From Giesbergeria sp. (GTDB lineage Bacteria; Pseudomonadota; Gammaproteobacteria; Burkholderiales; Burkholderiaceae_C): a DNA stretch of 64,000 bases. The translations under genes and the position numbers were made by a program. The notes beneath the pieces are model-generated. The model had not been told where the DNA came from. It searched no databases and saw nothing but the letters and a program-made list of their open reading frames with translations. The stretch lies in the NCBI GenBank assembly GCA_017985015.1, contig JAGNYI010000005.1:21041-85040 (forward strand), in the 5' to 3' direction. This document shows positions 1 through 64,000 of this stretch, piece by piece. Numbering within the stretch: the stretch's first letter is position 1; each line of letters starts with the position of its first letter.

Positions 1-664
1 CGAGGTGGGCCGCCGCGCCGAGGTGCGCGCCGTGGTGCTGGCCGCCGAGGGCCCGGCGTTTTGCGCCGGCGCCAATCTGAACTGGATGCGGCGCATGGCC
101 GACTACACCCGCGCCGAGAATGTGGCAGACGCTGCCAAGCTGGCCGAGATGCTGCGCGTCATTTACGAATGCCCCAAGCCGACCATCGCCCGCGTGCAGG
201 GCGATGTGGTTGCCGGTGGCATGGGCCTGGTGGCCGCGTGCGACATGGCCGTCTGCGTGGATACGGCGGGCTTTTGCCTGAGCGAAGTCAAGCTCGGCCT
301 GATCCCCGCCACCATCAGCCCCTACGTGATCCGCGCCATGGGGGCGCGGGCGGCGCACCGCTACTTTCTGACGGCAGAACGCTTTGGCGCAGCGGAGGCA
401 CTGCGCATCGGTTTTGTGCACGAGGTGGTGGTTGCCGATCAGCTTGACGCCAAGGTCGGCGAATGGCTCAAGGCGCTCACCAGCGCCAGCCCGAACGCCT
501 TGCGCGCCTGCAAGCGTCTGGTGCTGGATGTCGCCGAACGTGAAATCAATGCGCAGCTCATTGCGGCCACGGTGGAGGGTATCGCCGACATCCGTGCGAG
601 CAGCGAGGGAAAAGAAGGCGTGCAATCCTTTCTGCAAAAGCGCAAGCCGGCCTGGTTGGTATGA
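1..664 (+). CDS. enoyl-CoA hydratase (crotonase) family, probable methylglutaconyl-CoA hydratase; 5' end outside window
   Basis: ORF open to the left edge (track 5..664). Crotonase-type motifs FCAGANL and VAGGMGLV. Clustered with MCC-alpha and HMG-CoA lyase genes. Confidence 0.8.
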   Translation, partial: EVGRRAEVRAVVLAAEGPAFCAGANLNWMRRMADYTRAENVADAAKLAEMLRVIYECPKPTIARVQGDVVAGGMGLVAACDMAVCVDTAGFCLSEVKLGLIPATISPYVIRAMGARAAHRYFLTAERFGAAEALRIGFVHEVVVADQLDAKVGEWLKALTSASPNALRACKRLVLDVAEREINAQLIAATVEGIADIRASSEGKEGVQSFLQKRKPAWLV

Positions 665-667
665 AAC

Positions 668-760
668 ACCCCCTGAGTCGCTGCGCGCCTTCCCCCTCTC
701 TCGCTTCGCGGGAGGGGGACGACGCCCTTGCTGCGGGGCGGCCCTTGCTCGGCGTCCCTG
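668..760. repeat. F2 GC-rich hairpin element, copy a (forward)
   Basis: CACCCCCTGAGTCGCTGCGCGCCTTCCCCCTCTCT-CGCttcGCG-GGAGGGGGACGACGCCCTTGCTGCGGGGCGGCCC. Same layout as copies at 51712 and 53040 (inverted). Confidence 0.7.
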
Positions 761-820
761 ACTTTGCACCGCGCCAGTTTCATAGGTTGTGGTTGGTGCA
801 CAGCGCTATGGAGAACTGAC

Positions 821-1543
821 ATGGATGCCCTCTGGCTGCACATTGTTCAGTGGCTGCACACCGTGGGCCTGCACGTCGATGCTGGCACTGCGCGCGAGGT
901 GGCGGGCGGTATGGCGCAGGCCACACAGAAGCTCGATATGCCCAGTCTGATCGCGCTGGCGGCGGCGCTGGGTTGGGCCAGCGGCTTTCGTCTGTACGCA
1001 GTGGTATTCCTTGTCGGCCTGATGGGATCCACCGGACTGCTCGCACTGCCCGCCGGCCTCCATGTGCTGGAGAACCCGCTGGTGCTGGCCTTGGCCGGCA
1101 GCCTGATGCTGGTGGAGTTTTTTGCCGACAAGGTGCCGTGGATCGACAGCGCCTGGGACGCCATCCACACCGTCATCCGCGTGCCCGGCGGCGCCCTGCT
1201 GGCGGCGGGCGTGTTTGGCGCCGACAACGCCACAATGGGCCTCGTTGCCGGTCTGCTGGGCGGTTCGCTCGCCGCCACCTCCATGGCCACCAAGATGGCC
1301 ACGCGCGCCGCGGTCAACACCTCGCCCGAGCCGTTTTCGAATGGCATAGTCTCGCTGTTTGAAGACGGTTTGGTAGTGGGCGTCGTCTGGTTGGCCACGC
1401 AGTACCCCGTTGCTTTTGGCTTCGTCCTGGTGGTGATGGTGCTGCTGTCCATCGTGCTGCTGGTGGTGCTTTTCAAGTTCCTGCGCGCCGTGCTGCGGCG
1501 TTTGAGCGGCGGCGTGCGCTTCAGGCGGGAGACGCCCGCGTGA
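821..1543 (+). CDS. DUF4126-like integral membrane protein
   Basis: ATG at 821 within ORF 728..1543. Multiple hydrophobic helices. Motif LMLVEFFADKVPWIDSAWD is typical of the DUF4126 family as I recall it. Confidence 0.55.
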   Translation: MDALWLHIVQWLHTVGLHVDAGTAREVAGGMAQATQKLDMPSLIALAAALGWASGFRLYAVVFLVGLMGSTGLLALPAGLHVLENPLVLALAGSLMLVEFFADKVPWIDSAWDAIHTVIRVPGGALLAAGVFGADNATMGLVAGLLGGSLAATSMATKMATRAAVNTSPEPFSNGIVSLFEDGLVVGVVWLATQYPVAFGFVLVVMVLLSIVLLVVLFKFLRAVLRRLSGGVRFRRETPA

Positions 1544-1671
1544 GAGCCATGGCCATCGGCTCGGTGCCCCAGTTGGAAGACGCGTCCTTTCCACATGCTT
1601 TTTTTGCCTCCGGCGAGCAAAATTCGGAAGCATCACTTTGTCTGATGTTTTTCACGACAGGAGCATGAATC

Positions 1672-2718
1672 ATGGTTTTTTGCATGTTTCGCCCTTTGAC
1701 CGCCGGCTTGCTGGCGCTCGGCATTAGCGCCGCGGCACTCGCCCAAAACGTCACCCCTTTGACAGATTTCAGCAGTGCTCCGGGCAATGGGGTTTACAGC
1801 TATGCGTCGAGCACGCCAGCGACGGTCATGGACCTGATCCAGCGCAACCGATCCAGACCCTCGGCGACTGCGCAAGGGGAGCTCGTCCTGCCGGCCAACG
1901 CAGCAGCCGACGCCAAACTGCCCGCGGTGGTACTGGTACATGGCTCCGGCGGTGTCTACCCCGAGGAAATAACTTATTGGGCCAAGCTGTTGAACGAACA
2001 CGGCATTGCCGTTTTTGTGATTGATATTTTCAGTCCGCGTGGTGTCAAGTCCACCGGCGAAGACCAAAGCCAGGTGCCGTTTGCAGCCGACACTGCCGAT
2101 GCTTTCGCCGCGCTGGGCATGTTGGGCAGCCATCCGCGCATCGACCCCAATCGCATCGCCGTGATGGGTTTCTCGCGCGGAGGCATCACCGCCGTTCGTA
2201 GCGGGGTTGTGCGCATCATCGATGGCGCGGCCCCGTCCGGCTTGCGCTTTGCCGCGCACGTGGCCCTGTACAGCGGCGGTTGCGCCGGCACGATTGCCAT
2301 GACCGCCAAGCCGGGCGTGTTCAGCCCCGAGCCCATGCTGTTCGTGCACGGCGACGCCGATGACTACGCCTACATCAGCGACTGCCGCAGCTACGCACAG
2401 CGCATTGCCGCCGCCGGTACACCGACCGAGTTTGTGGTCGTGCCCGGTGCCCGCCACAAGTTCGATGTGGACAGCGGCCGGCGGATCAACCTGCCTTCGA
2501 ACTCCAAGACCAAGGAAGGCTGTCCGCTTGAGTTCGACATTGTTGACCTGAAGTACCGCGACCGCCGCAGCGGCGAGGTGCTGCCGCAGGACAAGGTCCA
2601 GGCGCTTGGCCGTGAGCTCTGCACGGACAAGGGGGCGACGATGGAAGGTGACCGCAAGGCGCGCGAGACGGCGGGCAAGGCGGTAATTGAGTTCCTGAGC
2701 AAAGTGTTCAAGGTATGA
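1672..2718 (+). CDS. secreted alpha/beta hydrolase, dienelactone hydrolase family
   Basis: Signal peptide MVFCMFRPLTAGLLALGISAAALAQ. AGGAG-like RBS at 1657-1663. VVLVHGSGG and GFSRGG nucleophile-elbow motifs. Confidence 0.65.
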   Translation: MVFCMFRPLTAGLLALGISAAALAQNVTPLTDFSSAPGNGVYSYASSTPATVMDLIQRNRSRPSATAQGELVLPANAAADAKLPAVVLVHGSGGVYPEEITYWAKLLNEHGIAVFVIDIFSPRGVKSTGEDQSQVPFAADTADAFAALGMLGSHPRIDPNRIAVMGFSRGGITAVRSGVVRIIDGAAPSGLRFAAHVALYSGGCAGTIAMTAKPGVFSPEPMLFVHGDADDYAYISDCRSYAQRIAAAGTPTEFVVVPGARHKFDVDSGRRINLPSNSKTKEGCPLEFDIVDLKYRDRRSGEVLPQDKVQALGRELCTDKGATMEGDRKARETAGKAVIEFLSKVFKV

Positions 2719-2733
2719 CAACGAGAGTCCCGA

Positions 2734-2769
2734 ATGTTTAAAAAAATCCTGATTGCCAGCCGCGGTGAC
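2734..2769 (+). repeat. degenerate duplicate of the first ~35 nt of the MCC-alpha gene
   Basis: ATGTTTAAAAAAATCCTGATTGCCAGCCGCGGTGA versus the true start ATGTTTAAAAAAATACTGATTGCAAACCGCGGTGA at 2852; 32/35 identical. Confidence 0.8.
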
Positions 2770-2851
2770 CAGCCGCAAAGCGGCGCAGCGGCGAAGCCAA
2801 ATTGCGTGGCACGCGCAGCGTGCGCAGGCGATTGCACCGCGGAGAACGACC

Positions 2852-4870
2852 ATGTTTAAAAAAATACTGATTGCAAACCGCGGTGAAATCGCGTGCCGGG
2901 TGGCGGCAACCGCCAAGCGCATGGGCGTGAAAACCGTTGCCGTCTATTCGGACGCCGATGCCAATGCCAAGCATGTGGCGGTCTGCGAAGAAGCGGTGCA
3001 CATCGGCGGCAGCGCGCCCAAGGACAGTTACCTGCGTTGGGAGCGCATCATTGAGGCGGCCCAGGCCACGGGCGCGCAGGCCATTCACCCCGGGTACGGT
3101 TTCCTCTCCGAGAACGAAGAGTTTGCCCAGGCCTGCGCCAAGGCCGGCCTGGTCTTCATCGGCCCGCCAGCGTCCGCCATCAAGGCCATGGGCCTCAAGG
3201 CCGAATCCAAACAGTTGATGGAAAAGGCCGGTGTGCCGCTGGTGCCCGGCTACCACGGTGCCGACCAGGACCCCGGCTTGCTGCAGCGCGAGGCCGACCG
3301 CATTGGCTACCCGGTGCTCATCAAGGCCAGCGCCGGAGGCGGCGGCAAGGGCATGCGGGTGGTGGAGAAGTCCGAAGACTTTGCCGCCGCCCTGGCCAGT
3401 TGCCAGCGCGAGGCGATCAACAGCTTTGGCATGGACGCGGTGCTCATTGAGAAATACGTGCAGCGCCCGCGCCATATCGAAATCCAGGTGTTTGGCGACA
3501 CGCTGGGCAACTATGTGTACCTGTTCGAGCGCGATTGCTCGGTGCAGCGCCGCCACCAGAAGGTGCTGGAAGAAGCTCCCGCTCCTGGCATGACGCCCGA
3601 GCTGCGCGCACGCATGGGCGAGGCCGCGGTGGCCGCTGCGCGCGCAGTGAATTATGTGGGTGCGGGCACGGTGGAATTCATCGTCGAGCAGCCCGGCGGT
3701 TATGCGCACCCCGAGCAGATGAAGTTCTTCTTCATGGAGATGAACACGCGCCTGCAGGTGGAGCACCCGGTGACTGAAGCCATCACCGGCCAGGATCTGG
3801 TGGAGTGGCAATTGCGCGTGGCCTCGGGCGAAGCGCTGCCGTGCACGCAGGGTGAGCTCAAGATTACCGGCCACGCGATCGAGGCGCGCATTTGCGCCGA
3901 GAACCCCGACAACAACTTTCTGCCCGCCACGGGCGCGCTCCATGTGTACGGTCTGCCCGAGTGCGTGACCTTTGAAAGAGGCGCGGTACGGGTCGATTCC
4001 GGTGTGCGGCGCGGCGACGCCATCAGTCCCTTTTATGACTCCATGGTGGCCAAGCTCATCGTGCATGGCGAAACGCGCGCGCAGGCGCTGGCGCGGCTCG
4101 ACGAAGCGCTGGCGCAGACCCACATCGTCGGTCTGGCCACCAACGTGCAGTTCTTGCGCAGGGTGGCCCGCACCGACTCGTTTGCCAAGGCCAACCTGGA
4201 CACCGCCCTGATCCCGCGCGAGGAGACCGTGCTGTTCAAGCAGGAGAGCGTGGGCCTGCCCCTGGCCGCCGCTGCTGCCGTGGCGCAAACCCTGCTGCGC
4301 GAACGCGCCAGCGAAGGCGCAGACCCGTTCAGCCGCCGCGACGGCTGGCGCTCGCATGGTCTGGTGGAACGCCGTTTCGAGTTCGATTTTGATGGCGTAC
4401 AGGCCAAGGCCAGCCTGGCCTATCTGCACGACGGCGCCCTGCGCCTGACCGTGGGGGAGGGCGCTGAGGCCGTCGCTGGCCTGCTGGTGTTCGCGCCCGC
4501 CGGTCGCGGCATCGACCTGCAGTACGCGGGCCAGCGCACCCTGGCCACCGTGTACGCCCTGGGCGAGACGGACCACGTTTTCACCCCGCAAGGCGCGACG
4601 CAGATCGTCGCCATCGACCTGCTCGCCCATGCCGGCGAAGCCCAGGACGAGGGCGGGCGCCTGACGGCCCCCATGCCGGGCAAGGTGGTGTCGTTTGCCG
4701 TGCAGGCCGGCGACAAAGTGAGCAAGGGCCAGGCCCTGGCCGTGATGGAAGCCATGAAAATGGAGCACACCATTGCCGCCCCCGCCGACGGCGTGGTGGC
4801 TGAGTTGCTCTATGAGCCGGGCGACCAGGTGGCGGAAGGCGCCGAGCTGCTCAAGCTGACGGCTGCGTGA
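2852..4870 (+). CDS. 3-methylcrotonyl-CoA carboxylase alpha subunit (biotin carboxylase plus biotinyl carrier domain)
   Basis: MFKKILIANRGEIACRV N-terminus and ATP-grasp motifs. C-terminal AMKMEH biotinylation motif. Start moved to the ATG at 2852 within ORF 2753..4870. Confidence 0.9.
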   Translation: MFKKILIANRGEIACRVAATAKRMGVKTVAVYSDADANAKHVAVCEEAVHIGGSAPKDSYLRWERIIEAAQATGAQAIHPGYGFLSENEEFAQACAKAGLVFIGPPASAIKAMGLKAESKQLMEKAGVPLVPGYHGADQDPGLLQREADRIGYPVLIKASAGGGGKGMRVVEKSEDFAAALASCQREAINSFGMDAVLIEKYVQRPRHIEIQVFGDTLGNYVYLFERDCSVQRRHQKVLEEAPAPGMTPELRARMGEAAVAAARAVNYVGAGTVEFIVEQPGGYAHPEQMKFFFMEMNTRLQVEHPVTEAITGQDLVEWQLRVASGEALPCTQGELKITGHAIEARICAENPDNNFLPATGALHVYGLPECVTFERGAVRVDSGVRRGDAISPFYDSMVAKLIVHGETRAQALARLDEALAQTHIVGLATNVQFLRRVARTDSFAKANLDTALIPREETVLFKQESVGLPLAAAAAVAQTLLRERASEGADPFSRRDGWRSHGLVERRFEFDFDGVQAKASLAYLHDGALRLTVGEGAEAVAGLLVFAPAGRGIDLQYAGQRTLATVYALGETDHVFTPQGATQIVAIDLLAHAGEAQDEGGRLTAPMPGKVVSFAVQAGDKVSKGQALAVMEAMKMEHTIAAPADGVVAELLYEPGDQVAEGAELLKLTAA

Positions 4871-4907
4871 CAGCCGGGGGAATGGCGTTGCGGTACGGTC
4901 TGCCGCC

Positions 4908-5828
4908 ATGAACATCACCTTCTGCTGCACCGATACCAAGGCCGAGCCCTGGCTGCAGGGCCTGCAGGCCGCACTGCCGGGAGCGGCCGTGAGCGTCTGG
5001 CAGCCCGGCGCGCCCGCTGCCGACTACGCCGTGGTCTGGGCGCCGCCCCAGCAGTTTCTTGACGAGCAGACCAGGGTGAAGGCCTTGTTCAATATTGGCG
5101 CAGGTGTGGATGCGCTGCTCAAGTTGCGCTTGCCGCCGACGGCCTTGGTGGTGCGCCTGGACGATGCGGGCATGGCCGTGCAAATGGCCGAATATGTCTG
5201 CCATGCGGTCATCCGCCATTTCCGCGAATTCGATGACTATGAGAAGGCGATGCGCGCAGGCCAATGGGCCTTTCGCAAGCCGCGACTGCGCCAGGATTTT
5301 CCTGTCGGTGTACTGGGCCTGGGCGTGCTGGGCGAGCGCGTGGCCCGGGCGCTGGCGCAGTTCGATTTCCCGGTCAATGGCTGGAGCCGCACGCCCAAGG
5401 CCATCGACGGTGTGCGCACCTTTAGTGGAGCCGAAGGCATGAACGATTTCCTGGCCGCCAGCCGCGTGCTGGTGAACCTGCTGCCGCTCACGCCCGAGAC
5501 GGAAAACATCCTGAACCGTGCAACCTTGTCGCGTCTGCAGGCAGGCGGCTATGTCATCAACGTGGCGCGCGGCGCGCATCTGGTGGATGGCGATCTGATC
5601 GCGTTGCTGGACAGCGGCCATTTGGCAGGCGCTACGCTGGATGTGTTTCGCACCGAACCGCTGCCTGCTGACCACCCGTTCTGGAGCCACCCGCGGATCA
5701 CGCTGACGCCACACACTTCGGCACGTACGCTGCGCGATGAGAGCATCACCCAGATGGTGGGCAAGATCGTCGCACTGGAACGGGGCGAGGCAATTGCCGG
5801 TATCGTGGACCCTGTGCGGGGGTATTGA
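4908..5828 (+). CDS. D-2-hydroxyacid dehydrogenase, glyoxylate/hydroxypyruvate reductase A-like
   Basis: NAD-binding GVLGLGVLGERVA. Catalytic region NVARGAHLVD...TPHTSA. Confidence 0.75.
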   Translation: MNITFCCTDTKAEPWLQGLQAALPGAAVSVWQPGAPAADYAVVWAPPQQFLDEQTRVKALFNIGAGVDALLKLRLPPTALVVRLDDAGMAVQMAEYVCHAVIRHFREFDDYEKAMRAGQWAFRKPRLRQDFPVGVLGLGVLGERVARALAQFDFPVNGWSRTPKAIDGVRTFSGAEGMNDFLAASRVLVNLLPLTPETENILNRATLSRLQAGGYVINVARGAHLVDGDLIALLDSGHLAGATLDVFRTEPLPADHPFWSHPRITLTPHTSARTLRDESITQMVGKIVALERGEAIAGIVDPVRGY

Positions 5829-5860
5829 ACCTCCTGTATTTTTAAGTTGAGAGTTTTGTG

Positions 5861-6769
5861 ATGACTATTCCCACCCGCGTCCACCTCATCGATGTCGGCC
5901 CGCGCGACGGCCTGCAGAACGAGAAATCCCCCGTGCCGGCCGAGGTCAAGATCGAGCTGGTACACCGCCTGCAAGCGGCTGGCCTGAAAGAGATCGAAGT
6001 CACCAGCTACGTCTCGCCCAAATGGGTGCCGCAAATGGCGGACAACCATGCGGTGATGCAGGGCATCCAACGACAAAGTGGCGTGCGCTACTCGGTGCTC
6101 ACCCCCAATCTCAAAGGGTTTGAAGCCGCGCTGCTCGACAAGCCCGATGAAATCGTCGTCTTCGGCTCGGCCAGCGAGGCCTTCAGCCAGAAGAACATCA
6201 ATTGCAGCATTGCCGAGAGCATCGAGCGCTTTGCGCCGGTGGTCGAGGCTGCGCTGGCGGCCGGCATTGCGGTGCGCGGTGCCATGAGCTGCACCGTGGG
6301 CTGCCCGTACGAGGGCGAGATTGCGCCCGGGCGCGTGGCCTACCTGGCGGGGCTGCTCAAAGGCATTGGCGTGCAGCGCGTGGATGTGGCCGACACCATT
6401 GGCGTGGGCACGCCGAGCAAGGTGCAGCGCGCCATCGAGGCGGCGCTCGCGCACTACGCGATCGACGAGGTTTCGGGCCACTTTCACGACACCTACGGCC
6501 AGGCGCTGGCCAACACGCTGGCGGCGCTGGAGCTGGGGGTGTGGAACTTCCAGTCTTCCGTGGCGGGTCTGGGCGGTTGCCCTTACGCCAAGGGCGCGAC
6601 GGGCAATGTGGCCACGGAAGATGTGGTGTACCTGCTGCATGGCATGGGGATTGAGACGGGGATCGATCTGGACAAATTGATCGACGCGGGCGTGTTCATC
6701 AGCGACTTTCTGGGGCGCAAGCCCAATTCGCGCGCGGCTACGGCCCTGCTCAACAAGCGGGCCGGGTGA
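5861..6769 (+). CDS. hydroxymethylglutaryl-CoA lyase
   Basis: VGPRDGLQNEK motif and the DTYGQALAN and GLGGCPYA motifs. ATG at 5861; GTG at 5858 is also possible. Confidence 0.9.
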   Translation: MTIPTRVHLIDVGPRDGLQNEKSPVPAEVKIELVHRLQAAGLKEIEVTSYVSPKWVPQMADNHAVMQGIQRQSGVRYSVLTPNLKGFEAALLDKPDEIVVFGSASEAFSQKNINCSIAESIERFAPVVEAALAAGIAVRGAMSCTVGCPYEGEIAPGRVAYLAGLLKGIGVQRVDVADTIGVGTPSKVQRAIEAALAHYAIDEVSGHFHDTYGQALANTLAALELGVWNFQSSVAGLGGCPYAKGATGNVATEDVVYLLHGMGIETGIDLDKLIDAGVFISDFLGRKPNSRAATALLNKRAG

Positions 6770-7281
6770 ATCGCATGTGTGGAGCTGAACTGAAGGCGCT
6801 TCCGGGTGGCGTACAGCGTGTGGCTGCGGCCTTGCAGCAGGCCGGCCACCTGCATGCGCCGCGCATGCTGGACGACGCCTGCCGCACCGCGCAGCAAGCG
6901 GCGGATGCGCTGGGCATTGCCGTGGGCCAGGTGGCCAAGAGCATCATTTTCCGGCGCATGTCGGACGACGCGGTGGTGCTGGTCATCACCTCGGGCGACC
7001 GGCGCGTGGATGCGGCCAAGGTCGAAGCGCTGGTGGGGGCGCTGGGCCGGGCCGACGCCGCCTTCGTCAAGGCGCGCACCGGTTTTTCCATTGGCGGCGT
7101 GGCGCCCATTGCCCACGCGGAGCCGGGCGTGACCTTGATTGACCGCGAACTGCTGCGTTTTGACACCCTGTGGGCGGCAGCGGGCCATCCACATGCCGTG
7201 TTTGCGCTGTCGCCGCACGATCTTGAGCGCCTGACGGGCGCGCCACTGGCCGATGTCACAGAGGCCCCGGGGCGCGCATGA
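6766..7281 (+). CDS. YbaK/EbsC-type aminoacyl-tRNA deacylase domain protein
   Basis: VAKSIIFR...VVLVITSGDRRVD...GFSIGGVAPIAH pattern. GTG start overlaps the upstream stop (GTGA). Confidence 0.65.
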   Translation: MNRMCGAELKALPGGVQRVAAALQQAGHLHAPRMLDDACRTAQQAADALGIAVGQVAKSIIFRRMSDDAVVLVITSGDRRVDAAKVEALVGALGRADAAFVKARTGFSIGGVAPIAHAEPGVTLIDRELLRFDTLWAAAGHPHAVFALSPHDLERLTGAPLADVTEAPGRA

Positions 7282-7553
7282 ATGCTATTAAAACAATAGC
7301 TGCTCGCGCACGCACATTAAGCGCTGCGGGCTATTTTGACCATGATTCCGATGAAGTGGTGCCGTCGCCCTGCGTATCGGTGTGCCGCATGTCGGCCGAC
7401 GGCAGCCTGTGCGAGGGGTGTTTTCGCAGCATCGCCGAAATTCGCGCTTGGTCCATGGCCGACGATGCCACCCGCCGCGCCATCTGGGTGCGGCTGCTGG
7501 AGCGGGCTGGCGCGCCCGTGCCAGCCAGCCTGCAAAGCACGGAGCGGCCATGA
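7278..7553 (+). CDS. DUF1289 family small Cys-rich protein; N-terminal ~22 codons encoded by an F1 element
   Basis: SPCVSVCRMSADGSLCEGCFRSIAEIRAW motif. ATG overlaps the upstream stop (ATGA). Confidence 0.6.
   Translation: MNAIKTIAARARTLSAAGYFDHDSDEVVPSPCVSVCRMSADGSLCEGCFRSIAEIRAWSMADDATRRAIWVRLLERAGAPVPASLQSTERP
7281..7345 (+). repeat. F1 element copy A (forward, inside DUF1289 ORF)
   Basis: AATGCTATTaaaaCAATAGCTGCTcGCGCacgcacaTTAAGCGCTGcGGGCtATTTTGACC. Confidence 0.75.
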
Positions 7554-8194
7554 AACGCATCACCTTCTACCTCGACTTCATCTCGCCCTACGCCTGGCTG
7601 GCCTTCGAGCGCCTGCCCGAGGCGCTCGAAGGCCTGAGCTACAGCGTCGAGTACCGGCCGGTGCTGCTGGGCGCGCTGCTGCAACAGCAAGGCAACCCGG
7701 GGCCGGCCGGCATTCCCCCGAAGCGCGACTGGACCTACCGGCATGTGAGCTGGCTCGGCCACTCGCTGGGCATCCCGTTGCAGATGCCGGCGCGCCATCC
7801 CTTCAACCCCTTGCCCTTGCTGCGGCGCGCGCTGGCCTGTTCAACCGACGGCAGCATCAACCGCTTTGTGGCGGGCACGGTGCTGCGCCACGTGTGGGTG
7901 GGGGGCCACGACGCACTCGACCCGGCTCGGCTCGATGCGCTGGCGCAAGTGCTGGCGCCACAGCTCAAACCTGGCATGGAGCCGCAAGACGCCGCCGTGA
8001 AAACCCTGCTGCGCAGCAATACCGATGCGGCGGCCGCACGCGGCGTGTTTGGTGTGCCGGCGTTTGGTGTGGACGACAAGCTCTTCTGGGGGCTTGATGC
8101 TCTGCCGATGCTGCGCGCCTGGTTGGAAGGCGATGCCTGGTTTGGCGCTGGCTGGGAGGCGTCGGCCCAGGTGGCAAGCGGTTTGCCCGGCTGA
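7550..8194 (+). CDS. 2-hydroxychromene-2-carboxylate isomerase family (DsbA-like thioredoxin fold)
   Basis: MKRITFYLDFISPYAWL N-terminus and FGVPAF...LFWGLD C-terminal motif. ATGA overlap with the upstream gene. Confidence 0.75.
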   Translation: MKRITFYLDFISPYAWLAFERLPEALEGLSYSVEYRPVLLGALLQQQGNPGPAGIPPKRDWTYRHVSWLGHSLGIPLQMPARHPFNPLPLLRRALACSTDGSINRFVAGTVLRHVWVGGHDALDPARLDALAQVLAPQLKPGMEPQDAAVKTLLRSNTDAAAARGVFGVPAFGVDDKLFWGLDALPMLRAWLEGDAWFGAGWEASAQVASGLPG

Positions 8195-8203
8195 TCCGGA
8201 CAT

Positions 8204-8233
8204 AAAAAAACCGGGCGCAAGGCCCGGCAAAAA
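8204..8233. terminator. bidirectional hairpin terminator between convergent genes
   Basis: aaaaaaaCCGGGCgcaaGGCCCGGcaaaaa. GC stem with A/T runs on both sides. Confidence 0.5.
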
Positions 8234-8291
8234 TGGCGCGGGTTTCTGGGCCGCGCCTGCGGGCGATGTGCCCGCGGAATGTCTTGCGCGC

Positions 8292-10028
8292 TCAGTGCCC
8301 GGAGGCTCCCGAGGCACCCAGGCCGGTTTCCGAACGCACCTGCTGCGCCGGGAAGGCGGCACGCTCGCGGGCGGCGTTGGCGCTCTTGTCGGTGATCGAG
8401 AACAACCAGATGCCGACGAAGCCGATGGTCATCGAGAACAACGCGGGCGAGGTGTAGGGGAACCAGGCCGAGCCAGCGGGGTGGCCCAGCGTGGCTTCCC
8501 AGACCGAAGGCGAGACGATGGTCAGGCCCACCGAAGAGATCAGCCCCAGGAAACCGCCCACCACCGCGCCGCGCGTGGTGCAGTTCTTCCATAGTACCGA
8601 CAGGAACAGCACCGGGAAGTTGGCCGAGGCCGCAACGGCAAAGGCCAGCGAGACCATGAAGGCGATGTTCTGCTTCTCGAAGGCGATGCCCAGTACCACG
8701 GCCACGACACCCAGGCACACGGTGGTGATGCGCGAAACACGCAGCTCGGAGGCGCTGTCGGCCTTGCCCTTCTTGACCAGCGTGGCATACAGGTCGTGCG
8801 ACACGGCCGATGCGCCCGAAAGCGTCAGGCCGGCCACCACAGCCAGGATGGTGGCAAATGCCACAGCCGAGATGAAGCCGTAGAACACGTTGCCGCCCAC
8901 CGTCTTGGCCACCAGCACCGCCGCCATGTTGGCCGTGCCGGCGCCGCCGTGGATGATGCCCTTGGCCACGTCTGCCATTTCAGGGTTGGTCAGCACCAGG
9001 GTGATGGCGCCAAAGCCGATGATGAAGATCAGCACGTAGAAGTAGCCAATCCAGGTAGTCGCCCACAGCACCGACTTGCGCGCCTGCTTGGCATCGGGCA
9101 CGGTGAAGAAGCGCATCAGGATGTGCGGCAGGCCGGCCGTGCCGAACATCAGTGCCATACCGAACGAGATGGCCGAGATCGGATCTTTGATGAAGCCGCC
9201 CGGGCCCATGATGGCCAAGCCTGCCTTCGCAGCCTCTTCAGGTGTTTTGCCGGTGTTGGCGGCGATGGCCGCACGCACTTGCACGCCCTTGGCAAACAAG
9301 GCTTCGGGGCTGAAGCCAAACTGCGCCAGCACCATGTAGGCCATGAAGGTCACGCCAGCCAGCAGCAAGACGGCCTTGATGATCTGCACCCAGGTGGTGG
9401 CTGTCATGCCGCCAAACAGCACATACACCATCATCAGCGCGCCGACGATGGCCACGGCCATCCAGTATTCCAGGCCAAACAGCAGCTTGATGAGCTGGCC
9501 CGCGCCAACCATCTGCGCGATCAGGTAGAAGGCCACGACGACCAGCGTGCCCGAAGCCGCGAAGGCGCGGATGGGGCCTTGCTGGAAGCGGTAGCCGGCC
9601 ACGTCGGCAAAGGTGAACTTGCCAAGGTTGCGCAGGCGCTCGGCCATCAGGAAGGTGATGATGGGCCAACCCACCAGGAAGCCGATGGAGTAGATCAAAC
9701 CGTCGTAGCCCGACGCCATCACGGCGGCGGAAATGCCCAGGAACGAGGCCGCCGACATGTAGTCGCCGGCAATCGCCAGGCCGTTCTGGAAGCCCGTGAT
9801 ACCGCCGCCAGCGGTATAGAAGTCGGACGCCGACTTGGTTTTGGCAGCGGCCCACTTGGTGATCCACAGGGTGAGGAGCACGAAACCGCCGAACATGCTG
9901 ATCGCCGTCCAGTTCGTGGCCTGCTTGGCCGCCTGGCCAAGATCGGCGCCAGCGGCTTGTGCAGCGCCTGCGGTACAGACGGCAAGCAGCGCCAGCAGCG
10001 CTGCGCGTGACATGGTGCGGGCGTTCAT
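8292..10028 (-). CDS. actP: cation/acetate symporter (SSF family)
   Basis: 578 aa with an N-terminal signal-like segment and SSF signature regions. Preceded by a DUF485 gene with ATGA overlap, the classic yjcH-actP pair. Confidence 0.9.
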
Positions 10029-10333
10029 TTCGTGGCGTCCTTCAGGATTTCCTTGGTCAACGTGTCGAACTCGCCGTTGGCGCGTCGCACATAGATGCCG
10101 GTGATGACAATGGTGAAGATGATCACCGCCAGTCCGATCGGAATGCCGAGTGAGGTGACCCCTTCGCCGATGGGCTGCGCGAGAAAGGATTTGTCAAACG
10201 CGATCAGCGCGATGTAGCCGTAGTAAACGACCAACATCAATAGGGTGAGCGTGACGCCCAGCCGGTTGCGTTTGTGCCTGAGGAGCGCGTACTTGGGATT
10301 GCGCTGGATCTTGTCTACGACGGGATCGGTCAT
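10025..10333 (-). CDS. yjcH: DUF485 inner membrane protein (YjcH-like)
   Basis: Two TM helices. Start [15 protein letters not shown] at 10333. Stop overlaps the actP start. Confidence 0.8.
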
Positions 10334-10638
10334 GTATTTTCCTGCTGTTGCTGCGCCGCACACCCGAAAGAGCGGGAGGGCGGCGGATTGTCAACAGACG
10401 GCCTGACCAAGTTCTTACGCGCAGAAACTCGCCACCAGTCGCATTGCTGCGATGCACCAAAGCAGTGCCTTCGGAACGGCGCGCGTTTCGCATGGTGGCG
10501 CCGAAACCTAGGGTTTGCCCGCGAATCGTCAGCGTCGCATCAGCGCCGCGCAAGCTCCTGTAAGGCTCGCATCAGTGCGGCGTCAGGCAAGTAAAAAACC
10601 GTGCGAAAAAATTTCTTTTGTAAAGATGGCGCTGGCGC

Positions 10639-11751
10639 TCAGCGCCGGAAATAGCCATCCGGTCCGATGATGGACAGATCGGAAAAATCCAGACCAGAGT
10701 GGTCTTCCGCGGTGTAGCTGAGCGTGAGACCGCCCAGGTCAAACTTTTTGAAAGTCTCCAGCGCGTTGTGCAGGCTGGCGCGCGTGGGGTTGGGCCCCGC
10801 GCGGCGCAGGCCCTCTACCAGCACCTTGGCGTTGGTATAGCCCTCGACCATGGCGGGCGTCAGTTCCACCTTGGCTTGCTGCGCCAAGGCCGTCGCCTCG
10901 CGCACCAGCGGAAAGGTGACGGCGCGCTCCGACGGGAAGACCTGCGTGACCACCACGCCGCGCGACGCGCTCCCCAGGGCCTTGACGAAGCCGCCGGAGG
11001 CGTTGTTGGACAAGGTGACGATCTGCCCGGTGACACCGGCGGCGCGCATGGCCTTGATGCCGTCCACCACGGCCGAGCCGGTACCGAAAATCAGCACGGC
11101 CTGCGGGTTCTGCTTGGCGACACTCGGCGCCAGGGTGCTGAAATCGGGTTGGGCGCGGTCAAATTTTTCAACGAACAAGGCGTCGAGCTTGTTGTCCTTG
11201 AAGCCCGCGAGTGCACCGGCCAGGGCGTCGGCGCCAAAGGTGTCGTCCACGTGGACCACCCCAATGCGCTGTACCCCAAGCGTGGCCAGATGGGTAATGG
11301 CTTTTTTCACCTCGCGCTGGTAGGGCGCACGGACATTGAAGATGTTTCTCTTCACGGGCTCGTGCAGCACCATGGCGCCGGTGGACGGGCCCACGAGCGG
11401 CACGCCGAATTCGTCCAGCAGTGGAATGATGCCCACGGTGTGCGGCGTGCCGCGCGTCATGAACAGCGCCAGAACGCCTTTGTCGACGATCAGCGTGCGC
11501 GCGTTGGAAAGCGTGAGTTTGGGATCGAATTTGTCGTCCAGGGTCAGCACTTCGATCTTCTGGCCGTTGACACCGCCGCGCGCATTCACGGCGTCGAAGT
11601 AGAGCTGCGCCCCGCCCATCGATTCCTTGACGGTGGCCGCGGCCGAGCCGCTCACGCCCACCGTCTGCCCAATGAGCAACTGGGCGTGCGCCCCAGGCAA
11701 GAGGCCGGCGAGCAAGACGCTTGCCGCGATAAGAAATTTCCATGCATTCAT
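10639..11751 (-). CDS. ABC transporter periplasmic substrate-binding protein, branched-chain amino acid (LivK/type I PBP) family
   Basis: Signal peptide MNAWKFLIAASVLLAGLLPGAHAQ. Type I PBP pattern. No permease genes adjacent. Confidence 0.8.
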   Translation of the reverse strand: MNAWKFLIAASVLLAGLLPGAHAQLLIGQTVGVSGSAAATVKESMGGAQLYFDAVNARGGVNGQKIEVLTLDDKFDPKLTLSNARTLIVDKGVLALFMTRGTPHTVGIIPLLDEFGVPLVGPSTGAMVLHEPVKRNIFNVRAPYQREVKKAITHLATLGVQRIGVVHVDDTFGADALAGALAGFKDNKLDALFVEKFDRAQPDFSTLAPSVAKQNPQAVLIFGTGSAVVDGIKAMRAAGVTGQIVTLSNNASGGFVKALGSASRGVVVTQVFPSERAVTFPLVREATALAQQAKVELTPAMVEGYTNAKVLVEGLRRAGPNPTRASLHNALETFKKFDLGGLTLSYTAEDHSGLDFSDLSIIGPDGYFRR

Positions 11752-11945
11752 GTCGGATCCTTGGCTGAGAAAGATGCAGTGGGCGGCAGTCCCATAAGGC
11801 AGCGGCCAAAACCGTAGGCATTGTGAAAGTTTGCCGTAAACTTTTGTAAAAAGCATGTCAGACTAATGTCAGTAGCGCGTTCGATAGTACGTGTACAGGC
11901 GGGGCTTAACATGCCTGTTGTTCAAAAACCAGGAGGAGACAATTC

Positions 11946-13607
11946 ATGGCAACCCAACATCCCGCCGCGAGGCCGATGAGCGCCGAACAGAGGAAAGTGA
12001 TCTTCGCTTCCTCGCTCGGCACCGTTTTCGAGTGGTACGACTTCTATCTGTACGGATCGCTTGCCGCGATCATTGCCAAGCAATTCTTTAGCGGGCTTGA
12101 TCCGAGCTCGGCCTTCATTTTCGCGCTGCTGGCTTTTGCCGCCGGCTTCATCGTGCGGCCTTTTGGGGCGCTGGTGTTTGGCCGCCTGGGCGACATGATA
12201 GGACGCAAATACACCTTTCTGATCACCATCCTGATCATGGGCGCCTCGACCTTCATCGTCGGCATCCTGCCCAACTACGCCAGCATCGGCGTGGCCGCCC
12301 CGGTCATCCTGATCGGCCTGCGCATGCTGCAAGGCCTGGCGCTTGGCGGTGAATATGGCGGCGCGGCCACCTACGTGGCCGAGCACGCGCCGCAGGGCAA
12401 ACGCGGTGCCTACACCTCGTGGATCCAGACCACCGCCACGCTGGGCCTGTTCCTGTCGCTGTTGGTGATTCTGGGCACGCGCACGGCGATGGGAGAGCCC
12501 GCCTTCAATGATTGGGGCTGGCGCATTCCCTTCCTGGTGTCCATCCTGCTGCTCGCCGTTTCGGTGTGGATCCGCCTCTCGCTGTCCGAATCGCCCGCGT
12601 TCCAGAAAATGAAGTCCGAGGGCAGGACCTCCAAGGCCCCGCTGACGGAATCTTTCGGCCAGTGGAAGAACCTCAAGATCGTGATCCTGGCACTGATTGG
12701 CCTCACCGCCGGCCAGGCCGTGGTCTGGTACACCGGCCAGTTCTACGCGCTGTTCTTCCTCACGCAGCAGCTCAAGGTCGATCCCATCACCGCCAACCTG
12801 ATGATCGCCGCTTCGCTGCTGATCGGCACGCCCTTCTTCGTGGTCTTCGGCACGCTGTCCGACAAGATCGGCCGCAAGCCCATCATTCTGGCCGGTTGCT
12901 TTCTGGCTGCCGTGACCTACTTTCCGGTGTTCAAGGCGCTGACCGAAGCGGCCAACCCCGACCTGGCCCGCGCCCAAGCCGCCAACAAGGTGGTGGTGAT
13001 CGCCGACCCGGCCGAGTGCTCCTTCCAGTTCAACCCCACGGGCACGGCGAAGTTCACCAGTTCCTGCGACATCGCCAAGCAGGTGCTGGCCGCTGGCTCG
13101 GTGAGCTATGACTCGCAGGATGCTCCTGCCGGAACGCCTGCGGTCATCACCATCGGCAGCGAAACCATCCCCAGCTACAGCTCCAGGGGCCTGCCGGCCG
13201 ACGAGGCCAAGACCAAGGACGCAGCGTTCAAGAAGGCAGTGGCGGACACGCTCAAGAAGGACGGGTACCCGACCAAGGCCGATCCGGCCAAGATGGACAA
13301 GGTGATGATCATCGCCATCCTGTCCTATCTGGTGCTCCTGGTGACCATGGTCTACGGTCCGATTGCCGCCATGCTGGTGGAACTGTTCCCCACGCGCATC
13401 CGCTACACCTCCATGAGCTTGCCGTACCACATCGGCAACGGCTGGTTCGGCGGCCTGCTGCCGACCACGGCTTTTGCCATCGTGGCGCAGACCGGTAACA
13501 TGTACAACGGGCTGTGGTACCCGATTGTCATCGCCGCTGCCACGGTGGTCATTGGCGGCCTGTTCATCAGGGAAACCAAGGACGTGGACATTTACGCCAA
13601 CGACTGA
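11946..13607 (+). CDS. MFS transporter, metabolite:H+ symporter (MHS) family, with a large hydrophilic insertion
   Basis: GTVFEWYDFYLYG and GRLGDMIGRK motifs. AGGAGG RBS at 11931-11936. Confidence 0.85.
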   Translation: MATQHPAARPMSAEQRKVIFASSLGTVFEWYDFYLYGSLAAIIAKQFFSGLDPSSAFIFALLAFAAGFIVRPFGALVFGRLGDMIGRKYTFLITILIMGASTFIVGILPNYASIGVAAPVILIGLRMLQGLALGGEYGGAATYVAEHAPQGKRGAYTSWIQTTATLGLFLSLLVILGTRTAMGEPAFNDWGWRIPFLVSILLLAVSVWIRLSLSESPAFQKMKSEGRTSKAPLTESFGQWKNLKIVILALIGLTAGQAVVWYTGQFYALFFLTQQLKVDPITANLMIAASLLIGTPFFVVFGTLSDKIGRKPIILAGCFLAAVTYFPVFKALTEAANPDLARAQAANKVVVIADPAECSFQFNPTGTAKFTSSCDIAKQVLAAGSVSYDSQDAPAGTPAVITIGSETIPSYSSRGLPADEAKTKDAAFKKAVADTLKKDGYPTKADPAKMDKVMIIAILSYLVLLVTMVYGPIAAMLVELFPTRIRYTSMSLPYHIGNGWFGGLLPTTAFAIVAQTGNMYNGLWYPIVIAAATVVIGGLFIRETKDVDIYAND

Positions 13608-13660
13608 TCCCGCTGCGGCGCGCACGGCCTGCTGCTCCTTGGGGCGGCAGGCCCGCAACA

Positions 13661-13686
13661 GGCCCCGCAAGGGGCCTTTTTCTTTC
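13661..13686 (+). terminator. rho-independent terminator of the MFS gene
   Basis: GGCCCCgcaaGGGGCC followed by TTTTTCTTTC. Confidence 0.6.
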
Positions 13687-13724
13687 AAGGACAAGGCCTG
13701 GTGTGTGCAGTCCCACTGATACGT

Positions 13725-14217
13725 GAGCAACCACGTCGCGCAGCTTGTCCACGAAGAACGGATCATTGGACAGCTTGAAGCCCTCGGTGCGATGTGGCTG
13801 CAGGCCAAAGAGCTGGAAGTAGCGCTGCACGCTGGTCTTGGAGATACCCGTCTCTGCGGCAACGCCGCGTACGCTCCAGTGCGTCGAGCCATTTGCCGGC
13901 TTGGTGTGCAGCGTCGTGTCAAACAACTGCGCGATCCGCTCATCGTCAATAGTGCGCGGCGCGCCGGGGCGAATGCCATCGTAGAGACCGGCGATGCGCC
14001 GCTCGATGAAACGCGAGCGCCACTTGCCCACCGTGGCCTTGGTCAGCTTCAGTCGCGCGGCGATCGCACTATTGAGCTCGCCATCGGCGCTGCAAAGAAC
14101 AATGCGCGCCCGGCTGCTCAATGCCGCTGGCAACGAGCGGTTGCGCGCCAACGACTGCAACTGGGATCGCTCCTCGTCGCTCAACGCCAATTGAGCTTTT
14201 GGTCTGCCTGTTCTCAT
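13725..14217 (-). pseudogene. IS630-family transposase remnant (N-terminal HTH part only)
   Basis: MRTGRPKAQLALSDEERSQLQSL...KATVGKWRSRFIERRIAGLYD...STHWSVRGVA...SVQRYF...FFVDKLRDVV. Similarity then stops, and the DDE catalytic domain is absent. Confidence 0.7.
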
Positions 14218-14468
14218 CAAGGTATCTTCATTCCAAAGATACCGCATTGGCATGCAAAACCAATGCCAGCTATCTGTGGAACAGGACACCAGATGGGTGA
14301 TCGCGCCTGGGCCGAACGGATGATTTTTGTCTTGCGCAAGGGCGGCGGCATGGGCCCGCGCCGCAGCCGCCGCGGCGGCTAGCCGGTAGAGCTGCCGGGC
14401 AAGCCCTAATAGGTCCAGGACGTAAATGGATGTAATGTGAATGGCATGAAATCTGATCGGGCCCACGC

Positions 14469-14936
14469 ATGAAGTACACCAAAACCGAGCTGGGGCAGCA
14501 AGCGTTCAAACAGCGCTCCACCTCCATCACGGCGCGGCAGCGTTCCCTGTTCATCCTGTTCGACGGGCAGAAGACGGCGGACCAGGTGCTGGCGGCGACG
14601 GCGGGCCTGGGCGCCACGCTGGCCGATGTGCACGCGCTGGTGGACCTGGGTTATCTGGCCCCGGTGGCGCAGGTGCCCCGCACGCCTGCAACCGATGGGC
14701 AAGCCGCCACGGGCGTCGCCCCGGCGCTGAGCGGACACAGCGACCAACAGCGCTACCTGGAAGGCAAGGCGCTGGCCACGCAGATCACGGCTCAGCTGGG
14801 TTTGCGCGGCTTTCGGCTCAATCTCTCGATTGAATCCGCCGCCAACCTCAAGGAGCTGATCGAGCTATTGCCCAAGATCCAGGCCGCTGCCGGGGCCGAC
14901 CACTGCAAGGAACTAGAAGCCGCCCTGCGCGGCTGA
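14469..14936 (+). CDS. hypothetical protein
   Basis: 155-aa ORF with normal codon usage. No recognised motif. Confidence 0.4.
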   Translation: MKYTKTELGQQAFKQRSTSITARQRSLFILFDGQKTADQVLAATAGLGATLADVHALVDLGYLAPVAQVPRTPATDGQAATGVAPALSGHSDQQRYLEGKALATQITAQLGLRGFRLNLSIESAANLKELIELLPKIQAAAGADHCKELEAALRG

Positions 14937-15066
14937 GCGCGCAGCCACGGGGCGGCGCAACGGCGCAGACCGAAGGCGCATGGGCCAACAGGGGCATGTT
15001 TCCCCGGCCGGTGCGGCCCAGCCGATATTTCTAGAATGTGGGGCCCTCATTTCCTGATTGCTCTAC

Positions 15067-21435
<6,369 letters not shown>

Positions 21436-21565
21436 AGCGGCGGCGGTGTCCTACGGCCGACGGCGCAGAGAACGCACAAACATCTTTGGGGGGCACTTTT
21501 AGCATGGGGCATGCGCGGCGGAACTCTCGGCCGCAGTCCTTTCACACTTTCCTTTGGAGTCCCCC

Positions 21566-22066
21566 ATGCCTGCTTCCCGCCTTCTTTGCGCCGCCGCCGC
21601 GGCCAGCGCACTTCTTCTGACCGCCTGTGGCGGTGGCAGCGACGAAGATCCGATTCCGAGCAACAAGGCAGGCGTTCTGACCGTCAGCCAGGCCACGGTG
21701 AGCGGGCTGAACGGCGTTTACGGTGATGGCACGATCAACCTGACCGACGTCGAGCGCAAGAATCCCATTGGCTCCGTCCCCGAACTGTGTTCGTTCAAGT
21801 TCGATGGCGCAAAGAAAGTTGGCTCGGGGGCTGAGGCGTTCGGGGATGTGCGCTACGAAAGCGGCGGGGATGCGCTGTATATCATTTACCTCACCTTTGA
21901 CGGCAAGGAATACACGAGCAACGAGACCACCGATACGGCGGTTCGACGCGATCTTGATCAGGTGTTCCTGAACGGAAAAATCCTGCGCGCCACCGACGAC
22001 TCGGGCGCTACCGTCAAGGTCAACGCAGTGATTCCCATGCGCGGCAGCCGTCCGGCTGGCTGTTAG
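21566..22066 (+). CDS. hypothetical lipoprotein
   Basis: Lipobox LLLTAC after MPASRLLCAAAAASA. GGAG RBS at 21556. Confidence 0.55.
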   Translation: MPASRLLCAAAAASALLLTACGGGSDEDPIPSNKAGVLTVSQATVSGLNGVYGDGTINLTDVERKNPIGSVPELCSFKFDGAKKVGSGAEAFGDVRYESGGDALYIIYLTFDGKEYTSNETTDTAVRRDLDQVFLNGKILRATDDSGATVKVNAVIPMRGSRPAGC

Positions 22067-22085
22067 AACCCCGCGCCCTGCGCAA

Positions 22086-22119
22086 CCCCGGCTGCCCACG
22101 GGCAGGCCGGGGTTTTTTT
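22086..22119 (+). terminator. rho-independent terminator
   Basis: CCCCGGCTGCCcacgGGCAGGCCGGGG followed by TTTTTTT. Confidence 0.7.
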
Positions 22120-22237
22120 GTGCCCGGGCGCAAAGCCGCCGCGCCGCGCGGGGCAGTAAGGGCGGGGTAAGTGGCTGGGCCACAATGGGAGACTCCGCGC
22201 GCCTGCCGTGCGTTGCCGCCCTTGAACGGAGATTGCC

Positions 22238-22486
22238 GTGAGCAACACGCTGCGTTCCCAGCGCCTCGGCGCCTTGTTTGCCGCAGGCTGGCTGCTGCTG
22301 AACTTTCCGCTGCTGGGTTTGTGGGACAGTGACCTGACCGTGCTTGGGATTCCGCTGTTTCCGCTGGCGCTGTTTGCGATCTGGGGAGGCACGATTGCCA
22401 CCGTCGCCTGGTGGATGGAGTCGCGCCCGGCGCTTGAAACGCCGGCAACTTCCTTGCCCGAGCCAGCGCCGCAGGCGCGGGAATGA
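22238..22486 (+). CDS. small two-TM membrane protein translationally coupled to the SLC5-domain kinase
   Basis: GTG start with a GGAG RBS. Two hydrophobic helices. Stop overlaps the kinase ATG (ATGA). Confidence 0.5.
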   Translation: MSNTLRSQRLGALFAAGWLLLNFPLLGLWDSDLTVLGIPLFPLALFAIWGGTIATVAWWMESRPALETPATSLPEPAPQARE

Positions 22487-25245
22487 CCGCCATGCTGCCA
22501 GCGCCGCTCGTCATCGGCACCTCGCTGGCCTATCTGCTGCTGCTCGTCGGCGTCGCTTATTGGGCCGACCGCCGGGCTGCGGCGCGCCGCTCAGTCATCG
22601 CCAGGCCCTGGGTGTACGCGCTGTCGATGGCGGTGTACTGCACCGCCTGGACCTACTTTGGCAGCGTCGAGCGCGCGGCCACAGGTGGCATGTGGTTCCT
22701 GCCCATCTACCTGGGGCCCACGCTGGCCATGGTGCTGGGCTGGACGGTGCTGCGCAAGATGATTCGCATTGCCAAGACGCACCGCATCACCTCGATTGCC
22801 GACTTCATCGCCAGCCGCTATGGCAAAAGCCAGTTGCTCGCCACGCTGGTGACGCTGGTGGCCGTGGTGGGCATCGTTCCCTACATTGCACTGCAGCTCA
22901 AGGCCGTGTCCTCGGGCTATGCACTGCTCACGTCCGGCAGCGCGGTGGCTCCAGCGCACCTGCACTGGAGCCAGGACAGCGCCTTTTACGTCGCCATCGC
23001 CCTGGCCGGTTTCGCCATCGTGTTTGGCGCGCGCCACCTCGATACCACCGAGCGCCACGAAGGCATGGTGGCGGCCATAGCCTTTGAGTCGCTGGTCAAG
23101 CTGGCCGCTTTTTTGTGCGTCGGCGTGTTTGTCGTCTACGGCCTGTTTGGTGGTCTGGGCGACATTTTTTCCCAGGCGCGGGCGCGGCCAGAGCTCGCGG
23201 ACCTGCTGCATGCCGAGCAGGGCGGGGCCTATTCCTGGGCGCGCTGGATGGGGCTGATGGTGCTGGCCTTGTGCGCCGCGCTGGTGCTGCCACGGCAGTT
23301 TCAGGTCATGGTGGTGGAGAACGTGCACGAAGACCATGTGCGCCGCGCGAGCTGGATGTTTCCGCTCTACCTCTTGCTGATCAACCTCTTCGTGCTGCCC
23401 ATTGCCCTGGGCGGCCTGCTGTATTTCAGTGGTGGCGAGCACAACCCCGAGCACTTCGTCCTCTCCCTGCCCATGGCCGCGGGGCAGAACGCGCTGGCCC
23501 TGTTTGTCTTCATTGGCGGGTTGTCCGCCGCCACCGGCATGGTGATCGTTGAGACGGTGGCGGTCTCCACCATGGTCAGCAACGAGCTGGCGCTGCCGCT
23601 GCTGCTGCGGCTTCGCCTGCTGGATGCCGCCCACCAGCCGAGCGATTTCACGCGCCCGCTGCTCATGATCCGACGCGCCGCCATCGTGGGCGTGCTGCTG
23701 CTGGGCTACGTGTATTTCCAACTGGCGGGGGATGCTTATGCGCTGGCAAGCATTGGCCTCATCAGCTTTGCCGCCGTGGCCCAGTTTGCCCCGGTACTGC
23801 TGGGCGGCATGTACTGGCGCGGCGGCACGCGCGCGGGCGCCCTGGCCGGACTGATCATGGGTTTTGGCGTGTGGGTCTACACACTCATGCTGCCGTCGAT
23901 TGCCAAGTCGGGCTGGCTGGACGCGGGTTTCCTCACGGCCGGGCCGTGGGGCATCGCCTGGCTGCGGCCCGAATCGCTGTGGGGCCTGCAGGGCCTCGAC
24001 AGCCTGACGCATTCGCTGTTCTGGAGCCTGCTGACCAACTGCGCGGCCTATGTGGTGGTGTCGCTCTGGCGCGCGCCGTCCGGCCGCGAAGCCAGCCAGG
24101 CGCTGCTGTTTGTCGACGTGTTTCGGCGCGGCACGGCGCAAACACCGGTGTTTTGGCGCGGGCGCGCCGACGCCGCCGAACTCAAGCGTCTTTGCGAGCG
24201 TTTTCTCGGCGTGGAAAAGACGGGTGAGCTCTGGCGTGGCTATGCCAAGCAGGCCGGCTTGCCCGCGGACCAGGCCCTGGTCCCGGACGCACGCCTGGTG
24301 CAGTTTGTCGAAGCGCAGCTGGCAGGGGCCGTGGGCAGCGCCTCGGCACGGGTGCTGGTGGCTTCGGTCTCTGACGAGGAGACGCTCTCGCAAGGCGACG
24401 TGCTGGTCATGTTGGAAGAGGCCTCGCAGCTGCGCAGCTACTCCCGTGCGCTCGAAACCAAGTCGCGCTCGCTGGAGCAGGCCACCAGCGAGCTGCGCAG
24501 CGCGAACGAGCAGCTCAAAAGCCTGGACCGTTTGAAGGACGATTTCATGTCGTCGGTGACCCATGAACTGCGCACACCGCTGACCTCGATACGCGCGCTG
24601 GCAGAAATTTTGCAGGGCGACGCAGAGGTGCCGCCGCAGCAGCGCCAGCGCTTTGTTGACATCATCGTGCAGGAGACCGAGCGCCTTACCCGGCTGGTCA
24701 ATCAGGTGCTCGACATGGCCAAGATCGAGTCCGGGCATATCGACTGGCGGTTGGCCGACATCGACGTGCGCGCACTGCTTGAAAAAGCCATGGCCACCAC
24801 GGCGGCGCTGCTGAGTGACCGGGGCGCCGAGATGGAGCTCGATGTGCCCCAGACCCTCCCGTTGCTGCACGCTGACCCGGACCGTTTGCTCCAGGTGCTG
24901 CTCAACCTCATCTCCAACGCCGCCAAGTTCGTGCCACCGCAGGGTGGGCACGTGCAACTGCGCGCACGCGCAGATGGGCAGGGCCTGACCGTGTGCGTGC
25001 AGGACAATGGTCCCGGTGTGCCTGCGGGCCACGAGCACCTCATCTTTGACCGCTTTCATCAAGCAGGTGGGCCCACGCCGGGCGGTCAGGGCACCGGTCT
25101 GGGCCTGCCGATCAGCCACCACATCGTGGCGCACTTTGGCGGCCGCCTGTGGCTGGAGCCGCCTGCCCCTGGCGCACCACCCGGTGCCTGTTTTTGCTTC
25201 TGGCTGCCCTGGCAGCCCGCCTTTTCTGGAGACACTGCCCCATGA
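22483..25245 (+). CDS. sensor histidine kinase with N-terminal sodium:solute symporter (SLC5/SSF) domain (CbrA/CrbS-like architecture, no receiver)
   Basis: About 500 aa of SSF-type TM domain. STAC-like linker (VQFVEAQLAGAVGSASARVLV). HisKA SVTHELRTPL. HATPase N, G1 and G2 boxes (NLISNAAKF, DNGPGV, GTGLGL). Confidence 0.85.
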   Translation: MTAMLPAPLVIGTSLAYLLLLVGVAYWADRRAAARRSVIARPWVYALSMAVYCTAWTYFGSVERAATGGMWFLPIYLGPTLAMVLGWTVLRKMIRIAKTHRITSIADFIASRYGKSQLLATLVTLVAVVGIVPYIALQLKAVSSGYALLTSGSAVAPAHLHWSQDSAFYVAIALAGFAIVFGARHLDTTERHEGMVAAIAFESLVKLAAFLCVGVFVVYGLFGGLGDIFSQARARPELADLLHAEQGGAYSWARWMGLMVLALCAALVLPRQFQVMVVENVHEDHVRRASWMFPLYLLLINLFVLPIALGGLLYFSGGEHNPEHFVLSLPMAAGQNALALFVFIGGLSAATGMVIVETVAVSTMVSNELALPLLLRLRLLDAAHQPSDFTRPLLMIRRAAIVGVLLLGYVYFQLAGDAYALASIGLISFAAVAQFAPVLLGGMYWRGGTRAGALAGLIMGFGVWVYTLMLPSIAKSGWLDAGFLTAGPWGIAWLRPESLWGLQGLDSLTHSLFWSLLTNCAAYVVVSLWRAPSGREASQALLFVDVFRRGTAQTPVFWRGRADAAELKRLCERFLGVEKTGELWRGYAKQAGLPADQALVPDARLVQFVEAQLAGAVGSASARVLVASVSDEETLSQGDVLVMLEEASQLRSYSRALETKSRSLEQATSELRSANEQLKSLDRLKDDFMSSVTHELRTPLTSIRALAEILQGDAEVPPQQRQRFVDIIVQETERLTRLVNQVLDMAKIESGHIDWRLADIDVRALLEKAMATTAALLSDRGAEMELDVPQTLPLLHADPDRLLQVLLNLISNAAKFVPPQGGHVQLRARADGQGLTVCVQDNGPGVPAGHEHLIFDRFHQAGGPTPGGQGTGLGLPISHHIVAHFGGRLWLEPPAPGAPPGACFCFWLPWQPAFSGDTAP

Positions 25246-25622
25246 CCCAAAAGAAGATTTTGATTGCCGACGACGAACCCAACATCGTGGTGTCGCTTGA
25301 ATACCTGCTGCAGCGCGAGGGCTACGCGGTAAGCATTGCGCGCGACGGTCAGCAGGCGTTGGACGCCATCGCCCGCGAGGCGCCGGATCTGGTGCTGCTC
25401 GATGTGATGATGCCCATCAAATCGGGCTTCGAGGTGTGTGCCAGCGTGCGGGGCGACGCCGCGCTGGCGCACACGCGCATCCTCATGCTCAGCGCCAAGG
25501 GACGCGATACCGATCTGGCCAAAGGCATGGCTCTGGGCGCGGACGACTACATGACCAAGCCCTTTGCCACGCGTGAACTGGTGGCGCGCGTGGCCGAGAT
25601 GCTGGCCAAGGACCGCCCATGA
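25242..25622 (+). CDS. single-domain response regulator (receiver only)
   Basis: KILIADDEPNIV...DLVLLDVMMP...ILMLSAKG...DYMTKPF. ATGA overlaps on both sides. Confidence 0.85.
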   Translation: MTQKKILIADDEPNIVVSLEYLLQREGYAVSIARDGQQALDAIAREAPDLVLLDVMMPIKSGFEVCASVRGDAALAHTRILMLSAKGRDTDLAKGMALGADDYMTKPFATRELVARVAEMLAKDRP

Positions 25623-27790
25623 AACGCATCGACCCACGCCTGCTGGCTGCCATTGCGCTGGCTGGCGTGGTGATGGCGCTGTGGTTGGTGCTGATGTCGG
25701 CCATCGTCTGGTCCACGCTCAGCCCACCTGAGCGTGAGGCTGTGGGCGAGGTGCTGGCGGGGCGGATCGCGCTGGTCTTTGTCGGCTGGGTGCTGGGCCT
25801 GATCGCCGTGGCAGCGGCGCTGCGCGTGCTGCACCAGCGCTACGTCGGCGCGCCTCACCGTTTGCTGGAGGAAGTCCGTGTCGTGTTGGCGGCGCGCCGG
25901 CCACAGCTGCTCAAGCCGCGCGGCACGCGGGAGATGCAGGCTCTGGTGGTTGCGGTGAACGAGCTGGCGGGGCAGCGGGACCGCCTGCGTGCCGAGATGG
26001 ACGCGCAGGTCACGCAGGCCAGCGAGCGTGTGCAGCAGGAGAAGGACCGCCTCGCAGCGCTGATGGCCGAGCTCCATCAGAGCGTGGTGGTGTGCAACCA
26101 CGCCGGGCGCATCCTGCTTTACAACCAGCGCGCACGCCAGACCGTTCGGGCGCTATCGCAGGGGCCCCAGCTGGCCGATGGCGCCGAGCTGATCGGCATT
26201 GGCCGCTCGATTTATGCGGCGCTGGAGCGCCAGGTGCTGGCGCACGCCTTCGAGCGCATTCAGCGGGCCGTGGCCAAAGGCGACGCCCGGCCGACGGCGC
26301 AGTTCGTCACCACGGTGGCGGGCGGGCAGTTGCTGCGCGTGCAGGTGGCGCCGGTGCGCGCCAGCCAGGGGGTGTCGGGCCGAAGCACCGAGGTCACCGG
26401 CTTTGTGCTCATGCTCGACAACGTGACCGAGAGCGTGGCCGAGGAATCCGAGCGCGACCAGTTGCTGCATGGCCTCACCGAAGGCAGCCGGGCGTCGCTG
26501 GCCAACATCCAGGCGGCCGTGGACATGCTGGGCTACCCCGACACCCCGCCCGCCATGCGCGAGCGCTTTCTGGCCGTGGTGCGCGAAGAGGTGGCCTCCA
26601 TGGGCACGCGGGTCACGGATCTTGCCCAGCGCAGCGCCCAGCGCCTCAAAACGCGCTGGCCGCTGGAAGATATGCTGGGCGCGGACCTGGCAGCTGCCGC
26701 TCAGCGCCAGCTCGGGGCACGCTGCGGCTGCCCGGTCACGCTGGACGCCATCGATCCGGCGCTCTGGCTCAAGGTGGACAGCTACACGCTGCTGCAGGCG
26801 CTCACCTACCTTGGCACGCGCCTGGTGGACGAGTTCGAGGTGCGCTTTTTGCAGCTGCGCCTGGCGCGCGCGGGCGCGCACGCCCAGCTCGATCTCGTCT
26901 GGGGTGGCCAGGCCATGAGCAACGAAACCGTGATGAGCTGGGAGATGGACGCCATGCGCTTTGGCACCGAGCGCACGCCGCTCTCGGTGCGCGACGTGGT
27001 TGAGCGCCATGGCGGCGAGATGTGGTTCGAGCGCGAGCGGGTGCGCCACCAGGCGCTGTTTCGCTTTCTGCTGCCACTGGCCAGCAGCCAGCCCGAGGAC
27101 GCCAGTCAGGCGGCGTCCGAGTCGCCCAGCCGCCCCGAGTTCTACGACTTTGACCTGTTCCAGAGCAGCGAAGAGGGCAGCGCTCTGGAAGACCGTCCCC
27201 TGGCCGAGCTGACCTACACCGTGTTCGACACCGAAACCACGGGCCTGAATCCGTCGGGAGGCGACGCCATCATCCAGATCGGTGCGGCGCGCATCGTCAA
27301 CGGCAAGCTCCTGCGCCAGGAAAGCTTTGACCAATTGGTGGACCCAGGCCGCAGCATCCCCGCCGAATCGATTCCGATCCACGGCATCAGCCAGGACATG
27401 GTGGACGGTCAGCCGCGCATCGCCCAGGTGCTGCCGGTCTTCCACGCCTTTGCCGAAGACACTGTGCTGGTGGCACACAACGCGGCCTTCGACATGAAGT
27501 TTCTTCAGTTGCAGGAAGAGGCCACCGGCATTGTGTTTCGCCAGCCCGTGCTCGATACCCTGCTGCTTTCGGCCGTAGTGCACCCCAATCAGGAGTCGCA
27601 CCGACTCGAAGCCATCGCCGAACGCTTCAACGTCACGGTGCTGGGCCGGCACACGGCGCTGGGCGACGCGCTGGTGACGGCAGAGATCTGGCTGCGCTTG
27701 ATTCCGCTGCTGGCCGACCAAGGCATCCACACCCTGCGCCAGGCGCGCGAAGCGGCGCAAAAGACGTATTACGCACGGCTGAAGTACTGA
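25619..27790 (+). CDS. membrane-anchored HAMP/PAS/kinase-like sensor region fused to a C-terminal DEDDh (DnaQ-like) 3'-5' exonuclease
   Basis: Two N-terminal TM helices. Coiled HAMP-like segment. HATPase-like tail (VVERHGGEMWFERE). Exo motifs FDTETTG, VAHNAAFDMKFL and HTALGDALVTAE. Confidence 0.8.
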   Translation: MKRIDPRLLAAIALAGVVMALWLVLMSAIVWSTLSPPEREAVGEVLAGRIALVFVGWVLGLIAVAAALRVLHQRYVGAPHRLLEEVRVVLAARRPQLLKPRGTREMQALVVAVNELAGQRDRLRAEMDAQVTQASERVQQEKDRLAALMAELHQSVVVCNHAGRILLYNQRARQTVRALSQGPQLADGAELIGIGRSIYAALERQVLAHAFERIQRAVAKGDARPTAQFVTTVAGGQLLRVQVAPVRASQGVSGRSTEVTGFVLMLDNVTESVAEESERDQLLHGLTEGSRASLANIQAAVDMLGYPDTPPAMRERFLAVVREEVASMGTRVTDLAQRSAQRLKTRWPLEDMLGADLAAAAQRQLGARCGCPVTLDAIDPALWLKVDSYTLLQALTYLGTRLVDEFEVRFLQLRLARAGAHAQLDLVWGGQAMSNETVMSWEMDAMRFGTERTPLSVRDVVERHGGEMWFERERVRHQALFRFLLPLASSQPEDASQAASESPSRPEFYDFDLFQSSEEGSALEDRPLAELTYTVFDTETTGLNPSGGDAIIQIGAARIVNGKLLRQESFDQLVDPGRSIPAESIPIHGISQDMVDGQPRIAQVLPVFHAFAEDTVLVAHNAAFDMKFLQLQEEATGIVFRQPVLDTLLLSAVVHPNQESHRLEAIAERFNVTVLGRHTALGDALVTAEIWLRLIPLLADQGIHTLRQAREAAQKTYYARLKY

Positions 27791-27863
27791 AATGCTATTT
27801 TTTTAATAGCTAACTAAGCTTATATATCAAACGCTGGAAGCCAAAAATGCTCGGAAAATCGAC
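27791..27863 (+). repeat. F1 element copy D (forward), fills the whole gap between two convergent stop codons
   Basis: AATGCTATTtttttAATAGCTaacTAAGCTTAtatatcaAACGCTGGAAGCCAAAAATGCTCGGAAAATCG. Confidence 0.8.
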
Positions 27864-29750
27864 CTAGAATCGCCCCGCCTGGTAGCGCTGGCCGAGCACG
27901 CCCTGGACCGTGTGCACCACCGAGAACGCCTCCTTGAGGTGGCTGCGCTCGAAGTTGGAGAGTTCCTCCAACGCCAGAAAGTTGTCGGGCGCCTGGCCCT
28001 GCGCCATTTGCCGGGCCTGGTGGCGGATGCGCAGCTTGGAGATGAATTCGAGCGCCTCCCGCAGGTCGCGCGCGCTCTGCGGGCTCACTTCGCCCGCGGC
28101 GCCGGCCACGGCCACCATCTCCAGCCGGTCGTGCGTGTTGACGGCGGCCACCGCGCCGGCCAGGGCAAACAGGCGAGCGAGATCAACGATAGGGACAATG
28201 CCCGTGTGCTTGAGGTCGATGGTGCCCGCATGGTCGCCACCGCGGATGCGCGCGATGGTCCCAAACAAGCCCAGCGGCGGGCGGTGCTTGAGCGCGTTGC
28301 CCACCATGTGCGCCAGAAACAGGCTGTTGCCGCGCGTGTTCTCCAGCACCTCGTGGCGCAGTGTGTCCAGCAACTCGGCGCGGCCGTGGATGGCGCGCAG
28401 GTCGAAGAACACGCAGGTCAGCATCAGCGCCATGGGTTCGGGCGTATCCACCCACTGGCGGAAATATTCGGCCCAGCGCGCGCGCGGCTGGCGCCATTTT
28501 TCCGTCATGGCCATCATCTCGCCTGGGCAGTGGATGTAGCCGCAGGCAGCCAGGCCGTCGCATACGTACCTGGAGAACTCACGAAACCAGATGCCGTGGA
28601 GGGATTCGTCGTAGTCGTCGGCCAGCACCAGACAGTTGTCCTGGTCCGAGAGAGCCGTCTGCTCGCTGCGTGCTTGCGAGCCTGCCGCCACCCACACGTA
28701 ATCTACCGGCGGCGGACCCAGGCGCTCTTCGGCCAGCTGAATCAGCCGCACCGTCACCGCGTCGGTGATGGCGGTGACGATATGCCCCGTGCTGTAGGCG
28801 CTGGCATCTGCGTCGGCCAGGTGGCGCTGCAGCGCCTTGAGACGCGTGGTGGTTTGCGCCAGGCCCGCCGCCGTGGTCTGCTTGTGGATTTCACCTGCCA
28901 GCACCACCGCCGAGGTGCTTTGCTGTTCGGCCAGGTCCGTCGCGGTGACCATGCCCACCAGTTGCGCTCCGTCCATCACCGGCACATGGTGGATATTGGC
29001 GCGCGCCATCAGCAGCATGGCCTCAAAGGTGGGGCTGTGGGCCTGCAGCGTATGGGGCGCCAGCGTCGCGATGCCGCGCACCGGCAGCGCGGGGTCGAGT
29101 TGCTCGGCCAGCACCCGGTTGCGCAGGTCGCGATCGGTCACCAGGCCCATGAGCTTGCCGTTCTCCACCAGCAGCACGGACGAGACGCGCTGCTCGCGCA
29201 TGTGGCTGGCTACCTCACGAATGGGCGTGTCGGGAGAAAGGCTGACCGGAGGCCGCCGCAGCAGTGTGCGAACGGGAGTGGCAAGGCGGTTGAGGCGCAG
29301 GCCGATTTCCCCGGGCGCTTCGCCTTCGCCATGCGCCATATCCGTAGCGCTGGGCAGCGAGGGGAAGTGGTATTCCAGCGCGTCGTGCGCCAGGCACAGC
29401 CGCGCCAGTTCCGTGGGCGCCAGCCAGGCCACCGCCCCGTCGGTAGCCGCCGTGGCCTGCCAGGTGGTGAGATGGCGCGCCGGCGTGGCGCCAAAGCCAA
29501 ACAGCTCGCCGCGCTGCAGGCGCACGGCCTGCCCCAGGTCAGGGTCCAGCAGATCCACCGCGCCAGCCACCACCATGCCCAGGCGGCTGAACAAACGGCC
29601 CTGGGGCAAGAGCAACAGGCCTTCGCTGGTGCCCTGATGCTCCCATTGCGCGGAAAAATCCGCCAGTACGGCGGCGTCCAGCGCCCCCCAGATGCGGTGG
29701 CTGGCCAGCAGGGCCTGAAAATCTTCGGAAGAAGGCGCGGCGGAATTCAT
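27864..29750 (-). CDS. cNMP-binding / tandem CBS / DUF294 putative nucleotidyltransferase
   Basis: Start MNSAAPSSEDF at 29750. CBS pairs (VSSVLLVENGKLMGLVTDRDL and HHVPVMDGAQLVGMVTATDL). NTase motif GSQARSEQTALSDQDN. Confidence 0.8.
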   Translation of the reverse strand: MNSAAPSSEDFQALLASHRIWGALDAAVLADFSAQWEHQGTSEGLLLLPQGRLFSRLGMVVAGAVDLLDPDLGQAVRLQRGELFGFGATPARHLTTWQATAATDGAVAWLAPTELARLCLAHDALEYHFPSLPSATDMAHGEGEAPGEIGLRLNRLATPVRTLLRRPPVSLSPDTPIREVASHMREQRVSSVLLVENGKLMGLVTDRDLRNRVLAEQLDPALPVRGIATLAPHTLQAHSPTFEAMLLMARANIHHVPVMDGAQLVGMVTATDLAEQQSTSAVVLAGEIHKQTTAAGLAQTTTRLKALQRHLADADASAYSTGHIVTAITDAVTVRLIQLAEERLGPPPVDYVWVAAGSQARSEQTALSDQDNCLVLADDYDESLHGIWFREFSRYVCDGLAACGYIHCPGEMMAMTEKWRQPRARWAEYFRQWVDTPEPMALMLTCVFFDLRAIHGRAELLDTLRHEVLENTRGNSLFLAHMVGNALKHRPPLGLFGTIARIRGGDHAGTIDLKHTGIVPIVDLARLFALAGAVAAVNTHDRLEMVAVAGAAGEVSPQSARDLREALEFISKLRIRHQARQMAQGQAPDNFLALEELSNFERSHLKEAFSVVHTVQGVLGQRYQAGRF

Positions 29751-29816
29751 GGCGCGGACCCGTGAGGCTAAAGCGGCATTGTTGCAGTTGCACCGTGTGC
29801 GTACCATGGTTGGCTC

Positions 29817-30155
29817 ATGAAATCGTCTGAAACCCGGATCGTCTGGCTGCAGCCTGGGGCACCGCCCAAGCCGCCGCTCGGTCAGACCTGCAATGGCTGT
29901 GGCCTGTGCTGCCTGAGCGCGCCTTGCCCGCTGGGCATGCTGGTTTCGCGCAGGCGCACGGGGGCTTGCGCCGCGCTGCGCTGGAGCGCAGTCGAGCGGC
30001 GCTATCGGTGCGGGCTCCTCAGTGAGCCGGCCGATGTCACGGGCTGGCGCTGGCCCTGGCTGCTGCGGGCAGTGCGCGCGGTGGCGCAGCGCCAGATTGC
30101 TGCGGGCAGCGGCTGCGACGCGGCGGTGGAGGCAATCCAACCAAACACTCCTTGA
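29817..30155 (+). CDS. small Cys-rich hypothetical protein (CxxCxxCC, YkgJ/UPF0153-like)
   Basis: CNGCGLCCLSAPCPLG motif. Stop codon lies in F1 copy E. Confidence 0.4.
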   Translation: MKSSETRIVWLQPGAPPKPPLGQTCNGCGLCCLSAPCPLGMLVSRRRTGACAALRWSAVERRYRCGLLSEPADVTGWRWPWLLRAVRAVAQRQIAAGSGCDAAVEAIQPNTP

Positions 30156-30210
30156 TTGATAGCTGATGGCGCTTACTGGAAAAGCGCTAGAGCCGAATTT
30201 CCCTTGAATA
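30151..30210 (+). repeat. F1 element copy E (forward)
   Basis: CTTGATTGATAGCTGATGGCGCTTACTGGAAAAGCGCTAGAGCCGAATTTCCC. Confidence 0.75.
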
Positions 30211-30315
30211 CGCGCGTTGCATGCAGGGAGATATTTGGGTGAAATAAAAGAGTCATGTACTATGACTCTTAAAATCCGCTCCGCGTTGACCTAGCTTGGC
30301 AATGCGTTTGTCGCA

Positions 30316-30329
30316 TTGCGGCAAATCAA
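30316..30329 (+). promoter_or_regulatory. candidate FNR/Anr-type box upstream of the ccoN-like gene
   Basis: TTGCGgcaaATCAA versus consensus TTGAT-N4-ATCAA. About 50 nt upstream of the ATG at 30379. Confidence 0.3.
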
Positions 30330-30378
30330 AAAACCTGCCGACACGGCGTTGGTTGTCGGCCCGCACAAGGATCTGTCT

Positions 30379-32031
30379 ATGGATAGCGCGCTCCTGAGCC
30401 TGCTCGGCGCCTTCTTGCTTTCACTCCTCGGCCTGTTTGTTTTCATCTGGTCGATGCGCAAGGGCTTGTTGATTGAAAACCCGCGCGCGGCGTCGGTCAT
30501 CTTTGCCCCGGGCGAAATTGGCCGGGCCGACGACCCCGCGCTGCCTGGAGCCGAGCAGAAGCCGCTGCGCGACGCTGCGGCAGAGGCCGGAGAGACCGGC
30601 CACGCGCCCGATCCCGACGAGCTGCTGCACCGCGTGGAGGCCGATCGCTCGACTGCGTTTCCGGTGTTCATGTTCATCGCCTTCGCCTGCATGTGGTTGG
30701 TGCTGGGCTCGGTGGCCGGGCTCACTTCGTCGCTCAAGCTGCACATGCCGGACCTGCTGGTGAGCGAAGCCTGGATGACTTTTGGCCGCATCCGCACCGT
30801 GCACCTCACCGCCGTGCTGTACGGCTGGATCTCCAACGCGGCGCTCGGCACCATCATCTGGCTGCTCCCGCGCCTGCTGCGCACGCCACTGATGGGCGGC
30901 GCCTGGGTGATGCTGGGGGGCGCGCTGATCAACACCGGCATTGCCAGCGCCATTGGCGCCATTGGCTCGGGCTGGACCGACGGCATGGAATACCTGGAGA
31001 TTCCCTGGCAGATCGGCCTGTTCATCGTCGCCGGCTTCATCTGCATCATCGGCCCGGTGCTCTACACGCTGGTGAACCGCAAGGTCGAATCGCTGTATGT
31101 CACGGTCTGGTACCACGTGGCTGCGCTGCTCTGGATTGCCCTGCTGTTCATCGTCGCCAAACTGCCGGGTGTGCACACCGGCGTGCAGCAGGCCACCACG
31201 AACTGGTGGTATGGCCACAACGTGCTGGGCCTGTGGTTTACGCCGGTGAGCGTGGGGGCGATCTATTACTTCCTGCCCAAGATCATCGGGCGGCCGGTGC
31301 GCTCCTACAACCTGTCGATTCTGGGGTTCTGGACGCTGGCCTTTTTCTACGGCCAGGTGGGTGGCCACCACCTCATCGGCGGCCCGGTGCCCGGCTGGCT
31401 GACCACGCTGTCCATCGTGCAAAGCATGATGATGATCATCCCGGTGGTCGCCTTCACCATCAACATGGCCGGCACCATGTGGGGGCGCATGCACCTGGCG
31501 CGCTATTCGCCCACGCTGCGCTTCATGATGTTTGGCGGTTTCATGTACATGCTGTCGTCGCTGCAGGGCTCGTTCGAGGCGCTGCGGTCGATCAACCAGG
31601 TGGCGCACTTCACGCATTTCACGGTGGCACATGCCCACCTGGGCGCCTACGCCTTTGTCACCATGGTGCTGTTTGGCGCCATCTACTTCATGATGCCGCG
31701 CGTGCTCAACTGGGAATGGCCGTACCCGCGCCTGATCACACTGCAGTTCTGGCTGGCGGCCATCGGCATTGGTATTTACTTCGTTGGCTTGTCGATTGGT
31801 GGCTGGCTGCAGGGGCTTGCCATGCTGGATGCCAAGCAGCCGTTCATGGATTCGGTGGCGGTGACCATTCCCTATCTGCAGTGGCGCAGCGTGGGCGGCT
31901 CGCTCATGGTGCTGAGTCACCTCATTTTTGTCGGCCACTTTCTGGCCATGGCGCTGCGCTTTGGTCCGCAGCGCACCGGCGCCGCCTTGTTCTGGCCGCG
32001 CAAGGCGCAGGAGCTGCTCCATGGAGAATGA
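30379..32031 (+). CDS. ccoN: cbb3-type (C-family) heme-copper oxidase subunit I with a CcoS/FixS-like N-terminal extension
   Basis: NWWYGHN, FYGQVGGHH and HFTVAHAHLG motifs. The N-terminus MDSALLSLLGAFLLSLLGLFVFIWSMRKG resembles CcoS. Confidence 0.8.
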   Translation: MDSALLSLLGAFLLSLLGLFVFIWSMRKGLLIENPRAASVIFAPGEIGRADDPALPGAEQKPLRDAAAEAGETGHAPDPDELLHRVEADRSTAFPVFMFIAFACMWLVLGSVAGLTSSLKLHMPDLLVSEAWMTFGRIRTVHLTAVLYGWISNAALGTIIWLLPRLLRTPLMGGAWVMLGGALINTGIASAIGAIGSGWTDGMEYLEIPWQIGLFIVAGFICIIGPVLYTLVNRKVESLYVTVWYHVAALLWIALLFIVAKLPGVHTGVQQATTNWWYGHNVLGLWFTPVSVGAIYYFLPKIIGRPVRSYNLSILGFWTLAFFYGQVGGHHLIGGPVPGWLTTLSIVQSMMMIIPVVAFTINMAGTMWGRMHLARYSPTLRFMMFGGFMYMLSSLQGSFEALRSINQVAHFTHFTVAHAHLGAYAFVTMVLFGAIYFMMPRVLNWEWPYPRLITLQFWLAAIGIGIYFVGLSIGGWLQGLAMLDAKQPFMDSVAVTIPYLQWRSVGGSLMVLSHLIFVGHFLAMALRFGPQRTGAALFWPRKAQELLHGE

Positions 32032-32665
32032 AGTCAAGCTGGCCGCCGGCGCCATCGTCGCGCTGGCCGTAGCCACCACGGCGCTGGTGGTCCTCCCCTA
32101 CATCCAGGTGCGCGACATCCACGCGCCCGAAGGCCTCAAGCCCTATACCAGCGCCGAGCTGCGCGGGCGCGAGGTCTACATCGCCAACGGCTGCGTCTAC
32201 TGCCATACCCAGCAGCCACGCGATCGCAACCTGGGGCCCGATGGCGAGCGCGGCTGGGGCCGGGCCTCGGTGCCGGGCGACTACGTGTACGACAAACCCC
32301 ACCTTCTGGGCAGCATGCGCACCGGCCCGGATCTGTTCAACATCGGTGCGCGCCAGCCCAGTCAGGACTGGCACCTGGGGCATTTGTTCCAGCCGCGGGC
32401 CTATGTGCCAGGGTCCATCATGCCGTCGTACCCCTACATGTTCGACGTCAAGCGCGAGGCCGAAGAGGGCGACGTGGTGCTCAAGCTCCCTCCCGGCGCT
32501 GCACCCGATGGACGCGTGGTGGTGGCCCGGCCCGAAGCGCTGGACCTGGCGCGCTACCTGCGCGGCCTGAATCACACCTACCCGGTGCTGCCGCCGCAGC
32601 CCCGCGGTGAAGCGGCGCCCGCCGCGGCCCCGGCCGGCGCGGCGAGCAGCGCCAAAGCGTCCTGA
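32021..32665 (+). CDS. ccoO: cbb3-type oxidase monoheme subunit II
   Basis: TM anchor then GREVYIANGCVYCHTQQ heme c motif. Overlaps the ccoN stop. Confidence 0.8.
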   Translation: MENEVKLAAGAIVALAVATTALVVLPYIQVRDIHAPEGLKPYTSAELRGREVYIANGCVYCHTQQPRDRNLGPDGERGWGRASVPGDYVYDKPHLLGSMRTGPDLFNIGARQPSQDWHLGHLFQPRAYVPGSIMPSYPYMFDVKREAEEGDVVLKLPPGAAPDGRVVVARPEALDLARYLRGLNHTYPVLPPQPRGEAAPAAAPAGAASSAKAS

Positions 32666-32681
32666 ACCGGAAAGCACCGCC

Positions 32682-33299
32682 ATGGAACCGATTCCCGAAA
32701 AATCCGAAACGCGTTTGGCGCAGGAGCGCGAAAACGCGGAACCCGAAGAGCGCATGCGACCCATGCCTCTCGCCGCCGCCGCTGTGGTACTGGTGATGGT
32801 GCTGTTTGGCGTTGTCTATCTGCTGCTGTCCGACCCGGTGGGCAATGCGCGCCTGGGAGACCGGCGCACCGTCGCCGATCTCTCGGGTCCGGCACCGGCC
32901 GAACCTGGCGCTGCCGTAGACGGCAAGGCCTTGTTTGCCGCCCATTGCGCGGCCTGTCACCAGGCCACCGGCAAGGGCTTGCCCGGCGTGTTCCCGCCGC
33001 TCGACGGCTCGGAATGGGTGCAGGGCGACACCCGCGTGCTTGCCAATATCCTGCTGCATGGCATCAATGGCGAGATCACCGTGGCGGGCGCCAGCTACAA
33101 CGGCGCCATGCCGCCCTTCCAGCAACTGGCCGACGCCGAGTTGGCCGGCTTGGCCAGTTTCATCCGCAGCAGCTGGTCCAACAAGGCCGGTGCGGTGCAG
33201 CCGGCGCTTTTTGAGCACGAGCGAAAAGCCAGTCCCCGCAGCGCGCCGTTTGAGGGCGGCGCCGCGCTCAAGGCGCTGGCCGCCGCGCCGGCCAGCTGA
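32682..33299 (+). CDS. membrane-anchored monoheme class I cytochrome c
   Basis: Single CAACH motif. GAMPPF Met-ligand region. One TM helix. Confidence 0.75.
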   Translation: MEPIPEKSETRLAQERENAEPEERMRPMPLAAAAVVLVMVLFGVVYLLLSDPVGNARLGDRRTVADLSGPAPAEPGAAVDGKALFAAHCAACHQATGKGLPGVFPPLDGSEWVQGDTRVLANILLHGINGEITVAGASYNGAMPPFQQLADAELAGLASFIRSSWSNKAGAVQPALFEHERKASPRSAPFEGGAALKALAAAPAS

Positions 33300-33934
33300 T
33301 GCTGCGCACGGCGCTGGCTGCCGCGCTGCTGGCCTGCGCCGGTTATGCGGGCGCGAGCTGGCTCACGCACGACTTTCAGGTCTGGACCGCCGAAGGCGCG
33401 CGCCGCCTGGAGGTGGCGCTGCAGCCGGTGCCCGTGCCTGAGGTGTCCATCGAAGGGCCGGGCCTTCCCGTGCAGCCCCTGGCGGGCTGGCTGGCTGGCG
33501 CAGGGCGCGTCACCGTGGTCGATTTCATGTACACCCGCTGCGAAACCATCTGCCTGAGCCTGGGCGGTGTTTTTCAGCAAATGCAGCGCCGCTTGCAGCA
33601 GGAGCCCATGGCGCCGGGCGCAGCGGTGCGCCTGCTGTCCATCAGCTTTGACGGCAGCTATGACACCCCCGCCCGGCTTGCGGCCTATGCTCGCCAGCTC
33701 GGCGCCGACCCGGCGCTGTGGCAATTTTCGCGCGTGCCGCAAGCCAGCGAATCGGCCGCCTTGCTGCGCCGCCTGCAGGTGGTGGTGGTGCCGGACGGCC
33801 GGGGCGACTATGAGCACAACGCAGCGCTTCTGGTGCTGGACGCGCAGGGCCGTTTGGTGCGCGTCTTTGACGTCAGCGAACAGGAACTGGCGCTGAATTA
33901 CGCCCGCCATCTGGCGGCCACGGGCCGGACATGA
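33299..33934 (+). CDS. SCO1/SenC family copper chaperone
   Basis: Thioredoxin-like fold with CETIC (CxxxC) and downstream His (YEHN). 1-nt overlap with the upstream stop. Confidence 0.7.
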   Translation: MLRTALAAALLACAGYAGASWLTHDFQVWTAEGARRLEVALQPVPVPEVSIEGPGLPVQPLAGWLAGAGRVTVVDFMYTRCETICLSLGGVFQQMQRRLQQEPMAPGAAVRLLSISFDGSYDTPARLAAYARQLGADPALWQFSRVPQASESAALLRRLQVVVVPDGRGDYEHNAALLVLDAQGRLVRVFDVSEQELALNYARHLAATGRT

Positions 33935-34563
33935 GCGACCAAGCCCTGACTCTGCCAACGCGTTCGCAGGCGCAGTCAGCGATCGGGTGCGTGATCGCGG
34001 CCATGCTGGTGCTGCCTGCCGCCCGCGCAGCGCTGGAGCAAAGCATGCTGCGCCATATGCTGCTGCAGGCGCCGCTGTTGCTGCTGGCCGGTGCCTGCCT
34101 GGCGGGTGGCGGGGGCCCGCGCCTGCGCGCGGCCGTGGCCCGCTGGAATGCCTATGGAATCACCGGTTTGCTGGCCACCGTCGCCATCCTGAGTTTGTTG
34201 ATGGTGCCGCGCGCGCTCGATCTGGCACTGGTGGTGCCGGCGATTGAGACGTCGAAGTTTGCGCTGCTGCTGCTCGCGGGCGCTGCGCTGCGGCTGTCGT
34301 GGGCGCCGGCGGGCTTGGTGGTGCAGGGGTTTTTCCTCGGCAACCTGCTGCCCATGATGGCGGTGGCCGGGCAGCTCTACGCCGACTCGCCAGTGCGCAT
34401 CTGCAATGCCTACCTTCTGGACGATCAGACCCGTCTGGGGGAGTGGCTGATCGCCCTGGCCGGTGTGGCTGCGCTCGCCTGGCTTGCCCAGGTGGCGCGC
34501 ACCATGGTGCTGCGGGAGGAGAGGGTTCTGGCAGCGGAGAATCCGCCCATACTGCAAAATTAA
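33931..34563 (+). CDS. hypothetical polytopic membrane protein (last gene of the oxidase cluster)
   Basis: ATGA overlap with the SCO gene. 5-6 hydrophobic helices. Stop TAA lies in F1 copy F. Confidence 0.45.
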   Translation: MSDQALTLPTRSQAQSAIGCVIAAMLVLPAARAALEQSMLRHMLLQAPLLLLAGACLAGGGGPRLRAAVARWNAYGITGLLATVAILSLLMVPRALDLALVVPAIETSKFALLLLAGAALRLSWAPAGLVVQGFFLGNLLPMMAVAGQLYADSPVRICNAYLLDDQTRLGEWLIALAGVAALAWLAQVARTMVLREERVLAAENPPILQN

Positions 34564-34617
34564 TAGCTGCCAGCGCTTACTGAATAAGCGCTGGAGGCAT
34601 ATTTCTATAGAAATTCC
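34553..34617 (+). repeat. F1 element copy F (forward), best-preserved central hairpin
   Basis: TTAATAGCTGC CAGCGCTTActgaaTAAGCGCTG GAGGCATATTTCTATAGAAATTCC. Confidence 0.85.
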
Positions 34618-34621
34618 GGCG

Positions 34622-35554
34622 TCAACGCCGCGCCAGGTGAATGCCCGCCAGCATGCAGCGCACCGAGCCCCCCGCCAGTTCGATGGTCGGCACGGCCAAG
34701 GGCAGCAGCGTGGCGCTGCGCTCAATGGCGGCTTTCTGCGCGGCACTCAGGCTGGCGCAAGCCCGTTCCGACAGGGCAAGCAGGCGCTCGCCGCTGCGCC
34801 CGCTCAGTTCCAGCGCATTGCCAGCAAATTCTCCGATCTGCCAGGCATCGAGTTCGATGAGTTCGCGCCCGCCCTCGCGCAGGCGCTCGCGCACCGCGCC
34901 GCGCCGCTTCGCATCCGCAATCAGGTAGAAGCCGCCGAGCGCAAACTCAGTGCCTACGCAAAGCATGACATTGGTGTGGTAGCAGGCTTGGCCCTGGGCG
35001 TCGGCCGTGGCGAAGGCCATGGGCTCGAAGTTGAAATGCGTGCAAAAGCGCTCCAACGCCACCGGGTTGGCGCGGTTCGACTGGGCCGTGTAGGCGATGC
35101 GGGCGACGTGGTCCAGCACCATGGCGCCCGTGCCCTCCAGAAACATACCGTCGTGTTCGAGGCCGGAGTAGTCGATCACGTCCTGCACGCGGTATGTGGA
35201 TTTGAGGCACTCGATGATGTCGCTGCGCCGCTCGCGCCGGCGGTTGGGCGCAAACATCGGGTACAGCGCCACATGGCCGCCCGCGTGGGTGGAGAACCAG
35301 TTGTTCGGAAACACGCTGTCGGGCGTGCCCCGCGCGCCGCCGTCGTCGAACAAGTGCACGCGCACCCCGGCGGCCTCCAGCCGCGCGGCAGCGGCGCTGA
35401 CTTCCGCATAGGCGAGGCGGGCGGTCTCGTCCGGCGGCTGGCTGGATGCGCGGCTCTGGAAGGCGTTGTCTGCGGCGGTTTCCGGGTTGGGGTGAAAGTG
35501 CAGCGGGCGCACCATTGCCACGGCGGCCGGCGCCTGAAGGGAAGCCCGGGGCAC
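34622..35554 (-). CDS. amidinotransferase-fold protein (arginine deiminase-related / CtlX-like citrulline utilisation hydrolase)
   Basis: VRPLHFHPNPET, FPNNWFSTH and C-terminal GGSVRCMLA (catalytic Cys) motifs. Confidence 0.65.
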   Translation of the reverse strand: MPRASLQAPAAVAMVRPLHFHPNPETAADNAFQSRASSQPPDETARLAYAEVSAAAARLEAAGVRVHLFDDGGARGTPDSVFPNNWFSTHAGGHVALYPMFAPNRRRERRSDIIECLKSTYRVQDVIDYSGLEHDGMFLEGTGAMVLDHVARIAYTAQSNRANPVALERFCTHFNFEPMAFATADAQGQACYHTNVMLCVGTEFALGGFYLIADAKRRGAVRERLREGGRELIELDAWQIGEFAGNALELSGRSGERLLALSERACASLSAAQKAAIERSATLLPLAVPTIELAGGSVRCMLAGIHLARR

Positions 35555-35557
35555 GGC

Positions 35558-36607
35558 TCAGGCCACGCGGCGCAGTCGCGCTGCCGAACCACTGCCGCGC
35601 GCGCGGCCGAACAGGTCCTTCGGGTCGCCATCGCTCGGCACCAACTGCACGTCGCGCCCGATGCCGCTCTCCTGCGCCAGGCGGTGCAGCACCCGCAAGG
35701 CGGCGTAGTCCTCCAGCGCAAAGCCAACGGAATCAAAGACGGTCACTTGCTGCTCTGAAGTGCGGCCGGGTGCCTGTCCGGACAGCACGCGCCAGAGCTC
35801 GGTCACCGGATGGTCGGGCGCGAGCTGCTGGATGTCGCCCTCGATGCGCGTCTGCGGCTCGTACTCGACAAAGATGCGCGCTGCGCGCAGCACGTCGGGG
35901 TGCAGCTCGGTCTTGCCCGGGCAGTCGCCGCCCACGGCGTTGAGATGCATGCCCGGCTCGACCATGTCCGGCGTCAGGATGGTGGCGCGCGCCTTGTCGG
36001 CCGTGACGGTGGTCACCACATCGGCGCCGCGAACGGCGTCCTGCACCGAAGCCGCGCGCACGACGCGCAGGCCGGGCCAGTCGGCCAGGTTGCGCAGCAG
36101 CTTGTCGGTGGCGGCGGCATCGACGTCGAAAGCATGCACTTCGTCAATGCCCAGCAAGGTGTGAAAGGCGACGGCCTGAAACTCGCTTTGAGCGCCGTTG
36201 CCGATCAAGGCCATGCGGCGACTCCCGGGCCGCGCCAAAGTGCGCGCCGCCAGCGCCGAAGTCGCCGCAGTGCGCAGCGCGGTGGTCAGTGTCAGCTCGG
36301 ACAGCAGCAGCGGATAGCCCGTGGCCACCTCGGCCAGCACGCCAAAGGCCATGACCGTGGGCAGGCCCCGTGCGGGGTTGTCGGGGTGGCCATTGACGTA
36401 CTTGAAGCTGTAATGCGTGGCGCCGGCCACCGGCATCAGCTCAATCACCCCAAGTGCGCTGTGGCATGCGCTGCGGGGCGATTTGTCAAATTCGGGCCAA
36501 AGCAGAAAGTCGGCTTTGATCGCCTCGGCAAGCTGGCCGATGAGCGCTGCGGGGCCGATGGCTTGCACCAGTTGCGACAAGGCGGGGAGGTCGATAAGGC
36601 GGGTCAT
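35558..36607 (-). CDS. ocd: ornithine cyclodeaminase
   Basis: Mu-crystallin/OCD family pattern (GNGAQSEFQ Rossmann region). ATG at 36607 with an AGGAGA RBS. Confidence 0.85.
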   Translation of the reverse strand: MTRLIDLPALSQLVQAIGPAALIGQLAEAIKADFLLWPEFDKSPRSACHSALGVIELMPVAGATHYSFKYVNGHPDNPARGLPTVMAFGVLAEVATGYPLLLSELTLTTALRTAATSALAARTLARPGSRRMALIGNGAQSEFQAVAFHTLLGIDEVHAFDVDAAATDKLLRNLADWPGLRVVRAASVQDAVRGADVVTTVTADKARATILTPDMVEPGMHLNAVGGDCPGKTELHPDVLRAARIFVEYEPQTRIEGDIQQLAPDHPVTELWRVLSGQAPGRTSEQQVTVFDSVGFALEDYAALRVLHRLAQESGIGRDVQLVPSDGDPKDLFGRARGSGSAARLRRVA

Positions 36608-36724
36608 TTTGTTGTCTCCTGAAACGGTTGAACGATTGTGTTTCGCCGCCCCAGCCAACGAATAGCGTCAAAAATGTGCGAATCGGCAGGCTCTCAACAC
36701 ACTTTGCCAGCAATAATTGGCGTT

Positions 36725-37156
36725 ATGAGCAAGATTGACGATACCGACCGCCAGCTGCTGGGCCTGCTGCGCGACAACGCCCGTACGCCGCTGGCCACCC
36801 TGGCGCAAAAGGTGCGCGTCTCGCGCGGCACGGTTCAAAATCGGCTGCGCAAGCTCGAAGAATCGGGCGTGATCACCGGCTACACGGTGCGCCTGCGTCC
36901 CGATTCCGAGCCTCAGCGCATCCGCGCCTGGATGTCCATTGCAGTGGAAGGCAACGGCGCTCCTGCCGTCATTCGCGCCTTGCGCGGCGAGGCCGCCGTG
37001 GGCACACTGCACAGCACCAACGGGCGCTGGGACATCGTGGCTGAGGTGCGGGCAGACAGTCTGGAAGCGTTTGACGCTGCGCTGGGCCGAATTCGCCTCA
37101 CACCCGGCATTGCCGCTACCGAGACCAGCATTCTTTTGTCGACCTACAAGGCATGA
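36725..37156 (+). CDS. Lrp/AsnC family transcriptional regulator
   Basis: DDTDRQLLGLLRDNARTPLATLAQKVRVSRGTVQNRLRKLEESGVI HTH. Divergent from ocd. Confidence 0.85.
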   Translation: MSKIDDTDRQLLGLLRDNARTPLATLAQKVRVSRGTVQNRLRKLEESGVITGYTVRLRPDSEPQRIRAWMSIAVEGNGAPAVIRALRGEAAVGTLHSTNGRWDIVAEVRADSLEAFDAALGRIRLTPGIAATETSILLSTYKA

Positions 37157-37205
37157 AATCACCGCTGCACGCATTCCTCCACAGGGGCCTAACATACGGA
37201 GAGCC

Positions 37206-38435
37206 ATGCCATTTGCCGAGCCCGTAACGCGAGTTGTCCCGCTGCCCGAGCGCGTGTCGCCCCTGCGTGGCGAGTTTGTTGACGCCGCGCTGGAGCAGGA
37301 TTTTCGCGCGAGCACGCTGTCCCGGGTGCTGCCGCAGCAGCGCGCGGGCCTGGTTCTCTGGGCCGCGTTGATGATCGGGTTCGTGGTGCCCGATTACCTT
37401 GACCTGGGTGCCGTGCCGCATTTCTGGATTCTTGCGGTGTACCGGGTGGTATTCGCCCTGCTTCTGCTTGCGACCGTGGTGGCACTCAGGCGCAAGCCCA
37501 CGCTGGCCTTGCACGGACACGTGCTGATGGGACTGGCTTTGCTGGGCTACCCGTTCTTTTTTCTGCTCTACGGGCTGCGTCCAGAGATACGGGCGCTCAA
37601 TACCGGGGCGATCATGGTCATCCAGCTCATGCTGTTCCTGTTCGTACCGGTGCGTGTGGCCTTGGCAGCTCCGGTGGCGTTGTTCGGTGCCTTCGGTGCC
37701 ACGCTCAGCATCTGGGCCACGACAGTGGATGCCTCGGTCAAGGTGGGAACGGCTTTCCTGGTGGCCCTGCCGGCCGTGCTGGGCTACGCGGCAGCGCTGC
37801 GCCAGCAAAAAACCGAACGGCAGGAATTCCTGCTGCGCCGCCAGTTGCAGGACGCCAACCGGGAACTGCAGGATGAAGTGGCCCGGCGTGTGGCCCTGCA
37901 GGACGAACTGGAGCGCCACGCCTCCACGGACTTGCTCACCGAGCTGCCCAACCGCCGTGCGCTTGCGGAGCGCTTTGCGACGGAATCGGTGCGTGCGCAG
38001 CGCCGCAGCGAAGCACTGTCGCTGGCCATGTTTGACCTGGACCATTTCAAACGGGTGAACGACACCCATGGCCACGCCGGCGGCGATGCGGTGCTGCGCG
38101 CAGTAGGCGAGGTGTGCCTGCGCAGCTTTCGTGGTGCAGACCTGGCCGCGCGGGTCGGCGGCGAAGAATTTGCGGTGCTGCTGCCAGACGCCAACTTGCA
38201 ACAGGCGGGCGCGGTGATGCAGCGCTTCGCCAACCTGCTGGCCACAACGCCCGCGATGATAGGCAGCCAGGCGGTACGGGTGACAGCCACCGTTGGCGTG
38301 GCCCAGCAGCAGCCGGGAGAAGACCTGAATGGGCTCATGGCGCGGGCCGATACGGCCCTGTACGCCGGCAAGCAGGCCGGGCGCAACCGCGTGGTGCTGG
38401 CGCTACCCCCAGGCACTGCGGGCGCGCCGGGCTGA
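37206..38435 (+). CDS. membrane-bound diguanylate cyclase (GGDEF)
   Basis: N-terminal polytopic domain, coiled linker, RVGGEEF active site and upstream RxxD. Confidence 0.8.
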   Translation: MPFAEPVTRVVPLPERVSPLRGEFVDAALEQDFRASTLSRVLPQQRAGLVLWAALMIGFVVPDYLDLGAVPHFWILAVYRVVFALLLLATVVALRRKPTLALHGHVLMGLALLGYPFFFLLYGLRPEIRALNTGAIMVIQLMLFLFVPVRVALAAPVALFGAFGATLSIWATTVDASVKVGTAFLVALPAVLGYAAALRQQKTERQEFLLRRQLQDANRELQDEVARRVALQDELERHASTDLLTELPNRRALAERFATESVRAQRRSEALSLAMFDLDHFKRVNDTHGHAGGDAVLRAVGEVCLRSFRGADLAARVGGEEFAVLLPDANLQQAGAVMQRFANLLATTPAMIGSQAVRVTATVGVAQQQPGEDLNGLMARADTALYAGKQAGRNRVVLALPPGTAGAPG

Positions 38436-38462
38436 TGCGGGTTCCCGGCCAGGCGGGAAGCG

Positions 38463-39308
38463 TCAAGTCGGGGTCGCTGCCAGCAGATGCCGTGCAAGCT
38501 CGGCGAATCCCGCGCCGCGCTCGCCCTTGGTCACGAAGCGTGGCAGGTGGGCGAGCTGCGGCACAAAGCGCGCAATGTTGGCCACGCCCACGCTGTGCTC
38601 GAAGTGCTCGAACATGATCTGGTCGTTGGTGGAGTCGCCCACATACACCCAACGGGAGCGTTCGTCGGCCAGTTCGCGCCCGAACAGTTCGCGCACGATC
38701 CAGCGCGCGCCTTCCCATTTGTTGTGCGCGCCAAACCAGCCGTTGATGTGGATGCTGCTGACCGACGCGCTCATGCCGGCGGCCCGCATCGTGGCCACAC
38801 ACGCATCGATGGCGGGCTGGGGCAAGTGGGTGAACTCGCTGTGGTCAATGGCAATGTCGGTCTCGCGCCCGGCGGAATCCTGGGCCCGGCGGGCCTGCGG
38901 CACTTCGCGCTCGATTTGCTCCAGCACGGCATGCATGGCAGTGAAATTGGCAGCGCGCGTGGCAGCGTCCTGCTGGTATATTTTTGATAGCTGTCGGCGT
39001 TTGTCAGATAAGCGCTGGAGGCCAATTTCATCGGAAATTCTTTGTGGCTCCAGGCGCAGCGCCACCGCGCCGTTTTCCGCCACGATCGCATCCACCGGCC
39101 AAGCCGCTGCAAAGCGCTCGCTCCAGCCCACCGGGCGGCCGGTGATGGGGATGACGTGCAAGCCGGCAGCCTTCAGCGCCCCCAGCGCCGCGAGCGCGTC
39201 GGCTGTCACCGCGCCCTCGGTGGTCAGGGTGTCGTCGATGTCGGTGAATACGCCGATGAGGTCGGTGGGCACCTGCCAGGGGGCGAGCGCTTGCAGCGAA
39301 CGCTCCAT
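38463..39308 (-). CDS. HAD-IIB family phosphatase, with an in-frame F1 insertion
   Basis: FTDIDDTL (motif I), IPITGRP (motif II) and VGDSTNDQIMF (motif IV). Start overlaps the prfC stop. Confidence 0.7.
   Translation of the reverse strand: MERSLQALAPWQVPTDLIGVFTDIDDTLTTEGAVTADALAALGALKAAGLHVIPITGRPVGWSERFAAAWPVDAIVAENGAVALRLEPQRISDEIGLQRLSDKRRQLSKIYQQDAATRAANFTAMHAVLEQIEREVPQARRAQDSAGRETDIAIDHSEFTHLPQPAIDACVATMRAAGMSASVSSIHINGWFGAHNKWEGARWIVRELFGRELADERSRWVYVGDSTNDQIMFEHFEHSVGVANIARFVPQLAHLPRFVTKGERGAGFAELARHLLAATPT
38978..39043 (+). repeat. F1 element copy G (forward on + strand, read antisense by the HAD gene)
   Basis: TTTTTGATAGCTGTCGGCGTTTGTCAGATAAGCGCTGGAGGCCAATTTCATCGGAAATTC. Encodes ISDEIGLQRLSDKRRQLSKIY in the HAD frame. 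Confidence 0.85.
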
Positions 39309-40936
39309 CAGCCGGCGCTGCCCAGGCTGAGTCCCGCATGCTCGCGCAGCGGATGAAACGCGATCTCGGGGAAGCGCTCCTGCGCCAGCCGCACGTCGTA
39401 CGGCGAGGTGCACAAAAATGCCAGGGCGTTGGCTGCGTCGTGCGACAGGCGCATCGGGTAGGCGTCGGTAAAGGCGCGCAGTTCTGCCGGGCTGTTGGCG
39501 GTGATCCAGCGCGCGCCGGTGTACTGGCAGCCTTCCAGCCGCACGTCGGCGTCGTATTCGGCGCGCAGCCGGTGCTGCACCACTTCAAACTGCAACTGGC
39601 CCACTGCGCCCAGCAGCGTGGGGCCGCCGACATCGGGTTTGAAAACCTGGATAGCGCCTTCCTCACCCAGTTGGGCGAGGCCCTGCTGGAGCTGTTTGGT
39701 GCGTAGCGGGTTCTTCAGAATCACCGTCATGAACAGCTCGGGGGCAAAGAAGGGCAGGCCGGTGAACTGCAGGTTGGCGCCGTCGGTAATGGTGTCACCC
39801 AACTGCACGCCGCCGTGCGTGGTAAAGCCAATGATGTCGCCCGCGTAGGCTTCTTCGACGGCCTCGCGGCGCTGGCTCATGAAGGTGACGACGCTGGTGG
39901 GGCGCAATTCCTTGCCGGTGCGCTGCACCTTGAGTTTCATGCCGGGCTGGTATTTGCCGGAGGCCACGCGCACGAAGGCGATGCGGTCGCGGTGGTTGGC
40001 GTCCATGTTGGCCTGCACCTTGAAGACGACGCCCGAAAAGCCCTCGTCCTCGGGCTGGACGGTCTTGACGACCGGCTGCTTGTTGACCTGCAGGGTGCTG
40101 ATGCGCGGGCCGGGCGGGGGCGACATGTCCACCACCGCGTCGAGCACCTCCATCACGCCGAAGTTGTTCACGCCGGAGCCGAAGAACACGGGCGTGAGAT
40201 TGCCGGCCAGGAATTCATCGTGGTTCCACGCGGCCGAGGCGCCCACGGCGAGCTCCATGCTCTCCAGCGCATCGTCAAAGGCCTGTCCAAAGCGTTTGCG
40301 CAGCCGGTCGGCCTCGGCCAGCGGCACCACTTCAAAGTCTTTCGGGCCGCGGTCGCTGCCGGGGGTGAACACCGTCATGGTCTGCGTGCGCAGATTGATG
40401 ATGCCGCCAAAGCTCTTGCCCTGGCCCACGGGCCAGGTGATGGGGCAGCAGGGCATGCCCAGCTCGCGCTCCACTTCGTCAAGGATGTCCAGCGGGTCGC
40501 GCACTTCGCGGTCCATCTTGTTGACAAAGGTGATGATGGGGGTGTCGCGCTGGCGGCAGACCTCGATCAGGCGGCGCGTCTGTGCTTCCACGCCGTTGGC
40601 GGCGTCAATCACCATCAGCGCCGAATCGACGGCGGTCAGCACGCGGTAGGTGTCTTCCGAGAAGTCCTTGTGGCCGGGGGTGTCGAGCAGGTTGATCACG
40701 TGGTCGCGGTAGGCCATCTGCATCACGCTGGACGCGACCGAAATGCCGCGCTGCTTCTCGATCTCCATCCAGTCGGATGTGGCGTGGCGGCTGGCCTTGC
40801 GGCCTTTGACGGCGCCGGCGATCTGGATCGCGCCCGAGAACAGCAAGAGCTTCTCCGTCAGCGTGGTCTTGCCGGCGTCGGGGTGGGAAATGATGGCAAA
40901 GGTACGGCGGCGCCGGGTTTCAGAGGCGTAGGACAA
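39308..40936 (-). CDS. prfC: peptide chain release factor 3
   Basis: GTPase motifs AIISHPDAGKTT, DTPGHKDF and NKMD. Full-length 542 aa. Confidence 0.95.
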   Translation of the reverse strand: MSYASETRRRRTFAIISHPDAGKTTLTEKLLLFSGAIQIAGAVKGRKASRHATSDWMEIEKQRGISVASSVMQMAYRDHVINLLDTPGHKDFSEDTYRVLTAVDSALMVIDAANGVEAQTRRLIEVCRQRDTPIITFVNKMDREVRDPLDILDEVERELGMPCCPITWPVGQGKSFGGIINLRTQTMTVFTPGSDRGPKDFEVVPLAEADRLRKRFGQAFDDALESMELAVGASAAWNHDEFLAGNLTPVFFGSGVNNFGVMEVLDAVVDMSPPPGPRISTLQVNKQPVVKTVQPEDEGFSGVVFKVQANMDANHRDRIAFVRVASGKYQPGMKLKVQRTGKELRPTSVVTFMSQRREAVEEAYAGDIIGFTTHGGVQLGDTITDGANLQFTGLPFFAPELFMTVILKNPLRTKQLQQGLAQLGEEGAIQVFKPDVGGPTLLGAVGQLQFEVVQHRLRAEYDADVRLEGCQYTGARWITANSPAELRAFTDAYPMRLSHDAANALAFLCTSPYDVRLAQERFPEIAFHPLREHAGLSLGSAG

Positions 40937-41058
40937 GAGAGATCCAGAATTCGGGGGTGAGCAGGCGCACGGCAGGGCGTGCGCGCTTGGAAAGCCCGTT
41001 GATTTTACGGGGCCGATAGGCAGAGCAGCATTTGCGCGCCCGTGTCACAGTGACGCCC

Positions 41059-42285
41059 ATGCAGGAATCCGATTCATCGCCCGCCGCCCGCACCTGGGTG
41101 CAAGCGGGTTCGCCCGCGTACCGGCGCATCAGTCTGGCGCTGTTCCTGGCGGGCTTTGCCACTTTTTCCTTGCTGTACTGCGTGCAGCCGGTGCTGCCGG
41201 AGCTGGCGGCGCATTTCGGCCTGGGGGCGGCCGGCAGTTCGCTGGCTCTTTCGGTCAGCACCGGGTGCCTGGCGGCGGCCATCTTTGTTGCCGGTGCCTT
41301 GTCGGAAGGGCGGGACAAGCGCCGGCTGATGTTTGCCTCCATGGGGCTGGCCGCGGTGTGCAACGTGCTGGCCGCCGTGGCGCCCACCTGGGGCGCGCTG
41401 CTGGTGGCGCGGGCGCTGGAGGGGATTTTGCTCGGCGGCGTGCCGGCCGTGGCCATGGCTTACCTGGCCGATGAGATCCACCCGCGTGGGCTGGGGTTCT
41501 CCATGGGCCTCTACATTGGCGGCACGGCCTTTGGCGGCATGGCTGGGCGTGTCGGCATGAGTGCGCTGGCTGACCAGTTTGGCTGGCGCGCAGCAATGGC
41601 CACCATCGGCGTGCTGGGGCTGCTGTCGGCCATCGGATTTGTGCGGCTGCTGCCGAAAGCCAGCGGGGCTGCGTCGTCTGGCGCGCGGCGATCGCAGAGC
41701 CTTCGGTTTCATCTGGACGCCTGGCGCGCGCATTTGCACACGCCCGGCCTGCCACTGCTGTTTCTGTCGGGCTTTGCACTGATGGGGGTGTTTGTCTCGC
41801 TCTTCAACTACGCCGGCTTTCGCCTGGCGCTGCCGCCCTACGGCCTGAACCAGACGCAGATTGGCCTCATCTTTTGCGTCTACCTGTTTGGCATCCTTGC
41901 CTCGCCCACGGCCGGTGCGCTGGCGGACCGGCTGGGGCGCGCGCCGGTGCTGGTGGGCGGCGTGGCGCTGATGGCCGCCGGCGTGGTGCTGACCTTGGTG
42001 GCGCCGCTGCTCTGGGTGATTGTGGGCATTGCCGTGCTCACTTTCGGCTTCTTTGTGGCGCATTCGGTCGCCAGTGGCTGGGTGGGGCAACTGGCGCGCC
42101 AGTCCAAGGGGCACGCGTCCTCGCTGTATTTGCTGGCGTACTACCTGGGCTCCAGCGTGCTCGGCTCGGCGGGCGGCTGGTTCTGGGAGCATGGGCGTTG
42201 GCCGGCCTTGGTGGTGTTTTCTCTGGTGCTGCTGGCGGGCGCGCTGGCGATGGCGCTGCGCTTGCGAGCACGCACGCCGATATAA
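41059..42285 (+). CDS. MFS transporter (YnfM-like)
   Basis: 12-TM pattern. FATFSLLYCVQPVLPELAAHF N-terminal motif. Confidence 0.75.
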   Translation: MQESDSSPAARTWVQAGSPAYRRISLALFLAGFATFSLLYCVQPVLPELAAHFGLGAAGSSLALSVSTGCLAAAIFVAGALSEGRDKRRLMFASMGLAAVCNVLAAVAPTWGALLVARALEGILLGGVPAVAMAYLADEIHPRGLGFSMGLYIGGTAFGGMAGRVGMSALADQFGWRAAMATIGVLGLLSAIGFVRLLPKASGAASSGARRSQSLRFHLDAWRAHLHTPGLPLLFLSGFALMGVFVSLFNYAGFRLALPPYGLNQTQIGLIFCVYLFGILASPTAGALADRLGRAPVLVGGVALMAAGVVLTLVAPLLWVIVGIAVLTFGFFVAHSVASGWVGQLARQSKGHASSLYLLAYYLGSSVLGSAGGWFWEHGRWPALVVFSLVLLAGALAMALRLRARTPI

Positions 42286-42296
42286 TCCGCGTTCTT

Positions 42297-42413
42297 CTCC
42301 CGAGGAGCGTTGCAGCGTCCCGCTATTTCAGCAGGCGTGAGGCTCGGGAGGCCGGGCCGAGCGGTCTGTCAGTTCGACAGGCTCACTGATCCGCTGTGCA
42401 ACGACGCTCATCC
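42297..42413 (+). promoter_or_regulatory. SAH (S-adenosylhomocysteine) riboswitch
   Basis: CCGAGGAGCGUUGC ... AGGCUCGGG ... AGGCUCAC ... GCAACGACGCUCA. The P1 halves GAGCGUUGC and GCAACG(A)CGCUC pair. Lies directly upstream of ahcY. Confidence 0.7.
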
Positions 42414-42482
42414 ACCTTGCGTGCGATGGGTTCTCAATCTCTCGCGGCAGGTGGTGTTTCAAAACAGCTTTTGGAGCCACCC

Positions 42483-43919
42483 ATGAACGCCCGTACCCCC
42501 ATACTTGATTCCACTGACTGCGCCATCACCGACATCGGCCTGGCCGAGTGGGGCCGCAAGGAAATCCGCATCGCCGAGACCGAGATGCCCGGCCTGATGG
42601 CCATCCGCGAAGAATTCGCTGCCAAGCAGTCGCTCAAGGGCGCACGCATCACCGGCAGCCTGCACATGACCATCCAGACGGCCGTGCTGATCGAAACGCT
42701 GCAGGCGCTGGGCGCCGAGGTGCGCTGGGCCTCGTGCAACATCTTCTCGACGCAGGACCACGCGGCCGCTGCGATTGCCGCCAGCGGCACGCCGGTGTTT
42801 GCCATCAAGGGCGAGTCGCTGACGGACTACTGGGATTACACGCACCGTATTTTTGACTTCGGCGCGGCAGGCACGCCCGGCGAAGGCCCGAACCTGATTC
42901 TGGACGACGGCGGCGACGCCACGCTGCTGATGCACTTGGGCAAGCAGGCCGAGAAGAACCCCGGCGTGCTCGCCAACCCCGGCAGCGAAGAAGAACGCAT
43001 CCTGTTTGCCGCCATCAAGACCAAGCTCGCCGTGGATCCCACCTGGTACAGCCGCAAGAGCGCCGAGATCATCGGTGTGACCGAAGAAACCACCACCGGC
43101 GTGCACCGCCTGAAGGAAATGTCGGCCAAGGGCAGCCTGATGTTCCGCGCCATCAACGTGAACGATTCGGTCACCAAGAGCAAGTTCGACAACCTGTACG
43201 GCTGCCGCGAATCGCTGGTGGACGGCATCAAGCGCGCCACCGACGTGATGATTGCCGGCAAGGTCGCCTGCGTGGCCGGCTACGGTGATGTGGGCAAGGG
43301 CAGCGCCCAGGCCCTGCGTGCCCTGTCTGCACAAGTGTGGGTGACCGAGATCGATCCCATCAACGCCCTGCAGGCGGCGATGGAAGGCTACAAGGTCGTC
43401 ACCATGGAATACGCCGCCGACAAGGCCGACATCTTCGTGACCACCACGGGCAACCGCGATGTCATTACCTTCGAGCACATGCAGGCCATGAAGGACCAGG
43501 CGATCGTTTGCAACATCGGCCACTTCGACAACGAAATCCAGGTCGCAAAGCTGGAAGAGAAGTGCGAGTGGGACGAGGTCAAGCCGCAGGTGGACCATGT
43601 GATCTTCCCGGATGGCAAGCGCATCATCCTGCTGGCCAAAGGGCGTCTGGTGAACCTGGGCTGCGGCACGGGGCACCCGAGCTTCGTCATGTCGTCGAGC
43701 TTTGCCAACCAGACCATCGCCCAGATCGAGCTGTTCACGCACAGCGACTACTACGAGAACGGCAAGGTATACGTGTTGCCCAAGCACCTGGACGAAAAGG
43801 TCGCGCGCCTGCACCTCAAGAAGGTGGGCGCCATGCTGAGCGAGCTGTCTGACGAGCAGGCGGCCTACATTGGCGTGCCGAAGCAAGGCCCCTACAAACC
43901 CGACACCTACCGCTATTAA
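42483..43919 (+). CDS. ahcY: adenosylhomocysteinase
   Basis: [26 protein letters not shown]-terminus. NAD motif GYGDVGKG. C-terminal [10 protein letters not shown]. Confidence 0.95.
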
Positions 43920-43944
43920 CTGGCGCTACTGCGCGGGCGATCTG

Positions 43945-44016
43945 CCGCGTTGGGCGGTGCTCGCAATCCTCACGTACAGCGAGTACGTTCCGGTTGCTGC
44001 GCTCCGTCCGCCTTGC
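43945..44016. repeat. long imperfect palindrome (REP-like or terminator) downstream of ahcY
   Basis: GCCGCGTTGGGCGGTGCTCGCAATCCTCACGTACagcGAGTACGTTCCGGTTGCTGCGCTCCGTCCGCC. Only one copy in the window. Confidence 0.35.
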
Positions 44017-44071
44017 ATCTCATCCCGCTCGCTACGCGCTGACAGGGCGGGAATAAAACCATCGGATTCCT

Positions 44072-44857
44072 ATGCGAATTGACCAACTTCTTGTCGAACG
44101 CGGCGTTGCCGCCTCGCGTGCGCAGGCTCAGCGCCTGTTGGCGGGCGGTGCGCAGTGGCGCGTGGGGCAGGGCGACTGGCGCCGCATTGCCAAAAATGGC
44201 GACGATGTGCCTCTGGAGGCCGAAGTGCAGCTCCAGGACGACGCCGAGGCACGCTACGTCTCGCGCGGCGGGCTCAAGTTGGCCGGGGCGCTGGCGGCCA
44301 CCGGCCTGGAAGTGTCGGGGTGCCTGTGCCTGGACGTGGGCCAGTCGACTGGCGGCTTTACCGATTGCCTCTTGCAGCACGGTGCTGCGCACGTCGTGGG
44401 CGTGGATGTGGGCCAGGGGCAGTTGCATCCGCGTCTGCGGGGCGATGCGCGTGTCACCTGCATCGAGCAGGTCAACGCGCGTGCGCTGGATGCTTCTGAT
44501 TTGATAGCTGCTTGCGCAGATGGAATAAGCGCTGAAGGCCAATTTGACCTTAAATTTTCGGTTATTGTGGGAGACCTCTCGTTCATCTCGCTGACCTTGG
44601 TGTTGCCCGCGCTGGTCCCGCTGCTTGCCGACAGTGGGGCGCTGCTGATGCTGGTCAAGCCGCAGTTCGAACTGCAGCCGGGCCAGGTGGGAAAGGGCGG
44701 GATCGTGCGCGACCCCGCGCTTTACGCATTCGTCGAACAGCGCATCCGGGCATGCTGCGCCGAGCAAGGCTTGGCGGTGCAGGCGTGGCTGGACAGCCCG
44801 ATTGCCGGCGGCGACGGAAACCATGAATTCTTCATTTTTGCCAGGAGGGCTGCGTGA
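44072..44857 (+). CDS. tlyA: TlyA-family rRNA 2'-O-methyltransferase (S4 domain plus FtsJ-like domain), with an in-frame F1 insertion
   Basis: MRIDQLLVERGVAASRAQAQRLL S4 motif. LDVGQSTGGFTDCLL SAM motif. DLSFISLTLVLPAL motif. Confidence 0.8.
   Translation: MRIDQLLVERGVAASRAQAQRLLAGGAQWRVGQGDWRRIAKNGDDVPLEAEVQLQDDAEARYVSRGGLKLAGALAATGLEVSGCLCLDVGQSTGGFTDCLLQHGAAHVVGVDVGQGQLHPRLRGDARVTCIEQVNARALDASDLIAACADGISAEGQFDLKFSVIVGDLSFISLTLVLPALVPLLADSGALLMLVKPQFELQPGQVGKGGIVRDPALYAFVEQRIRACCAEQGLAVQAWLDSPIAGGDGNHEFFIFARRAA
44489..44562 (+). repeat. F1 element copy H (forward, in-frame in tlyA)
   Basis: GATGCTTCTGATTTGATAGCTGCTTGCGCAGATGGAATAAGCGCTGAAGGCCAATTTGACCTTAAATTTTCG. Encodes DLIAACADGISAEGQFDLKFS. 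Confidence 0.9.
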
Positions 44858-45723
44858 ACGCTGCCGCAAACCTAAACGCCGCGCTTGCGGTGAGCTTTGA
44901 GTACTTTCCCCCCAAAACGCCCGAAGGCGCCGAGAAGCTGCGCGCGGTGCGGCGCCAGTTGCAGGCGCTGGCGCCCGAATTTTGCTCGGTAACCTACGGA
45001 GCTGGCGGCTCCACCCATCAGGGGACCTTTGATACGGTGCGCGAAATCCTGCAGGAAGGCGTGGCGGCGGCCTCGCATTTTTCCTGCATCGGCGCCACGC
45101 GAGAGTCGGTGCGCGAGCAGCTCGCCATGCTGAGCGCCATGGGCGTCAAGCGCCTGGTGGCTTTGCGCGGCGACCTGCCCAGCGGCTATGGCATGGGCGG
45201 CGAGTTTCAGTACGCGAGCGACCTGGTTTCCTTCATTCGCTCCGAAACCGGCGACGCGTTCCGGATTGAAGTGGCCGCCTACCCCGAGGTGCATCCCCAG
45301 GCCCGGTCGCCCGAGGCCGACCTGCGCGCCTACGTCGCCAAGGTGCAGGCCGGGGCGAGTTCCGCCATCACACAATATTTCTACAACGCCGACGCGTATT
45401 TCCGTTTCGTCGACGACGCCGCGCGGCAGGGCGCGCAGGTGCCGGTGGTGCCGGGCATCATGCCGATCGGCAGTTCCTCGCAGTTGCTGCGGTTCTCTGA
45501 TGCCTGTGGCGCCGAGGTGCCACGGTGGATTCGCCTGCGCCTGCAGTCCTACGGCGACGACGTGGCCAGCATCAAGGCCTTCGGCCTCGACGTGGTGACG
45601 CACTTGTGCGAACAACTGCGCGCTGGCGGTGCCCCTGCGCTGCACTTCTACACGATGAACCAGAGCACCGCGACGCTTGAGCTGTGCCGGCGCCTGGGGA
45701 GCGCCGCAGCGCTATCCGCCTGA
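44854..45723 (+). CDS. metF: methylenetetrahydrofolate reductase
   Basis: SFEYFPPKT, VTYGAGGST and RGD motifs. GTG start with an AGGAGG RBS. GTGA overlap with tlyA. Confidence 0.9.
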   Translation: MNAAANLNAALAVSFEYFPPKTPEGAEKLRAVRRQLQALAPEFCSVTYGAGGSTHQGTFDTVREILQEGVAAASHFSCIGATRESVREQLAMLSAMGVKRLVALRGDLPSGYGMGGEFQYASDLVSFIRSETGDAFRIEVAAYPEVHPQARSPEADLRAYVAKVQAGASSAITQYFYNADAYFRFVDDAARQGAQVPVVPGIMPIGSSSQLLRFSDACGAEVPRWIRLRLQSYGDDVASIKAFGLDVVTHLCEQLRAGGAPALHFYTMNQSTATLELCRRLGSAAALSA

Positions 45724-46605
45724 TTCGAGCGTGAACGTCGCGTGCCGGTCCTGGCCGAGGCGCTCGACCAGCTGCGGCAGCGCCAGCGCCAGCGCTGCCT
45801 TGAGCGTGTGCGGCGGGTTGATGAGAAACATGCCGCTGGCAGGCAGCCCCGGGCGCTTCTCCTCGCCGGTGGCACTGGTGGTGATCTTGCTGGACTTCAC
45901 CGTCAGCGTGGCGTGCAGCCAGCTCTTGCCCGCCTTTTGCGCCATCGTTTTCAGGCGGCGCGGCAGGTCGTGCGCCTCCGGGCGCGGAATGATTGGGTAC
46001 CAGACCGCGTAGGTTCCGGTGGGAAAGCGCTTGAGCCCCTCTGCCGCCAAGTCCAGCACCTTGCCGTAGTCGCTCTTTATTTCATAGCTGGGATCACAGA
46101 GCAGCAAAGCGCGGCGGGCCGGTGGAGGCAAAAATTTCCGCCAACCCTCGAAGCCGTCCTCGAGCAGCACGGCCACCTGCCGCCCCGCATCGAGCTGGGC
46201 CACATTGCCCGCGAGCGAACGCCCGTCGCTTGGGTGCAGCTCGAACAGTTTGAGCCGGTCGTGCGCACGCAGCAGGTGCTGGATGATGAAGGGCGAGCCT
46301 GGGTAGACCTTCAGCGCGGCGCCCTTGTTGAAGGAGCGCACCAGGTCCAGGTAGGTCTGCAGAGCGGGCGCCAGTGGCGGCGCATCGGGGGCCGAGGCCG
46401 CCAGTTGCAGCAGGCCATGGCCCGATTCGCCGCTGGTGCGTGCATAGTCGCCGTCCAGCCGGTACAGGCCGGCGCCGGCATGGGTGTCGACCACCGTGAG
46501 CGCGGCTTCTTTCTCGGTGAGGTATTGCACGGTGGCAATCAACACCGTGTGCTTGAGGACATCGGCGTGGTTGCCTGCATGGAAGGCGTGGCGGTAACTG
46601 AACAT
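45712..46605 (-). CDS. rlmJ: 23S rRNA (adenine2030-N6)-methyltransferase
   Basis: MFSYRHAFHAGNHADVLKH N-terminus and DPSYE motif. Confidence 0.85.
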   Translation of the reverse strand: MFSYRHAFHAGNHADVLKHTVLIATVQYLTEKEAALTVVDTHAGAGLYRLDGDYARTSGESGHGLLQLAASAPDAPPLAPALQTYLDLVRSFNKGAALKVYPGSPFIIQHLLRAHDRLKLFELHPSDGRSLAGNVAQLDAGRQVAVLLEDGFEGWRKFLPPPARRALLLCDPSYEIKSDYGKVLDLAAEGLKRFPTGTYAVWYPIIPRPEAHDLPRRLKTMAQKAGKSWLHATLTVKSSKITTSATGEEKRPGLPASGMFLINPPHTLKAALALALPQLVERLGQDRHATFTLESGG

Positions 46606-46828
46606 GCACCAATGGTAACCATGCGCGGCGCGTCCGCACTTGAGTTCGCCACAGATGGCATGTTTGTTGCTGTATCAGAAAGAAAACCACCGGGCGGCTA
46701 TTCTGCGGCGCACATACTGTGCGATTTTTGTCCGCTGGGGCCATTTTTGCGCCCCCTCGGCTGTCAAAACCTATGATGATGCAAAGCGGTGCCCATGCCG
46801 CTGCGCCGCACGAGACCGCCCTTTACGC

Positions 46829-48709
46829 ATGACCGAAAGTTCTGTATCTGAGCCCCGAACGCAAGTGCGCCATCTGGACGCACTGCCGGTAGGAACACGC
46901 CTGGCCGAATTTGAAATCCTCTCCCTGCTCGGTGTGGGGGGCTTTGGCATGGTCTACAAGGCCTTCGATCATTCACTGCATCGGGCCGTCGCGATCAAGG
47001 AATACCTGCCCGCAAGCTTGGTCGCACGCGCCAGCGATGGATCACTTTGGGCGCGTTCTTCAACCGACGAACCGGCGTTTCAGGCCGGCCTGCATTCGTT
47101 TGTCGATGAGGCGCGCATGCTGGCGCAGTTTGACCATCCCTCCCTGGTCAAGGTGTTTCGCTTCTGGGAATCGCACAACACGGCCTACATGGTCATGCCG
47201 CTGTACCGCGGCATGACCTTCAAGCAGGCGCGTGCCCAGATGCGCGCGCCGCCCCCCGAAGCCTGGTTGCGCCAGGTGCTGTGGTCGGTGCTGGGCGCTT
47301 TGCGCGTGCTGCACGACGCCAACACCCTGCACCGAGACATCTCGCCCGACAATATTTTTCTGCAGGATATCGGCCCGCCGGTGCTGCTCGACCTGGGCGC
47401 GTCGCGCCATGCGATCAATGACCGCGATCGCAAGCACACCGCCGTGCTCAAGGTGAACTATGCGCCCATAGAGCAGTACTCGGAGGCGGAAGGTGACGGC
47501 TCGGTGGAACTCGAACAGGGCCCCTGGAGCGACCTGTATTCGCTGGGCGCCGTCGTCCATGGTTGCTTGTGCAACGATGCGCCGCTGCCGGCGACACTGC
47601 GGTCGTTGCGTGACCGAATGGTGCCGTTTTCGCGCGTGGCCAAAACGGTGCGAAAGCAGTTTGGCCAAGACTATTCGGCGCCATTTGTCGAAGCGATTTC
47701 CCAGGCGCTCAAGCTCAAGCCCGAGGAGCGTCCGCAAGATATTGACGCCTTTCTTGCCACCATGGAGATGACCAGTCCACCCCCTGGTGTGGAGCATTTC
47801 GATTTCCGCGCCGAGTTGGGCGATATCTGGGTAGAGCCGACGGACCAGCCGGATGCCACTCTCACGGCTACCACGGTGGACCTCACGGGCGAGCGGCCTG
47901 CGCCCTTACCGATCGGGTTGGCGGGCAGCAAAACGGGCGCCAGCGCGCCCGCGGCCAGCGTGGCCTCTGTGTCGGTGCCCAAGGCCATGCCCCCGCCGAG
48001 CGGCCCCGAGTCCGAGATGCAGGACACGGTATTTCTTGAGCGCGACAGCGTGCTCGCTGAGATGGAGCCCCCGCGCCGCCCGTCGGCACCCTTGCGGGTC
48101 GAACCGGTGGCGCTTGAGTCCGAATGGTCCAAGAGCCGCACGGTAGCGCCCGCGCACAGGCCGCGCTGGCTGTGGATGGGTGTGGCTGCTTCCGCCATCG
48201 TCCTGGGCGCTGCGGCCATGGCTCTGCGTTACAAGGCTGCGCCGTCCATGGTGCCCGCAGCCGCGCCCGATGCCATCATCACGGAACTCAAGTCCGCGCC
48301 GGATGCGTCCGTAGAAAGCGCCCCTCTGGCCAGCGCTGAACCGTCTCAGGCCCCGGCGGTGGCCAGCGACGCGGTGATCGACGCAGGCCCGCCGCCTGCG
48401 TTTGTTCCATCCACCGATCCACGGGCGGCGCCCAAGCCCACAAGGGCGGTGCGGCCGAAAGAGCCGCCTTCGGCCGACATACCTGTTCTCCCTCCGACGC
48501 CGGTGGTGGCGGCTCCGCCGCCAGCGCCCGTCCCGGCGCCCGTGCAGCGAAAGGCGCCGCCACCGCCACTTTGCGCCGGCACCAATGCGTTCACCCGCAG
48601 CATGTGCCTGCGCGATGAGTGCAGCAACCCCGGCAATGCCGGCAAGTCCGACTGCGTTGAATTTCGCCGTGCGATGGAGCCCCTGGAGCGCAACAATTTT
48701 GCCAACTGA
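46829..48709 (+). CDS. Ser/Thr protein kinase with Pro/Ala-rich linker, one TM helix and a C-terminal Cys-rich tail
   Basis: GVGGFGMVYKA, AIKEY, HRDISPDN, DLGASR and APIEQ kinase subdomains. ATG at 46829. Confidence 0.8.
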   Translation: MTESSVSEPRTQVRHLDALPVGTRLAEFEILSLLGVGGFGMVYKAFDHSLHRAVAIKEYLPASLVARASDGSLWARSSTDEPAFQAGLHSFVDEARMLAQFDHPSLVKVFRFWESHNTAYMVMPLYRGMTFKQARAQMRAPPPEAWLRQVLWSVLGALRVLHDANTLHRDISPDNIFLQDIGPPVLLDLGASRHAINDRDRKHTAVLKVNYAPIEQYSEAEGDGSVELEQGPWSDLYSLGAVVHGCLCNDAPLPATLRSLRDRMVPFSRVAKTVRKQFGQDYSAPFVEAISQALKLKPEERPQDIDAFLATMEMTSPPPGVEHFDFRAELGDIWVEPTDQPDATLTATTVDLTGERPAPLPIGLAGSKTGASAPAASVASVSVPKAMPPPSGPESEMQDTVFLERDSVLAEMEPPRRPSAPLRVEPVALESEWSKSRTVAPAHRPRWLWMGVAASAIVLGAAAMALRYKAAPSMVPAAAPDAIITELKSAPDASVESAPLASAEPSQAPAVASDAVIDAGPPPAFVPSTDPRAAPKPTRAVRPKEPPSADIPVLPPTPVVAAPPPAPVPAPVQRKAPPPPLCAGTNAFTRSMCLRDECSNPGNAGKSDCVEFRRAMEPLERNNFAN

Positions 48710-48940
48710 GTCCCCGCGGACGGACGCCTGAACCGCTTGAGCCATGCGACGGCGGTACCCGTGAGCGGGTATTCATCAACGGGACCAACCTGGCCGGCTT
48801 GGACCTCGGAAGGGGCGCGTTTCTTCCTCAAAGGTAAAAGGCGAACGGGCATCACGCGATCAACCAGACATCATGGTGGATGCTCCGGCCCACGCACGCA
48901 TTGCCTTGATCCACGCGTTGGCGCGTGGATCAGAACGGCG

Positions 48941-48970
48941 TTTCCAAAAACCCCGCAAGCTTTGTATAAT
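48941..48970 (+). promoter_or_regulatory. candidate sigma70 promoter of rplM-rpsI (extended -10)
   Basis: TTTCCA-N18-TGTATAAT. About 175 nt leader before the rplM ATG. Confidence 0.35.
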
Positions 48971-49144
48971 GGCAGGCTTCGCAGCGCTTGCGTGCTCCGC
49001 GGCGAAGTGTGGTGTTGGCGTGCGCGCCCATGCTGCAAGTACCACCTAAGAGGTTTCCGCTTTAGAGAAACGCCGACCGTGGAAAAGAGCCCAAAGGACG
49101 CCGGCCCCTGTTGTAGGCCGGTCAAACCCTCGAAAGAGAAACTC

Positions 49145-49573
49145 ATGAAAACCTTCAGCGCCAAACCCGCTGATGTGACGCACGAGTGGTTTGTGATTGA
49201 CGCCACCGATAAGGTGCTCGGCCGGGTAGCCAGCGAAGTTGCCCACCGCCTGCGCGGCAAACACAAAGCCATTTATACGCCTCACATCGATACCGGTGAC
49301 TTCATCGTCATCATCAATGCAGCGCAACTCAGGGTCACCGGCGCCAAGTCGACCGACAAGATCTATTACCGCCACTCGGGTTACCCCGGCGGTATCACGG
49401 CGACGAACTTCCGCGACATGCAATCCAAGCACCCCGGCCGCGCGCTGGAAAAGGCTGTCAAGGGCATGCTGCCCAAGGGCCCGCTTGGCTACGCCATGAT
49501 CAAGAAACTCAAGGTGTACGGTGGTGCTGAGCATCCCCACACCGCCCAACAGCCCAAAGTGCTGGAACTGTAA
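49145..49573 (+). CDS. rplM: 50S ribosomal protein L13
   Basis: [20 protein letters not shown]...[10 protein letters not shown]. The ORF track entry 48737..49573 carries a spurious 5' extension. Confidence 0.95.
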
Positions 49574-49584
49574 GGAGCCTTGAG

Positions 49585-49977
49585 ATGATTGGTGAATGGA
49601 ACAATGGCACCGGCCGTCGCAAATCCAGCGTCGCCCGCGTGTTTCTGAAAAAAGGCAGCGGCAAGATCACGATCAACGGCAAGGACATCCAGTCCTACTT
49701 CGGCCGTGAAACTTCGATCATGATCGCCAAGCAGCCACTCTTGCTGACCAACCACGCTGAAACGTTTGACATCATGATCAACGTGCACGGCGGCGGTGAG
49801 TCTGGCCAGGCTGGCGCAGCACGTCACGGCATCACCCGCGCCCTGATCGACTATGACGATACCCTCAAGCCGGCGCTGAGCCAGGCCGGTTTCGTCACGC
49901 GCGATGCGCGCGAAGTCGAACGCAAGAAGGTCGGTCTGCGTTCTGCACGCCGCGCCAAGCAGTTCTCGAAGCGCTGA
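49585..49977 (+). CDS. rpsI: 30S ribosomal protein S9
   Basis: [14 protein letters not shown]...[10 protein letters not shown]. Confidence 0.95.
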
Positions 49978-50003
49978 TCCGCACTTCCTGTTCTGCAGAC
50001 ACC

Positions 50004-50036
50004 AGCCGCACCGGTTCGCCGGGTGCGGCTTTTTTG
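50004..50036 (+). terminator. rho-independent terminator of rplM-rpsI
   Basis: AGCCGCACCGGttcgCCGGGTGCGGCT followed by TTTTTGTTT. Confidence 0.75.
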
Positions 50037-50112
50037 TTTGCAGGTGGTGGCTTGTGGTCCACAATCGCCCCTTTTGCGTGTGGGCAGCGCCTTGCGCCGC
50101 CCGAGGAGAAGA

Positions 50113-50838
50113 ATGCGTTTTCGATTGCTGCGTCGCCGCCTCACCATCAGCGCTCCGCGCATGGCGGTGCGCAGTGCGCTGCCCTGGCCCCTGCGCTGGC
50201 TGGTCTTTGCGGTGGTTCTCGGTCTGTGTGCGGCCGTGGCACTCTGGGCGTTCGAATTCGGGCGTTCGCTGGCGGGCCTGGACGCGGGTGGCCGCGAAGA
50301 GCTGGTGCAGCTGCGCAGCGAACTGGTGCGCCTGCGCACCGATGCACAGCAGAACCAGACCATTGCCAATACTTCGGGCAGCCTGCTGCTGGCCGAACGC
50401 TCGGCACTGGATCAACTCAAGCTGCAGCTCAGGCAACTGGAAGGCGAAAATCGGTCCTTGCGGGAAGACCTGGGATTTTTTGAAAAACTCATTCCCAGCA
50501 GCAGTTCGGACGGCGATCTGGCCATTCGGGGTCTGCAAGCCGAGCAGCAGGCCGATGCCACGCTGCGCTGGCAGGTGCTCGTCATGCGGCCGGTGAAGAA
50601 CGCGGCGGAGTTTTCCGGGCAGCTGGAGCTGGTGGCCTCGGGGATGCGGGAAGGCAAGCCTTGGAGTCAGCGCTTTCCAGGCGATGCGCAAGCCTTCAAA
50701 CTTCGCCAGTACCAACGGCTCGAAGGCATTGCCCGGCTGCCGCCCCATGTGCTGGTCAAAACCCTCACCGCCAGAATTCTGCACGAGGGGCGGGTTCGCG
50801 CTACGCAAACCACAGACGTCGGTTCGCAGAACCATTGA
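50113..50838 (+). CDS. hypothetical membrane-anchored coiled-coil protein
   Basis: MRFRLLRRRLTISAPR then a TM helix and heptad-like LVQLRSELVRLR...LKLQLRQLEGENRSLRED. Confidence 0.5.
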   Translation: MRFRLLRRRLTISAPRMAVRSALPWPLRWLVFAVVLGLCAAVALWAFEFGRSLAGLDAGGREELVQLRSELVRLRTDAQQNQTIANTSGSLLLAERSALDQLKLQLRQLEGENRSLREDLGFFEKLIPSSSSDGDLAIRGLQAEQQADATLRWQVLVMRPVKNAAEFSGQLELVASGMREGKPWSQRFPGDAQAFKLRQYQRLEGIARLPPHVLVKTLTARILHEGRVRATQTTDVGSQNH

Positions 50839-50880
50839 CTCCCTTTTTGATCTCCCATTCCCAGCTATAGGAGCGCCATC

Positions 50881-51279
50881 ATGTTTTCACGCAACAAGCA
50901 ACCCGCCATTAAAAGCCTGATCGCGCAAGGCACCCGCATCGAAGGCGACGTGCATTTTGTCGATGGCCTGCGCATCGACGGGGAAGTGCGTGGCGATGTG
51001 CGTGCGCAGGGAGGGCAATCGGGGCTGCTCGTGATATCGGCGCTGGCCCGGGTGGACGGCGCAGTACATGCTGCGCATGTCATCGTGAACGGCGAGGTGG
51101 TCGGGCCCGTGCACGCCACGGAACTGCTTGAATTGCAGCCCAAGGCACGCATTACAGGCGACGTGCATTACAAGGCCCTGGAAATGCACCAGGGCGCCAC
51201 CATTTGTGGAACCATGACACCTACGGACGCGGTGCTGGAGGAAAAGCCCCCACTCAAGCTAGCGTCAAGTGCGCAGTGA
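50881..51279 (+). CDS. bactofilin family cytoskeletal protein
   Basis: Beta-helical repeats IAQGTRIEGDVHFVDGLRIDGEVRGDV...ITGDVHYKALEMHQGA. Confidence 0.8.
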   Translation: MFSRNKQPAIKSLIAQGTRIEGDVHFVDGLRIDGEVRGDVRAQGGQSGLLVISALARVDGAVHAAHVIVNGEVVGPVHATELLELQPKARITGDVHYKALEMHQGATICGTMTPTDAVLEEKPPLKLASSAQ

Positions 51280-51339
51280 AAAGAATTCCCACGAAGACTG
51301 CAGTAGTATTTCCCTCAAATATGCGATTTGGAGTTAGCC

Positions 51340-51702
51340 ATGAATGCCGTTGCTGAGACTTTGCCGACCGAAATGCCCGACCCGATCATCTTCACTGAGA
51401 GTGCGGCGGCCAAGGTGGCCGATCTCATTGCCGAAGAAGGCAATCCAGAGCTGAAACTGCGCGTTTTTGTGCAGGGCGGGGGCTGCTCGGGGTTCCAGTA
51501 TGGCTTTACGTTTGACGAAATCACCAACGAAGACGATACCGTGATGACCAAGAACGGTGTCTCGCTGCTGATCGATGCCATGAGCTACCAGTATCTGGTA
51601 GGCGCAGAGATCGACTACAAAGAAGATCTGCAGGGCGCGCAGTTTGTCATCAAGAATCCGGGTGCGACGTCCACCTGCGGCTGCGGTTCCAGTTTTTCCT
51701 GA
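51340..51702 (+). CDS. erpA: iron-sulfur cluster insertion protein ErpA
   Basis: [20 protein letters not shown] and C-terminal CGCGSSF. Confidence 0.9.
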
Positions 51703-51711
51703 AACGAACCA

Positions 51712-51802
51712 GGAACCTCCTGTGGTGCTTCGCGCCTTCCCCCTTCTCTGGCATCGCTGCGCGATGCGGAAGCGGGACGCCGCCAGCGCGGCGGGGCGGC
51801 CG
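51712..51802. repeat. F2 element copy (forward)
   Basis: GTGCTTCGCGCCTTCCCCCTTCTCTG-GCATCGCtgcGCGATGC-GGAAGCGGGACGCCGCCAGCGCGGCGGGGCGGCC. Confidence 0.75.
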
Positions 51803-51856
51803 CTGGTCTGGGCGGCAGGTGCCGCGCACGCCGTATAGATAGCGAAGATTCAGGTT

Positions 51857-52993
51857 TCAAGCGGGGTAAATCGCCCCGAGCACACGGGCGCCACGGGCGC
51901 CCGTTGCATTGGGCAGGTTGCCTGGGAGACCGGCGAGCGCTTGGCGGGCCAGCCAGGCGAAAGCCGCCGCCTCGACCTGCTGCGCCGGCAGACCCAGGGC
52001 ATCGGTGGAGGTGACTTCCACGGCAGGCAGCAACACCTGCAGTCGGCGCATGAGCGTGGCGTTGCGCGCGCCGCCCCCACACACGGCCAGCCGTTGGCTC
52101 CCGCCGCCGTAGCTTTTGACGCACTCGGCACAGGCCTGCGCGGTCAATTCGGTCAGGGTCGCCTGCACGTCCTGCGGTAGTGCGCCGGGAGCGCAGGCCA
52201 GTTTTTCTTCCAGCCATCGGGCATGGAACAGATCCCGCCCGGTGCTTTTGGGCGGCGGCAGTGCAAAGAACGCCTCGGCGTAGAGCGCGTGCAGCAGCGG
52301 CTGCAGCACCTGGCCCGTGGCTGCCCAGGCGCCGTCCTTGTCGAACGTTTTGCCGGTATGGCGCTGGCACCAAAGGTCCATCAGCACGTTGCCAGGACCG
52401 CAATCAAAACCCAGTACCGTACCGTCTGCGCCGAGCACGCTCAGGTTGGTCATGCCGCCGATATTGAGCACGCAGGAGGGCTGCCCCGGCTGCGCAAACA
52501 CCTGCTGGTGAAAAGCCGGCACCAGCGGCGCTCCCTGGCCGCCAGCAGCGACATCGCGGCTGCGGAAATCGGCCACCACGGTGATGCCGGTGCGTTCGGC
52601 CAGCAGCGCCGGGCTGTTCAGCTGCAAGGTGTAGCCGGTGCCATCAAAGGCTTGGGGCTGGTGGCGGACGGTCTGGCCATGGGCGCCAATGGCACGTACC
52701 GCCGACGCGCTCAAGCTGCCTTGCGCCAACAGGGCGTGGACGACCTCGGCATACACGCCTGCCAGGGCATTGCCTGCCAGCGCGGCGCGGTGCAGTTCGT
52801 TGGTACCCGGGGTATTCAGTGCCAGCAATTCCGCTCTTAATTCAGGAGCTAGTGATGCAGACTGGTAGTGCGCTACCTTGCATTTTGACTCGGAAAAATC
52901 GGCCAACACGCCATCCACTCCGTCGAGCGAGGTGCCCGACATGAGGCCGATATAGAACTCTGGGGGAGAGGATGAGGCAGAGGATGGGGTCAC
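51857..52993 (-). CDS. anmK: anhydro-N-acetylmuramic acid kinase
   Basis: YIGLMSGTSLDGVDGVL N-terminal motif. Start uncertain: GTG at 52993 preferred, because the ATG at 53095 lies inside an F2 repeat. Confidence 0.8.
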   Translation of the reverse strand: MTPSSASSSPPEFYIGLMSGTSLDGVDGVLADFSESKCKVAHYQSASLAPELRAELLALNTPGTNELHRAALAGNALAGVYAEVVHALLAQGSLSASAVRAIGAHGQTVRHQPQAFDGTGYTLQLNSPALLAERTGITVVADFRSRDVAAGGQGAPLVPAFHQQVFAQPGQPSCVLNIGGMTNLSVLGADGTVLGFDCGPGNVLMDLWCQRHTGKTFDKDGAWAATGQVLQPLLHALYAEAFFALPPPKSTGRDLFHARWLEEKLACAPGALPQDVQATLTELTAQACAECVKSYGGGSQRLAVCGGGARNATLMRRLQVLLPAVEVTSTDALGLPAQQVEAAAFAWLARQALAGLPGNLPNATGARGARVLGAIYPA

Positions 52994-53039
52994 GCCGGCC
53001 CGCCGTCTCGCGGGGCGAGCGGCGTATACCAGGGCTCCC

Positions 53040-53136
53040 GCGCAAGGGCCGCCCCGCCGCGCTGGGAGCGTCCCCCTTCCCGAATTGCGTAGCAATTCGA
53101 GAGAAGGGGGAAGGCGCGAAGCGCCTCAGGGGGTTG
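53040..53136. repeat. F2 element copy (inverted relative to 51712)
   Basis: GGCCGCCCCGCCGCGCTGGGAGCGTCCCCCTTCC-CGAATTGCgtaGCAATTCG-AGAGAAGGGGGAAGGCGCGAAGCGCCTCAGGGGGTTG. Confidence 0.8.
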
Positions 53137-53141
53137 CATCC

Positions 53142-54500
53142 CTATTCGGCGCTGGCCTGCTCGATCAGCTGGGCGGCGCTCAGCTGGGTGCGCATCAGCG
53201 CGGCCATGCGGTCAAACGCCGGGCGCGAAGCCGCAGAGATGGGGGCCGCTGCCTCGCTGGACTTGGCAATGGTCATCGGGTCTTGCTGCTTGCCGTCCAC
53301 GCGGAACTCAAAATGCAGGTGCGGGCCGGTGGCCCAGCCCGTGGAGCCTACGGCGCCAATGGTTTCGCCTTGCGAGACGGATTCGCCCTTCTTCACGTCA
53401 ATGCGGCTGAGGTGGGCGTACACCGTGACATGCTCTTTGCGGTGCTTGATGAAGATGACGTTGCCAAAGCCGTTCTGCACGCCTGCGAACTCGACAACGC
53501 CGTCGCCCACGGTCCGCACCGCGGTGCCGGTGGGGGCGGCAAAGTCGGTGCCCAGATGGGCTCTCCACTTCTGCAGGATGGGGTGAAAGCGCATCGCAAA
53601 ACCGCTCGAAACGCGCGAAAACTCCAGCGGTGCACTCAGGTAAGCGCGGCGCAGGCTGTCGCCTGCGAGGCTGTAGTAGGCGCCCTTGCTGCCAGCCTCC
53701 TGGAACCAGACGGCTTCGTGGCTCTTGCCGTTGTTGACGAACTCGGCGCTCAGCACGCGGCCGGTGCGCAGGGGTTCACCGTCGGCTTCCAGGGTTTCAT
53801 ACACCACGGAAAAGCGATCGCCCTTGCGCAACGCCCGGCGGAAATCGATGTCGCCCGAGAACAGCTCAGCGAGTTGCACGGCGATGGAATCGGGGATGTT
53901 TGAATCGTCCGTTGCGGCAAACAGCGAACTGCGGATCACGCCGCCCGCAAGGCGGCTTGTCGCCGCCAGCGGGGCCGATTCCAGGCGGGAGCTGAAATCT
54001 TCGCCCGTGCGCTCAACCACCAGGCGTTTGAACTGGCCGCTGTCGTCCGGGGCCCAGCGCGCCGTCAGGCGCACCAAGCGGTGGTCGTCGGTGGTTTCCG
54101 CCGTGATGGAGCGGCCACTGCGGCCAAGGAGGTTCTGGTGCACCTTGCCGTCTTTGCGCAGCCAGGCGGCTGCCGCCGGGTCGGCCACGCCCAGGCGCTG
54201 CAGCAAGGATTCGGCGGTGTCGCTGCTGCGCAGCTGCTCGCTGCGGTACAGCGTGAAGCCCGGCTGCTCGGTCAACTGCGCCAGCGTGGTGTCGCTGGCC
54301 AGTGATTGCACGGGCATGGCAATGCGCTGCTGCGGCAGGTCGGCCGCGTCGGGGCCGAGCGAGGCCACGGCAAAGGCGCCGCCACCTGCGGTCAGCAAGA
54401 GCGCAGCAAGGGCGGCTGTAAGGCGTTTGGGGTGGTTGCGCAGGCTGCGGGTTAGGTTCCCCAGCACGGCGCGGCTGGCATCGGTCAAGCCATTGGTCAA
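53142..54500 (-). CDS. M23 family peptidoglycan metalloendopeptidase
   Basis: C-terminal HLGTDFAAPTGT...GNVIFIKH...GSTGWATGPHLHFE motifs. Start uncertain: TTG at 54500 after a GGGGA RBS. The ORF extends to 54710. Confidence 0.7.
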   Translation of the reverse strand: MTNGLTDASRAVLGNLTRSLRNHPKRLTAALAALLLTAGGGAFAVASLGPDAADLPQQRIAMPVQSLASDTTLAQLTEQPGFTLYRSEQLRSSDTAESLLQRLGVADPAAAAWLRKDGKVHQNLLGRSGRSITAETTDDHRLVRLTARWAPDDSGQFKRLVVERTGEDFSSRLESAPLAATSRLAGGVIRSSLFAATDDSNIPDSIAVQLAELFSGDIDFRRALRKGDRFSVVYETLEADGEPLRTGRVLSAEFVNNGKSHEAVWFQEAGSKGAYYSLAGDSLRRAYLSAPLEFSRVSSGFAMRFHPILQKWRAHLGTDFAAPTGTAVRTVGDGVVEFAGVQNGFGNVIFIKHRKEHVTVYAHLSRIDVKKGESVSQGETIGAVGSTGWATGPHLHFEFRVDGKQQDPMTIAKSSEAAAPISAASRPAFDRMAALMRTQLSAAQLIEQASAE

Positions 54501-54701
54501 AATTCTGTCCCCAGGGTGGCGTGGGTCTGGCACGGCAGGCGACCGGTTGGGTCGAGGGCTTACCAAGGCGCACAAACTGTCAGGATGGCCGTCTGGCAGT
54601 GCAAACCAAGCCGCAAAAACGGGGTGGCTACTAGAATCCGCGACGGCGAGGTGGCACGCAGTATAGCCAACCGAACGCCCTAGGCACCCTTGAAAACCCT
54701 T

Positions 54702-55934
54702 ATGAATCATTCAGTTGTTACAACTTATCCGGTCACCGATGCTGTAGGACAAGCGCTGGAAGTGTCGCTGCGCGGCGTCGAAGAACTGCTGCCGCAGCAG
54801 GAGTGGGTGCAAAAACTGGCCCGTTCGCAGGCCACCGGCCAGTCGCTGCGCATCAAACTTGGCCTGGACCCGACGGCGCCCGACATCCACATCGGCCACA
54901 CCGTGGTGCTCAACAAGATGCGCCAGTTGCAGGATCTTGGGCACCAGGTGATCTTCCTGATCGGCGACTTCACCAGCCTGATTGGCGACCCATCGGGCCG
55001 CAACAGCACGCGCCCGCCTCTCACGTCCGAGCAGATCAAGGTAAACGCCGAAACCTATTACCGCCAGGCCAGCCTGGTGCTGGACCCGGGGCGCACCGAA
55101 ATTCGCTACAACAGCGAGTGGAGCGAGCCCCTGGGCGCCAGCGGCATGATTGCCCTGGCCGCCAAATACACGGTGGCGCGGATGATGGAGCGCGACGATT
55201 TCCACAAGCGCTTCACCAGCGGCCAGTCGATCAGCGTGCACGAATTTCTGTACCCGTTGATGCAGGGCTACGACTCGGTGGCGTTGAAGAGCGACCTGGA
55301 ACTCGGCGGCACCGACCAGAAGTTCAACCTGCTGATGGGCCGCCACCTGCAGCAGGAATACGGCCAGGAGCCGCAGTGCATTCTGACCATGCCCTTGCTC
55401 GAAGGCCTCGACGGCGTCGAGAAGATGAGCAAGAGCAAGAACAACTACATCGGCATCAGCGAGCCGGCGAACACCATGTTTGCCAAGGTGCTGTCGATTT
55501 CCGACACGCTGATGTGGCGCTGGTACACGCTGTTGTCGTTCCGCTCGCTGGCCGAGATCGCGCAGCTCAAGGCCGAGGTGGAAGGCGGGCGCAACCCCAA
55601 GGACGCCAAGGTGATGCTCGCCAAGGAGATCACCACGCGCTTTCACAGCGCCGCAGCGGCCGATGCGGCCGAGCAGGATTTCGCCAACCGCAGCAAGGGC
55701 GGCGTGCCGGACGACATCCCCGAAGTGCAGCTCGCGGGCGCGCCGCTGGGCATTGGCGCTTTGCTCAAGCAGGCCAACCTGGCGCCCTCGTCCAGCGAGG
55801 CCAACCGCCTGATTGACGGTGGCGGCGTGCGGGTGGATGGCAGCGTGGTGAGCGACCGGGGCCTGAAGCTGGCGGCGGGCAGCTACGTGGTGCAGGTGGG
55901 CAAGCGCAGGTTTGCGCGCGTGGTGCTCGCCTGA
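54702..55934 (+). CDS. tyrS: tyrosine--tRNA ligase (type 2)
   Basis: DIHIGH (HIGH) and KMSKS motifs. C-terminal S4-like domain. Confidence 0.95.
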
Positions 55935-56012
55935 AATTCGCCGAATTTTTGGTTAAAAATGGCCTCTAGCGCTTATCTGGTAAGCATTTGAAGCTATTGA
56001 ATTAATAGCATC
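55935..56012 (-). repeat. F1 element copy I (the only inverted copy), fills the gap between two convergent stops
   Basis: Reverse complement reads GATGCTATTaattCAATAGCTTCAAATGCTTACCAGATAAGCGCTAGAGGCCATTTTTAACCAAAAATTCGGCG. Confidence 0.8.
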
Positions 56013-57015
56013 AATAAGGTGAGGCCAGTGTGTCCGGATCGGGCATGTCGCCAATGGCGCGGCGGGTGTTCTCGGCTTCCAGGGCCAGCCAGGCGCAAAA
56101 GGCCTGGATTTCGGGCCGCTGGCTGCTGCGCGGGCCGGTGAGCAGCCAGTAGGCCAGCGGCGAATCGAGCCGGTGGCCCGGCATCACCTCCACCAGGTCG
56201 CCCGAGGCCAGCGCATCGGCAATCAGCGGCATGCGCGCCAGCGCCAGGCCTTGGCCGGCGAGCGCTGCCTGCACGATCTGGTGCGCGTAGTTGAAATACA
56301 GCCAGCGCTTGGGTTGGAGCTGGCCGCAGCCCTGCGTATCGAACCAGCGCCGCCAGGTCAGCCATTCGAGATTCGCCGTACGGTGCGCGTCGCCCGCTTC
56401 AATCAGCGTAAAGCGCGCCATTTCAGCCGGCGTCTGCGGCGTCCCGCTGGCCTTGAGCAGCCAGGGGCTGGCGACCACGGCCAACTGCTCGCCGAACAGG
56501 CGCTGGCCACCCTGCATGCGGTGGCCGGGCAGGGTGTAGCGCAGGGCCAGGTCGACATCCGAGGTGTCCAGGTCCACTGGCAGGTCGCTGGCGTCGATGC
56601 GGATGTCGATGTCGGGGTTGTCGCGCTGGAAGGCCTCCATGCGCGGAATGAGCCACATCGAGGCAAAGCTGGCCCAGGTGGTGATGGCCACGCTTTTGCG
56701 CCCTGCACTCTGGCGCGCCAGGCGCACGGCGGCATCAATGCGTTCAATCGCTGGCGTGCAACTGCGCAGCAATTGGGCGCCGGAGCCGGTGAGCTCCACG
56801 GCCCGCGTATGGCGCAGAAACAGCGGCATGCCGATTTCGTCCTCCAGCGCCTGAATCTGGCGGCTGACGGCCGATTGGGTGAGCGACAGCGACTCGGCCG
56901 CTGCACGAAAGTTGAGCTGCTCGGCCACGGCCAGGAACGCGCGCCAATGGCCCAGCCCTACGGGGCGGCTGCGGGGCAGTGGGCGCGGGGAAGGCTGCTT
57001 GGGTGGGTTCGCCAT
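56011..57015 (-). CDS. LysR family transcriptional regulator
   Basis: N-terminal HTH FLAVAEQLNFRAAAESLSLTQSAVSRQIQALE. Full-length substrate-binding domain. Confidence 0.85.
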   Translation of the reverse strand: MANPPKQPSPRPLPRSRPVGLGHWRAFLAVAEQLNFRAAAESLSLTQSAVSRQIQALEDEIGMPLFLRHTRAVELTGSGAQLLRSCTPAIERIDAAVRLARQSAGRKSVAITTWASFASMWLIPRMEAFQRDNPDIDIRIDASDLPVDLDTSDVDLALRYTLPGHRMQGGQRLFGEQLAVVASPWLLKASGTPQTPAEMARFTLIEAGDAHRTANLEWLTWRRWFDTQGCGQLQPKRWLYFNYAHQIVQAALAGQGLALARMPLIADALASGDLVEVMPGHRLDSPLAYWLLTGPRSSQRPEIQAFCAWLALEAENTRRAIGDMPDPDTLASPY

Positions 57016-57026
57016 GGCGCCATTCT

Positions 57027-57049
57027 ATTGATGCGTCTTGCGCATCAAT
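57027..57049. promoter_or_regulatory. candidate LTTR operator (dyad containing T-N11-A)
   Basis: ATTGATGCGtcttgCGCATCAAT, a perfect 9-bp inverted repeat 12 bp upstream of the LysR start, in the divergent intergenic region. Confidence 0.4.
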
Positions 57050-57131
57050 GCGGCGATGCGTTTTCATTGGACGGACGGGGTCTGAACGCCGACCATGACA
57101 AACCTCACCACTGCATTTTCAGGAGCATCTC

Positions 57132-57497
57132 ATGTCCGCCCCCGCATCGTCGTTCCGCCCTGCAGCCTCCGCGTCTGCCCTGCCCACCACCGCCGCCGGG
57201 CAGCGCCTGGCGCCGGGAGAGGTGACCCGGCTGTCGGCGCCGCGCGCGCAGTTGCTGCGCATCGATTCGGGCTGTGCGTGGCTCACGTTTGGCCGCGGTC
57301 CGTTCGAGCCGGGGGGGTCGCGTGCGGGCGATGTCTTCTTGTGCGCCGGCCAGACGCTGCGCGTGCTGGCCGGCTCTCGCGTGCTGATCGAGGCGGCGCG
57401 TGGCATGGAGCTGCGCTTTGCCTGGCAACGGCCCGATGCCGTGCAGCGCCAGGTGCTGCGCCGCGCGCCTGCTTGCGCACCGGCGGCAAGCTGCTGA
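57132..57497 (+). CDS. hypothetical protein, DUF2917-like
   Basis: 121-aa ORF divergent from the LysR gene. LRIDSGCAWLTF...GDVFLCAGQTL pattern as I recall for DUF2917. Confidence 0.4.
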   Translation: MSAPASSFRPAASASALPTTAAGQRLAPGEVTRLSAPRAQLLRIDSGCAWLTFGRGPFEPGGSRAGDVFLCAGQTLRVLAGSRVLIEAARGMELRFAWQRPDAVQRQVLRRAPACAPAASC

Positions 57498-57575
57498 GCC
57501 AGCCCATCGGCCCCAACGGGCGGCGGGGATAATGCGCTGTGAGGCCGGGCGCCGCCCGGTGCATAGACGCGAAGC

Positions 57576-59006
57576 ATGAACCCCATTGACATCGTGATCA
57601 TGGCTGCCGGCAAGGGCACGCGCATGAAAAGCCGCCTTCCCAAGGTCCTGCAGCGCCTGGCAGGCCGCCCGCTGCTGCAGCATGTGCTGGGCCAGGCGAG
57701 CGCACTGGGTGCGCGCAGCGCCATCGTCGTCACCGGCCATGGTGCTATGGAAGTAGAAGCTGCTTGCGCAGGTGCGATAAGCGCTGGAGGCCAATTTGAC
57801 CTGAAATTCGTGCGCCAGGAGCCGCAGCTGGGCACCGGCCATGCCGTGCAGCAGGCGGCGCCGCTGTTGCAGGACGACGGCACCGTCGTCGTGCTCTCGG
57901 GCGACGTGCCGCTGACGCAGCCGGGCACCGTGCGCGCCCTGGTGCAGGCCAGCGCTGACGAAGCACTGGCGCTGCTCACCGTGCGTCTGCCCGACCCCAA
58001 GGGCTATGGCCGCATCGTGCGCGGTGCAGATGGATTGGTGCGCGGCATCGTCGAAGAAAAAGATGCGAGCGACGCCGAGCGCACCATTACCGAGGTCTAC
58101 AGCGGCATCCTCGCTGTGCCCGCGCGCCTGCTGCTGCAGTGGCTGCCGCGCCTGTCCAACCAGAACGCCCAGGGCGAGTACTACCTGACCGAGGTGGTGG
58201 CCATGGCTGTGGCGCAGGGCGTGCCGGTGACCACGCACACCATCGACGACGCGGTGCAGGTGGCAGGCGTCAACAGCCCGGCGCAACTGGCCGAGCTGGA
58301 GCGCGCCCACCAGAGCCGCGCCGCCATCCAACTGATGGAGCAGGGCGTGCGCCTGTCTGATCCTGCACGCTTTGACCTGCGCGACGACGCGCGCAGCGGC
58401 GCGCGCGCCGAACTGGTGTGCGCGCAGGATGTGGAAATCGACGTCGGCTGCCTCTTCACCGGCCGGGTCGAACTGGGCGAGGGCGTGCGCATCGGCGCCT
58501 ATTGCTGCATTGCCAATGCGTCGATTGCCGCCGCAGCCGTGATCCACCCGTTCACGCACATTGACGGCGAAGCGGCCGGTGTGCAGGTGGGCGAGGGCGC
58601 GTTGGTCGGCCCCTTTGCCCGGCTGCGCCCCGGTGCCCAGCTCGGGCGCGGGGTGCACATTGGCAATTTCGTCGAAGTGAAAAACAGCCAGTTGGCCGAC
58701 GGCGCCAAGGCCAACCACCTGGCCTATCTGGGCGACGCCACGGTGGGCGAGCGCGTGAACTACGGCGCCGGCAGCATCACCGCCAACTACGACGGGGCCA
58801 ACAAGCACCGCACGGTGATTGAGGCCGACGTGCACATCGGCAGCAACTGCGTGCTGGTGGCGCCGGTTACCGTGGGCGCGGGCGCCACGGTGGGTGGCGG
58901 CTCGACCATCAGCAAGGACGTACCCGCCGGGGCGCTGAGCGTGGCGCGCGGACGGCAAACCAACATCACCGGCTGGAAACGGCCGGCCAAGAAACCCGCG
59001 CCCTGA
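57576..59006 (+). CDS. glmU: bifunctional UDP-N-acetylglucosamine pyrophosphorylase / glucosamine-1-phosphate N-acetyltransferase, with an in-frame F1 insertion
   Basis: MAAGKGTRMKS, QLGTGHAV and the left-handed beta-helix hexapeptide C-terminal domain. Confidence 0.95.
   Translation: MNPIDIVIMAAGKGTRMKSRLPKVLQRLAGRPLLQHVLGQASALGARSAIVVTGHGAMEVEAACAGAISAGGQFDLKFVRQEPQLGTGHAVQQAAPLLQDDGTVVVLSGDVPLTQPGTVRALVQASADEALALLTVRLPDPKGYGRIVRGADGLVRGIVEEKDASDAERTITEVYSGILAVPARLLLQWLPRLSNQNAQGEYYLTEVVAMAVAQGVPVTTHTIDDAVQVAGVNSPAQLAELERAHQSRAAIQLMEQGVRLSDPARFDLRDDARSGARAELVCAQDVEIDVGCLFTGRVELGEGVRIGAYCCIANASIAAAAVIHPFTHIDGEAAGVQVGEGALVGPFARLRPGAQLGRGVHIGNFVEVKNSQLADGAKANHLAYLGDATVGERVNYGAGSITANYDGANKHRTVIEADVHIGSNCVLVAPVTVGAGATVGGGSTISKDVPAGALSVARGRQTNITGWKRPAKKPAP
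57743..57810 (+). repeat. F1 element copy J (forward, in-frame in glmU)
   Basis: GTGCTATGGAAGTAGAAGCTGCTTGCGCAGGTGCGATAAGCGCTGGAGGCCAATTTGACCTGAAATTC. Encodes AMEVEAACAGAISAGGQFDLKF. Confidence 0.85.
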
Positions 59007-59032
59007 AAGCGGCGCGCCGAAGGAGCGAGAGC

Positions 59033-59839
59033 ATGACCGGCACCGCACCCGAAGGTTTTTCGTCTGTCCCCGCCCTGGGCGGCGCGCCCGCGCAGGGAAC
59101 TCAGGAAGCGCAGGGCATGCAAGAACTGGCGCGCCTGCGCACGGCGCACCAGGACTTGCTGCGTGCCATTTCGCACGATTTGCGTGCGCCGCTGCGCCAT
59201 GTGACGGCGTTTGCGCCGCTGTTACGCGAAATTGTCGAGCCCGCCGCCTTGCCTGCGGCCGAGCATGCCGAGGCGCTGGAGTTCCTGAGCACCATCGAGC
59301 AGGCGGGCCAGCGCATGGGCCGCATGATCGACGGCTTGCTTGCGCTCTCGCGCATCCAGGCGGCGGCGCTGCGCGTTGAGGCGGTGGACCTGGCCCGCTT
59401 GGTGCCGCAGGTGGTGGATGCGCTGGCGCCCGCCGCAGCTGGCCGAAGTATCGATTGGCGCCTGGGGCCCGAGCTGGGCGTGGTGCAGGCCGACGAGGCG
59501 CTGCTGCGCCAGTTGCTCAAGGAGCTGCTGGCCAATGCGATCAAGTTCACCCGCAACACGCCTGCACCGTGCATTGCGGTGCGCGCCGCGCGCAGTGGCA
59601 GTGAGAGTGGCACGGGCGCCTGGACGCTGCAGGTGCAGGACAACGGTGCGGGGTTTGATGGGGCGCAGGCCCATGGGCTGTTTGCCATGTTCCAGCGCCT
59701 GCACCCCGAGCGCGAATTCGAGGGCGTGGGCGCGGGCCTGGCCATCGTGCGGGCGGTGGCGCAGCGCCATGGTGGCGGCGTCAGCGCGCAGGCCGCGCCG
59801 GGTGACGGCTGCACGGTGGAAGTGGTCTGGCCGGGGTGA
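59033..59839 (+). CDS. soluble histidine kinase without a recognisable sensor domain
   Basis: HisKA ISHDLRAPL. HATPase boxes LLANAIKF, DNGAGF and GVGAGLAIV. No TM segment. Confidence 0.75.
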   Translation: MTGTAPEGFSSVPALGGAPAQGTQEAQGMQELARLRTAHQDLLRAISHDLRAPLRHVTAFAPLLREIVEPAALPAAEHAEALEFLSTIEQAGQRMGRMIDGLLALSRIQAAALRVEAVDLARLVPQVVDALAPAAAGRSIDWRLGPELGVVQADEALLRQLLKELLANAIKFTRNTPAPCIAVRAARSGSESGTGAWTLQVQDNGAGFDGAQAHGLFAMFQRLHPEREFEGVGAGLAIVRAVAQRHGGGVSAQAAPGDGCTVEVVWPG

Positions 59840-59852
59840 CCTTTGCCGTCTG

Positions 59853-59925
59853 AGTGCTATTGAATAAATAGCTGCTGACGCTTGTGAAATAAGCGTTGGA
59901 TGCCAAAAATATCAAAAATATTTTC
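59853..59925 (+). repeat. F1 element copy K (forward), between convergent genes
   Basis: AGTGCTATTgaataAATAGCTGCTGACGCTTGTGAAATAAGCGTTGGATGCCAAAAATATCAAAAATATTTTCGG. Confidence 0.8.
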
Positions 59926-59931
59926 GGCGCA

Positions 59932-61041
59932 TCAGCCCAACACGGGCCTGCCCTCCGCCGCGTGCGGCTGGCTGCCACGGGGTTCAACGGCCACACGATT
60001 TCGCCCGCCGTGTTTGGCGCGGTACATGGCCATGTCGGCGGTATTGAGCCAGTCGCGCAGCGTCAGGTGGCTGCTTTGCGCCTGCGCCATGCCGATGCTG
60101 CTGGTCAGCTGCAGCTCGGGCAGTTCGGGCAGGCGCAGCGCAGCGATGCGTTCGCGAATGCGCTGCGCAATGGCCAGGGCATGGGCTTCGTCGGTGTCGG
60201 CGCAGACCACGGCAAACTCGTCGCCGCCGTAGCGCCCGGCGCAGTCGGCCTCGCGCACGGATTCGCGGATGACTTCGCCCACCACCCGAATCGCTTCGTC
60301 GCCCACGGTGTGGCCGTGCACGTCGTTGATGGGTTTGAAGTGGTCGATGTCGATCATCAGCAGCCAGGCTGGCCGGTCGCTGCTGCGCGCGCCCTCCAGC
60401 ACGGCCTGGGCTTGCTCCTGCCAGTGTGCGCGGGCGAACAGGCCGGTCTGCGCATCGCGCTGGCGCAACTCCTTCAACTGCTGGTTTTGCCTCGCCACGG
60501 TGCGAATCAGCCGGTAGCTCGTAAAGCCCACCGCCAGACTGTGCAGCGCAATCACCGGCAACGTGGCGATGATGACCGGCAGCGAGCTGGCCAGCACCGG
60601 CTCGGGCCGCAGGACCAGCGTGCCCAGCACTGCCATGCCGACCATGCCGGGCAGCGAATACAGCCACAGCCGCTTGATGCCGGTGCCGAACTTGTCGTGC
60701 GTCGTGATGACCGCCAGCACCACGCAAGGCAGCAGGTTGAAGTGCATCAGCGGAATCCACAGGCCGACGATGGCCGAGTCGATCAGCAGGTTGCGGACTT
60801 CAGCGCGGTAGGGGTCGCGGCTGGTGCGCGCGTGCAGATAGGCCAGGTGCGGCCACAGCACCATGGTGAGGAGTGACACCCAGCCAAAGCGCGCCAGATC
60901 GCCGGTCTGGATCAGCACGCTGCAGGTCACCCAAAACCCCAACCCCATTCCCAATATGCGCAACGGGTAAATGCTGCGATAGGTGTTTGCGCGCGCGCTG
61001 GCGCCGCGGTGCCTGGGGGCAGACGGCGGGGGAGCTGTCAT
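59932..61041 (-). CDS. membrane-bound diguanylate cyclase (GGDEF)
   Basis: Six-helix N-terminal domain and RYGGDEF active site. ATGA overlap with the cbpM stop. Confidence 0.8.
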   Translation of the reverse strand: MTAPPPSAPRHRGASARANTYRSIYPLRILGMGLGFWVTCSVLIQTGDLARFGWVSLLTMVLWPHLAYLHARTSRDPYRAEVRNLLIDSAIVGLWIPLMHFNLLPCVVLAVITTHDKFGTGIKRLWLYSLPGMVGMAVLGTLVLRPEPVLASSLPVIIATLPVIALHSLAVGFTSYRLIRTVARQNQQLKELRQRDAQTGLFARAHWQEQAQAVLEGARSSDRPAWLLMIDIDHFKPINDVHGHTVGDEAIRVVGEVIRESVREADCAGRYGGDEFAVVCADTDEAHALAIAQRIRERIAALRLPELPELQLTSSIGMAQAQSSHLTLRDWLNTADMAMYRAKHGGRNRVAVEPRGSQPHAAEGRPVLG

Positions 61042-61382
61042 GACCCAGGCACGGGAGGCCGCAGTTGCCGCAGCTGGTGGCGCAGCTCGGCCACTTCCTC
61101 CATCAAATCCACGGTGAGCGCCGCCAGATGCGGATCGGCGTCAAACGAGGCTTCCAGGTCTGCCACGCGGCGGGCGCGAACCAGTGTGGTGCTGGCAAAG
61201 CGCCAGGTGACCAGCCCGCCCCTTGCTGTGTCGGCGGGATGGGGGGCGATGACGCCGGCTTCGACGTGTTCGCTCACCCATTCGGGTGCACGGCGGCAGG
61301 CGCGAGCCAGTTCTTCGAGGCTCAAACTGTCGTCGCCCAGCAGTTCGGCCATCTGGGCGGGGAGGTGAAAGGCATGGGGCAT
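61038..61382 (-). CDS. cbpM: chaperone modulator CbpM (MerR-like)
   Basis: Small protein immediately downstream of cbpA. LSLEELARACRRAPEWVSEHVEAGVI. Confidence 0.7.
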   Translation of the reverse strand: MPHAFHLPAQMAELLGDDSLSLEELARACRRAPEWVSEHVEAGVIAPHPADTARGGLVTWRFASTTLVRARRVADLEASFDADPHLAALTVDLMEEVAELRHQLRQLRPPVPGS

Positions 61383-61385
61383 GGC

Positions 61386-62387
61386 TCAGGCTCCTTGCTG
61401 AGTTTGCGAGATGGTGCGCGGGTTGAACGTGGGGAAGGCTTTGCCAAGCGCTGTCCAGGCAGCGCGCGCGGCGTCGCTGTCGGCCGGTGGCAGGGCAATG
61501 TCGACTTCCAGGTACAGATCCCCCGGTGTTGCCGAGGGAATGCCACGGCCCTTGAGGCGGAGCTTCCGCCCCGCGCGTGAGCGCGCCGGCACAGTCACTT
61601 CGACGGTGCCGCTGGGCGTGTGCACCTCGACGCTGGCGCCCAGCGCTGCTTCCCACGGCGCGAGCGGCAAGGGCTGGTAGACGTCGCGGTCCACGCTGCG
61701 CCAGCGTGCATCGGGCCGGAAGTGCACTTCCAGGAACAGATCGCCCGCCGGCGCGTCGCCCATGCCCGGCGCGCCCTGGCCGGCGAGGCGAATGAGCTGG
61801 CCTTCGCGCACGCCCTTGGGAATTTTTACTTCGAGATTGCGCTCCTCGCTCACCATGCGCCCGTCCGGGCCGGGGCGCGCGGCGCGCAGCGACAGCGTGC
61901 GCGTGCCGCCCTGGTAGGCGTCGAGCAGGTCGAGCTCGATCTTGGCGTGGTGGTCGCTTCCGCGCCGGGCCGCATGGCCGCCGCCTTGACCAAACCCACC
62001 TGCACTGCCTGCACCGCCGCGCTGGCGCGCAGCCTGGCCAAAGAGCTGCTCGAAGAAGTCGCTGTAGTCGCCACCGCCGCCACCTTCAGATGGGCCGCCC
62101 GAGAATTCAAAACCCGTATCCCAGCCCGGTGGTGGGCGAAACTCGCCGCCGCCGCGTGCGCCCTGGGCCGCCGCCTGCGCGCTGACGCTGTCGTAGGCGG
62201 CGCGCTTTTCCGGGTCGGAGAGCACGGTGTTGGCCTCGTTCAGCTGGGCCATCTTGGCGGCAGCGTCCGCCTCTTTGCTCACGTCGGGGTGGTACTTGCG
62301 CGCCAGCTTGCGAAACGCCTTTTTGATCTCATCCTGGCTGGCGCTTTTCTCTACGCCCAGCGTCTGGTAGTAATCCTTGAATTCCAT
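61386..62387 (-). CDS. cbpA: curved-DNA-binding DnaJ-class co-chaperone
   Basis: J domain MEFKDYYQTLGVEKSASQDEIKKAFRKLARKYHPD. Gly-rich linker. No Zn finger. ATG at 62387. Confidence 0.85.
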   Translation of the reverse strand: MEFKDYYQTLGVEKSASQDEIKKAFRKLARKYHPDVSKEADAAAKMAQLNEANTVLSDPEKRAAYDSVSAQAAAQGARGGGEFRPPPGWDTGFEFSGGPSEGGGGGDYSDFFEQLFGQAARQRGGAGSAGGFGQGGGHAARRGSDHHAKIELDLLDAYQGGTRTLSLRAARPGPDGRMVSEERNLEVKIPKGVREGQLIRLAGQGAPGMGDAPAGDLFLEVHFRPDARWRSVDRDVYQPLPLAPWEAALGASVEVHTPSGTVEVTVPARSRAGRKLRLKGRGIPSATPGDLYLEVDIALPPADSDAARAAWTALGKAFPTFNPRTISQTQQGA

Positions 62388-62471
62388 TCGGCAGGACTCC
62401 GGGTTGGGGTGGCTCAGGCCATAGTGTGAACTAGGCGCTTTGCGCTGCACGTCGGACAGTGTCTCAGAGTG

Positions 62472-62502
62472 AGAAAATCTTGATAGCGGCAAGCGCTTAC
62501 TG
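62472..62502 (+). repeat. F1 element copy L (truncated; provides the Lrp stop codon)
   Basis: AGAAAATCTTGATAGCGGCAAGCGCTTACTG. Confidence 0.55.
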
Positions 62503-62988
62503 CGCCTGCGCAAGGGGCAGTTTTGTCTCGAATTTCGCTCGGCGCGTGGCGAAGTGCAGTTTCACGTTGCGCACGTTGGCATCCTGCGTGAACAGGCGCG
62601 CGGCAAGCTGCAGGTAATGCGGCATGTCGCGCACTTGCAGTACCAGCACGAAGTCAGCCCCCGAGGCCATGCGCCAGCACTGCGCCACGCAGGGCTCGGC
62701 CACGGCGCGGGCCTCGAAGGCGTCCTGCGCCTCGGCGGTCTGGCGGTCCAGCAGCACTTCGCCCACCGCGTGCAGGCCATGGCCCAATGCCGCTGCCAGC
62801 ACCTCAGGGTCCAGGATGGCCACCTGCCGCGCGATGAGACCGGCCTCCCGCAGCCTGCGCACGCGGCGCAGGCAGGTGGGAGGTGATATCCCCAGTAGCG
62901 CAGCGAGTTGCTGGTTGGTGGGGGTGGCGTCTTGCTGCAGCGCCGCAAGAAGTTCTAAATCAATACTATCAAGCGATAAAGTTTCCAT
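62497..62988 (-). CDS. Lrp/AsnC family transcriptional regulator
   Basis: LDSIDLELLAALQQDATPTNQQLAALLGISPPTCLRRVRRLREAGLI. ATG at 62988. Divergent from glmS. Confidence 0.85.
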   Translation of the reverse strand: METLSLDSIDLELLAALQQDATPTNQQLAALLGISPPTCLRRVRRLREAGLIARQVAILDPEVLAAALGHGLHAVGEVLLDRQTAEAQDAFEARAVAEPCVAQCWRMASGADFVLVLQVRDMPHYLQLAARLFTQDANVRNVKLHFATRRAKFETKLPLAQAQ

Positions 62989-63106
62989 ATATTTCACATA
63001 CCCAGATTTATGAATTTTATGGAAATAATTTTTGAAAAACAATGCCACACATTTCTAATCGCAAAATCTAGTATTCCGCCTGTTCTTTCCACAGCAAAGG
63101 CTTTCC

Positions 63107-64000
63107 ATGTGCGGAATCGTTGGCGCAGTTGCGCTCCATGACATCGTTCCCACGCTCGTCCAGGGCTTGCAGCGGCTGGAATACCGCGGCTACGACTCCT
63201 GCGGTGTTGCCATTCACGCCGCCAGCCTGGACCCGACCGCCGCCGGAGGCCTGGTGCGCGCGCGCAGCACCCAGCGCGTGGCCGAGTTGCTGGAACAGGT
63301 GCGCACCGAGCACTTGAGCGGCGGCACCGGCATTGCCCACACCCGTTGGGCCACGCACGGTGCGCCCGCGGTGCACAACGCCCATCCGCATTTCAGCCAC
63401 GGTTGCATGCCGGGCGCCGCCACGCAGCCCGGCCGCGTCGCCGTGGTGCACAACGGCATCATTGAAAACTACGAGCAGCTGCGCGAGCGTTTGCAGGCGC
63501 GCGGTTACGTGTTTGCCAGCCAGACCGACACCGAAGTCATTGCCCACCTCATCGACCACCACTACAGCGGCGACCTGTTTGCCGCCGTGCAGGCCAGCAT
63601 TGCCGAGCTGCGCGGCGCTTACGCCATTGCCGTGATGCACAAGGATGAACCCCACCGCGTGGTGGGCGCCCGTGCCGGCTCGCCGCTGGTGCTGGGTGTG
63701 GGCGCGGGTGGCGAGGCGCACTTCCTGGCGAGCGATGCCATGGCGCTGGCGGGCGTCACCGACCAGATCGTCTACCTCGAAGAAGGCGACATTGCCGACC
63801 TGCAGCGCGGCCGCTACTGGATTGTGGGTGGCAGCGGCAAACCGCTCAGCCAGGCCGATCGCCCGGTGCGCACCGTCCACGCCCACAGCGGCGCAGTGGA
63901 CCTCGGGCCTTATCGCCACTACATGCAAAAGGAAATTTTCGAGCAGCCGCGCGCCATTGCCGACACGCTCGAAGGTGTGGCTGGCATCGTCCCCGAACTG
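63107..64000 (+). CDS. glmS: glutamine--fructose-6-phosphate aminotransferase (3' end outside window)
   Basis: Hand translation from the ATG at 63107 gives [37 protein letters not shown]...[11 protein letters not shown]. Open to the window edge, which probably explains its absence from the ORF track. Confidence 0.9.

Follow-up and report, generated by a model that had tools for sequence, protein, structure and literature searches.

A stretch of 64,000 nucleotides from Giesbergeria sp. (contig JAGNYI010000005.1; referred to here as the window) contains twelve copies of a short, AT-rich sequence, which raises the question of what kind of element this is and whether it still moves. A previous, sequence-only reading likened the copies to REP/BIME or MITE families, with their strand bias as a key argument for mobilisation by a hairpin-recognising single-strand transposase. 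The analysis presented here points to a different answer: the copies are probably a fossil dispersed repeat, comparable to the Rickettsia palindromic elements (RPEs), and the core of the repeat may be under selection.

The repeat family and its copies in the window

All twelve copies noted before were found in their places, and the window holds 12 to 14 copies of a ~72-bp repeat (11 full, 1 decayed, and 2 marginal). A profile built from the window copies re-found the 11 full ones (nhmmer, E 2.5e-15 to 5.3e-22), a profile built mostly from copies of other species detected the full window copies at E 3.5e-8 to 1.3e-18, and an independent repeat finder placed the family first among the repeats of the window (D1; 9 copies x 72 nt). 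The copies are as follows (coordinates, strand, description, nhmmer E-value):

7280..7350, plus: copy at the stop codon of a gene with a YbaK/tRNA-editing domain (6766-7281; gene by Pfam); E 1.1e-12
16702..16773, plus: copy in frame in the first UvrA unit of a double UvrA; E 4.2e-17
18403..18460, plus: marginal, strongly decayed stretch at the UvrA unit junction, uncertain (from the translation); E 1.2e-3, 14.3 bits
20132..20200, plus: copy in frame in the second UvrA unit, within the linker that precedes its second ATPase module; E 1.2e-16
27791..27861, plus: copy filling the spacer between convergent genes (stops at 27790 and 27864; gene calls), the most decayed of the full window copies; E 3.5e-8
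30144..30212, plus: copy with altered 5' box in a divergent spacer (starts at 30140, minus, and 30316, plus; gene calls); E 3.2e-15
34549..34619, plus: copy with the best-preserved hairpin 2 (CCAGCGCTTA-ctgaa-TAAGCGCTGG); E 2.8e-18
38975..39041, plus: copy in the spacer between 36939-38435 (plus) and 39308-40936 (minus), with no confident gene across it (gene calls); E 7.7e-16
44489..44560, plus: copy in frame in a TlyA-type rRNA methyltransferase (44072-44857), read as '...DASDLIAACADGISAEGQFDLKFS...'; E 1.3e-18
46069..46138, plus: marginal element-like stretch, antisense in gene 45712-46605 (minus), uncertain; E 6.4e-3, 11.9 bits
55941..56012, minus: the only inverted copy, in a spacer flanked by tyrS (stop 55934) and a convergent LysR-type gene (stop 56011; Pfam and context); E 1.4e-15
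57742..57812, plus: copy in frame in GlmU (57576-59006), read as '...AMEVEAACAGAISAGGQFDLKFV...'; E 1.8e-15
59853..59923, plus: copy between a histidine-kinase gene (stop 59839) and a GGDEF gene convergent with it (stop 59932; context), in a spacer of 92 nt; E 3.2e-13
62478..62545, plus: copy of full length but decayed over its 3' half (orthologues in L063 and L087 intact); E 3.5e-5

The last of these had been described as truncated (62472-62502); a DnaJ/CbpA-like gene follows downstream, and part of the copy coincides with the 3' end of a minus-strand gene of AsnC type. The open frame of the copy at 7280 continues into a downstream Cys-rich ORF, and its orthologue in Albidiferax (L005) keeps that frame open too. 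The copy at 34549 provides the final codons and the stop of ORF 33931-34563 (translation '...KLIAASAY*') and adjoins the stop of the convergent gene 34622-35554 (gene calls). Gene context in the window comes from gene calls, from Pfam searches with ten ORFs, and from gene annotation for 49033-64000.

With a mean G+C content of 43.5%, compared with 65.6% for the window, the copies are indeed AT-rich in high-GC surroundings. The 73-nt consensus of the family, aaTGCTATTaaaTTgATAGCTGCTAGCGCTTgtTggATAAGCGCTAGAGGCCaATTTgACttaAAATTttcgg, has sharp edges against unconserved, GC-rich flanks, and its core is a 7-10-bp hairpin (AGCGCTT/AAGCGCT; hairpin 2) with the conserved boxes ATAGCT and GAGGCC on its sides. 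The layout given for all copies holds in part: in those at 16699, 30151, 34553, and 38978, the 5' box ATGCTATT is missing or altered. Likewise, of the two hairpin modules proposed, hairpin 2 is largely intact in spacer copies and, as reported, best preserved in the copy at 34549, whereas hairpin 1 is weak (3.2-3.8 of 5 pairs). The element matched no Rfam family, and no published description of it was found in the literature.

Four window copies are read in frame within genes, one in GlmU, one in a TlyA-type methyltransferase, and two in a double UvrA (ORF 15058-21435, 2125 aa, two UvrA units); the host genes were identified by Pfam and PDB matches. The sequence-only reading had missed these four in-ORF copies. 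The copies in glmU, tlyA, and uvrA are orthologous, occupying the same sites in other genera: the GlmU copy (residues ~56-79) is found in Paracidovorax L063 and Acidovorax L087, the TlyA-type copy (residues ~140-164) in nearly all Comamonadaceae orthologues, and both full uvrA copies in L036 (Acidovorax SCN 68-22). In GlmU and TlyA, the extra residues lie in variable loops or linkers, and the AlphaFold model of TlyA (mean pLDDT 81) has a single segment below 50, residues 142-158, within the element-encoded part. The linker of UvrA unit 2 is ~31 aa longer than its counterpart in unit 1, as read by eye from the translation rather than from a tool alignment. The net gain in length over homologues is 7 aa in GlmU and 12-13 aa in TlyA, which is less than the ~24 aa that the element encodes, so a simple insertion must have been accompanied by later loss of native neighbouring residues.

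One frame is open in most copies and the peptide LIAAxAYxISAGGQF recurs in four genes, features that would fit a peptide repeat, with similarity through a shared protein module and not through a DNA element. However, most copies are intergenic and have stop codons in the peptide frame, and those inside genes of other species lie either way round and use five or more frames, each having lost the consensus stops. These stops, orientations, and frames identify the family as a DNA-level element and refute the protein module, which we consider next to impossible; moreover, the copies resemble each other more as DNA than as peptides, disorder is predicted for the peptide, and the sense-frame peptides match no Pfam or NCBIfam family.

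Distribution, orientation, and the transposase question

With one genome per species, a pattern scan detected the element at no fewer than 119 loci, and all named matches listed belong to genera of the Comamonadaceae (Acidovorax, Paracidovorax, Giesbergeria, Simplicispira, Comamonas, Ottowia, Rhodoferax, and others); the family is not confined to the window. The 119 loci, 915 kb in all, contain 190 profile matches. Plasmids and phages rarely carry it (5 plasmids, 6 viral contigs, and 0 isolated phages). Among intergenic copies, spacers between convergent genes are strongly favored over divergent ones (37 versus 7 copies, p = 5e-6).

Orientation within the window is, as described, 11 plus to 1 minus. 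In other genomes, however, agreement with the G-rich strand is random (80/154, p = 0.69), as is orientation relative to genes (25 sense versus 27 antisense copies in tandem-gene spacers) and to other copies at the same locus (22 co-oriented versus 24 opposed). Because the family is random with respect to gene strand, GC skew, and neighbouring copies, the bias is not a family trait; it is a local accident of the window, and the key argument for a single-strand transposase falls with it.

As stated before, no candidate transposase was identified in the window, on the partial evidence of Pfam searches with ten ORFs, of gene annotation for 49033-64000, and of a rough phmmer screen of six-frame ORFs of at least 70 aa, which detected no Y1/HUH transposase. 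The proposed search for a RAYT was more productive in the relatives, which carry a single, syntenic, RAYT-like Y1_Tnp gene (Pfam PF01797, 32.5 bits against a cut-off of 23) with 74-97% identity across Acidovorax, Paracidovorax, and Verminephrobacter; a single, syntenic, and well-conserved gene is typical of RAYTs. In L071 the stop codon of this gene marks the beginning of an element copy, and a decayed copy lies at the same place in L137. Together with the conserved central hairpin, these observations are consistent with the previous model of a REP/REPIN- or IS200/IS605-derived repeat moved as ssDNA by a RAYT-type Y1 (HUH) transposase encoded elsewhere. However, what links the two is one old copy, seen in some genomes and only 3' of the gene, of which L139 and L140 keep a vestige and L138 has none. 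The inverted sequences that flank the gene belong to another motif (ATCGGGGAC / GTCCCCGAT), and one adjacency among ~380 flanking genes is near chance (expectation ~0.08 by our own estimate). The element copies show no GTAG/CGTC head, inverted doublets, or conserved 5' target tetranucleotide, and both strand bias and recent copies are absent from the family, making this model unlikely.

The copies are small dispersed repeats with a central hairpin, as the likening to REPs and MITEs implied, but the defining features of those families are absent. Like REP, BIME, and REPIN sequences, the element is hairpin-forming and mostly extragenic, lies at gene 3' ends, and occurs in hundreds of copies per genome, and as in REP/RAYT systems the same genomes hold a single-copy, vertically inherited Y1 transposase-like gene. 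It differs in its length (72 bp versus 20-40 bp), in being AT-rich where REPs are GC-rich, in having neither the GTAG/CGTC head nor inverted doublets, in not lying on both sides of the RAYT-like gene, and in that one third of the window copies are intragenic. MITEs and IS200/IS605-derived repeats are likewise non-autonomous, similar in size, and occasionally inserted in frame in genes, whereas the present family lacks terminal inverted repeats, target-site duplications, a conserved tetra- or pentanucleotide target beside the 5' end, and a strand bias, and ~1 Mb of flanking DNA showed no parent insertion sequence.

Age of the family and conservation of its core

The window paralogues share a mean identity of 62% (best pair 79%), and paralogues in general ~55-62%; outside the core, identity within genomes (0.55) is close to that between genomes (0.52). 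No near-identical paralogues were present in 14 genomes. In the strain comparison suggested before, no presence/absence polymorphism was observed at the three copy sites compared (57743, 59853, and 62478) in contigs of the same or a closely related species, where the copy at 59853 is identical; this copy is not recognisable in L063/L087. A clean filled-versus-empty pair, terminal inverted repeats, and target-site duplications were not found, every candidate empty site proving to be a decayed remnant. The family thus appears from its sequences to be very old, with no sign of recent mobility or amplification. No insertion event was caught, and an origin of the copies by insertion is inferred from their discrete edges and from the many different contexts and frames in which they occur.

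The explanation that we favor is an ancient, Comamonadaceae-wide family of ~72-bp, AT-rich, non-autonomous dispersed repeats that expanded early and has been immobile since. Copies would have entered the chromosome as DNA in either orientation and survived where harm was small, chiefly in spacers next to gene 3' ends and, where proteins were hit, in linkers or surface loops. Within proteins, internal stops would have been mutated away, leaving the copy to be translated as a floppy peptide (e.g., LIAAxxxGISAGGQF). Expansion would have preceded the divergence of the present genera, with essentially no movement afterwards; intergenic copies would then decay through point change, G+C enrichment, and deletion, and intragenic copies would be kept by coding constraint.

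At the age implied by orthology, neutral intergenic copies should have decayed beyond recognition, but many have not. Conservation in orthologous spacers is 73% for the element compared with 51% for the rest of the spacer, in pairs of which both members were ascertained through an intact core. The persistence of recognisable intergenic copies and this higher conservation point to selection or to later, undetected activity, and the core boxes are possibly kept now by selection for a host function. An alternative that overlaps with the fossil repeat, and that we hold only tentatively, regards the copies, whatever their origin, as a domesticated cis element now kept by selection because its hairpin and boxes serve the host, either as DNA bound by a nucleoid protein or some other DNA-binding protein or as a 3'-end RNA hairpin acting in mRNA decay or termination. 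The strong preference for gene 3' ends would fit such a role, as would the persistence of cores where non-core positions of paralogues are near saturation and there is no sign of new copies. Conservation is also uneven (ATAGC 0.95 and AAGCGCT 0.97 versus 0.45 in the loop and 0.58 in the tail, in 40 copies outside pattern selection), but detection requires the core, so that core conservation among detected copies is partly circular, and sampling is biased by the search pattern and profile threshold. Hairpin 2 is better kept in intergenic copies (6.0-6.25 of 7 pairs, with at least 6 pairs in 72-83% of copies) than in intragenic ones (5.0-5.3 pairs). A maintained hairpin is also favored by a compensatory change (G-C to A-T) in the copy at 59853 and by the longer stem of the cassette version described below; overall, however, compensatory change is almost nil, and the 3' arm (0.97) is more conserved than the 5' arm (0.85). 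Furthermore, the spacers downstream of Y1_Tnp, which were fetched without reference to the element, resemble neutral decay (one copy decayed, two vestigial, one absent). Random orientation relative to genes argues against a strand-specific RNA role, no T run follows the hairpin, a 20-kb scan called no sigma-70-like promoter at the five copies in 27000-46999, and Rfam offered no match.

The closest parallel to the fossil repeat is provided by the RPEs, reportedly described by Ogata et al. in 2000. Each family consists of short, AT-rich repeats that could form hairpins and are scattered in many copies over a genome, some of them in spacers and others, read in frame, in conserved genes, where the peptide lies at surface loops. 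Neither has terminal inverted repeats, target duplications, or a known transposase, and in both many copies are old and common to several species. There is no sequence relationship, and the translations of the element have no match in NCBIfam, which we take to include RPE domain models. The present element is also shorter (72 bp versus roughly 100-150 bp), is read in several frames and both orientations, and resides in free-living, high-G+C Betaproteobacteria rather than in reduced intracellular genomes.

The antisense frame in an integron cassette

Read in antisense, the element makes up part of Pfam DUF1010 (PF06231), the family of the orfF/gcuF integron cassette: the consensus antisense frame matches profile positions 1-24 (E 6e-4; 20.6 bits, below the Pfam cut-off of 25). 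Every full DUF1010 cassette aligned contains one copy, always antisense, whether the cassette is the clinical orfF/gcuF one or belongs to a chromosomal integron of Alicycliphilus or Simplicispira. L134 encodes a genuine integron integrase (TIGR02249, 468 bits; cut-off 265), and integron integrases recognise folded single strands, so the copies might be regarded as orphan recombination sites, or as remnants of DUF1010-type cassettes placed at secondary sites by an integrase. However, cassettes and chromosomal copies share only the ~65 nt of the element, and this reading, which we consider highly improbable, is largely refuted by the finding that 0/74 matches cover the cassette beyond it. The DUF1010 match comprises the first third of the profile; the remainder is cassette sequence, including the attC, and lies outside the dispersed element, to which the attC is adjacent as a separate sequence. 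The element has no RYYYAAC...GTTRRRY core sites, its chromosomal copies are solitary and in either orientation among housekeeping genes, and all window copies lie outside cassettes and integrons. In one DUF1010 cassette (L134, ~6866-7108), the 48-nt core of the element is missing. The orfF cassette of the dfrA12-orfF-aadA2 array holds a clear antisense copy (nhmmer E 4e-15), through which orfF reads as '...FLASSACVASASSYRF...'.

Copies, boundaries and distribution of the dispersed repeat

The AT-rich dispersed repeat of approximately 72 bp would best be seen, by analogy with the Rickettsia palindromic elements (RPEs), as an old family present across the Comamonadaceae, largely immobile today, and tolerated in frame within housekeeping proteins. 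All twelve copies proposed from the sequence-only reading are present in the window, eleven on the plus strand and one on the minus strand, at a density of one copy per 5 kb, and their average of 43.5% G+C (versus 65.6% for the window) bears out the AT-richness claimed for them. The 11 full copies were re-detected at E-values of 2.5e-15 to 5.3e-22 with a profile made from those 11, and at 3.5e-8 to 1.3e-18 with a profile made from 163 different copies, the majority of them in other species. The 163-copy profile also matched copy 62478 (copies are named by their start coordinate in the window; E 3.5e-5) and two marginal stretches (18403-18460, E 1.2e-3; 46069-46138, E 6.4e-3). Copy 62478, previously described as truncated, is full length with a decayed 3' half, and its orthologues are intact in two other species (Paracidovorax locus L063 and Acidovorax locus L087). 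An independent gap-free repeat finder returned the element as the window's largest repeat family, with 9 copies of 72 nt. A possible vestige ('...GCTCGCCGGAGGCAAAAAAAGC...', minus strand) at approximately 1590-1640, where the Albidiferax locus L005 has an intact copy (6713-6794), was seen by eye in an alignment, with no profile match behind it.

The consensus of the 163 copies is 72-73 nt long (aaTGCTATTaaaTTgATAGCTGCTAGCGCTTgtTggATAAGCGCTAGAGGCCaATTTgACttaAAATTttcgg), with the ends TGCTATTAAA... and ...AAAATTTTCGG and at least two variants of the tail (CCAATTTGAC... and CCAAAAAGGCT...). Its edges are sharp: conservation ends abruptly at either side, where the flanks are GC-rich and unconserved. 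These flanks rule out a composite element of more than 72 bp, as does an integron cassette of the DUF1010 family, which shares only the element part with the chromosomal copies. The two hairpins proposed earlier fared differently: hairpin 2 (AGCGCTT/AAGCGCT) is largely kept in intergenic copies (6.0-6.25 of 7 pairs, versus 5.0-5.3 of 7 in intragenic copies), whereas hairpin 1 (GCTATT/AATAGC) is weak. Hairpin 2 displays almost no compensatory change, and among copies not chosen by the search pattern the 3' box is better conserved than the 5' box in both hairpin 2 (0.97 versus 0.85) and hairpin 1 (0.95 versus 0.78). A conserved RNA fold is unsupported, with RNAalifold on the 163 copies giving only a 4-bp ATAGC/GCTA pairing and recovering neither proposed stem, and the Rfam 15 covariance models gave no match at any copy at gathering or permissive threshold.

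Candidate regulatory signals were also considered. An intrinsic terminator was rejected on the absence, on both strands, of a T run after the hairpin; copy 34549 is the only copy adjoining a separate GC hairpin. A sigma-70 promoter of the form TTGATA-N17-GATAAG, the second hexamer of which is without the required T, was called at none of the five copies covered by a consensus scan of 27000-46999; the one promoter called within a copy (38978) lies on the minus strand and is made of other hexamers. A candidate IHF site, one mismatch from WATCAANNNNTTR, was seen by eye in a subset of copies only.

The element is not confined to the window. With one genome per bacterial species searched, at least 119 loci match a pattern spanning both conserved boxes, and these loci (915 kb) contain 190 profile matches. 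The named organisms among the matches listed all belong to the Comamonadaceae (Acidovorax, Paracidovorax, Giesbergeria, Simplicispira, Comamonas, Ottowia, Rhodoferax/Albidiferax, and Extensimonas), and the other matches listed are unclassified Burkholderiales-type MAGs. Further copies occur in those loci at approximately 1 per 13 kb when the copy that brought each locus in is excluded, with copies from other species being ascertained via the conserved core; by extrapolation, each genome would carry hundreds of copies. Off the chromosome the element is rare (5 of 72,556 plasmids, 6 of 2.9 million viral contigs, and 0 isolated phages). A contig of assembly GCA_018062545.1 matches the window with 100% identity, and a 100% identical partial TlyA is labelled Giesbergeria sp. 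A full-text literature search returned nothing on such an element in Comamonadaceae, and DUF1010/orfF only as a label for unknown function.

Copies within genes and in an integron cassette

An open frame of 2125 aa (15058-21435), coding-type in its GC3, passes through copies 16702 and 20132 and encodes a UvrA-like head-to-tail fusion, in which two complete UvrA units occupy one frame. In most copies, one frame of the element strand is open, or almost so, and encodes approximately LIA-A-x-A-Y-x-ISAGGQF-x-x-KF, and further copies in the window are read as part of, or adjoin, open frames.

Further window copies associated with open frames (gene calls by a crude GC3 criterion)
57576-59006: GlmU, with an in-frame copy read in the same element frame
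44072-44857: TlyA-type rRNA methyltransferase, with an in-frame copy read in the same element frame
33931-34563: ORF with copy 34549 at its last codons and stop
Copy 7280: in frame with a downstream Cys-rich ORF, here and in Albidiferax

The best-preserved window copies are the intragenic ones. Comparison with solved homologues places the extra residues in variable loops (net gain of +7 aa in GlmU and +13 aa in TlyA), and the linker of UvrA unit 2, as read from the translation, is approximately 31 aa longer than its unit-1 counterpart. The AlphaFold model of the TlyA-type protein has a mean pLDDT of 81, and its sole segment below 50 (residues 142-158) lies within the element-encoded residues 140-164. 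In other species the element is found within genes on either strand and in five or more frames, with the stops of the consensus removed in each copy (e.g., '...IDSYSCLPDKRFGQI...', '...QISLQRLLDKRYQLSN...', '...KSASSAYATSADSYQISS...'). Such many-frame copies look like a DNA element that landed in genes and was later selected for an open frame, and they are at odds with a shared protein module.

The UvrA-like ORF has other repeat features. The element-like marginal stretch 18403-18460 falls exactly at the junction of the two UvrA units. A second, unrelated repeat at 15508-15758 comprises three tandem 84-nt GC-rich units (98-99% identical, with the palindrome CCCCCTTGGGGGG) that are translated in frame as a 28-residue peptide three times over, and a fourth, diverged unit (65%) is found 4.7 kb downstream in the same ORF (20411-20493). 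The tandem block is apparently missing from the orthologue in Acidovorax SCN 68-22 (L036); a break in the blast alignment falls at this point (window 15497-15763 versus L036 3071-3085).

One plasmid match lies inside orfF (gcuF) of the class 1 integron array dfrA12-orfF-aadA2 on the E. coli plasmid pP11b (L130 2858-3148), and the element lies antisense in the orfF cassette (nhmmer E 4e-15). The orfF frame passes through the element and is assigned to Pfam DUF1010 (PF06231; 98.4 bits, positions 1-65 of 66), and the antisense consensus frame of the element matches DUF1010 over positions 1-24 only, at 20.6 bits, below the gathering score of 25. In Comamonadaceae, full-length homologues of DUF1010 (68-79% identical) are common and number several per genome; they are found as cassettes of approximately 330 bp in chromosomal integrons (Alicycliphilus, Simplicispira), up to six per array, and an IntI integrase was confirmed in L134 (TIGR02249, 468 bits). 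By a reading of the alignment, the DNA identity between the chromosomal cassettes and the clinical one is approximately 85-90%.

DUF1010 cassettes in Comamonadaceae loci
L134, 6001-6291
L135/L136, 2600-6330

Since only the element part is common to the cassettes and the dispersed chromosomal copies, and the attC of the cassettes lies apart from the element, downstream of it, the dispersed element is not an integron site. Integron attC sites have an inverse core and a core site (RYYYAAC ... GTTRRRY) on either side of an imperfect palindrome and are located at the 3' end of cassettes in one-directional arrays, whereas the element consensus contains no such core sites and the window copies sit among housekeeping genes. 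The cassette family arose in, or passed through, a genome carrying the element, and the presence of a Comamonadaceae-specific repeat in clinical orfF/gcuF would act as a provenance marker for the bacterial family from which the cassette came. The orfF 'protein' may not be a real gene, because its frame also reads through the attC site. For annotation, the element is a source of spurious ORFs and N-terminal extensions, and it makes up part of Pfam DUF1010.

Compared with the L134 cassette at 6001-6291, the one at approximately 6866-7108 is missing exactly 48 nt from the core of the element (TAGCTGC...GGCCAAAAAGACTGGA). This gap, bounded by a 2-nt TC repeat, is the only discrete element indel seen; it may be a deletion, given that the shorter cassette keeps the 5' part of the element, or it may be a pre-insertion state.

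Orientation, age and the transposase question

The 11:1 strand bias, first likened to that of REP/BIME or MITE families, is local to the window, because orientation across the family is uncorrelated with GC skew and with neighboring copies. The locally G-rich strand carries 80 of 154 copies (p = 0.69), unlike the replication-linked orientation bias of IS200/IS605 elements, and the expectation that orientation would follow replication direction fails in the same way at strong-skew loci (34 of 69 copies on the G-rich strand) and for pairs of copies in the same locus (22 co-oriented, 24 opposed). Within the window the bias has a nominal p = 0.006, compared with p = 0.07 for the intergenic copies only (7:1), and part of it reflects the four in-gene copies in plus-strand genes. 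Four copies, including the inverted one, begin right after a same-strand TGA. Orientation set by the upstream gene was nonetheless ruled out by the spacers between tandem genes (25 sense, 27 antisense), convergent spacers being uninformative. Gene 3' ends are favored, with 37 copies in convergent versus 7 in divergent spacers (p = 5e-6).

Window copies with orthologous copies in other genomes
glmU copy: Paracidovorax (L063) and Acidovorax (L087)
Both uvrA copies: Acidovorax SCN 68-22
tlyA copy: nearly all Comamonadaceae orthologues, including Simplicispira, Rhodoferax, and Ramlibacter
Copy 7280: Albidiferax
Copy 62478: L063 and L087

The paralogues in the window have a mean identity of 62% (best 79%). 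Identity at non-core positions, compared over 14 genomes, is 0.55 within a genome versus 0.52 between genomes, and none of the 14 contains near-identical paralogues, the very similar pairs all being orthologues. Polymorphism for presence or absence was not seen at the three copy sites compared (57743, 59853, and 62478) between contigs that are 95.9-100% identical and come from the same or a closely related species, and the seeming length differences between those contigs are runs of N. No clean empty site was found, the candidates being decayed or internally deleted remnants or unalignable spacers: spacers compared across genera could not be aligned; a TlyA orthologue that is 12 aa shorter (P0045/L131) looks like an internal deletion because both element ends are retained; the shortness of a second TlyA orthologue (P0011) lies elsewhere in the protein; and the comparison of loci L062 and L001 with L073 revealed a GC-enriched remnant and no empty site. 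With every candidate empty site decayed, deleted, or unalignable, there is no evidence of movement since the genera split, and the differences between genera look like decay via point change, G+C enrichment, and deletion.

In agreement with the sequence-only reading, no transposase was identified in the window (rough Y1/HUH ORF screen, Pfam on ten ORFs, and annotation of 49033-64000). A rough local screen of 9,055 ORFs with two Y1 transposase sequences as queries produced one match, and this is Y1_Tnp by Pfam (32.5 bits versus a cut-off of 23). The gene is 74-97% identical and syntenic (DUF1415 - methyltransferase - Y1_Tnp - gltB) in Acidovorax, Paracidovorax, and Verminephrobacter, and conserved, syntenic behavior of this kind is typical of domesticated RAYT-type genes.

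Y1_Tnp genes
L071, 2543-3238
L137-L140, 2501-3211

A conserved RAYT-like gene of the type that had been envisaged is present in relatives, but the element lies on its 3' side only (intact from the stop codon in L071, decayed in L137, vestigial in L139 and L140, and absent in L138), with the gene itself enclosed by another inverted motif, AATCGGGGAC on its upstream side and two copies of GTCCCCGATTAAT on its downstream side. Such inverted motifs may be the gene's own cognate repeat. The flanking motif (GWCCCCGAT) is absent from the window. The locus falls short of the defining RAYT/REP arrangement, in which the cognate RAYT is flanked by the inverted repeat on both sides, and movement of the element by a single-strand Y1 transposase, the mechanism first suggested, is very unlikely.

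Comparison with known repeat families and possible selection on the core

Of the initial interpretation, a dispersed repeat family bearing a hairpin stands, but the strand bias is local and the single-strand transposase is unsupported. REP and REPIN sequences are imperfect palindromes of 20-40 bp with GTAG or CGTC at one end, whereas the element is 72-73 nt long with neither end so headed; REPINs are inverted doublets at a fixed short distance, whereas the element copies are solitary and kilobases apart within 8-kb loci. IS200/IS605 elements have a conserved 5' tetra- or pentanucleotide, whereas the 5' flank of the element is only A/T-enriched at -3 to -1. MITEs have terminal inverted repeats, and the ends of the element are not inverted repeats of each other. 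No target-site duplication was visible in 40 sampled copies with flanks, although a short duplication could have decayed because the copies are old, and a parent insertion sequence is not apparent, with no recurrent transposase-like gene among 665 genes flanking copies.

The likeness to RPEs, which is one of analogy, lies in the in-frame location in conserved genes, at surface positions of the proteins (here GlmU, TlyA, and UvrA), and in the disordered loop of TlyA (142-158). Homology is not indicated, with no match in NCBIfam to the element translations in three frames and none in Rfam. If the comparison holds, free-living, high-G+C Comamonadaceae would have their own RPE equivalent, a second example outside Rickettsia; a small repeat would have resided for long in essential genes (glmU, uvrA) without destroying them; and tolerance of selfish DNA within proteins would extend beyond reduced intracellular genomes.

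Selection on the core is a live but unproven rival to a fossil repeat. The element is more conserved than the rest of the same orthologous spacer (73% versus 51% pooled; individual pairs, e.g., 0.87 versus 0.46 and 0.94 versus 0.53), a contrast that is inflated because both members of a pair were ascertained via an intact core. The core boxes persist with non-core positions near saturation, which suggests that the core may be under selection and raises the question of whether selection is acting or only survivors are being observed. In the spacers downstream of the Y1_Tnp gene, the only orthologous set fetched via a protein, one genome has a decayed copy, two have a vestigial one, and one has none. 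A more specific proposal, which we regard as rather unlikely, is that the family is more than fossil junk: hundreds of copies in each genome, left by an ancient burst, would have been retained throughout Comamonadaceae history, even in essential genes, as a recognition site for a conserved host factor, and this site would have been recruited into DUF1010/gcuF cassettes. The recognition site would consist of the hairpin together with the ATAGCT and AAGCGCT-GAGGCC boxes, the candidate host factor would be a nucleoid or segregation protein or a domesticated Y1 (RAYT-like) protein, and the DUF1010/gcuF integron cassettes would be abundant, non-coding cassettes that reached clinical class 1 integrons.

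Several other features of the window accompany the dispersed repeat. An SAH riboswitch at 42296-42416 (Rfam RF01057, 48.9 bits), the only true Rfam match in the window, is located upstream of an adenosylhomocysteinase gene, followed by the element-bearing TlyA-type gene and then a metF-type gene. A stretch on the minus strand (8202-8278), in the spacer after a DsbA-like gene, weakly matches the Burkholderia 'anti-hemB' sRNA (28.4 bits versus a cut-off of 49.5, E 0.014). A 35-nt duplicate (2734-2768 and 2852-2886, 91% identical, 118 nt apart) corresponds to the gene start 'ATGTTTAAAAAAATCCTGATTGC...' (MFKKILIA..., a biotin-carboxylase-type N-terminus).

Follow-up and report, generated by a model that had tools for sequence, protein, structure and literature searches.

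Characterised SLC5-type sensor kinases all signal to DNA-binding regulators (PMC5715377, PMC9100948, PMC13022988). Among these systems, the coupling and the complex of CbrX and CbrA have been described (PMC6591292, PMC13022988), and CbrX is a two-helix hairpin able to bind an SLC5 domain (PMC13022988). In Pseudomonas, PP_0354/PP_0353, a DUF294 and RNase_T pair, is a direct and strongly dependent target of MxtR/ErdR (CrbS/CrbR) (PMC9927547, bioRxiv 10.64898/2026.09.07.749794), and it has been connected with actP/yjcH and the use of short-chain carboxylates. Moreover, cofitness in Shewanella amazonensis and Pseudomonas stutzeri links a COG2905 / RNase T-domain gene to SSS transporters, and mutants of this gene share the phenotype of a DUF4212-SSS transporter; on its role, Price et al. 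only speculate that it is needed for symporter expression (bioRxiv 10.1101/072470).

Here, we analyze a window of 64,000 nucleotides of Giesbergeria sp. (the whole stretch of DNA, hereafter the 64-kb window) in which an SLC5-type kinase is likewise linked to a DUF294 nucleotidyltransferase and a DEDDh exonuclease, as in the CrbS/CrbR (MxtR/ErdR) regulon (PMC9927547, PMC5715377, bioRxiv 10.64898/2026.09.07.749794). The conservation of this operon in many proteobacteria suggests a so far uncharacterised route of signalling with a nuclease, and not a transcription factor, at its end.

Layout and conservation of the operon

Four open reading frames of 82, 920, 126 and 723 aa are joined by three ATGA start/stop overlaps (22483-22486, 25242-25245 and 25619-25622), as stated in a preliminary description of the sequence and borne out here by the ORF list, the sequence and public gene calls (Table 1). 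Indeed, independent gene calls on three public contigs with an identical 723-aa protein recover the same 920-, 126- and 723-aa genes together with a convergent DUF294 gene of 628 aa. Since the genome has 66% GC and 4-nt overlaps are ordinary for an operon, the three overlaps alone are unremarkable; what rises above chance is the preservation of gene order and overlaps across distant taxa. Both the operon and the domain make-up that had been claimed for the four genes are supported.

Among 80 related loci from Alpha-, Beta- and Gammaproteobacteria, the receiver gene lies directly upstream of the exonuclease gene in 51/75 to 58/80, depending on the criterion (about 70%), which answers the earlier concern that the exonuclease gene might not be co-conserved with the receiver. 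In 45 of 68 loci, down to 47% identity, the genes follow one another as small protein, kinase, receiver and exonuclease, an order seen in Comamonadaceae, Rhodocyclales, Colwellia, Wenzhouxiangella and Paracoccus. Receiver and exonuclease are the tightest pair of the operon: their junction is a 4-nt overlap in 35/56 loci and has a gap of at most 4 nt in 46/56, compared with 17/47 for the kinase-receiver junction, and in six loci the two genes remain together although the kinase is missing. At the P. yeei locus, which has no kinase, the order is DUF485, ActP, DUF294, response regulator and exonuclease. Many loci of the fused-exonuclease family are bordered by DUF4212-SSS or DUF485-ActP genes, and a separate SSS transporter is present in 38 of 62 related loci. 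This recalls the COG2905 / RNase T-domain genes of S. amazonensis and P. stutzeri, where similar kinds of genes adjoin SSS carboxylate/alanine transporters, whereas a kinase, a receiver and a pseudo-kinase fusion are not described there (bioRxiv 10.1101/072470).

Table 1. Positions of the features within the 64-kb window, with strand and supporting evidence.
Feature	Position	Strand	Evidence
CbrX-analogous small membrane protein (putative), 82 aa	22238..22486	+	ORF, GTG start; ATGA overlap with kinase start
CbrA-like transceptor histidine kinase, 920 aa	22483..25245	+	ORF, Pfam, phmmer
SLC5-type transporter domain of kinase, aa 1-515	22483..24027	+	phmmer vs PDB 10ED
STAC-like region of kinase, aa ~512-626	24016..24360	+	weak profile match, E~0.1
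Kinase catalytic core, HisKA aa 685-751 and HATPase_c aa 798-910	24535..25212	+	Pfam 8.3e-20, 2.7e-24
Receiver-only response regulator, 126 aa	25242..25622	+	ATG at 25242, ORF end 25622; Pfam Response_reg; ATGA overlap at both ends
Predicted pseudo-histidine-kinase/DEDDh 3'-5' exonuclease fusion, 723 aa, membrane-anchored	25619..27790	+	AF2, Foldseek
TM hairpin of 723-aa protein, aa 6-60	25634..25798	+	AF2 helices 6-33, 36-91
HAMP-like helix-loop-helix and coiled-coil stalk, aa 61-150	25799..26068	+	AF2 helices to 91, from 104 to 150
PAS domain of 723-aa protein, aa 151-268	26069..26422	+	AF2 fold; weak Pfam PAS_4
DHp-like two-helix hairpin, aa 270-346; Glu288 codon 26480-26482	26426..26656	+	alignments
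CA-like alpha/beta domain, aa 350-487	26666..27079	+	column composition, AF2, Foldseek
S-R-P-E-[FY]-Y-D-F-D-L-F motif, aa 504-514	27128..27160	+	family conservation
DEDDh exonuclease domain, aa 530-720	27206..27778	+	Pfam RNase_T 3.7e-36
CBS-CBS-DUF294-DUF294_C nucleotidyltransferase, 628 aa, convergent	27864..29750	-	Pfam 4e-43, 1e-43
ActP-type SSF transporter, context only, 12 kb upstream	8292..10028	-	Pfam SSF 2e-113
DUF485, context only, 12 kb upstream	10028..10333	-	Pfam DUF485 1e-33

From the small protein to the receiver

The two membrane helices first ascribed to the 82-aa protein are confirmed as two hydrophobic helices, and the motif QRL.ALF..G..LFNFPLL.LWD is conserved in about 40 loci. 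As in CbrX-CbrA of Pseudomonas putida, the kinase gene is preceded by a translationally coupled gene for a small two-helix peptide, whose stop overlaps the kinase start. The protein has no Pfam match, and a 19-sequence profile detects no similarity to PDB entries or to CbrX (10ED). By position and topology it can be regarded as an analogue of CbrX, and the coupling analogy drawn in the preliminary description is apt (PMC6591292, PMC13022988).

Regarding the 920-aa kinase, its SLC5-type N-terminus is recognised via CbrA only: residues 11-508 match the SLC5-STAC structure of CbrA (PDB 10ED chain A) with E=1e-74 (phmmer), while Pfam SSF gives no match even at E<=10, the same model matching the ActP of the window at 2e-113. 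Of the CbrA pocket/Na2-site residues, PMC13022988 names nine; in the present kinase, seven of them are unchanged or conservatively replaced (Y52, T54, W56, F72, Y76, K206 and F429), the Na2-site Lys and most pocket aromatics being kept, and two differ (A56->T57 and F248->A262). A STAC-like segment follows colinearly, an 18-sequence orthologue profile aligning to CbrA 476-588 with a weak match (E~0.1); a single-sequence search for this region finds nothing. In the SLC5/STAC/HisKA/HATPase kinase originally proposed, the STAC assignment is thus the weakly supported part, the catalytic core being well identified by Pfam (HisKA 8e-20, HATPase_c 3e-24), with the THELRTPL H-box and the NLISNAAKF, DNGPG, FDRF and GTGLGL motifs (N, G1, F and G2 boxes) intact in the translation. 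Overall, the order is SLC5-type 13-TM, STAC-like linker, coiled coil, HisKA and HATPase_c, with neither a PAS nor a receiver domain; in this, the kinase departs from CbrA, which carries a PAS before the DHp.

The downstream partner of the kinase gene also differs from the CbrA-CbrB arrangement, being a receiver-only protein and not the NtrC-type activator CbrB. Response_reg (8e-28, residues 6-117, Pfam) is the sole domain in these 126 aa, in line with the initial reading of a receiver without output domain, and the protein qualifies as a single-domain (CheY/DivK-like) regulator. Its residues D10, D11, D54, T/S84, Y103 and K106 are invariant in 58/58 homologues. A cognate DNA-binding regulator (NtrC-type CbrB, LuxR-type CrbR/RpuR) is absent from the locus, and the 64-kb window holds no other REC, HK or DUF294 paralogue.

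The 723-aa fusion protein and its nucleotidyltransferase neighbour

In its AF2 model (pLDDT 83.7), the 723-aa protein has a PAS-DHp-CA histidine-kinase fold, and its N-terminal part resembles whole sensor kinases in Foldseek (WalK 1e-16; YF1, VicK and ThkA at about 1e-14 to 1e-11), so that the kinase-like sensor region noticed earlier proves to be a complete kinase fold. The TM hairpin, whose predicted loop has 2-3 residues only, leaves no room for a periplasmic sensor domain and, among the folded parts of the protein, shows the lowest conservation (mean majority fraction 0.36, no near-invariant residue). It is followed by a stalk (aa 61-150) modelled as a helix-loop-helix, with the family consensus G..E...LA.AIN.LA. 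The two TM helices described at the outset are recovered by AF2, and the HAMP-like coil corresponds to the modelled helix-loop-helix; Pfam HAMP has no match in the protein. The PAS domain combines a weak Pfam PAS_4 match (6.8e-4) with a PAS fold by AF2 and 16 near-invariant residues.

That the H-box lacks a phospho-accepting His had been suspected and is upheld by the alignments: in VicK as well as in the kinase encoded in the same operon (TEGSR versus THELR for the latter), the phospho-His falls opposite Glu288, Arg291 being kept. This column reads E35 Q7 D5 among 59 relatives and, in the 80 loci, E66, Q6, D4 and H1, with something else in the remaining three. Wherever a receiver gene is adjacent (58 loci), R291 is retained together with an E, Q or H at position 288, and decay is found only in some loci without receiver. 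In the CA-like domain, the N-box Asn position is Arg401 (38/59 relatives), the G2 region reads PLT/S-V-R without glycines, and HATPase_c has no Pfam match in the 723-aa protein; even the sole member with His at position 288 (L054) is without the ATP-binding boxes. An active histidine kinase was rejected for the N-terminal 490 aa, with Glu288 at the phospho-His and the N-box and G-box lost across the 59 relatives. On these grounds, the protein is predicted to be unable to autophosphorylate, and its N-terminal part is, judging from these residues, a pseudo-kinase.

The C-terminal part matches RNase_T (4e-36, residues 535-690, Pfam) and the T. maritima PolC-type exonuclease 2P1J (E=4.7e-33), with an rmsd of 1.4 A to PolC exonuclease and a TM-score of 0.84 to epsilon (Foldseek). 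The complete DEDDh exonuclease of the preliminary description withstands alignment, the five catalytic residues D537, E539, D625, H678 and D683 being invariant in 59/59 relatives, and the domain is predicted to be catalytically intact. It shares with PolC-type and DnaQ (epsilon) proofreading exonucleases (PDB 2P1J, 9QPC, 2IDO) the fold and complete ExoI, ExoII and ExoIII (H-x4-D) motifs; in contrast to them, it lies outside any polymerase or holoenzyme, is attached to a membrane sensor scaffold of 520 residues and has a family-specific motif. Both DNA polymerase III epsilon (TIGR01406, 115 versus a cut-off of 222.7) and PolC (NF001688, 156 versus 873) were rejected as identities, and with scores under these curated cut-offs the database name "DNA polymerase III subunit epsilon" is an over-annotation. 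The motif, S-R-P-E-[FY]-Y-D-F-D-L-F, is near-invariant within a linker predicted to be disordered (AF2 pLDDT <50 across 494-518), is found a single time in each fused gene at 81/82 loci and is lacking in the short exonuclease paralogues. The non-exonuclease part alone retrieves 406 cluster representatives at E<1e-30, mostly of about 700-740 aa.

The claim that a nuclease is the only candidate output overlooked the adjacent, convergent gene, which encodes a CBS-DUF294-DUF294_C protein with an intact GS...DxD. Of 62 loci, 46 have a DUF294 gene, which in Paracoccus denitrificans is part of the operon itself. The catalytic GS...DQDN motif shows no variation, and this nucleotidyltransferase likely makes up a fifth component of the module; its start was placed at 29750 (628 aa) by aligning homologues and from public gene calls. 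Its N-terminal 150 aa have no Pfam match, and the cNMP-binding domain reported for PP_0354 was not found by Pfam in this protein. For PP_0353, which is likened here by description, no sensor scaffold is reported, whereas the present exonuclease is a membrane pseudo-kinase fusion and, unlike the Pseudomonas pair, is co-translated with a receiver-only protein and a kinase. The preliminary description knew of no characterised example, a statement that is qualified by PP_0354/PP_0353, a known target of an SLC5 kinase system.

A possible signalling route and its alternatives

In Caulobacter crescentus, the pseudo-histidine-kinase DivL, which carries Tyr in place of the phospho-His and acts upon another kinase, CckA, is bound by the phosphorylated single-domain regulator DivK. 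By analogy, the present locus combines a kinase scaffold whose phospho-His is substituted with a stand-alone receiver as its likely ligand, so that the signal would run "in reverse", from regulator to kinase-like protein; in contrast to DivL, the substitute is Glu, and the signal would end in an exonuclease that is covalently joined to the scaffold. We consider the chances evenly balanced that these genes encode a conserved five-protein signalling module in which the phosphorylated receiver gates the exonuclease and the output enzyme acts on a phosphodiester bond instead of being a transcription factor. Judging by homology, the CbrX/CbrA-like pair would sense a small carboxylate or amino-acid-like solute by binding or transport and, given gene adjacency and the intact residues, the kinase would phosphorylate Asp54 of the receiver. 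The phosphorylated receiver could then dock on the DHp-like helices of the pseudo-kinase, and docking might alter the scaffold and switch the DEDDh exonuclease on or off or change its access to substrate. Gene linkage and published genetics point to a target with a 3'-OH or nucleotidyl group shared by the exonuclease and the CBS-DUF294 protein, the read-out being possibly the uptake or assimilation of short-chain carboxylates via SSS transporters. The link between kinase and exonuclease appears to be post-translational here, whereas it is transcriptional, through the LuxR-type CrbR/ErdR, in Pseudomonas.

A bolder version, which we hold to be rather improbable, is a phosphorylation-gated nucleotidylation "writer/eraser": CBS-DUF294 would add nucleotides or NMP to a target hydroxyl, the membrane-tethered DEDDh enzyme would remove them, and the phospho-receiver would set the balance according to SLC5 solute flux. 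Conceivable targets are an RNA 3' end or a protein residue, perhaps within the SSS transporter machinery at the membrane. If true, this would constitute a new kind of two-component output and would give the DUF294/exonuclease genes of the CrbS/R regulon a function.

Several observations count against receiver gating. DHp helix 2 is poorly conserved; the nearest solved relatives of the exonuclease are DNA proofreading domains; and deletions of the related enzyme pair in Pseudomonas have mild phenotypes only (PMC9927547). With its own PAS and TM hairpin, the 723-aa protein could sense independently, and the partner of the kinase may be a DNA-binding regulator outside the 64-kb window. Neither kinase nor receiver adjoins the exonuclease gene in 17/68 loci. 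A branched pathway, favored by the same 17/68 loci, is in our view unlikely: the kinase would signal, as all characterised SLC5 kinases do, to an unlinked CrbR/LuxR or CbrB/NtrC-type regulator, the receiver would be a phosphate sink or connector, and the 723-aa protein, its PAS well conserved, would be an independent sensor, placed in the operon for its role in a common physiology. What speaks for gating over such branching is that the receiver is coupled more tightly to the exonuclease than to the kinase and stays beside the exonuclease gene where the kinase is absent, and that no paralogous REC, HK or DUF294 is available within the window.

Two further readings concern how the 723-aa protein is engaged. 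Intramembrane-sensing kinases use transporters as co-sensors, and the nearly loop-less hairpin of the 723-aa protein might similarly contact either the kinase, at its SLC5 domain, or an adjacent SSS transporter, the receiver fine-tuning the response. This membrane entry, compatible with receiver gating, seems quite unlikely to us: it is favored by the very short loop, by the frequent separate SSS transporter, by five kinase-less loci (L035, L037, L069, L070 and L082) in which the exonuclease gene is directly downstream of DUF4212-SSS or DUF485-ActP, and by the SLC5-binding ability of the CbrX hairpin (PMC13022988), whereas the poor conservation of the hairpin speaks against it. We judge it very improbable that the protein is a regulated proofreading or repair exonuclease of DNA metabolism, as its database name would imply, perhaps recruited to the clamp via ...YDFDLF. 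The sliding-clamp-binding consensus is QL[SD]LF, which the last five residues of the linker motif resemble, and the nearest solved relatives are PolC exonuclease, epsilon and DinG exonuclease; against this stand the profile scores far under the epsilon and PolC cut-offs, the membrane anchor, and the conserved neighbours, which comprise a carbon-sensing kinase, SSS transporters and a nucleotidyltransferase rather than genes for replication or repair. A UvrA-like gene does lie nearby in 5 loci, this synteny being confined to Comamonadaceae.

Gene layout and conservation of the operon

The ORF table, the overlaps and the public gene calls bear out the four-gene operon of the preliminary description, with the claimed ATGA found at each of its three junctions. 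Three independent public contigs encoding an identical 723-aa protein agree on the 920-, 126- and 723-aa genes and have the convergent 628-aa gene of a CBS-DUF294 nucleotidyltransferase after them. As three 4-nt overlaps are ordinary in an operon, the interest lies in the encoded content and in its degree of conservation. The window has a GC content of 66%. Among named relatives, those nearest to the 723-aa protein are from Giesbergeria, Simplicispira and Acidovorax, all Comamonadaceae. A promoter/terminator scan gave no promoter-like site and terminator-like matches mostly within genes, and Rfam, at a permissive threshold over 20.5-31 kb of the window, returned no credible match. In one public contig with an identical 723-aa protein (GCA_017994225.1, JAGOLF010000007.1, 1-2627), the kinase is called as two pieces of 363 and 595 aa, pointing to an SLC5 part that is frameshifted, disrupted or misassembled.

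Coordinates of the operon, of the parts of the 723-aa protein and of neighbouring features
Feature	Position	Strand	Basis or remark
82-aa gene	22238-22486	+	GTG start; ORF table
920-aa kinase gene	22483-25245	+	ORF table
126-aa receiver gene	ATG at 25242, ORF end 25622	+	ORF table
723-aa gene	25619-27790	+	ORF table
TM hairpin, 2-3 residue loop	residues 6-60 of 723-aa protein		AF2
Helix-loop-helix stalk, HAMP-like	residues 61-150		AF2; no Pfam match
PAS domain	residues 151-268 (26069-26422)		AF2
Two-helix DHp	residues 270-346		AF2
CA-like alpha/beta domain	residues 350-487		AF2
Disordered linker	residues 494-518		AF2
S-R-P-E-[FY]-Y-D-F-D-L-F motif	residues 504-514 (27128-27160)		near-invariant
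DEDDh exonuclease domain	residues 530-720		AF2
Convergent spacer	27791-27863		73 bp, AT-rich
DUF294 nucleotidyltransferase gene	27864-29750	-	628 aa, start 29750
Cys-rich ORF	29817-30155	+	112 aa
ActP-type SSF transporter and DUF485 partner genes	8292-10333	-	Pfam SSF 2e-113 for the transporter
UvrA-like ORF (duplicated ABC)	15058-21435		2125 aa
Tandem repeat within UvrA-like ORF	15508-15758		84-bp unit x3.0, 98% identity

When the first 520 residues of the 723-aa protein, leaving out the exonuclease, were used as query, 1410 cluster representatives were retrieved at E<=1e-3 and 406 at E<=1e-30, the best 150 matches being mostly 700-740 aa long. Full-length relatives occur in Comamonadaceae, in Rhodocyclales including Accumulibacter, Propionivibrio and Methyloversatilis, in Competibacter, Colwellia and Wenzhouxiangella, and on Paracoccus and Cupriavidus replicons.

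Regarding gene neighbourhood, counted from 80 fetched loci, the receiver gene lies directly upstream of the exonuclease gene in 51/75 (58/80 under a looser distance criterion), so that the two genes suspected of belonging together are indeed co-conserved. Their junction is a 4-nt overlap in 35 of 56 cases, with a gap of at most 4 nt in 46/56. The SLC5 kinase stands upstream of the receiver in 45/68 loci, overlapping it by 4 nt in 17 of 47; six loci have the receiver without the kinase, and neither gene adjoins the exonuclease gene in 17/68. Judged by these junction and adjacency counts, the receiver and the exonuclease protein form the tightest pair. A CBS-DUF294 gene is present within 46 of 62 loci (placed convergently downstream as in the window in 21, co-directionally downstream in 15 and upstream in 14), and a separate SSS transporter, with a DUF4212 or DUF485 small subunit, within 38/62. 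Chance adjacency was rejected, gene order being preserved over three proteobacterial classes. Plasmid 1 of Paracoccus denitrificans PD1222 has a run of five co-directional overlapping genes (PDEN_RS25395-25415), those of DUF294, of an 81-aa protein, and of the kinase, receiver and exonuclease protein. The Paracoccus yeei locus is without a kinase, its genes running DUF485, ActP, DUF294, receiver, exonuclease. In the window, the ActP-type transporter and its DUF485 partner are located upstream, 12 kb from the operon, and a transporter of this type directly adjoins the module in many related loci.

The SLC5 kinase, its small partner and the receiver

By Pfam, the 920-aa protein contains HisKA and HATPase_c domains, and all kinase boxes are legible in its translation. 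Over residues 11-508 it matches PDB 10ED, chain A (E=1e-74), an entry that shows the SLC5-STAC part of Pseudomonas putida CbrA bound to CbrX, as solved by cryo-EM (PMC13022988). The SLC5 assignment rests on CbrA, since Pfam SSF does not match the N-terminus even at E<=10. Of the SLC5/STAC/HisKA/HATPase architecture initially put forward, the SLC5, HisKA and HATPase parts are thus supported and the STAC part is weaker: a profile of this region is colinear to CbrA 476-588 at a marginal E~0.1, and the region as a single sequence has no match in the PDB. No PAS domain was found between the STAC-like region and the DHp. The pocket and Na2-site residues named for CbrA (PMC13022988) were mapped onto the window kinase through the 10ED alignment (Y51 to Y52, S53 to T54, W55 to W56, A56 to T57, F71 to F72, Y75 to Y76, K196 to K206, F248 to A262 and F406 to F429). 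The Na2-site lysine and most pocket aromatics are retained, and the ligand is hence probably a small carboxylate or an amino-acid-like solute.

The CbrX peptide has 58 aa and two helices; its gene overlaps cbrA (PMC13022988), to which it is translationally coupled (PMC6591292). The 82-aa protein of the window is encoded by a real, conserved gene, with the motif QRL.ALF..G..LFNFPLL.LWD common to ~40 loci. Searches with the single sequence and with a profile detected no resemblance to CbrX or a Pfam family; in position and topology it is therefore an analogue of CbrX, homology being not demonstrated. As for the 126-aa protein, Pfam finds a receiver domain alone, in agreement with the earlier view that it has no output domain. 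Residues D10, D11, D54, T/S84, Y103 and K106 are invariant in 58/58 homologues from related loci; on this conservation, the receiver is built to be phosphorylated.

The pseudo-kinase and exonuclease parts of the 723-aa protein

An AlphaFold2 (AF2) model was built on 59 diverse relatives (mean pLDDT 83.7). In a Foldseek search, its N-terminal part matched sensor kinases over their whole length (WalK 1e-16, YF1, VicK and ThkA). In alignments, Glu288 takes the place of the phospho-His both in VicK and in the operon's own kinase (TEGSR versus THELR), confirming that the protein has no phospho-accepting H-box; Arg401 stands where an N-box would have its Asn, and glycines are missing from the G2 loop. 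Among the 80 loci, the His position holds Glu (66 loci), Gln (6), Asp (4) and His (1). As read from these motifs, the kinase part is dead. The sole relative with a His (LTHGSR) is from an uncultured betaproteobacterium (locus L054, exonuclease gene 8001-10229); it was ruled out as a real kinase, its CA-like domain being without ATP-binding boxes. The PAS domain contains 16 near-invariant residues, including Cys159, Asn169 and G195-R196-S197, an unusual conservation for a sensor module which hints at a specific ligand or cofactor.

The nuclease part is, by its motifs, intact: the DEDDh site had been described as complete, and a check for substituted catalytic residues found D537, E539, D625, H678 and D683 invariant in 59/59 relatives. 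For the C-terminal part, Foldseek gave matches to the exonucleases of PolC (34% identity, rmsd 1.4 A) and DinG and to E. coli epsilon, and the best sequence match is a T. maritima PolC-type exonuclease (E=4.7e-33). Scores against the curated epsilon and PolC families fall far under their cut-offs, which makes 'DNA polymerase III subunit epsilon', a label common in databases, an over-annotation and corrects a widespread mis-annotation of the fused proteins.

The motif S-R-P-E-[FY]-Y-D-F-D-L-F lies within the predicted disordered linker (pLDDT <50), occurs once per fused gene in 81/82 loci and is missing from the exonuclease paralogues that are short. The five residues at its end resemble the beta-clamp-binding consensus, QL[SD]LF; the motif could equally be a docking site for the receiver or DUF294. 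In two Comamonas loci (L033, 8001-8309; L034, 8001-8555), the fused gene and its own convergent DUF294 are directly preceded by a second, short stand-alone exonuclease gene and by a second DUF294 paralogue (at ~6550-7900); two paralogous enzyme pairs thus lie side by side.

A possible output through the exonuclease and DUF294 pair

Pairs of a DUF294 protein and an exonuclease have been a repeated, unexplained observation. One such pair is the P. putida operon of pp_0354, a cNMP-CBS-nucleotidyltransferase gene, and pp_0353, encoding an RNase_T-type exonuclease; MxtR/ErdR (CrbS/CrbR), an SLC5 kinase system, binds at the pp_0354 promoter. This is the most strongly MxtR/ErdR-dependent gene set, and its deletions affect growth on pyruvate and propionate only (PMC9927547; bioRxiv 10.64898/2026.09.07.749794). 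In P. fluorescens, the homologous pflu5625 is under the control of CrbS/R (PMC5715377). Moreover, Price et al. reported that a nearby COG2905/RNase T-domain gene is cofit with DUF4212-SSS transporters and speculated that it is required for symporter expression (bioRxiv 10.1101/072470). The pair has phenotypes in common with SSS transporters for acetate, lactate and alanine.

What is observed directly is which parts there are, which of their motifs are intact or degenerate, and that they are conserved together, and to this extent the interpretation in the preliminary description stands; the biochemical action is a proposal. The kinase would phosphorylate the receiver, which would then dock on the DHp-like helices of the pseudo-kinase, and docking would switch the fused exonuclease, acting with the DUF294 enzyme on a common target tied to short-chain carboxylate uptake. 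The binding of phospho-DivK to the pseudo-kinase DivL is a precedent for such docking, and the pseudo-kinase may be a receiver-binding platform. We regard this whole route as evenly poised between right and wrong. That the two enzymes form a phosphorylation-gated writer/eraser pair for nucleotidylation is doubtful. A branched pathway in which the kinase signals to an unlinked DNA-binding regulator, with the receiver as a sink, is unlikely. Entry of the signal by way of the membrane hairpin, whether from the SLC5 domain or from an SSS transporter, would be compatible with the exonuclease-switching route and seems quite unlikely as well. A role of the 723-aa protein in DNA proofreading or repair is highly improbable.

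To our knowledge, the outputs of two-component systems are almost always a transcription factor, a cyclic-di-GMP enzyme or the chemotaxis machinery. The system joins known kinds (an SLC5 transceptor kinase, a pseudo-kinase and a DUF294/exonuclease pair) in an output architecture undescribed in the searched literature, which holds no account of the fused pseudo-kinase-exonuclease or of its operon with a receiver, nor of a conserved two-component branch ending in an exonuclease with a dead kinase as receiver docking platform. The fused operon provides direct experimental handles, namely a defined kinase, receiver and effector. It is widespread and tractable, being found in the genetically tractable model P. 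denitrificans PD1222, as well as in the acetate-storing wastewater bacteria Accumulibacter, Competibacter and Propionivibrio.

The DUF294 protein of the window retains the invariant catalytic GS...DQDN motif; a profile of its catalytic region gave only a marginal minimal-nucleotidyltransferase match in the PDB (E~0.09), with no structural clue to its substrate. The spacer between the convergent exonuclease and DUF294 stops contains the palindrome GCTATTTTTTTAATAGC; this spacer may be a bidirectional terminator and was uncalled by the simple scan. Between the DUF294 and cytochrome oxidase subunit I genes lies the Cys-rich ORF (C-x2-C-x2-CC...C), called in public assemblies and without Pfam match. 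Finally, the in-frame repeat of the UvrA-like ORF encodes three 28-aa Pro/Gly-rich peptide copies near its N-terminus, and similar Gly/Pro-rich inserts are found further along this ORF.
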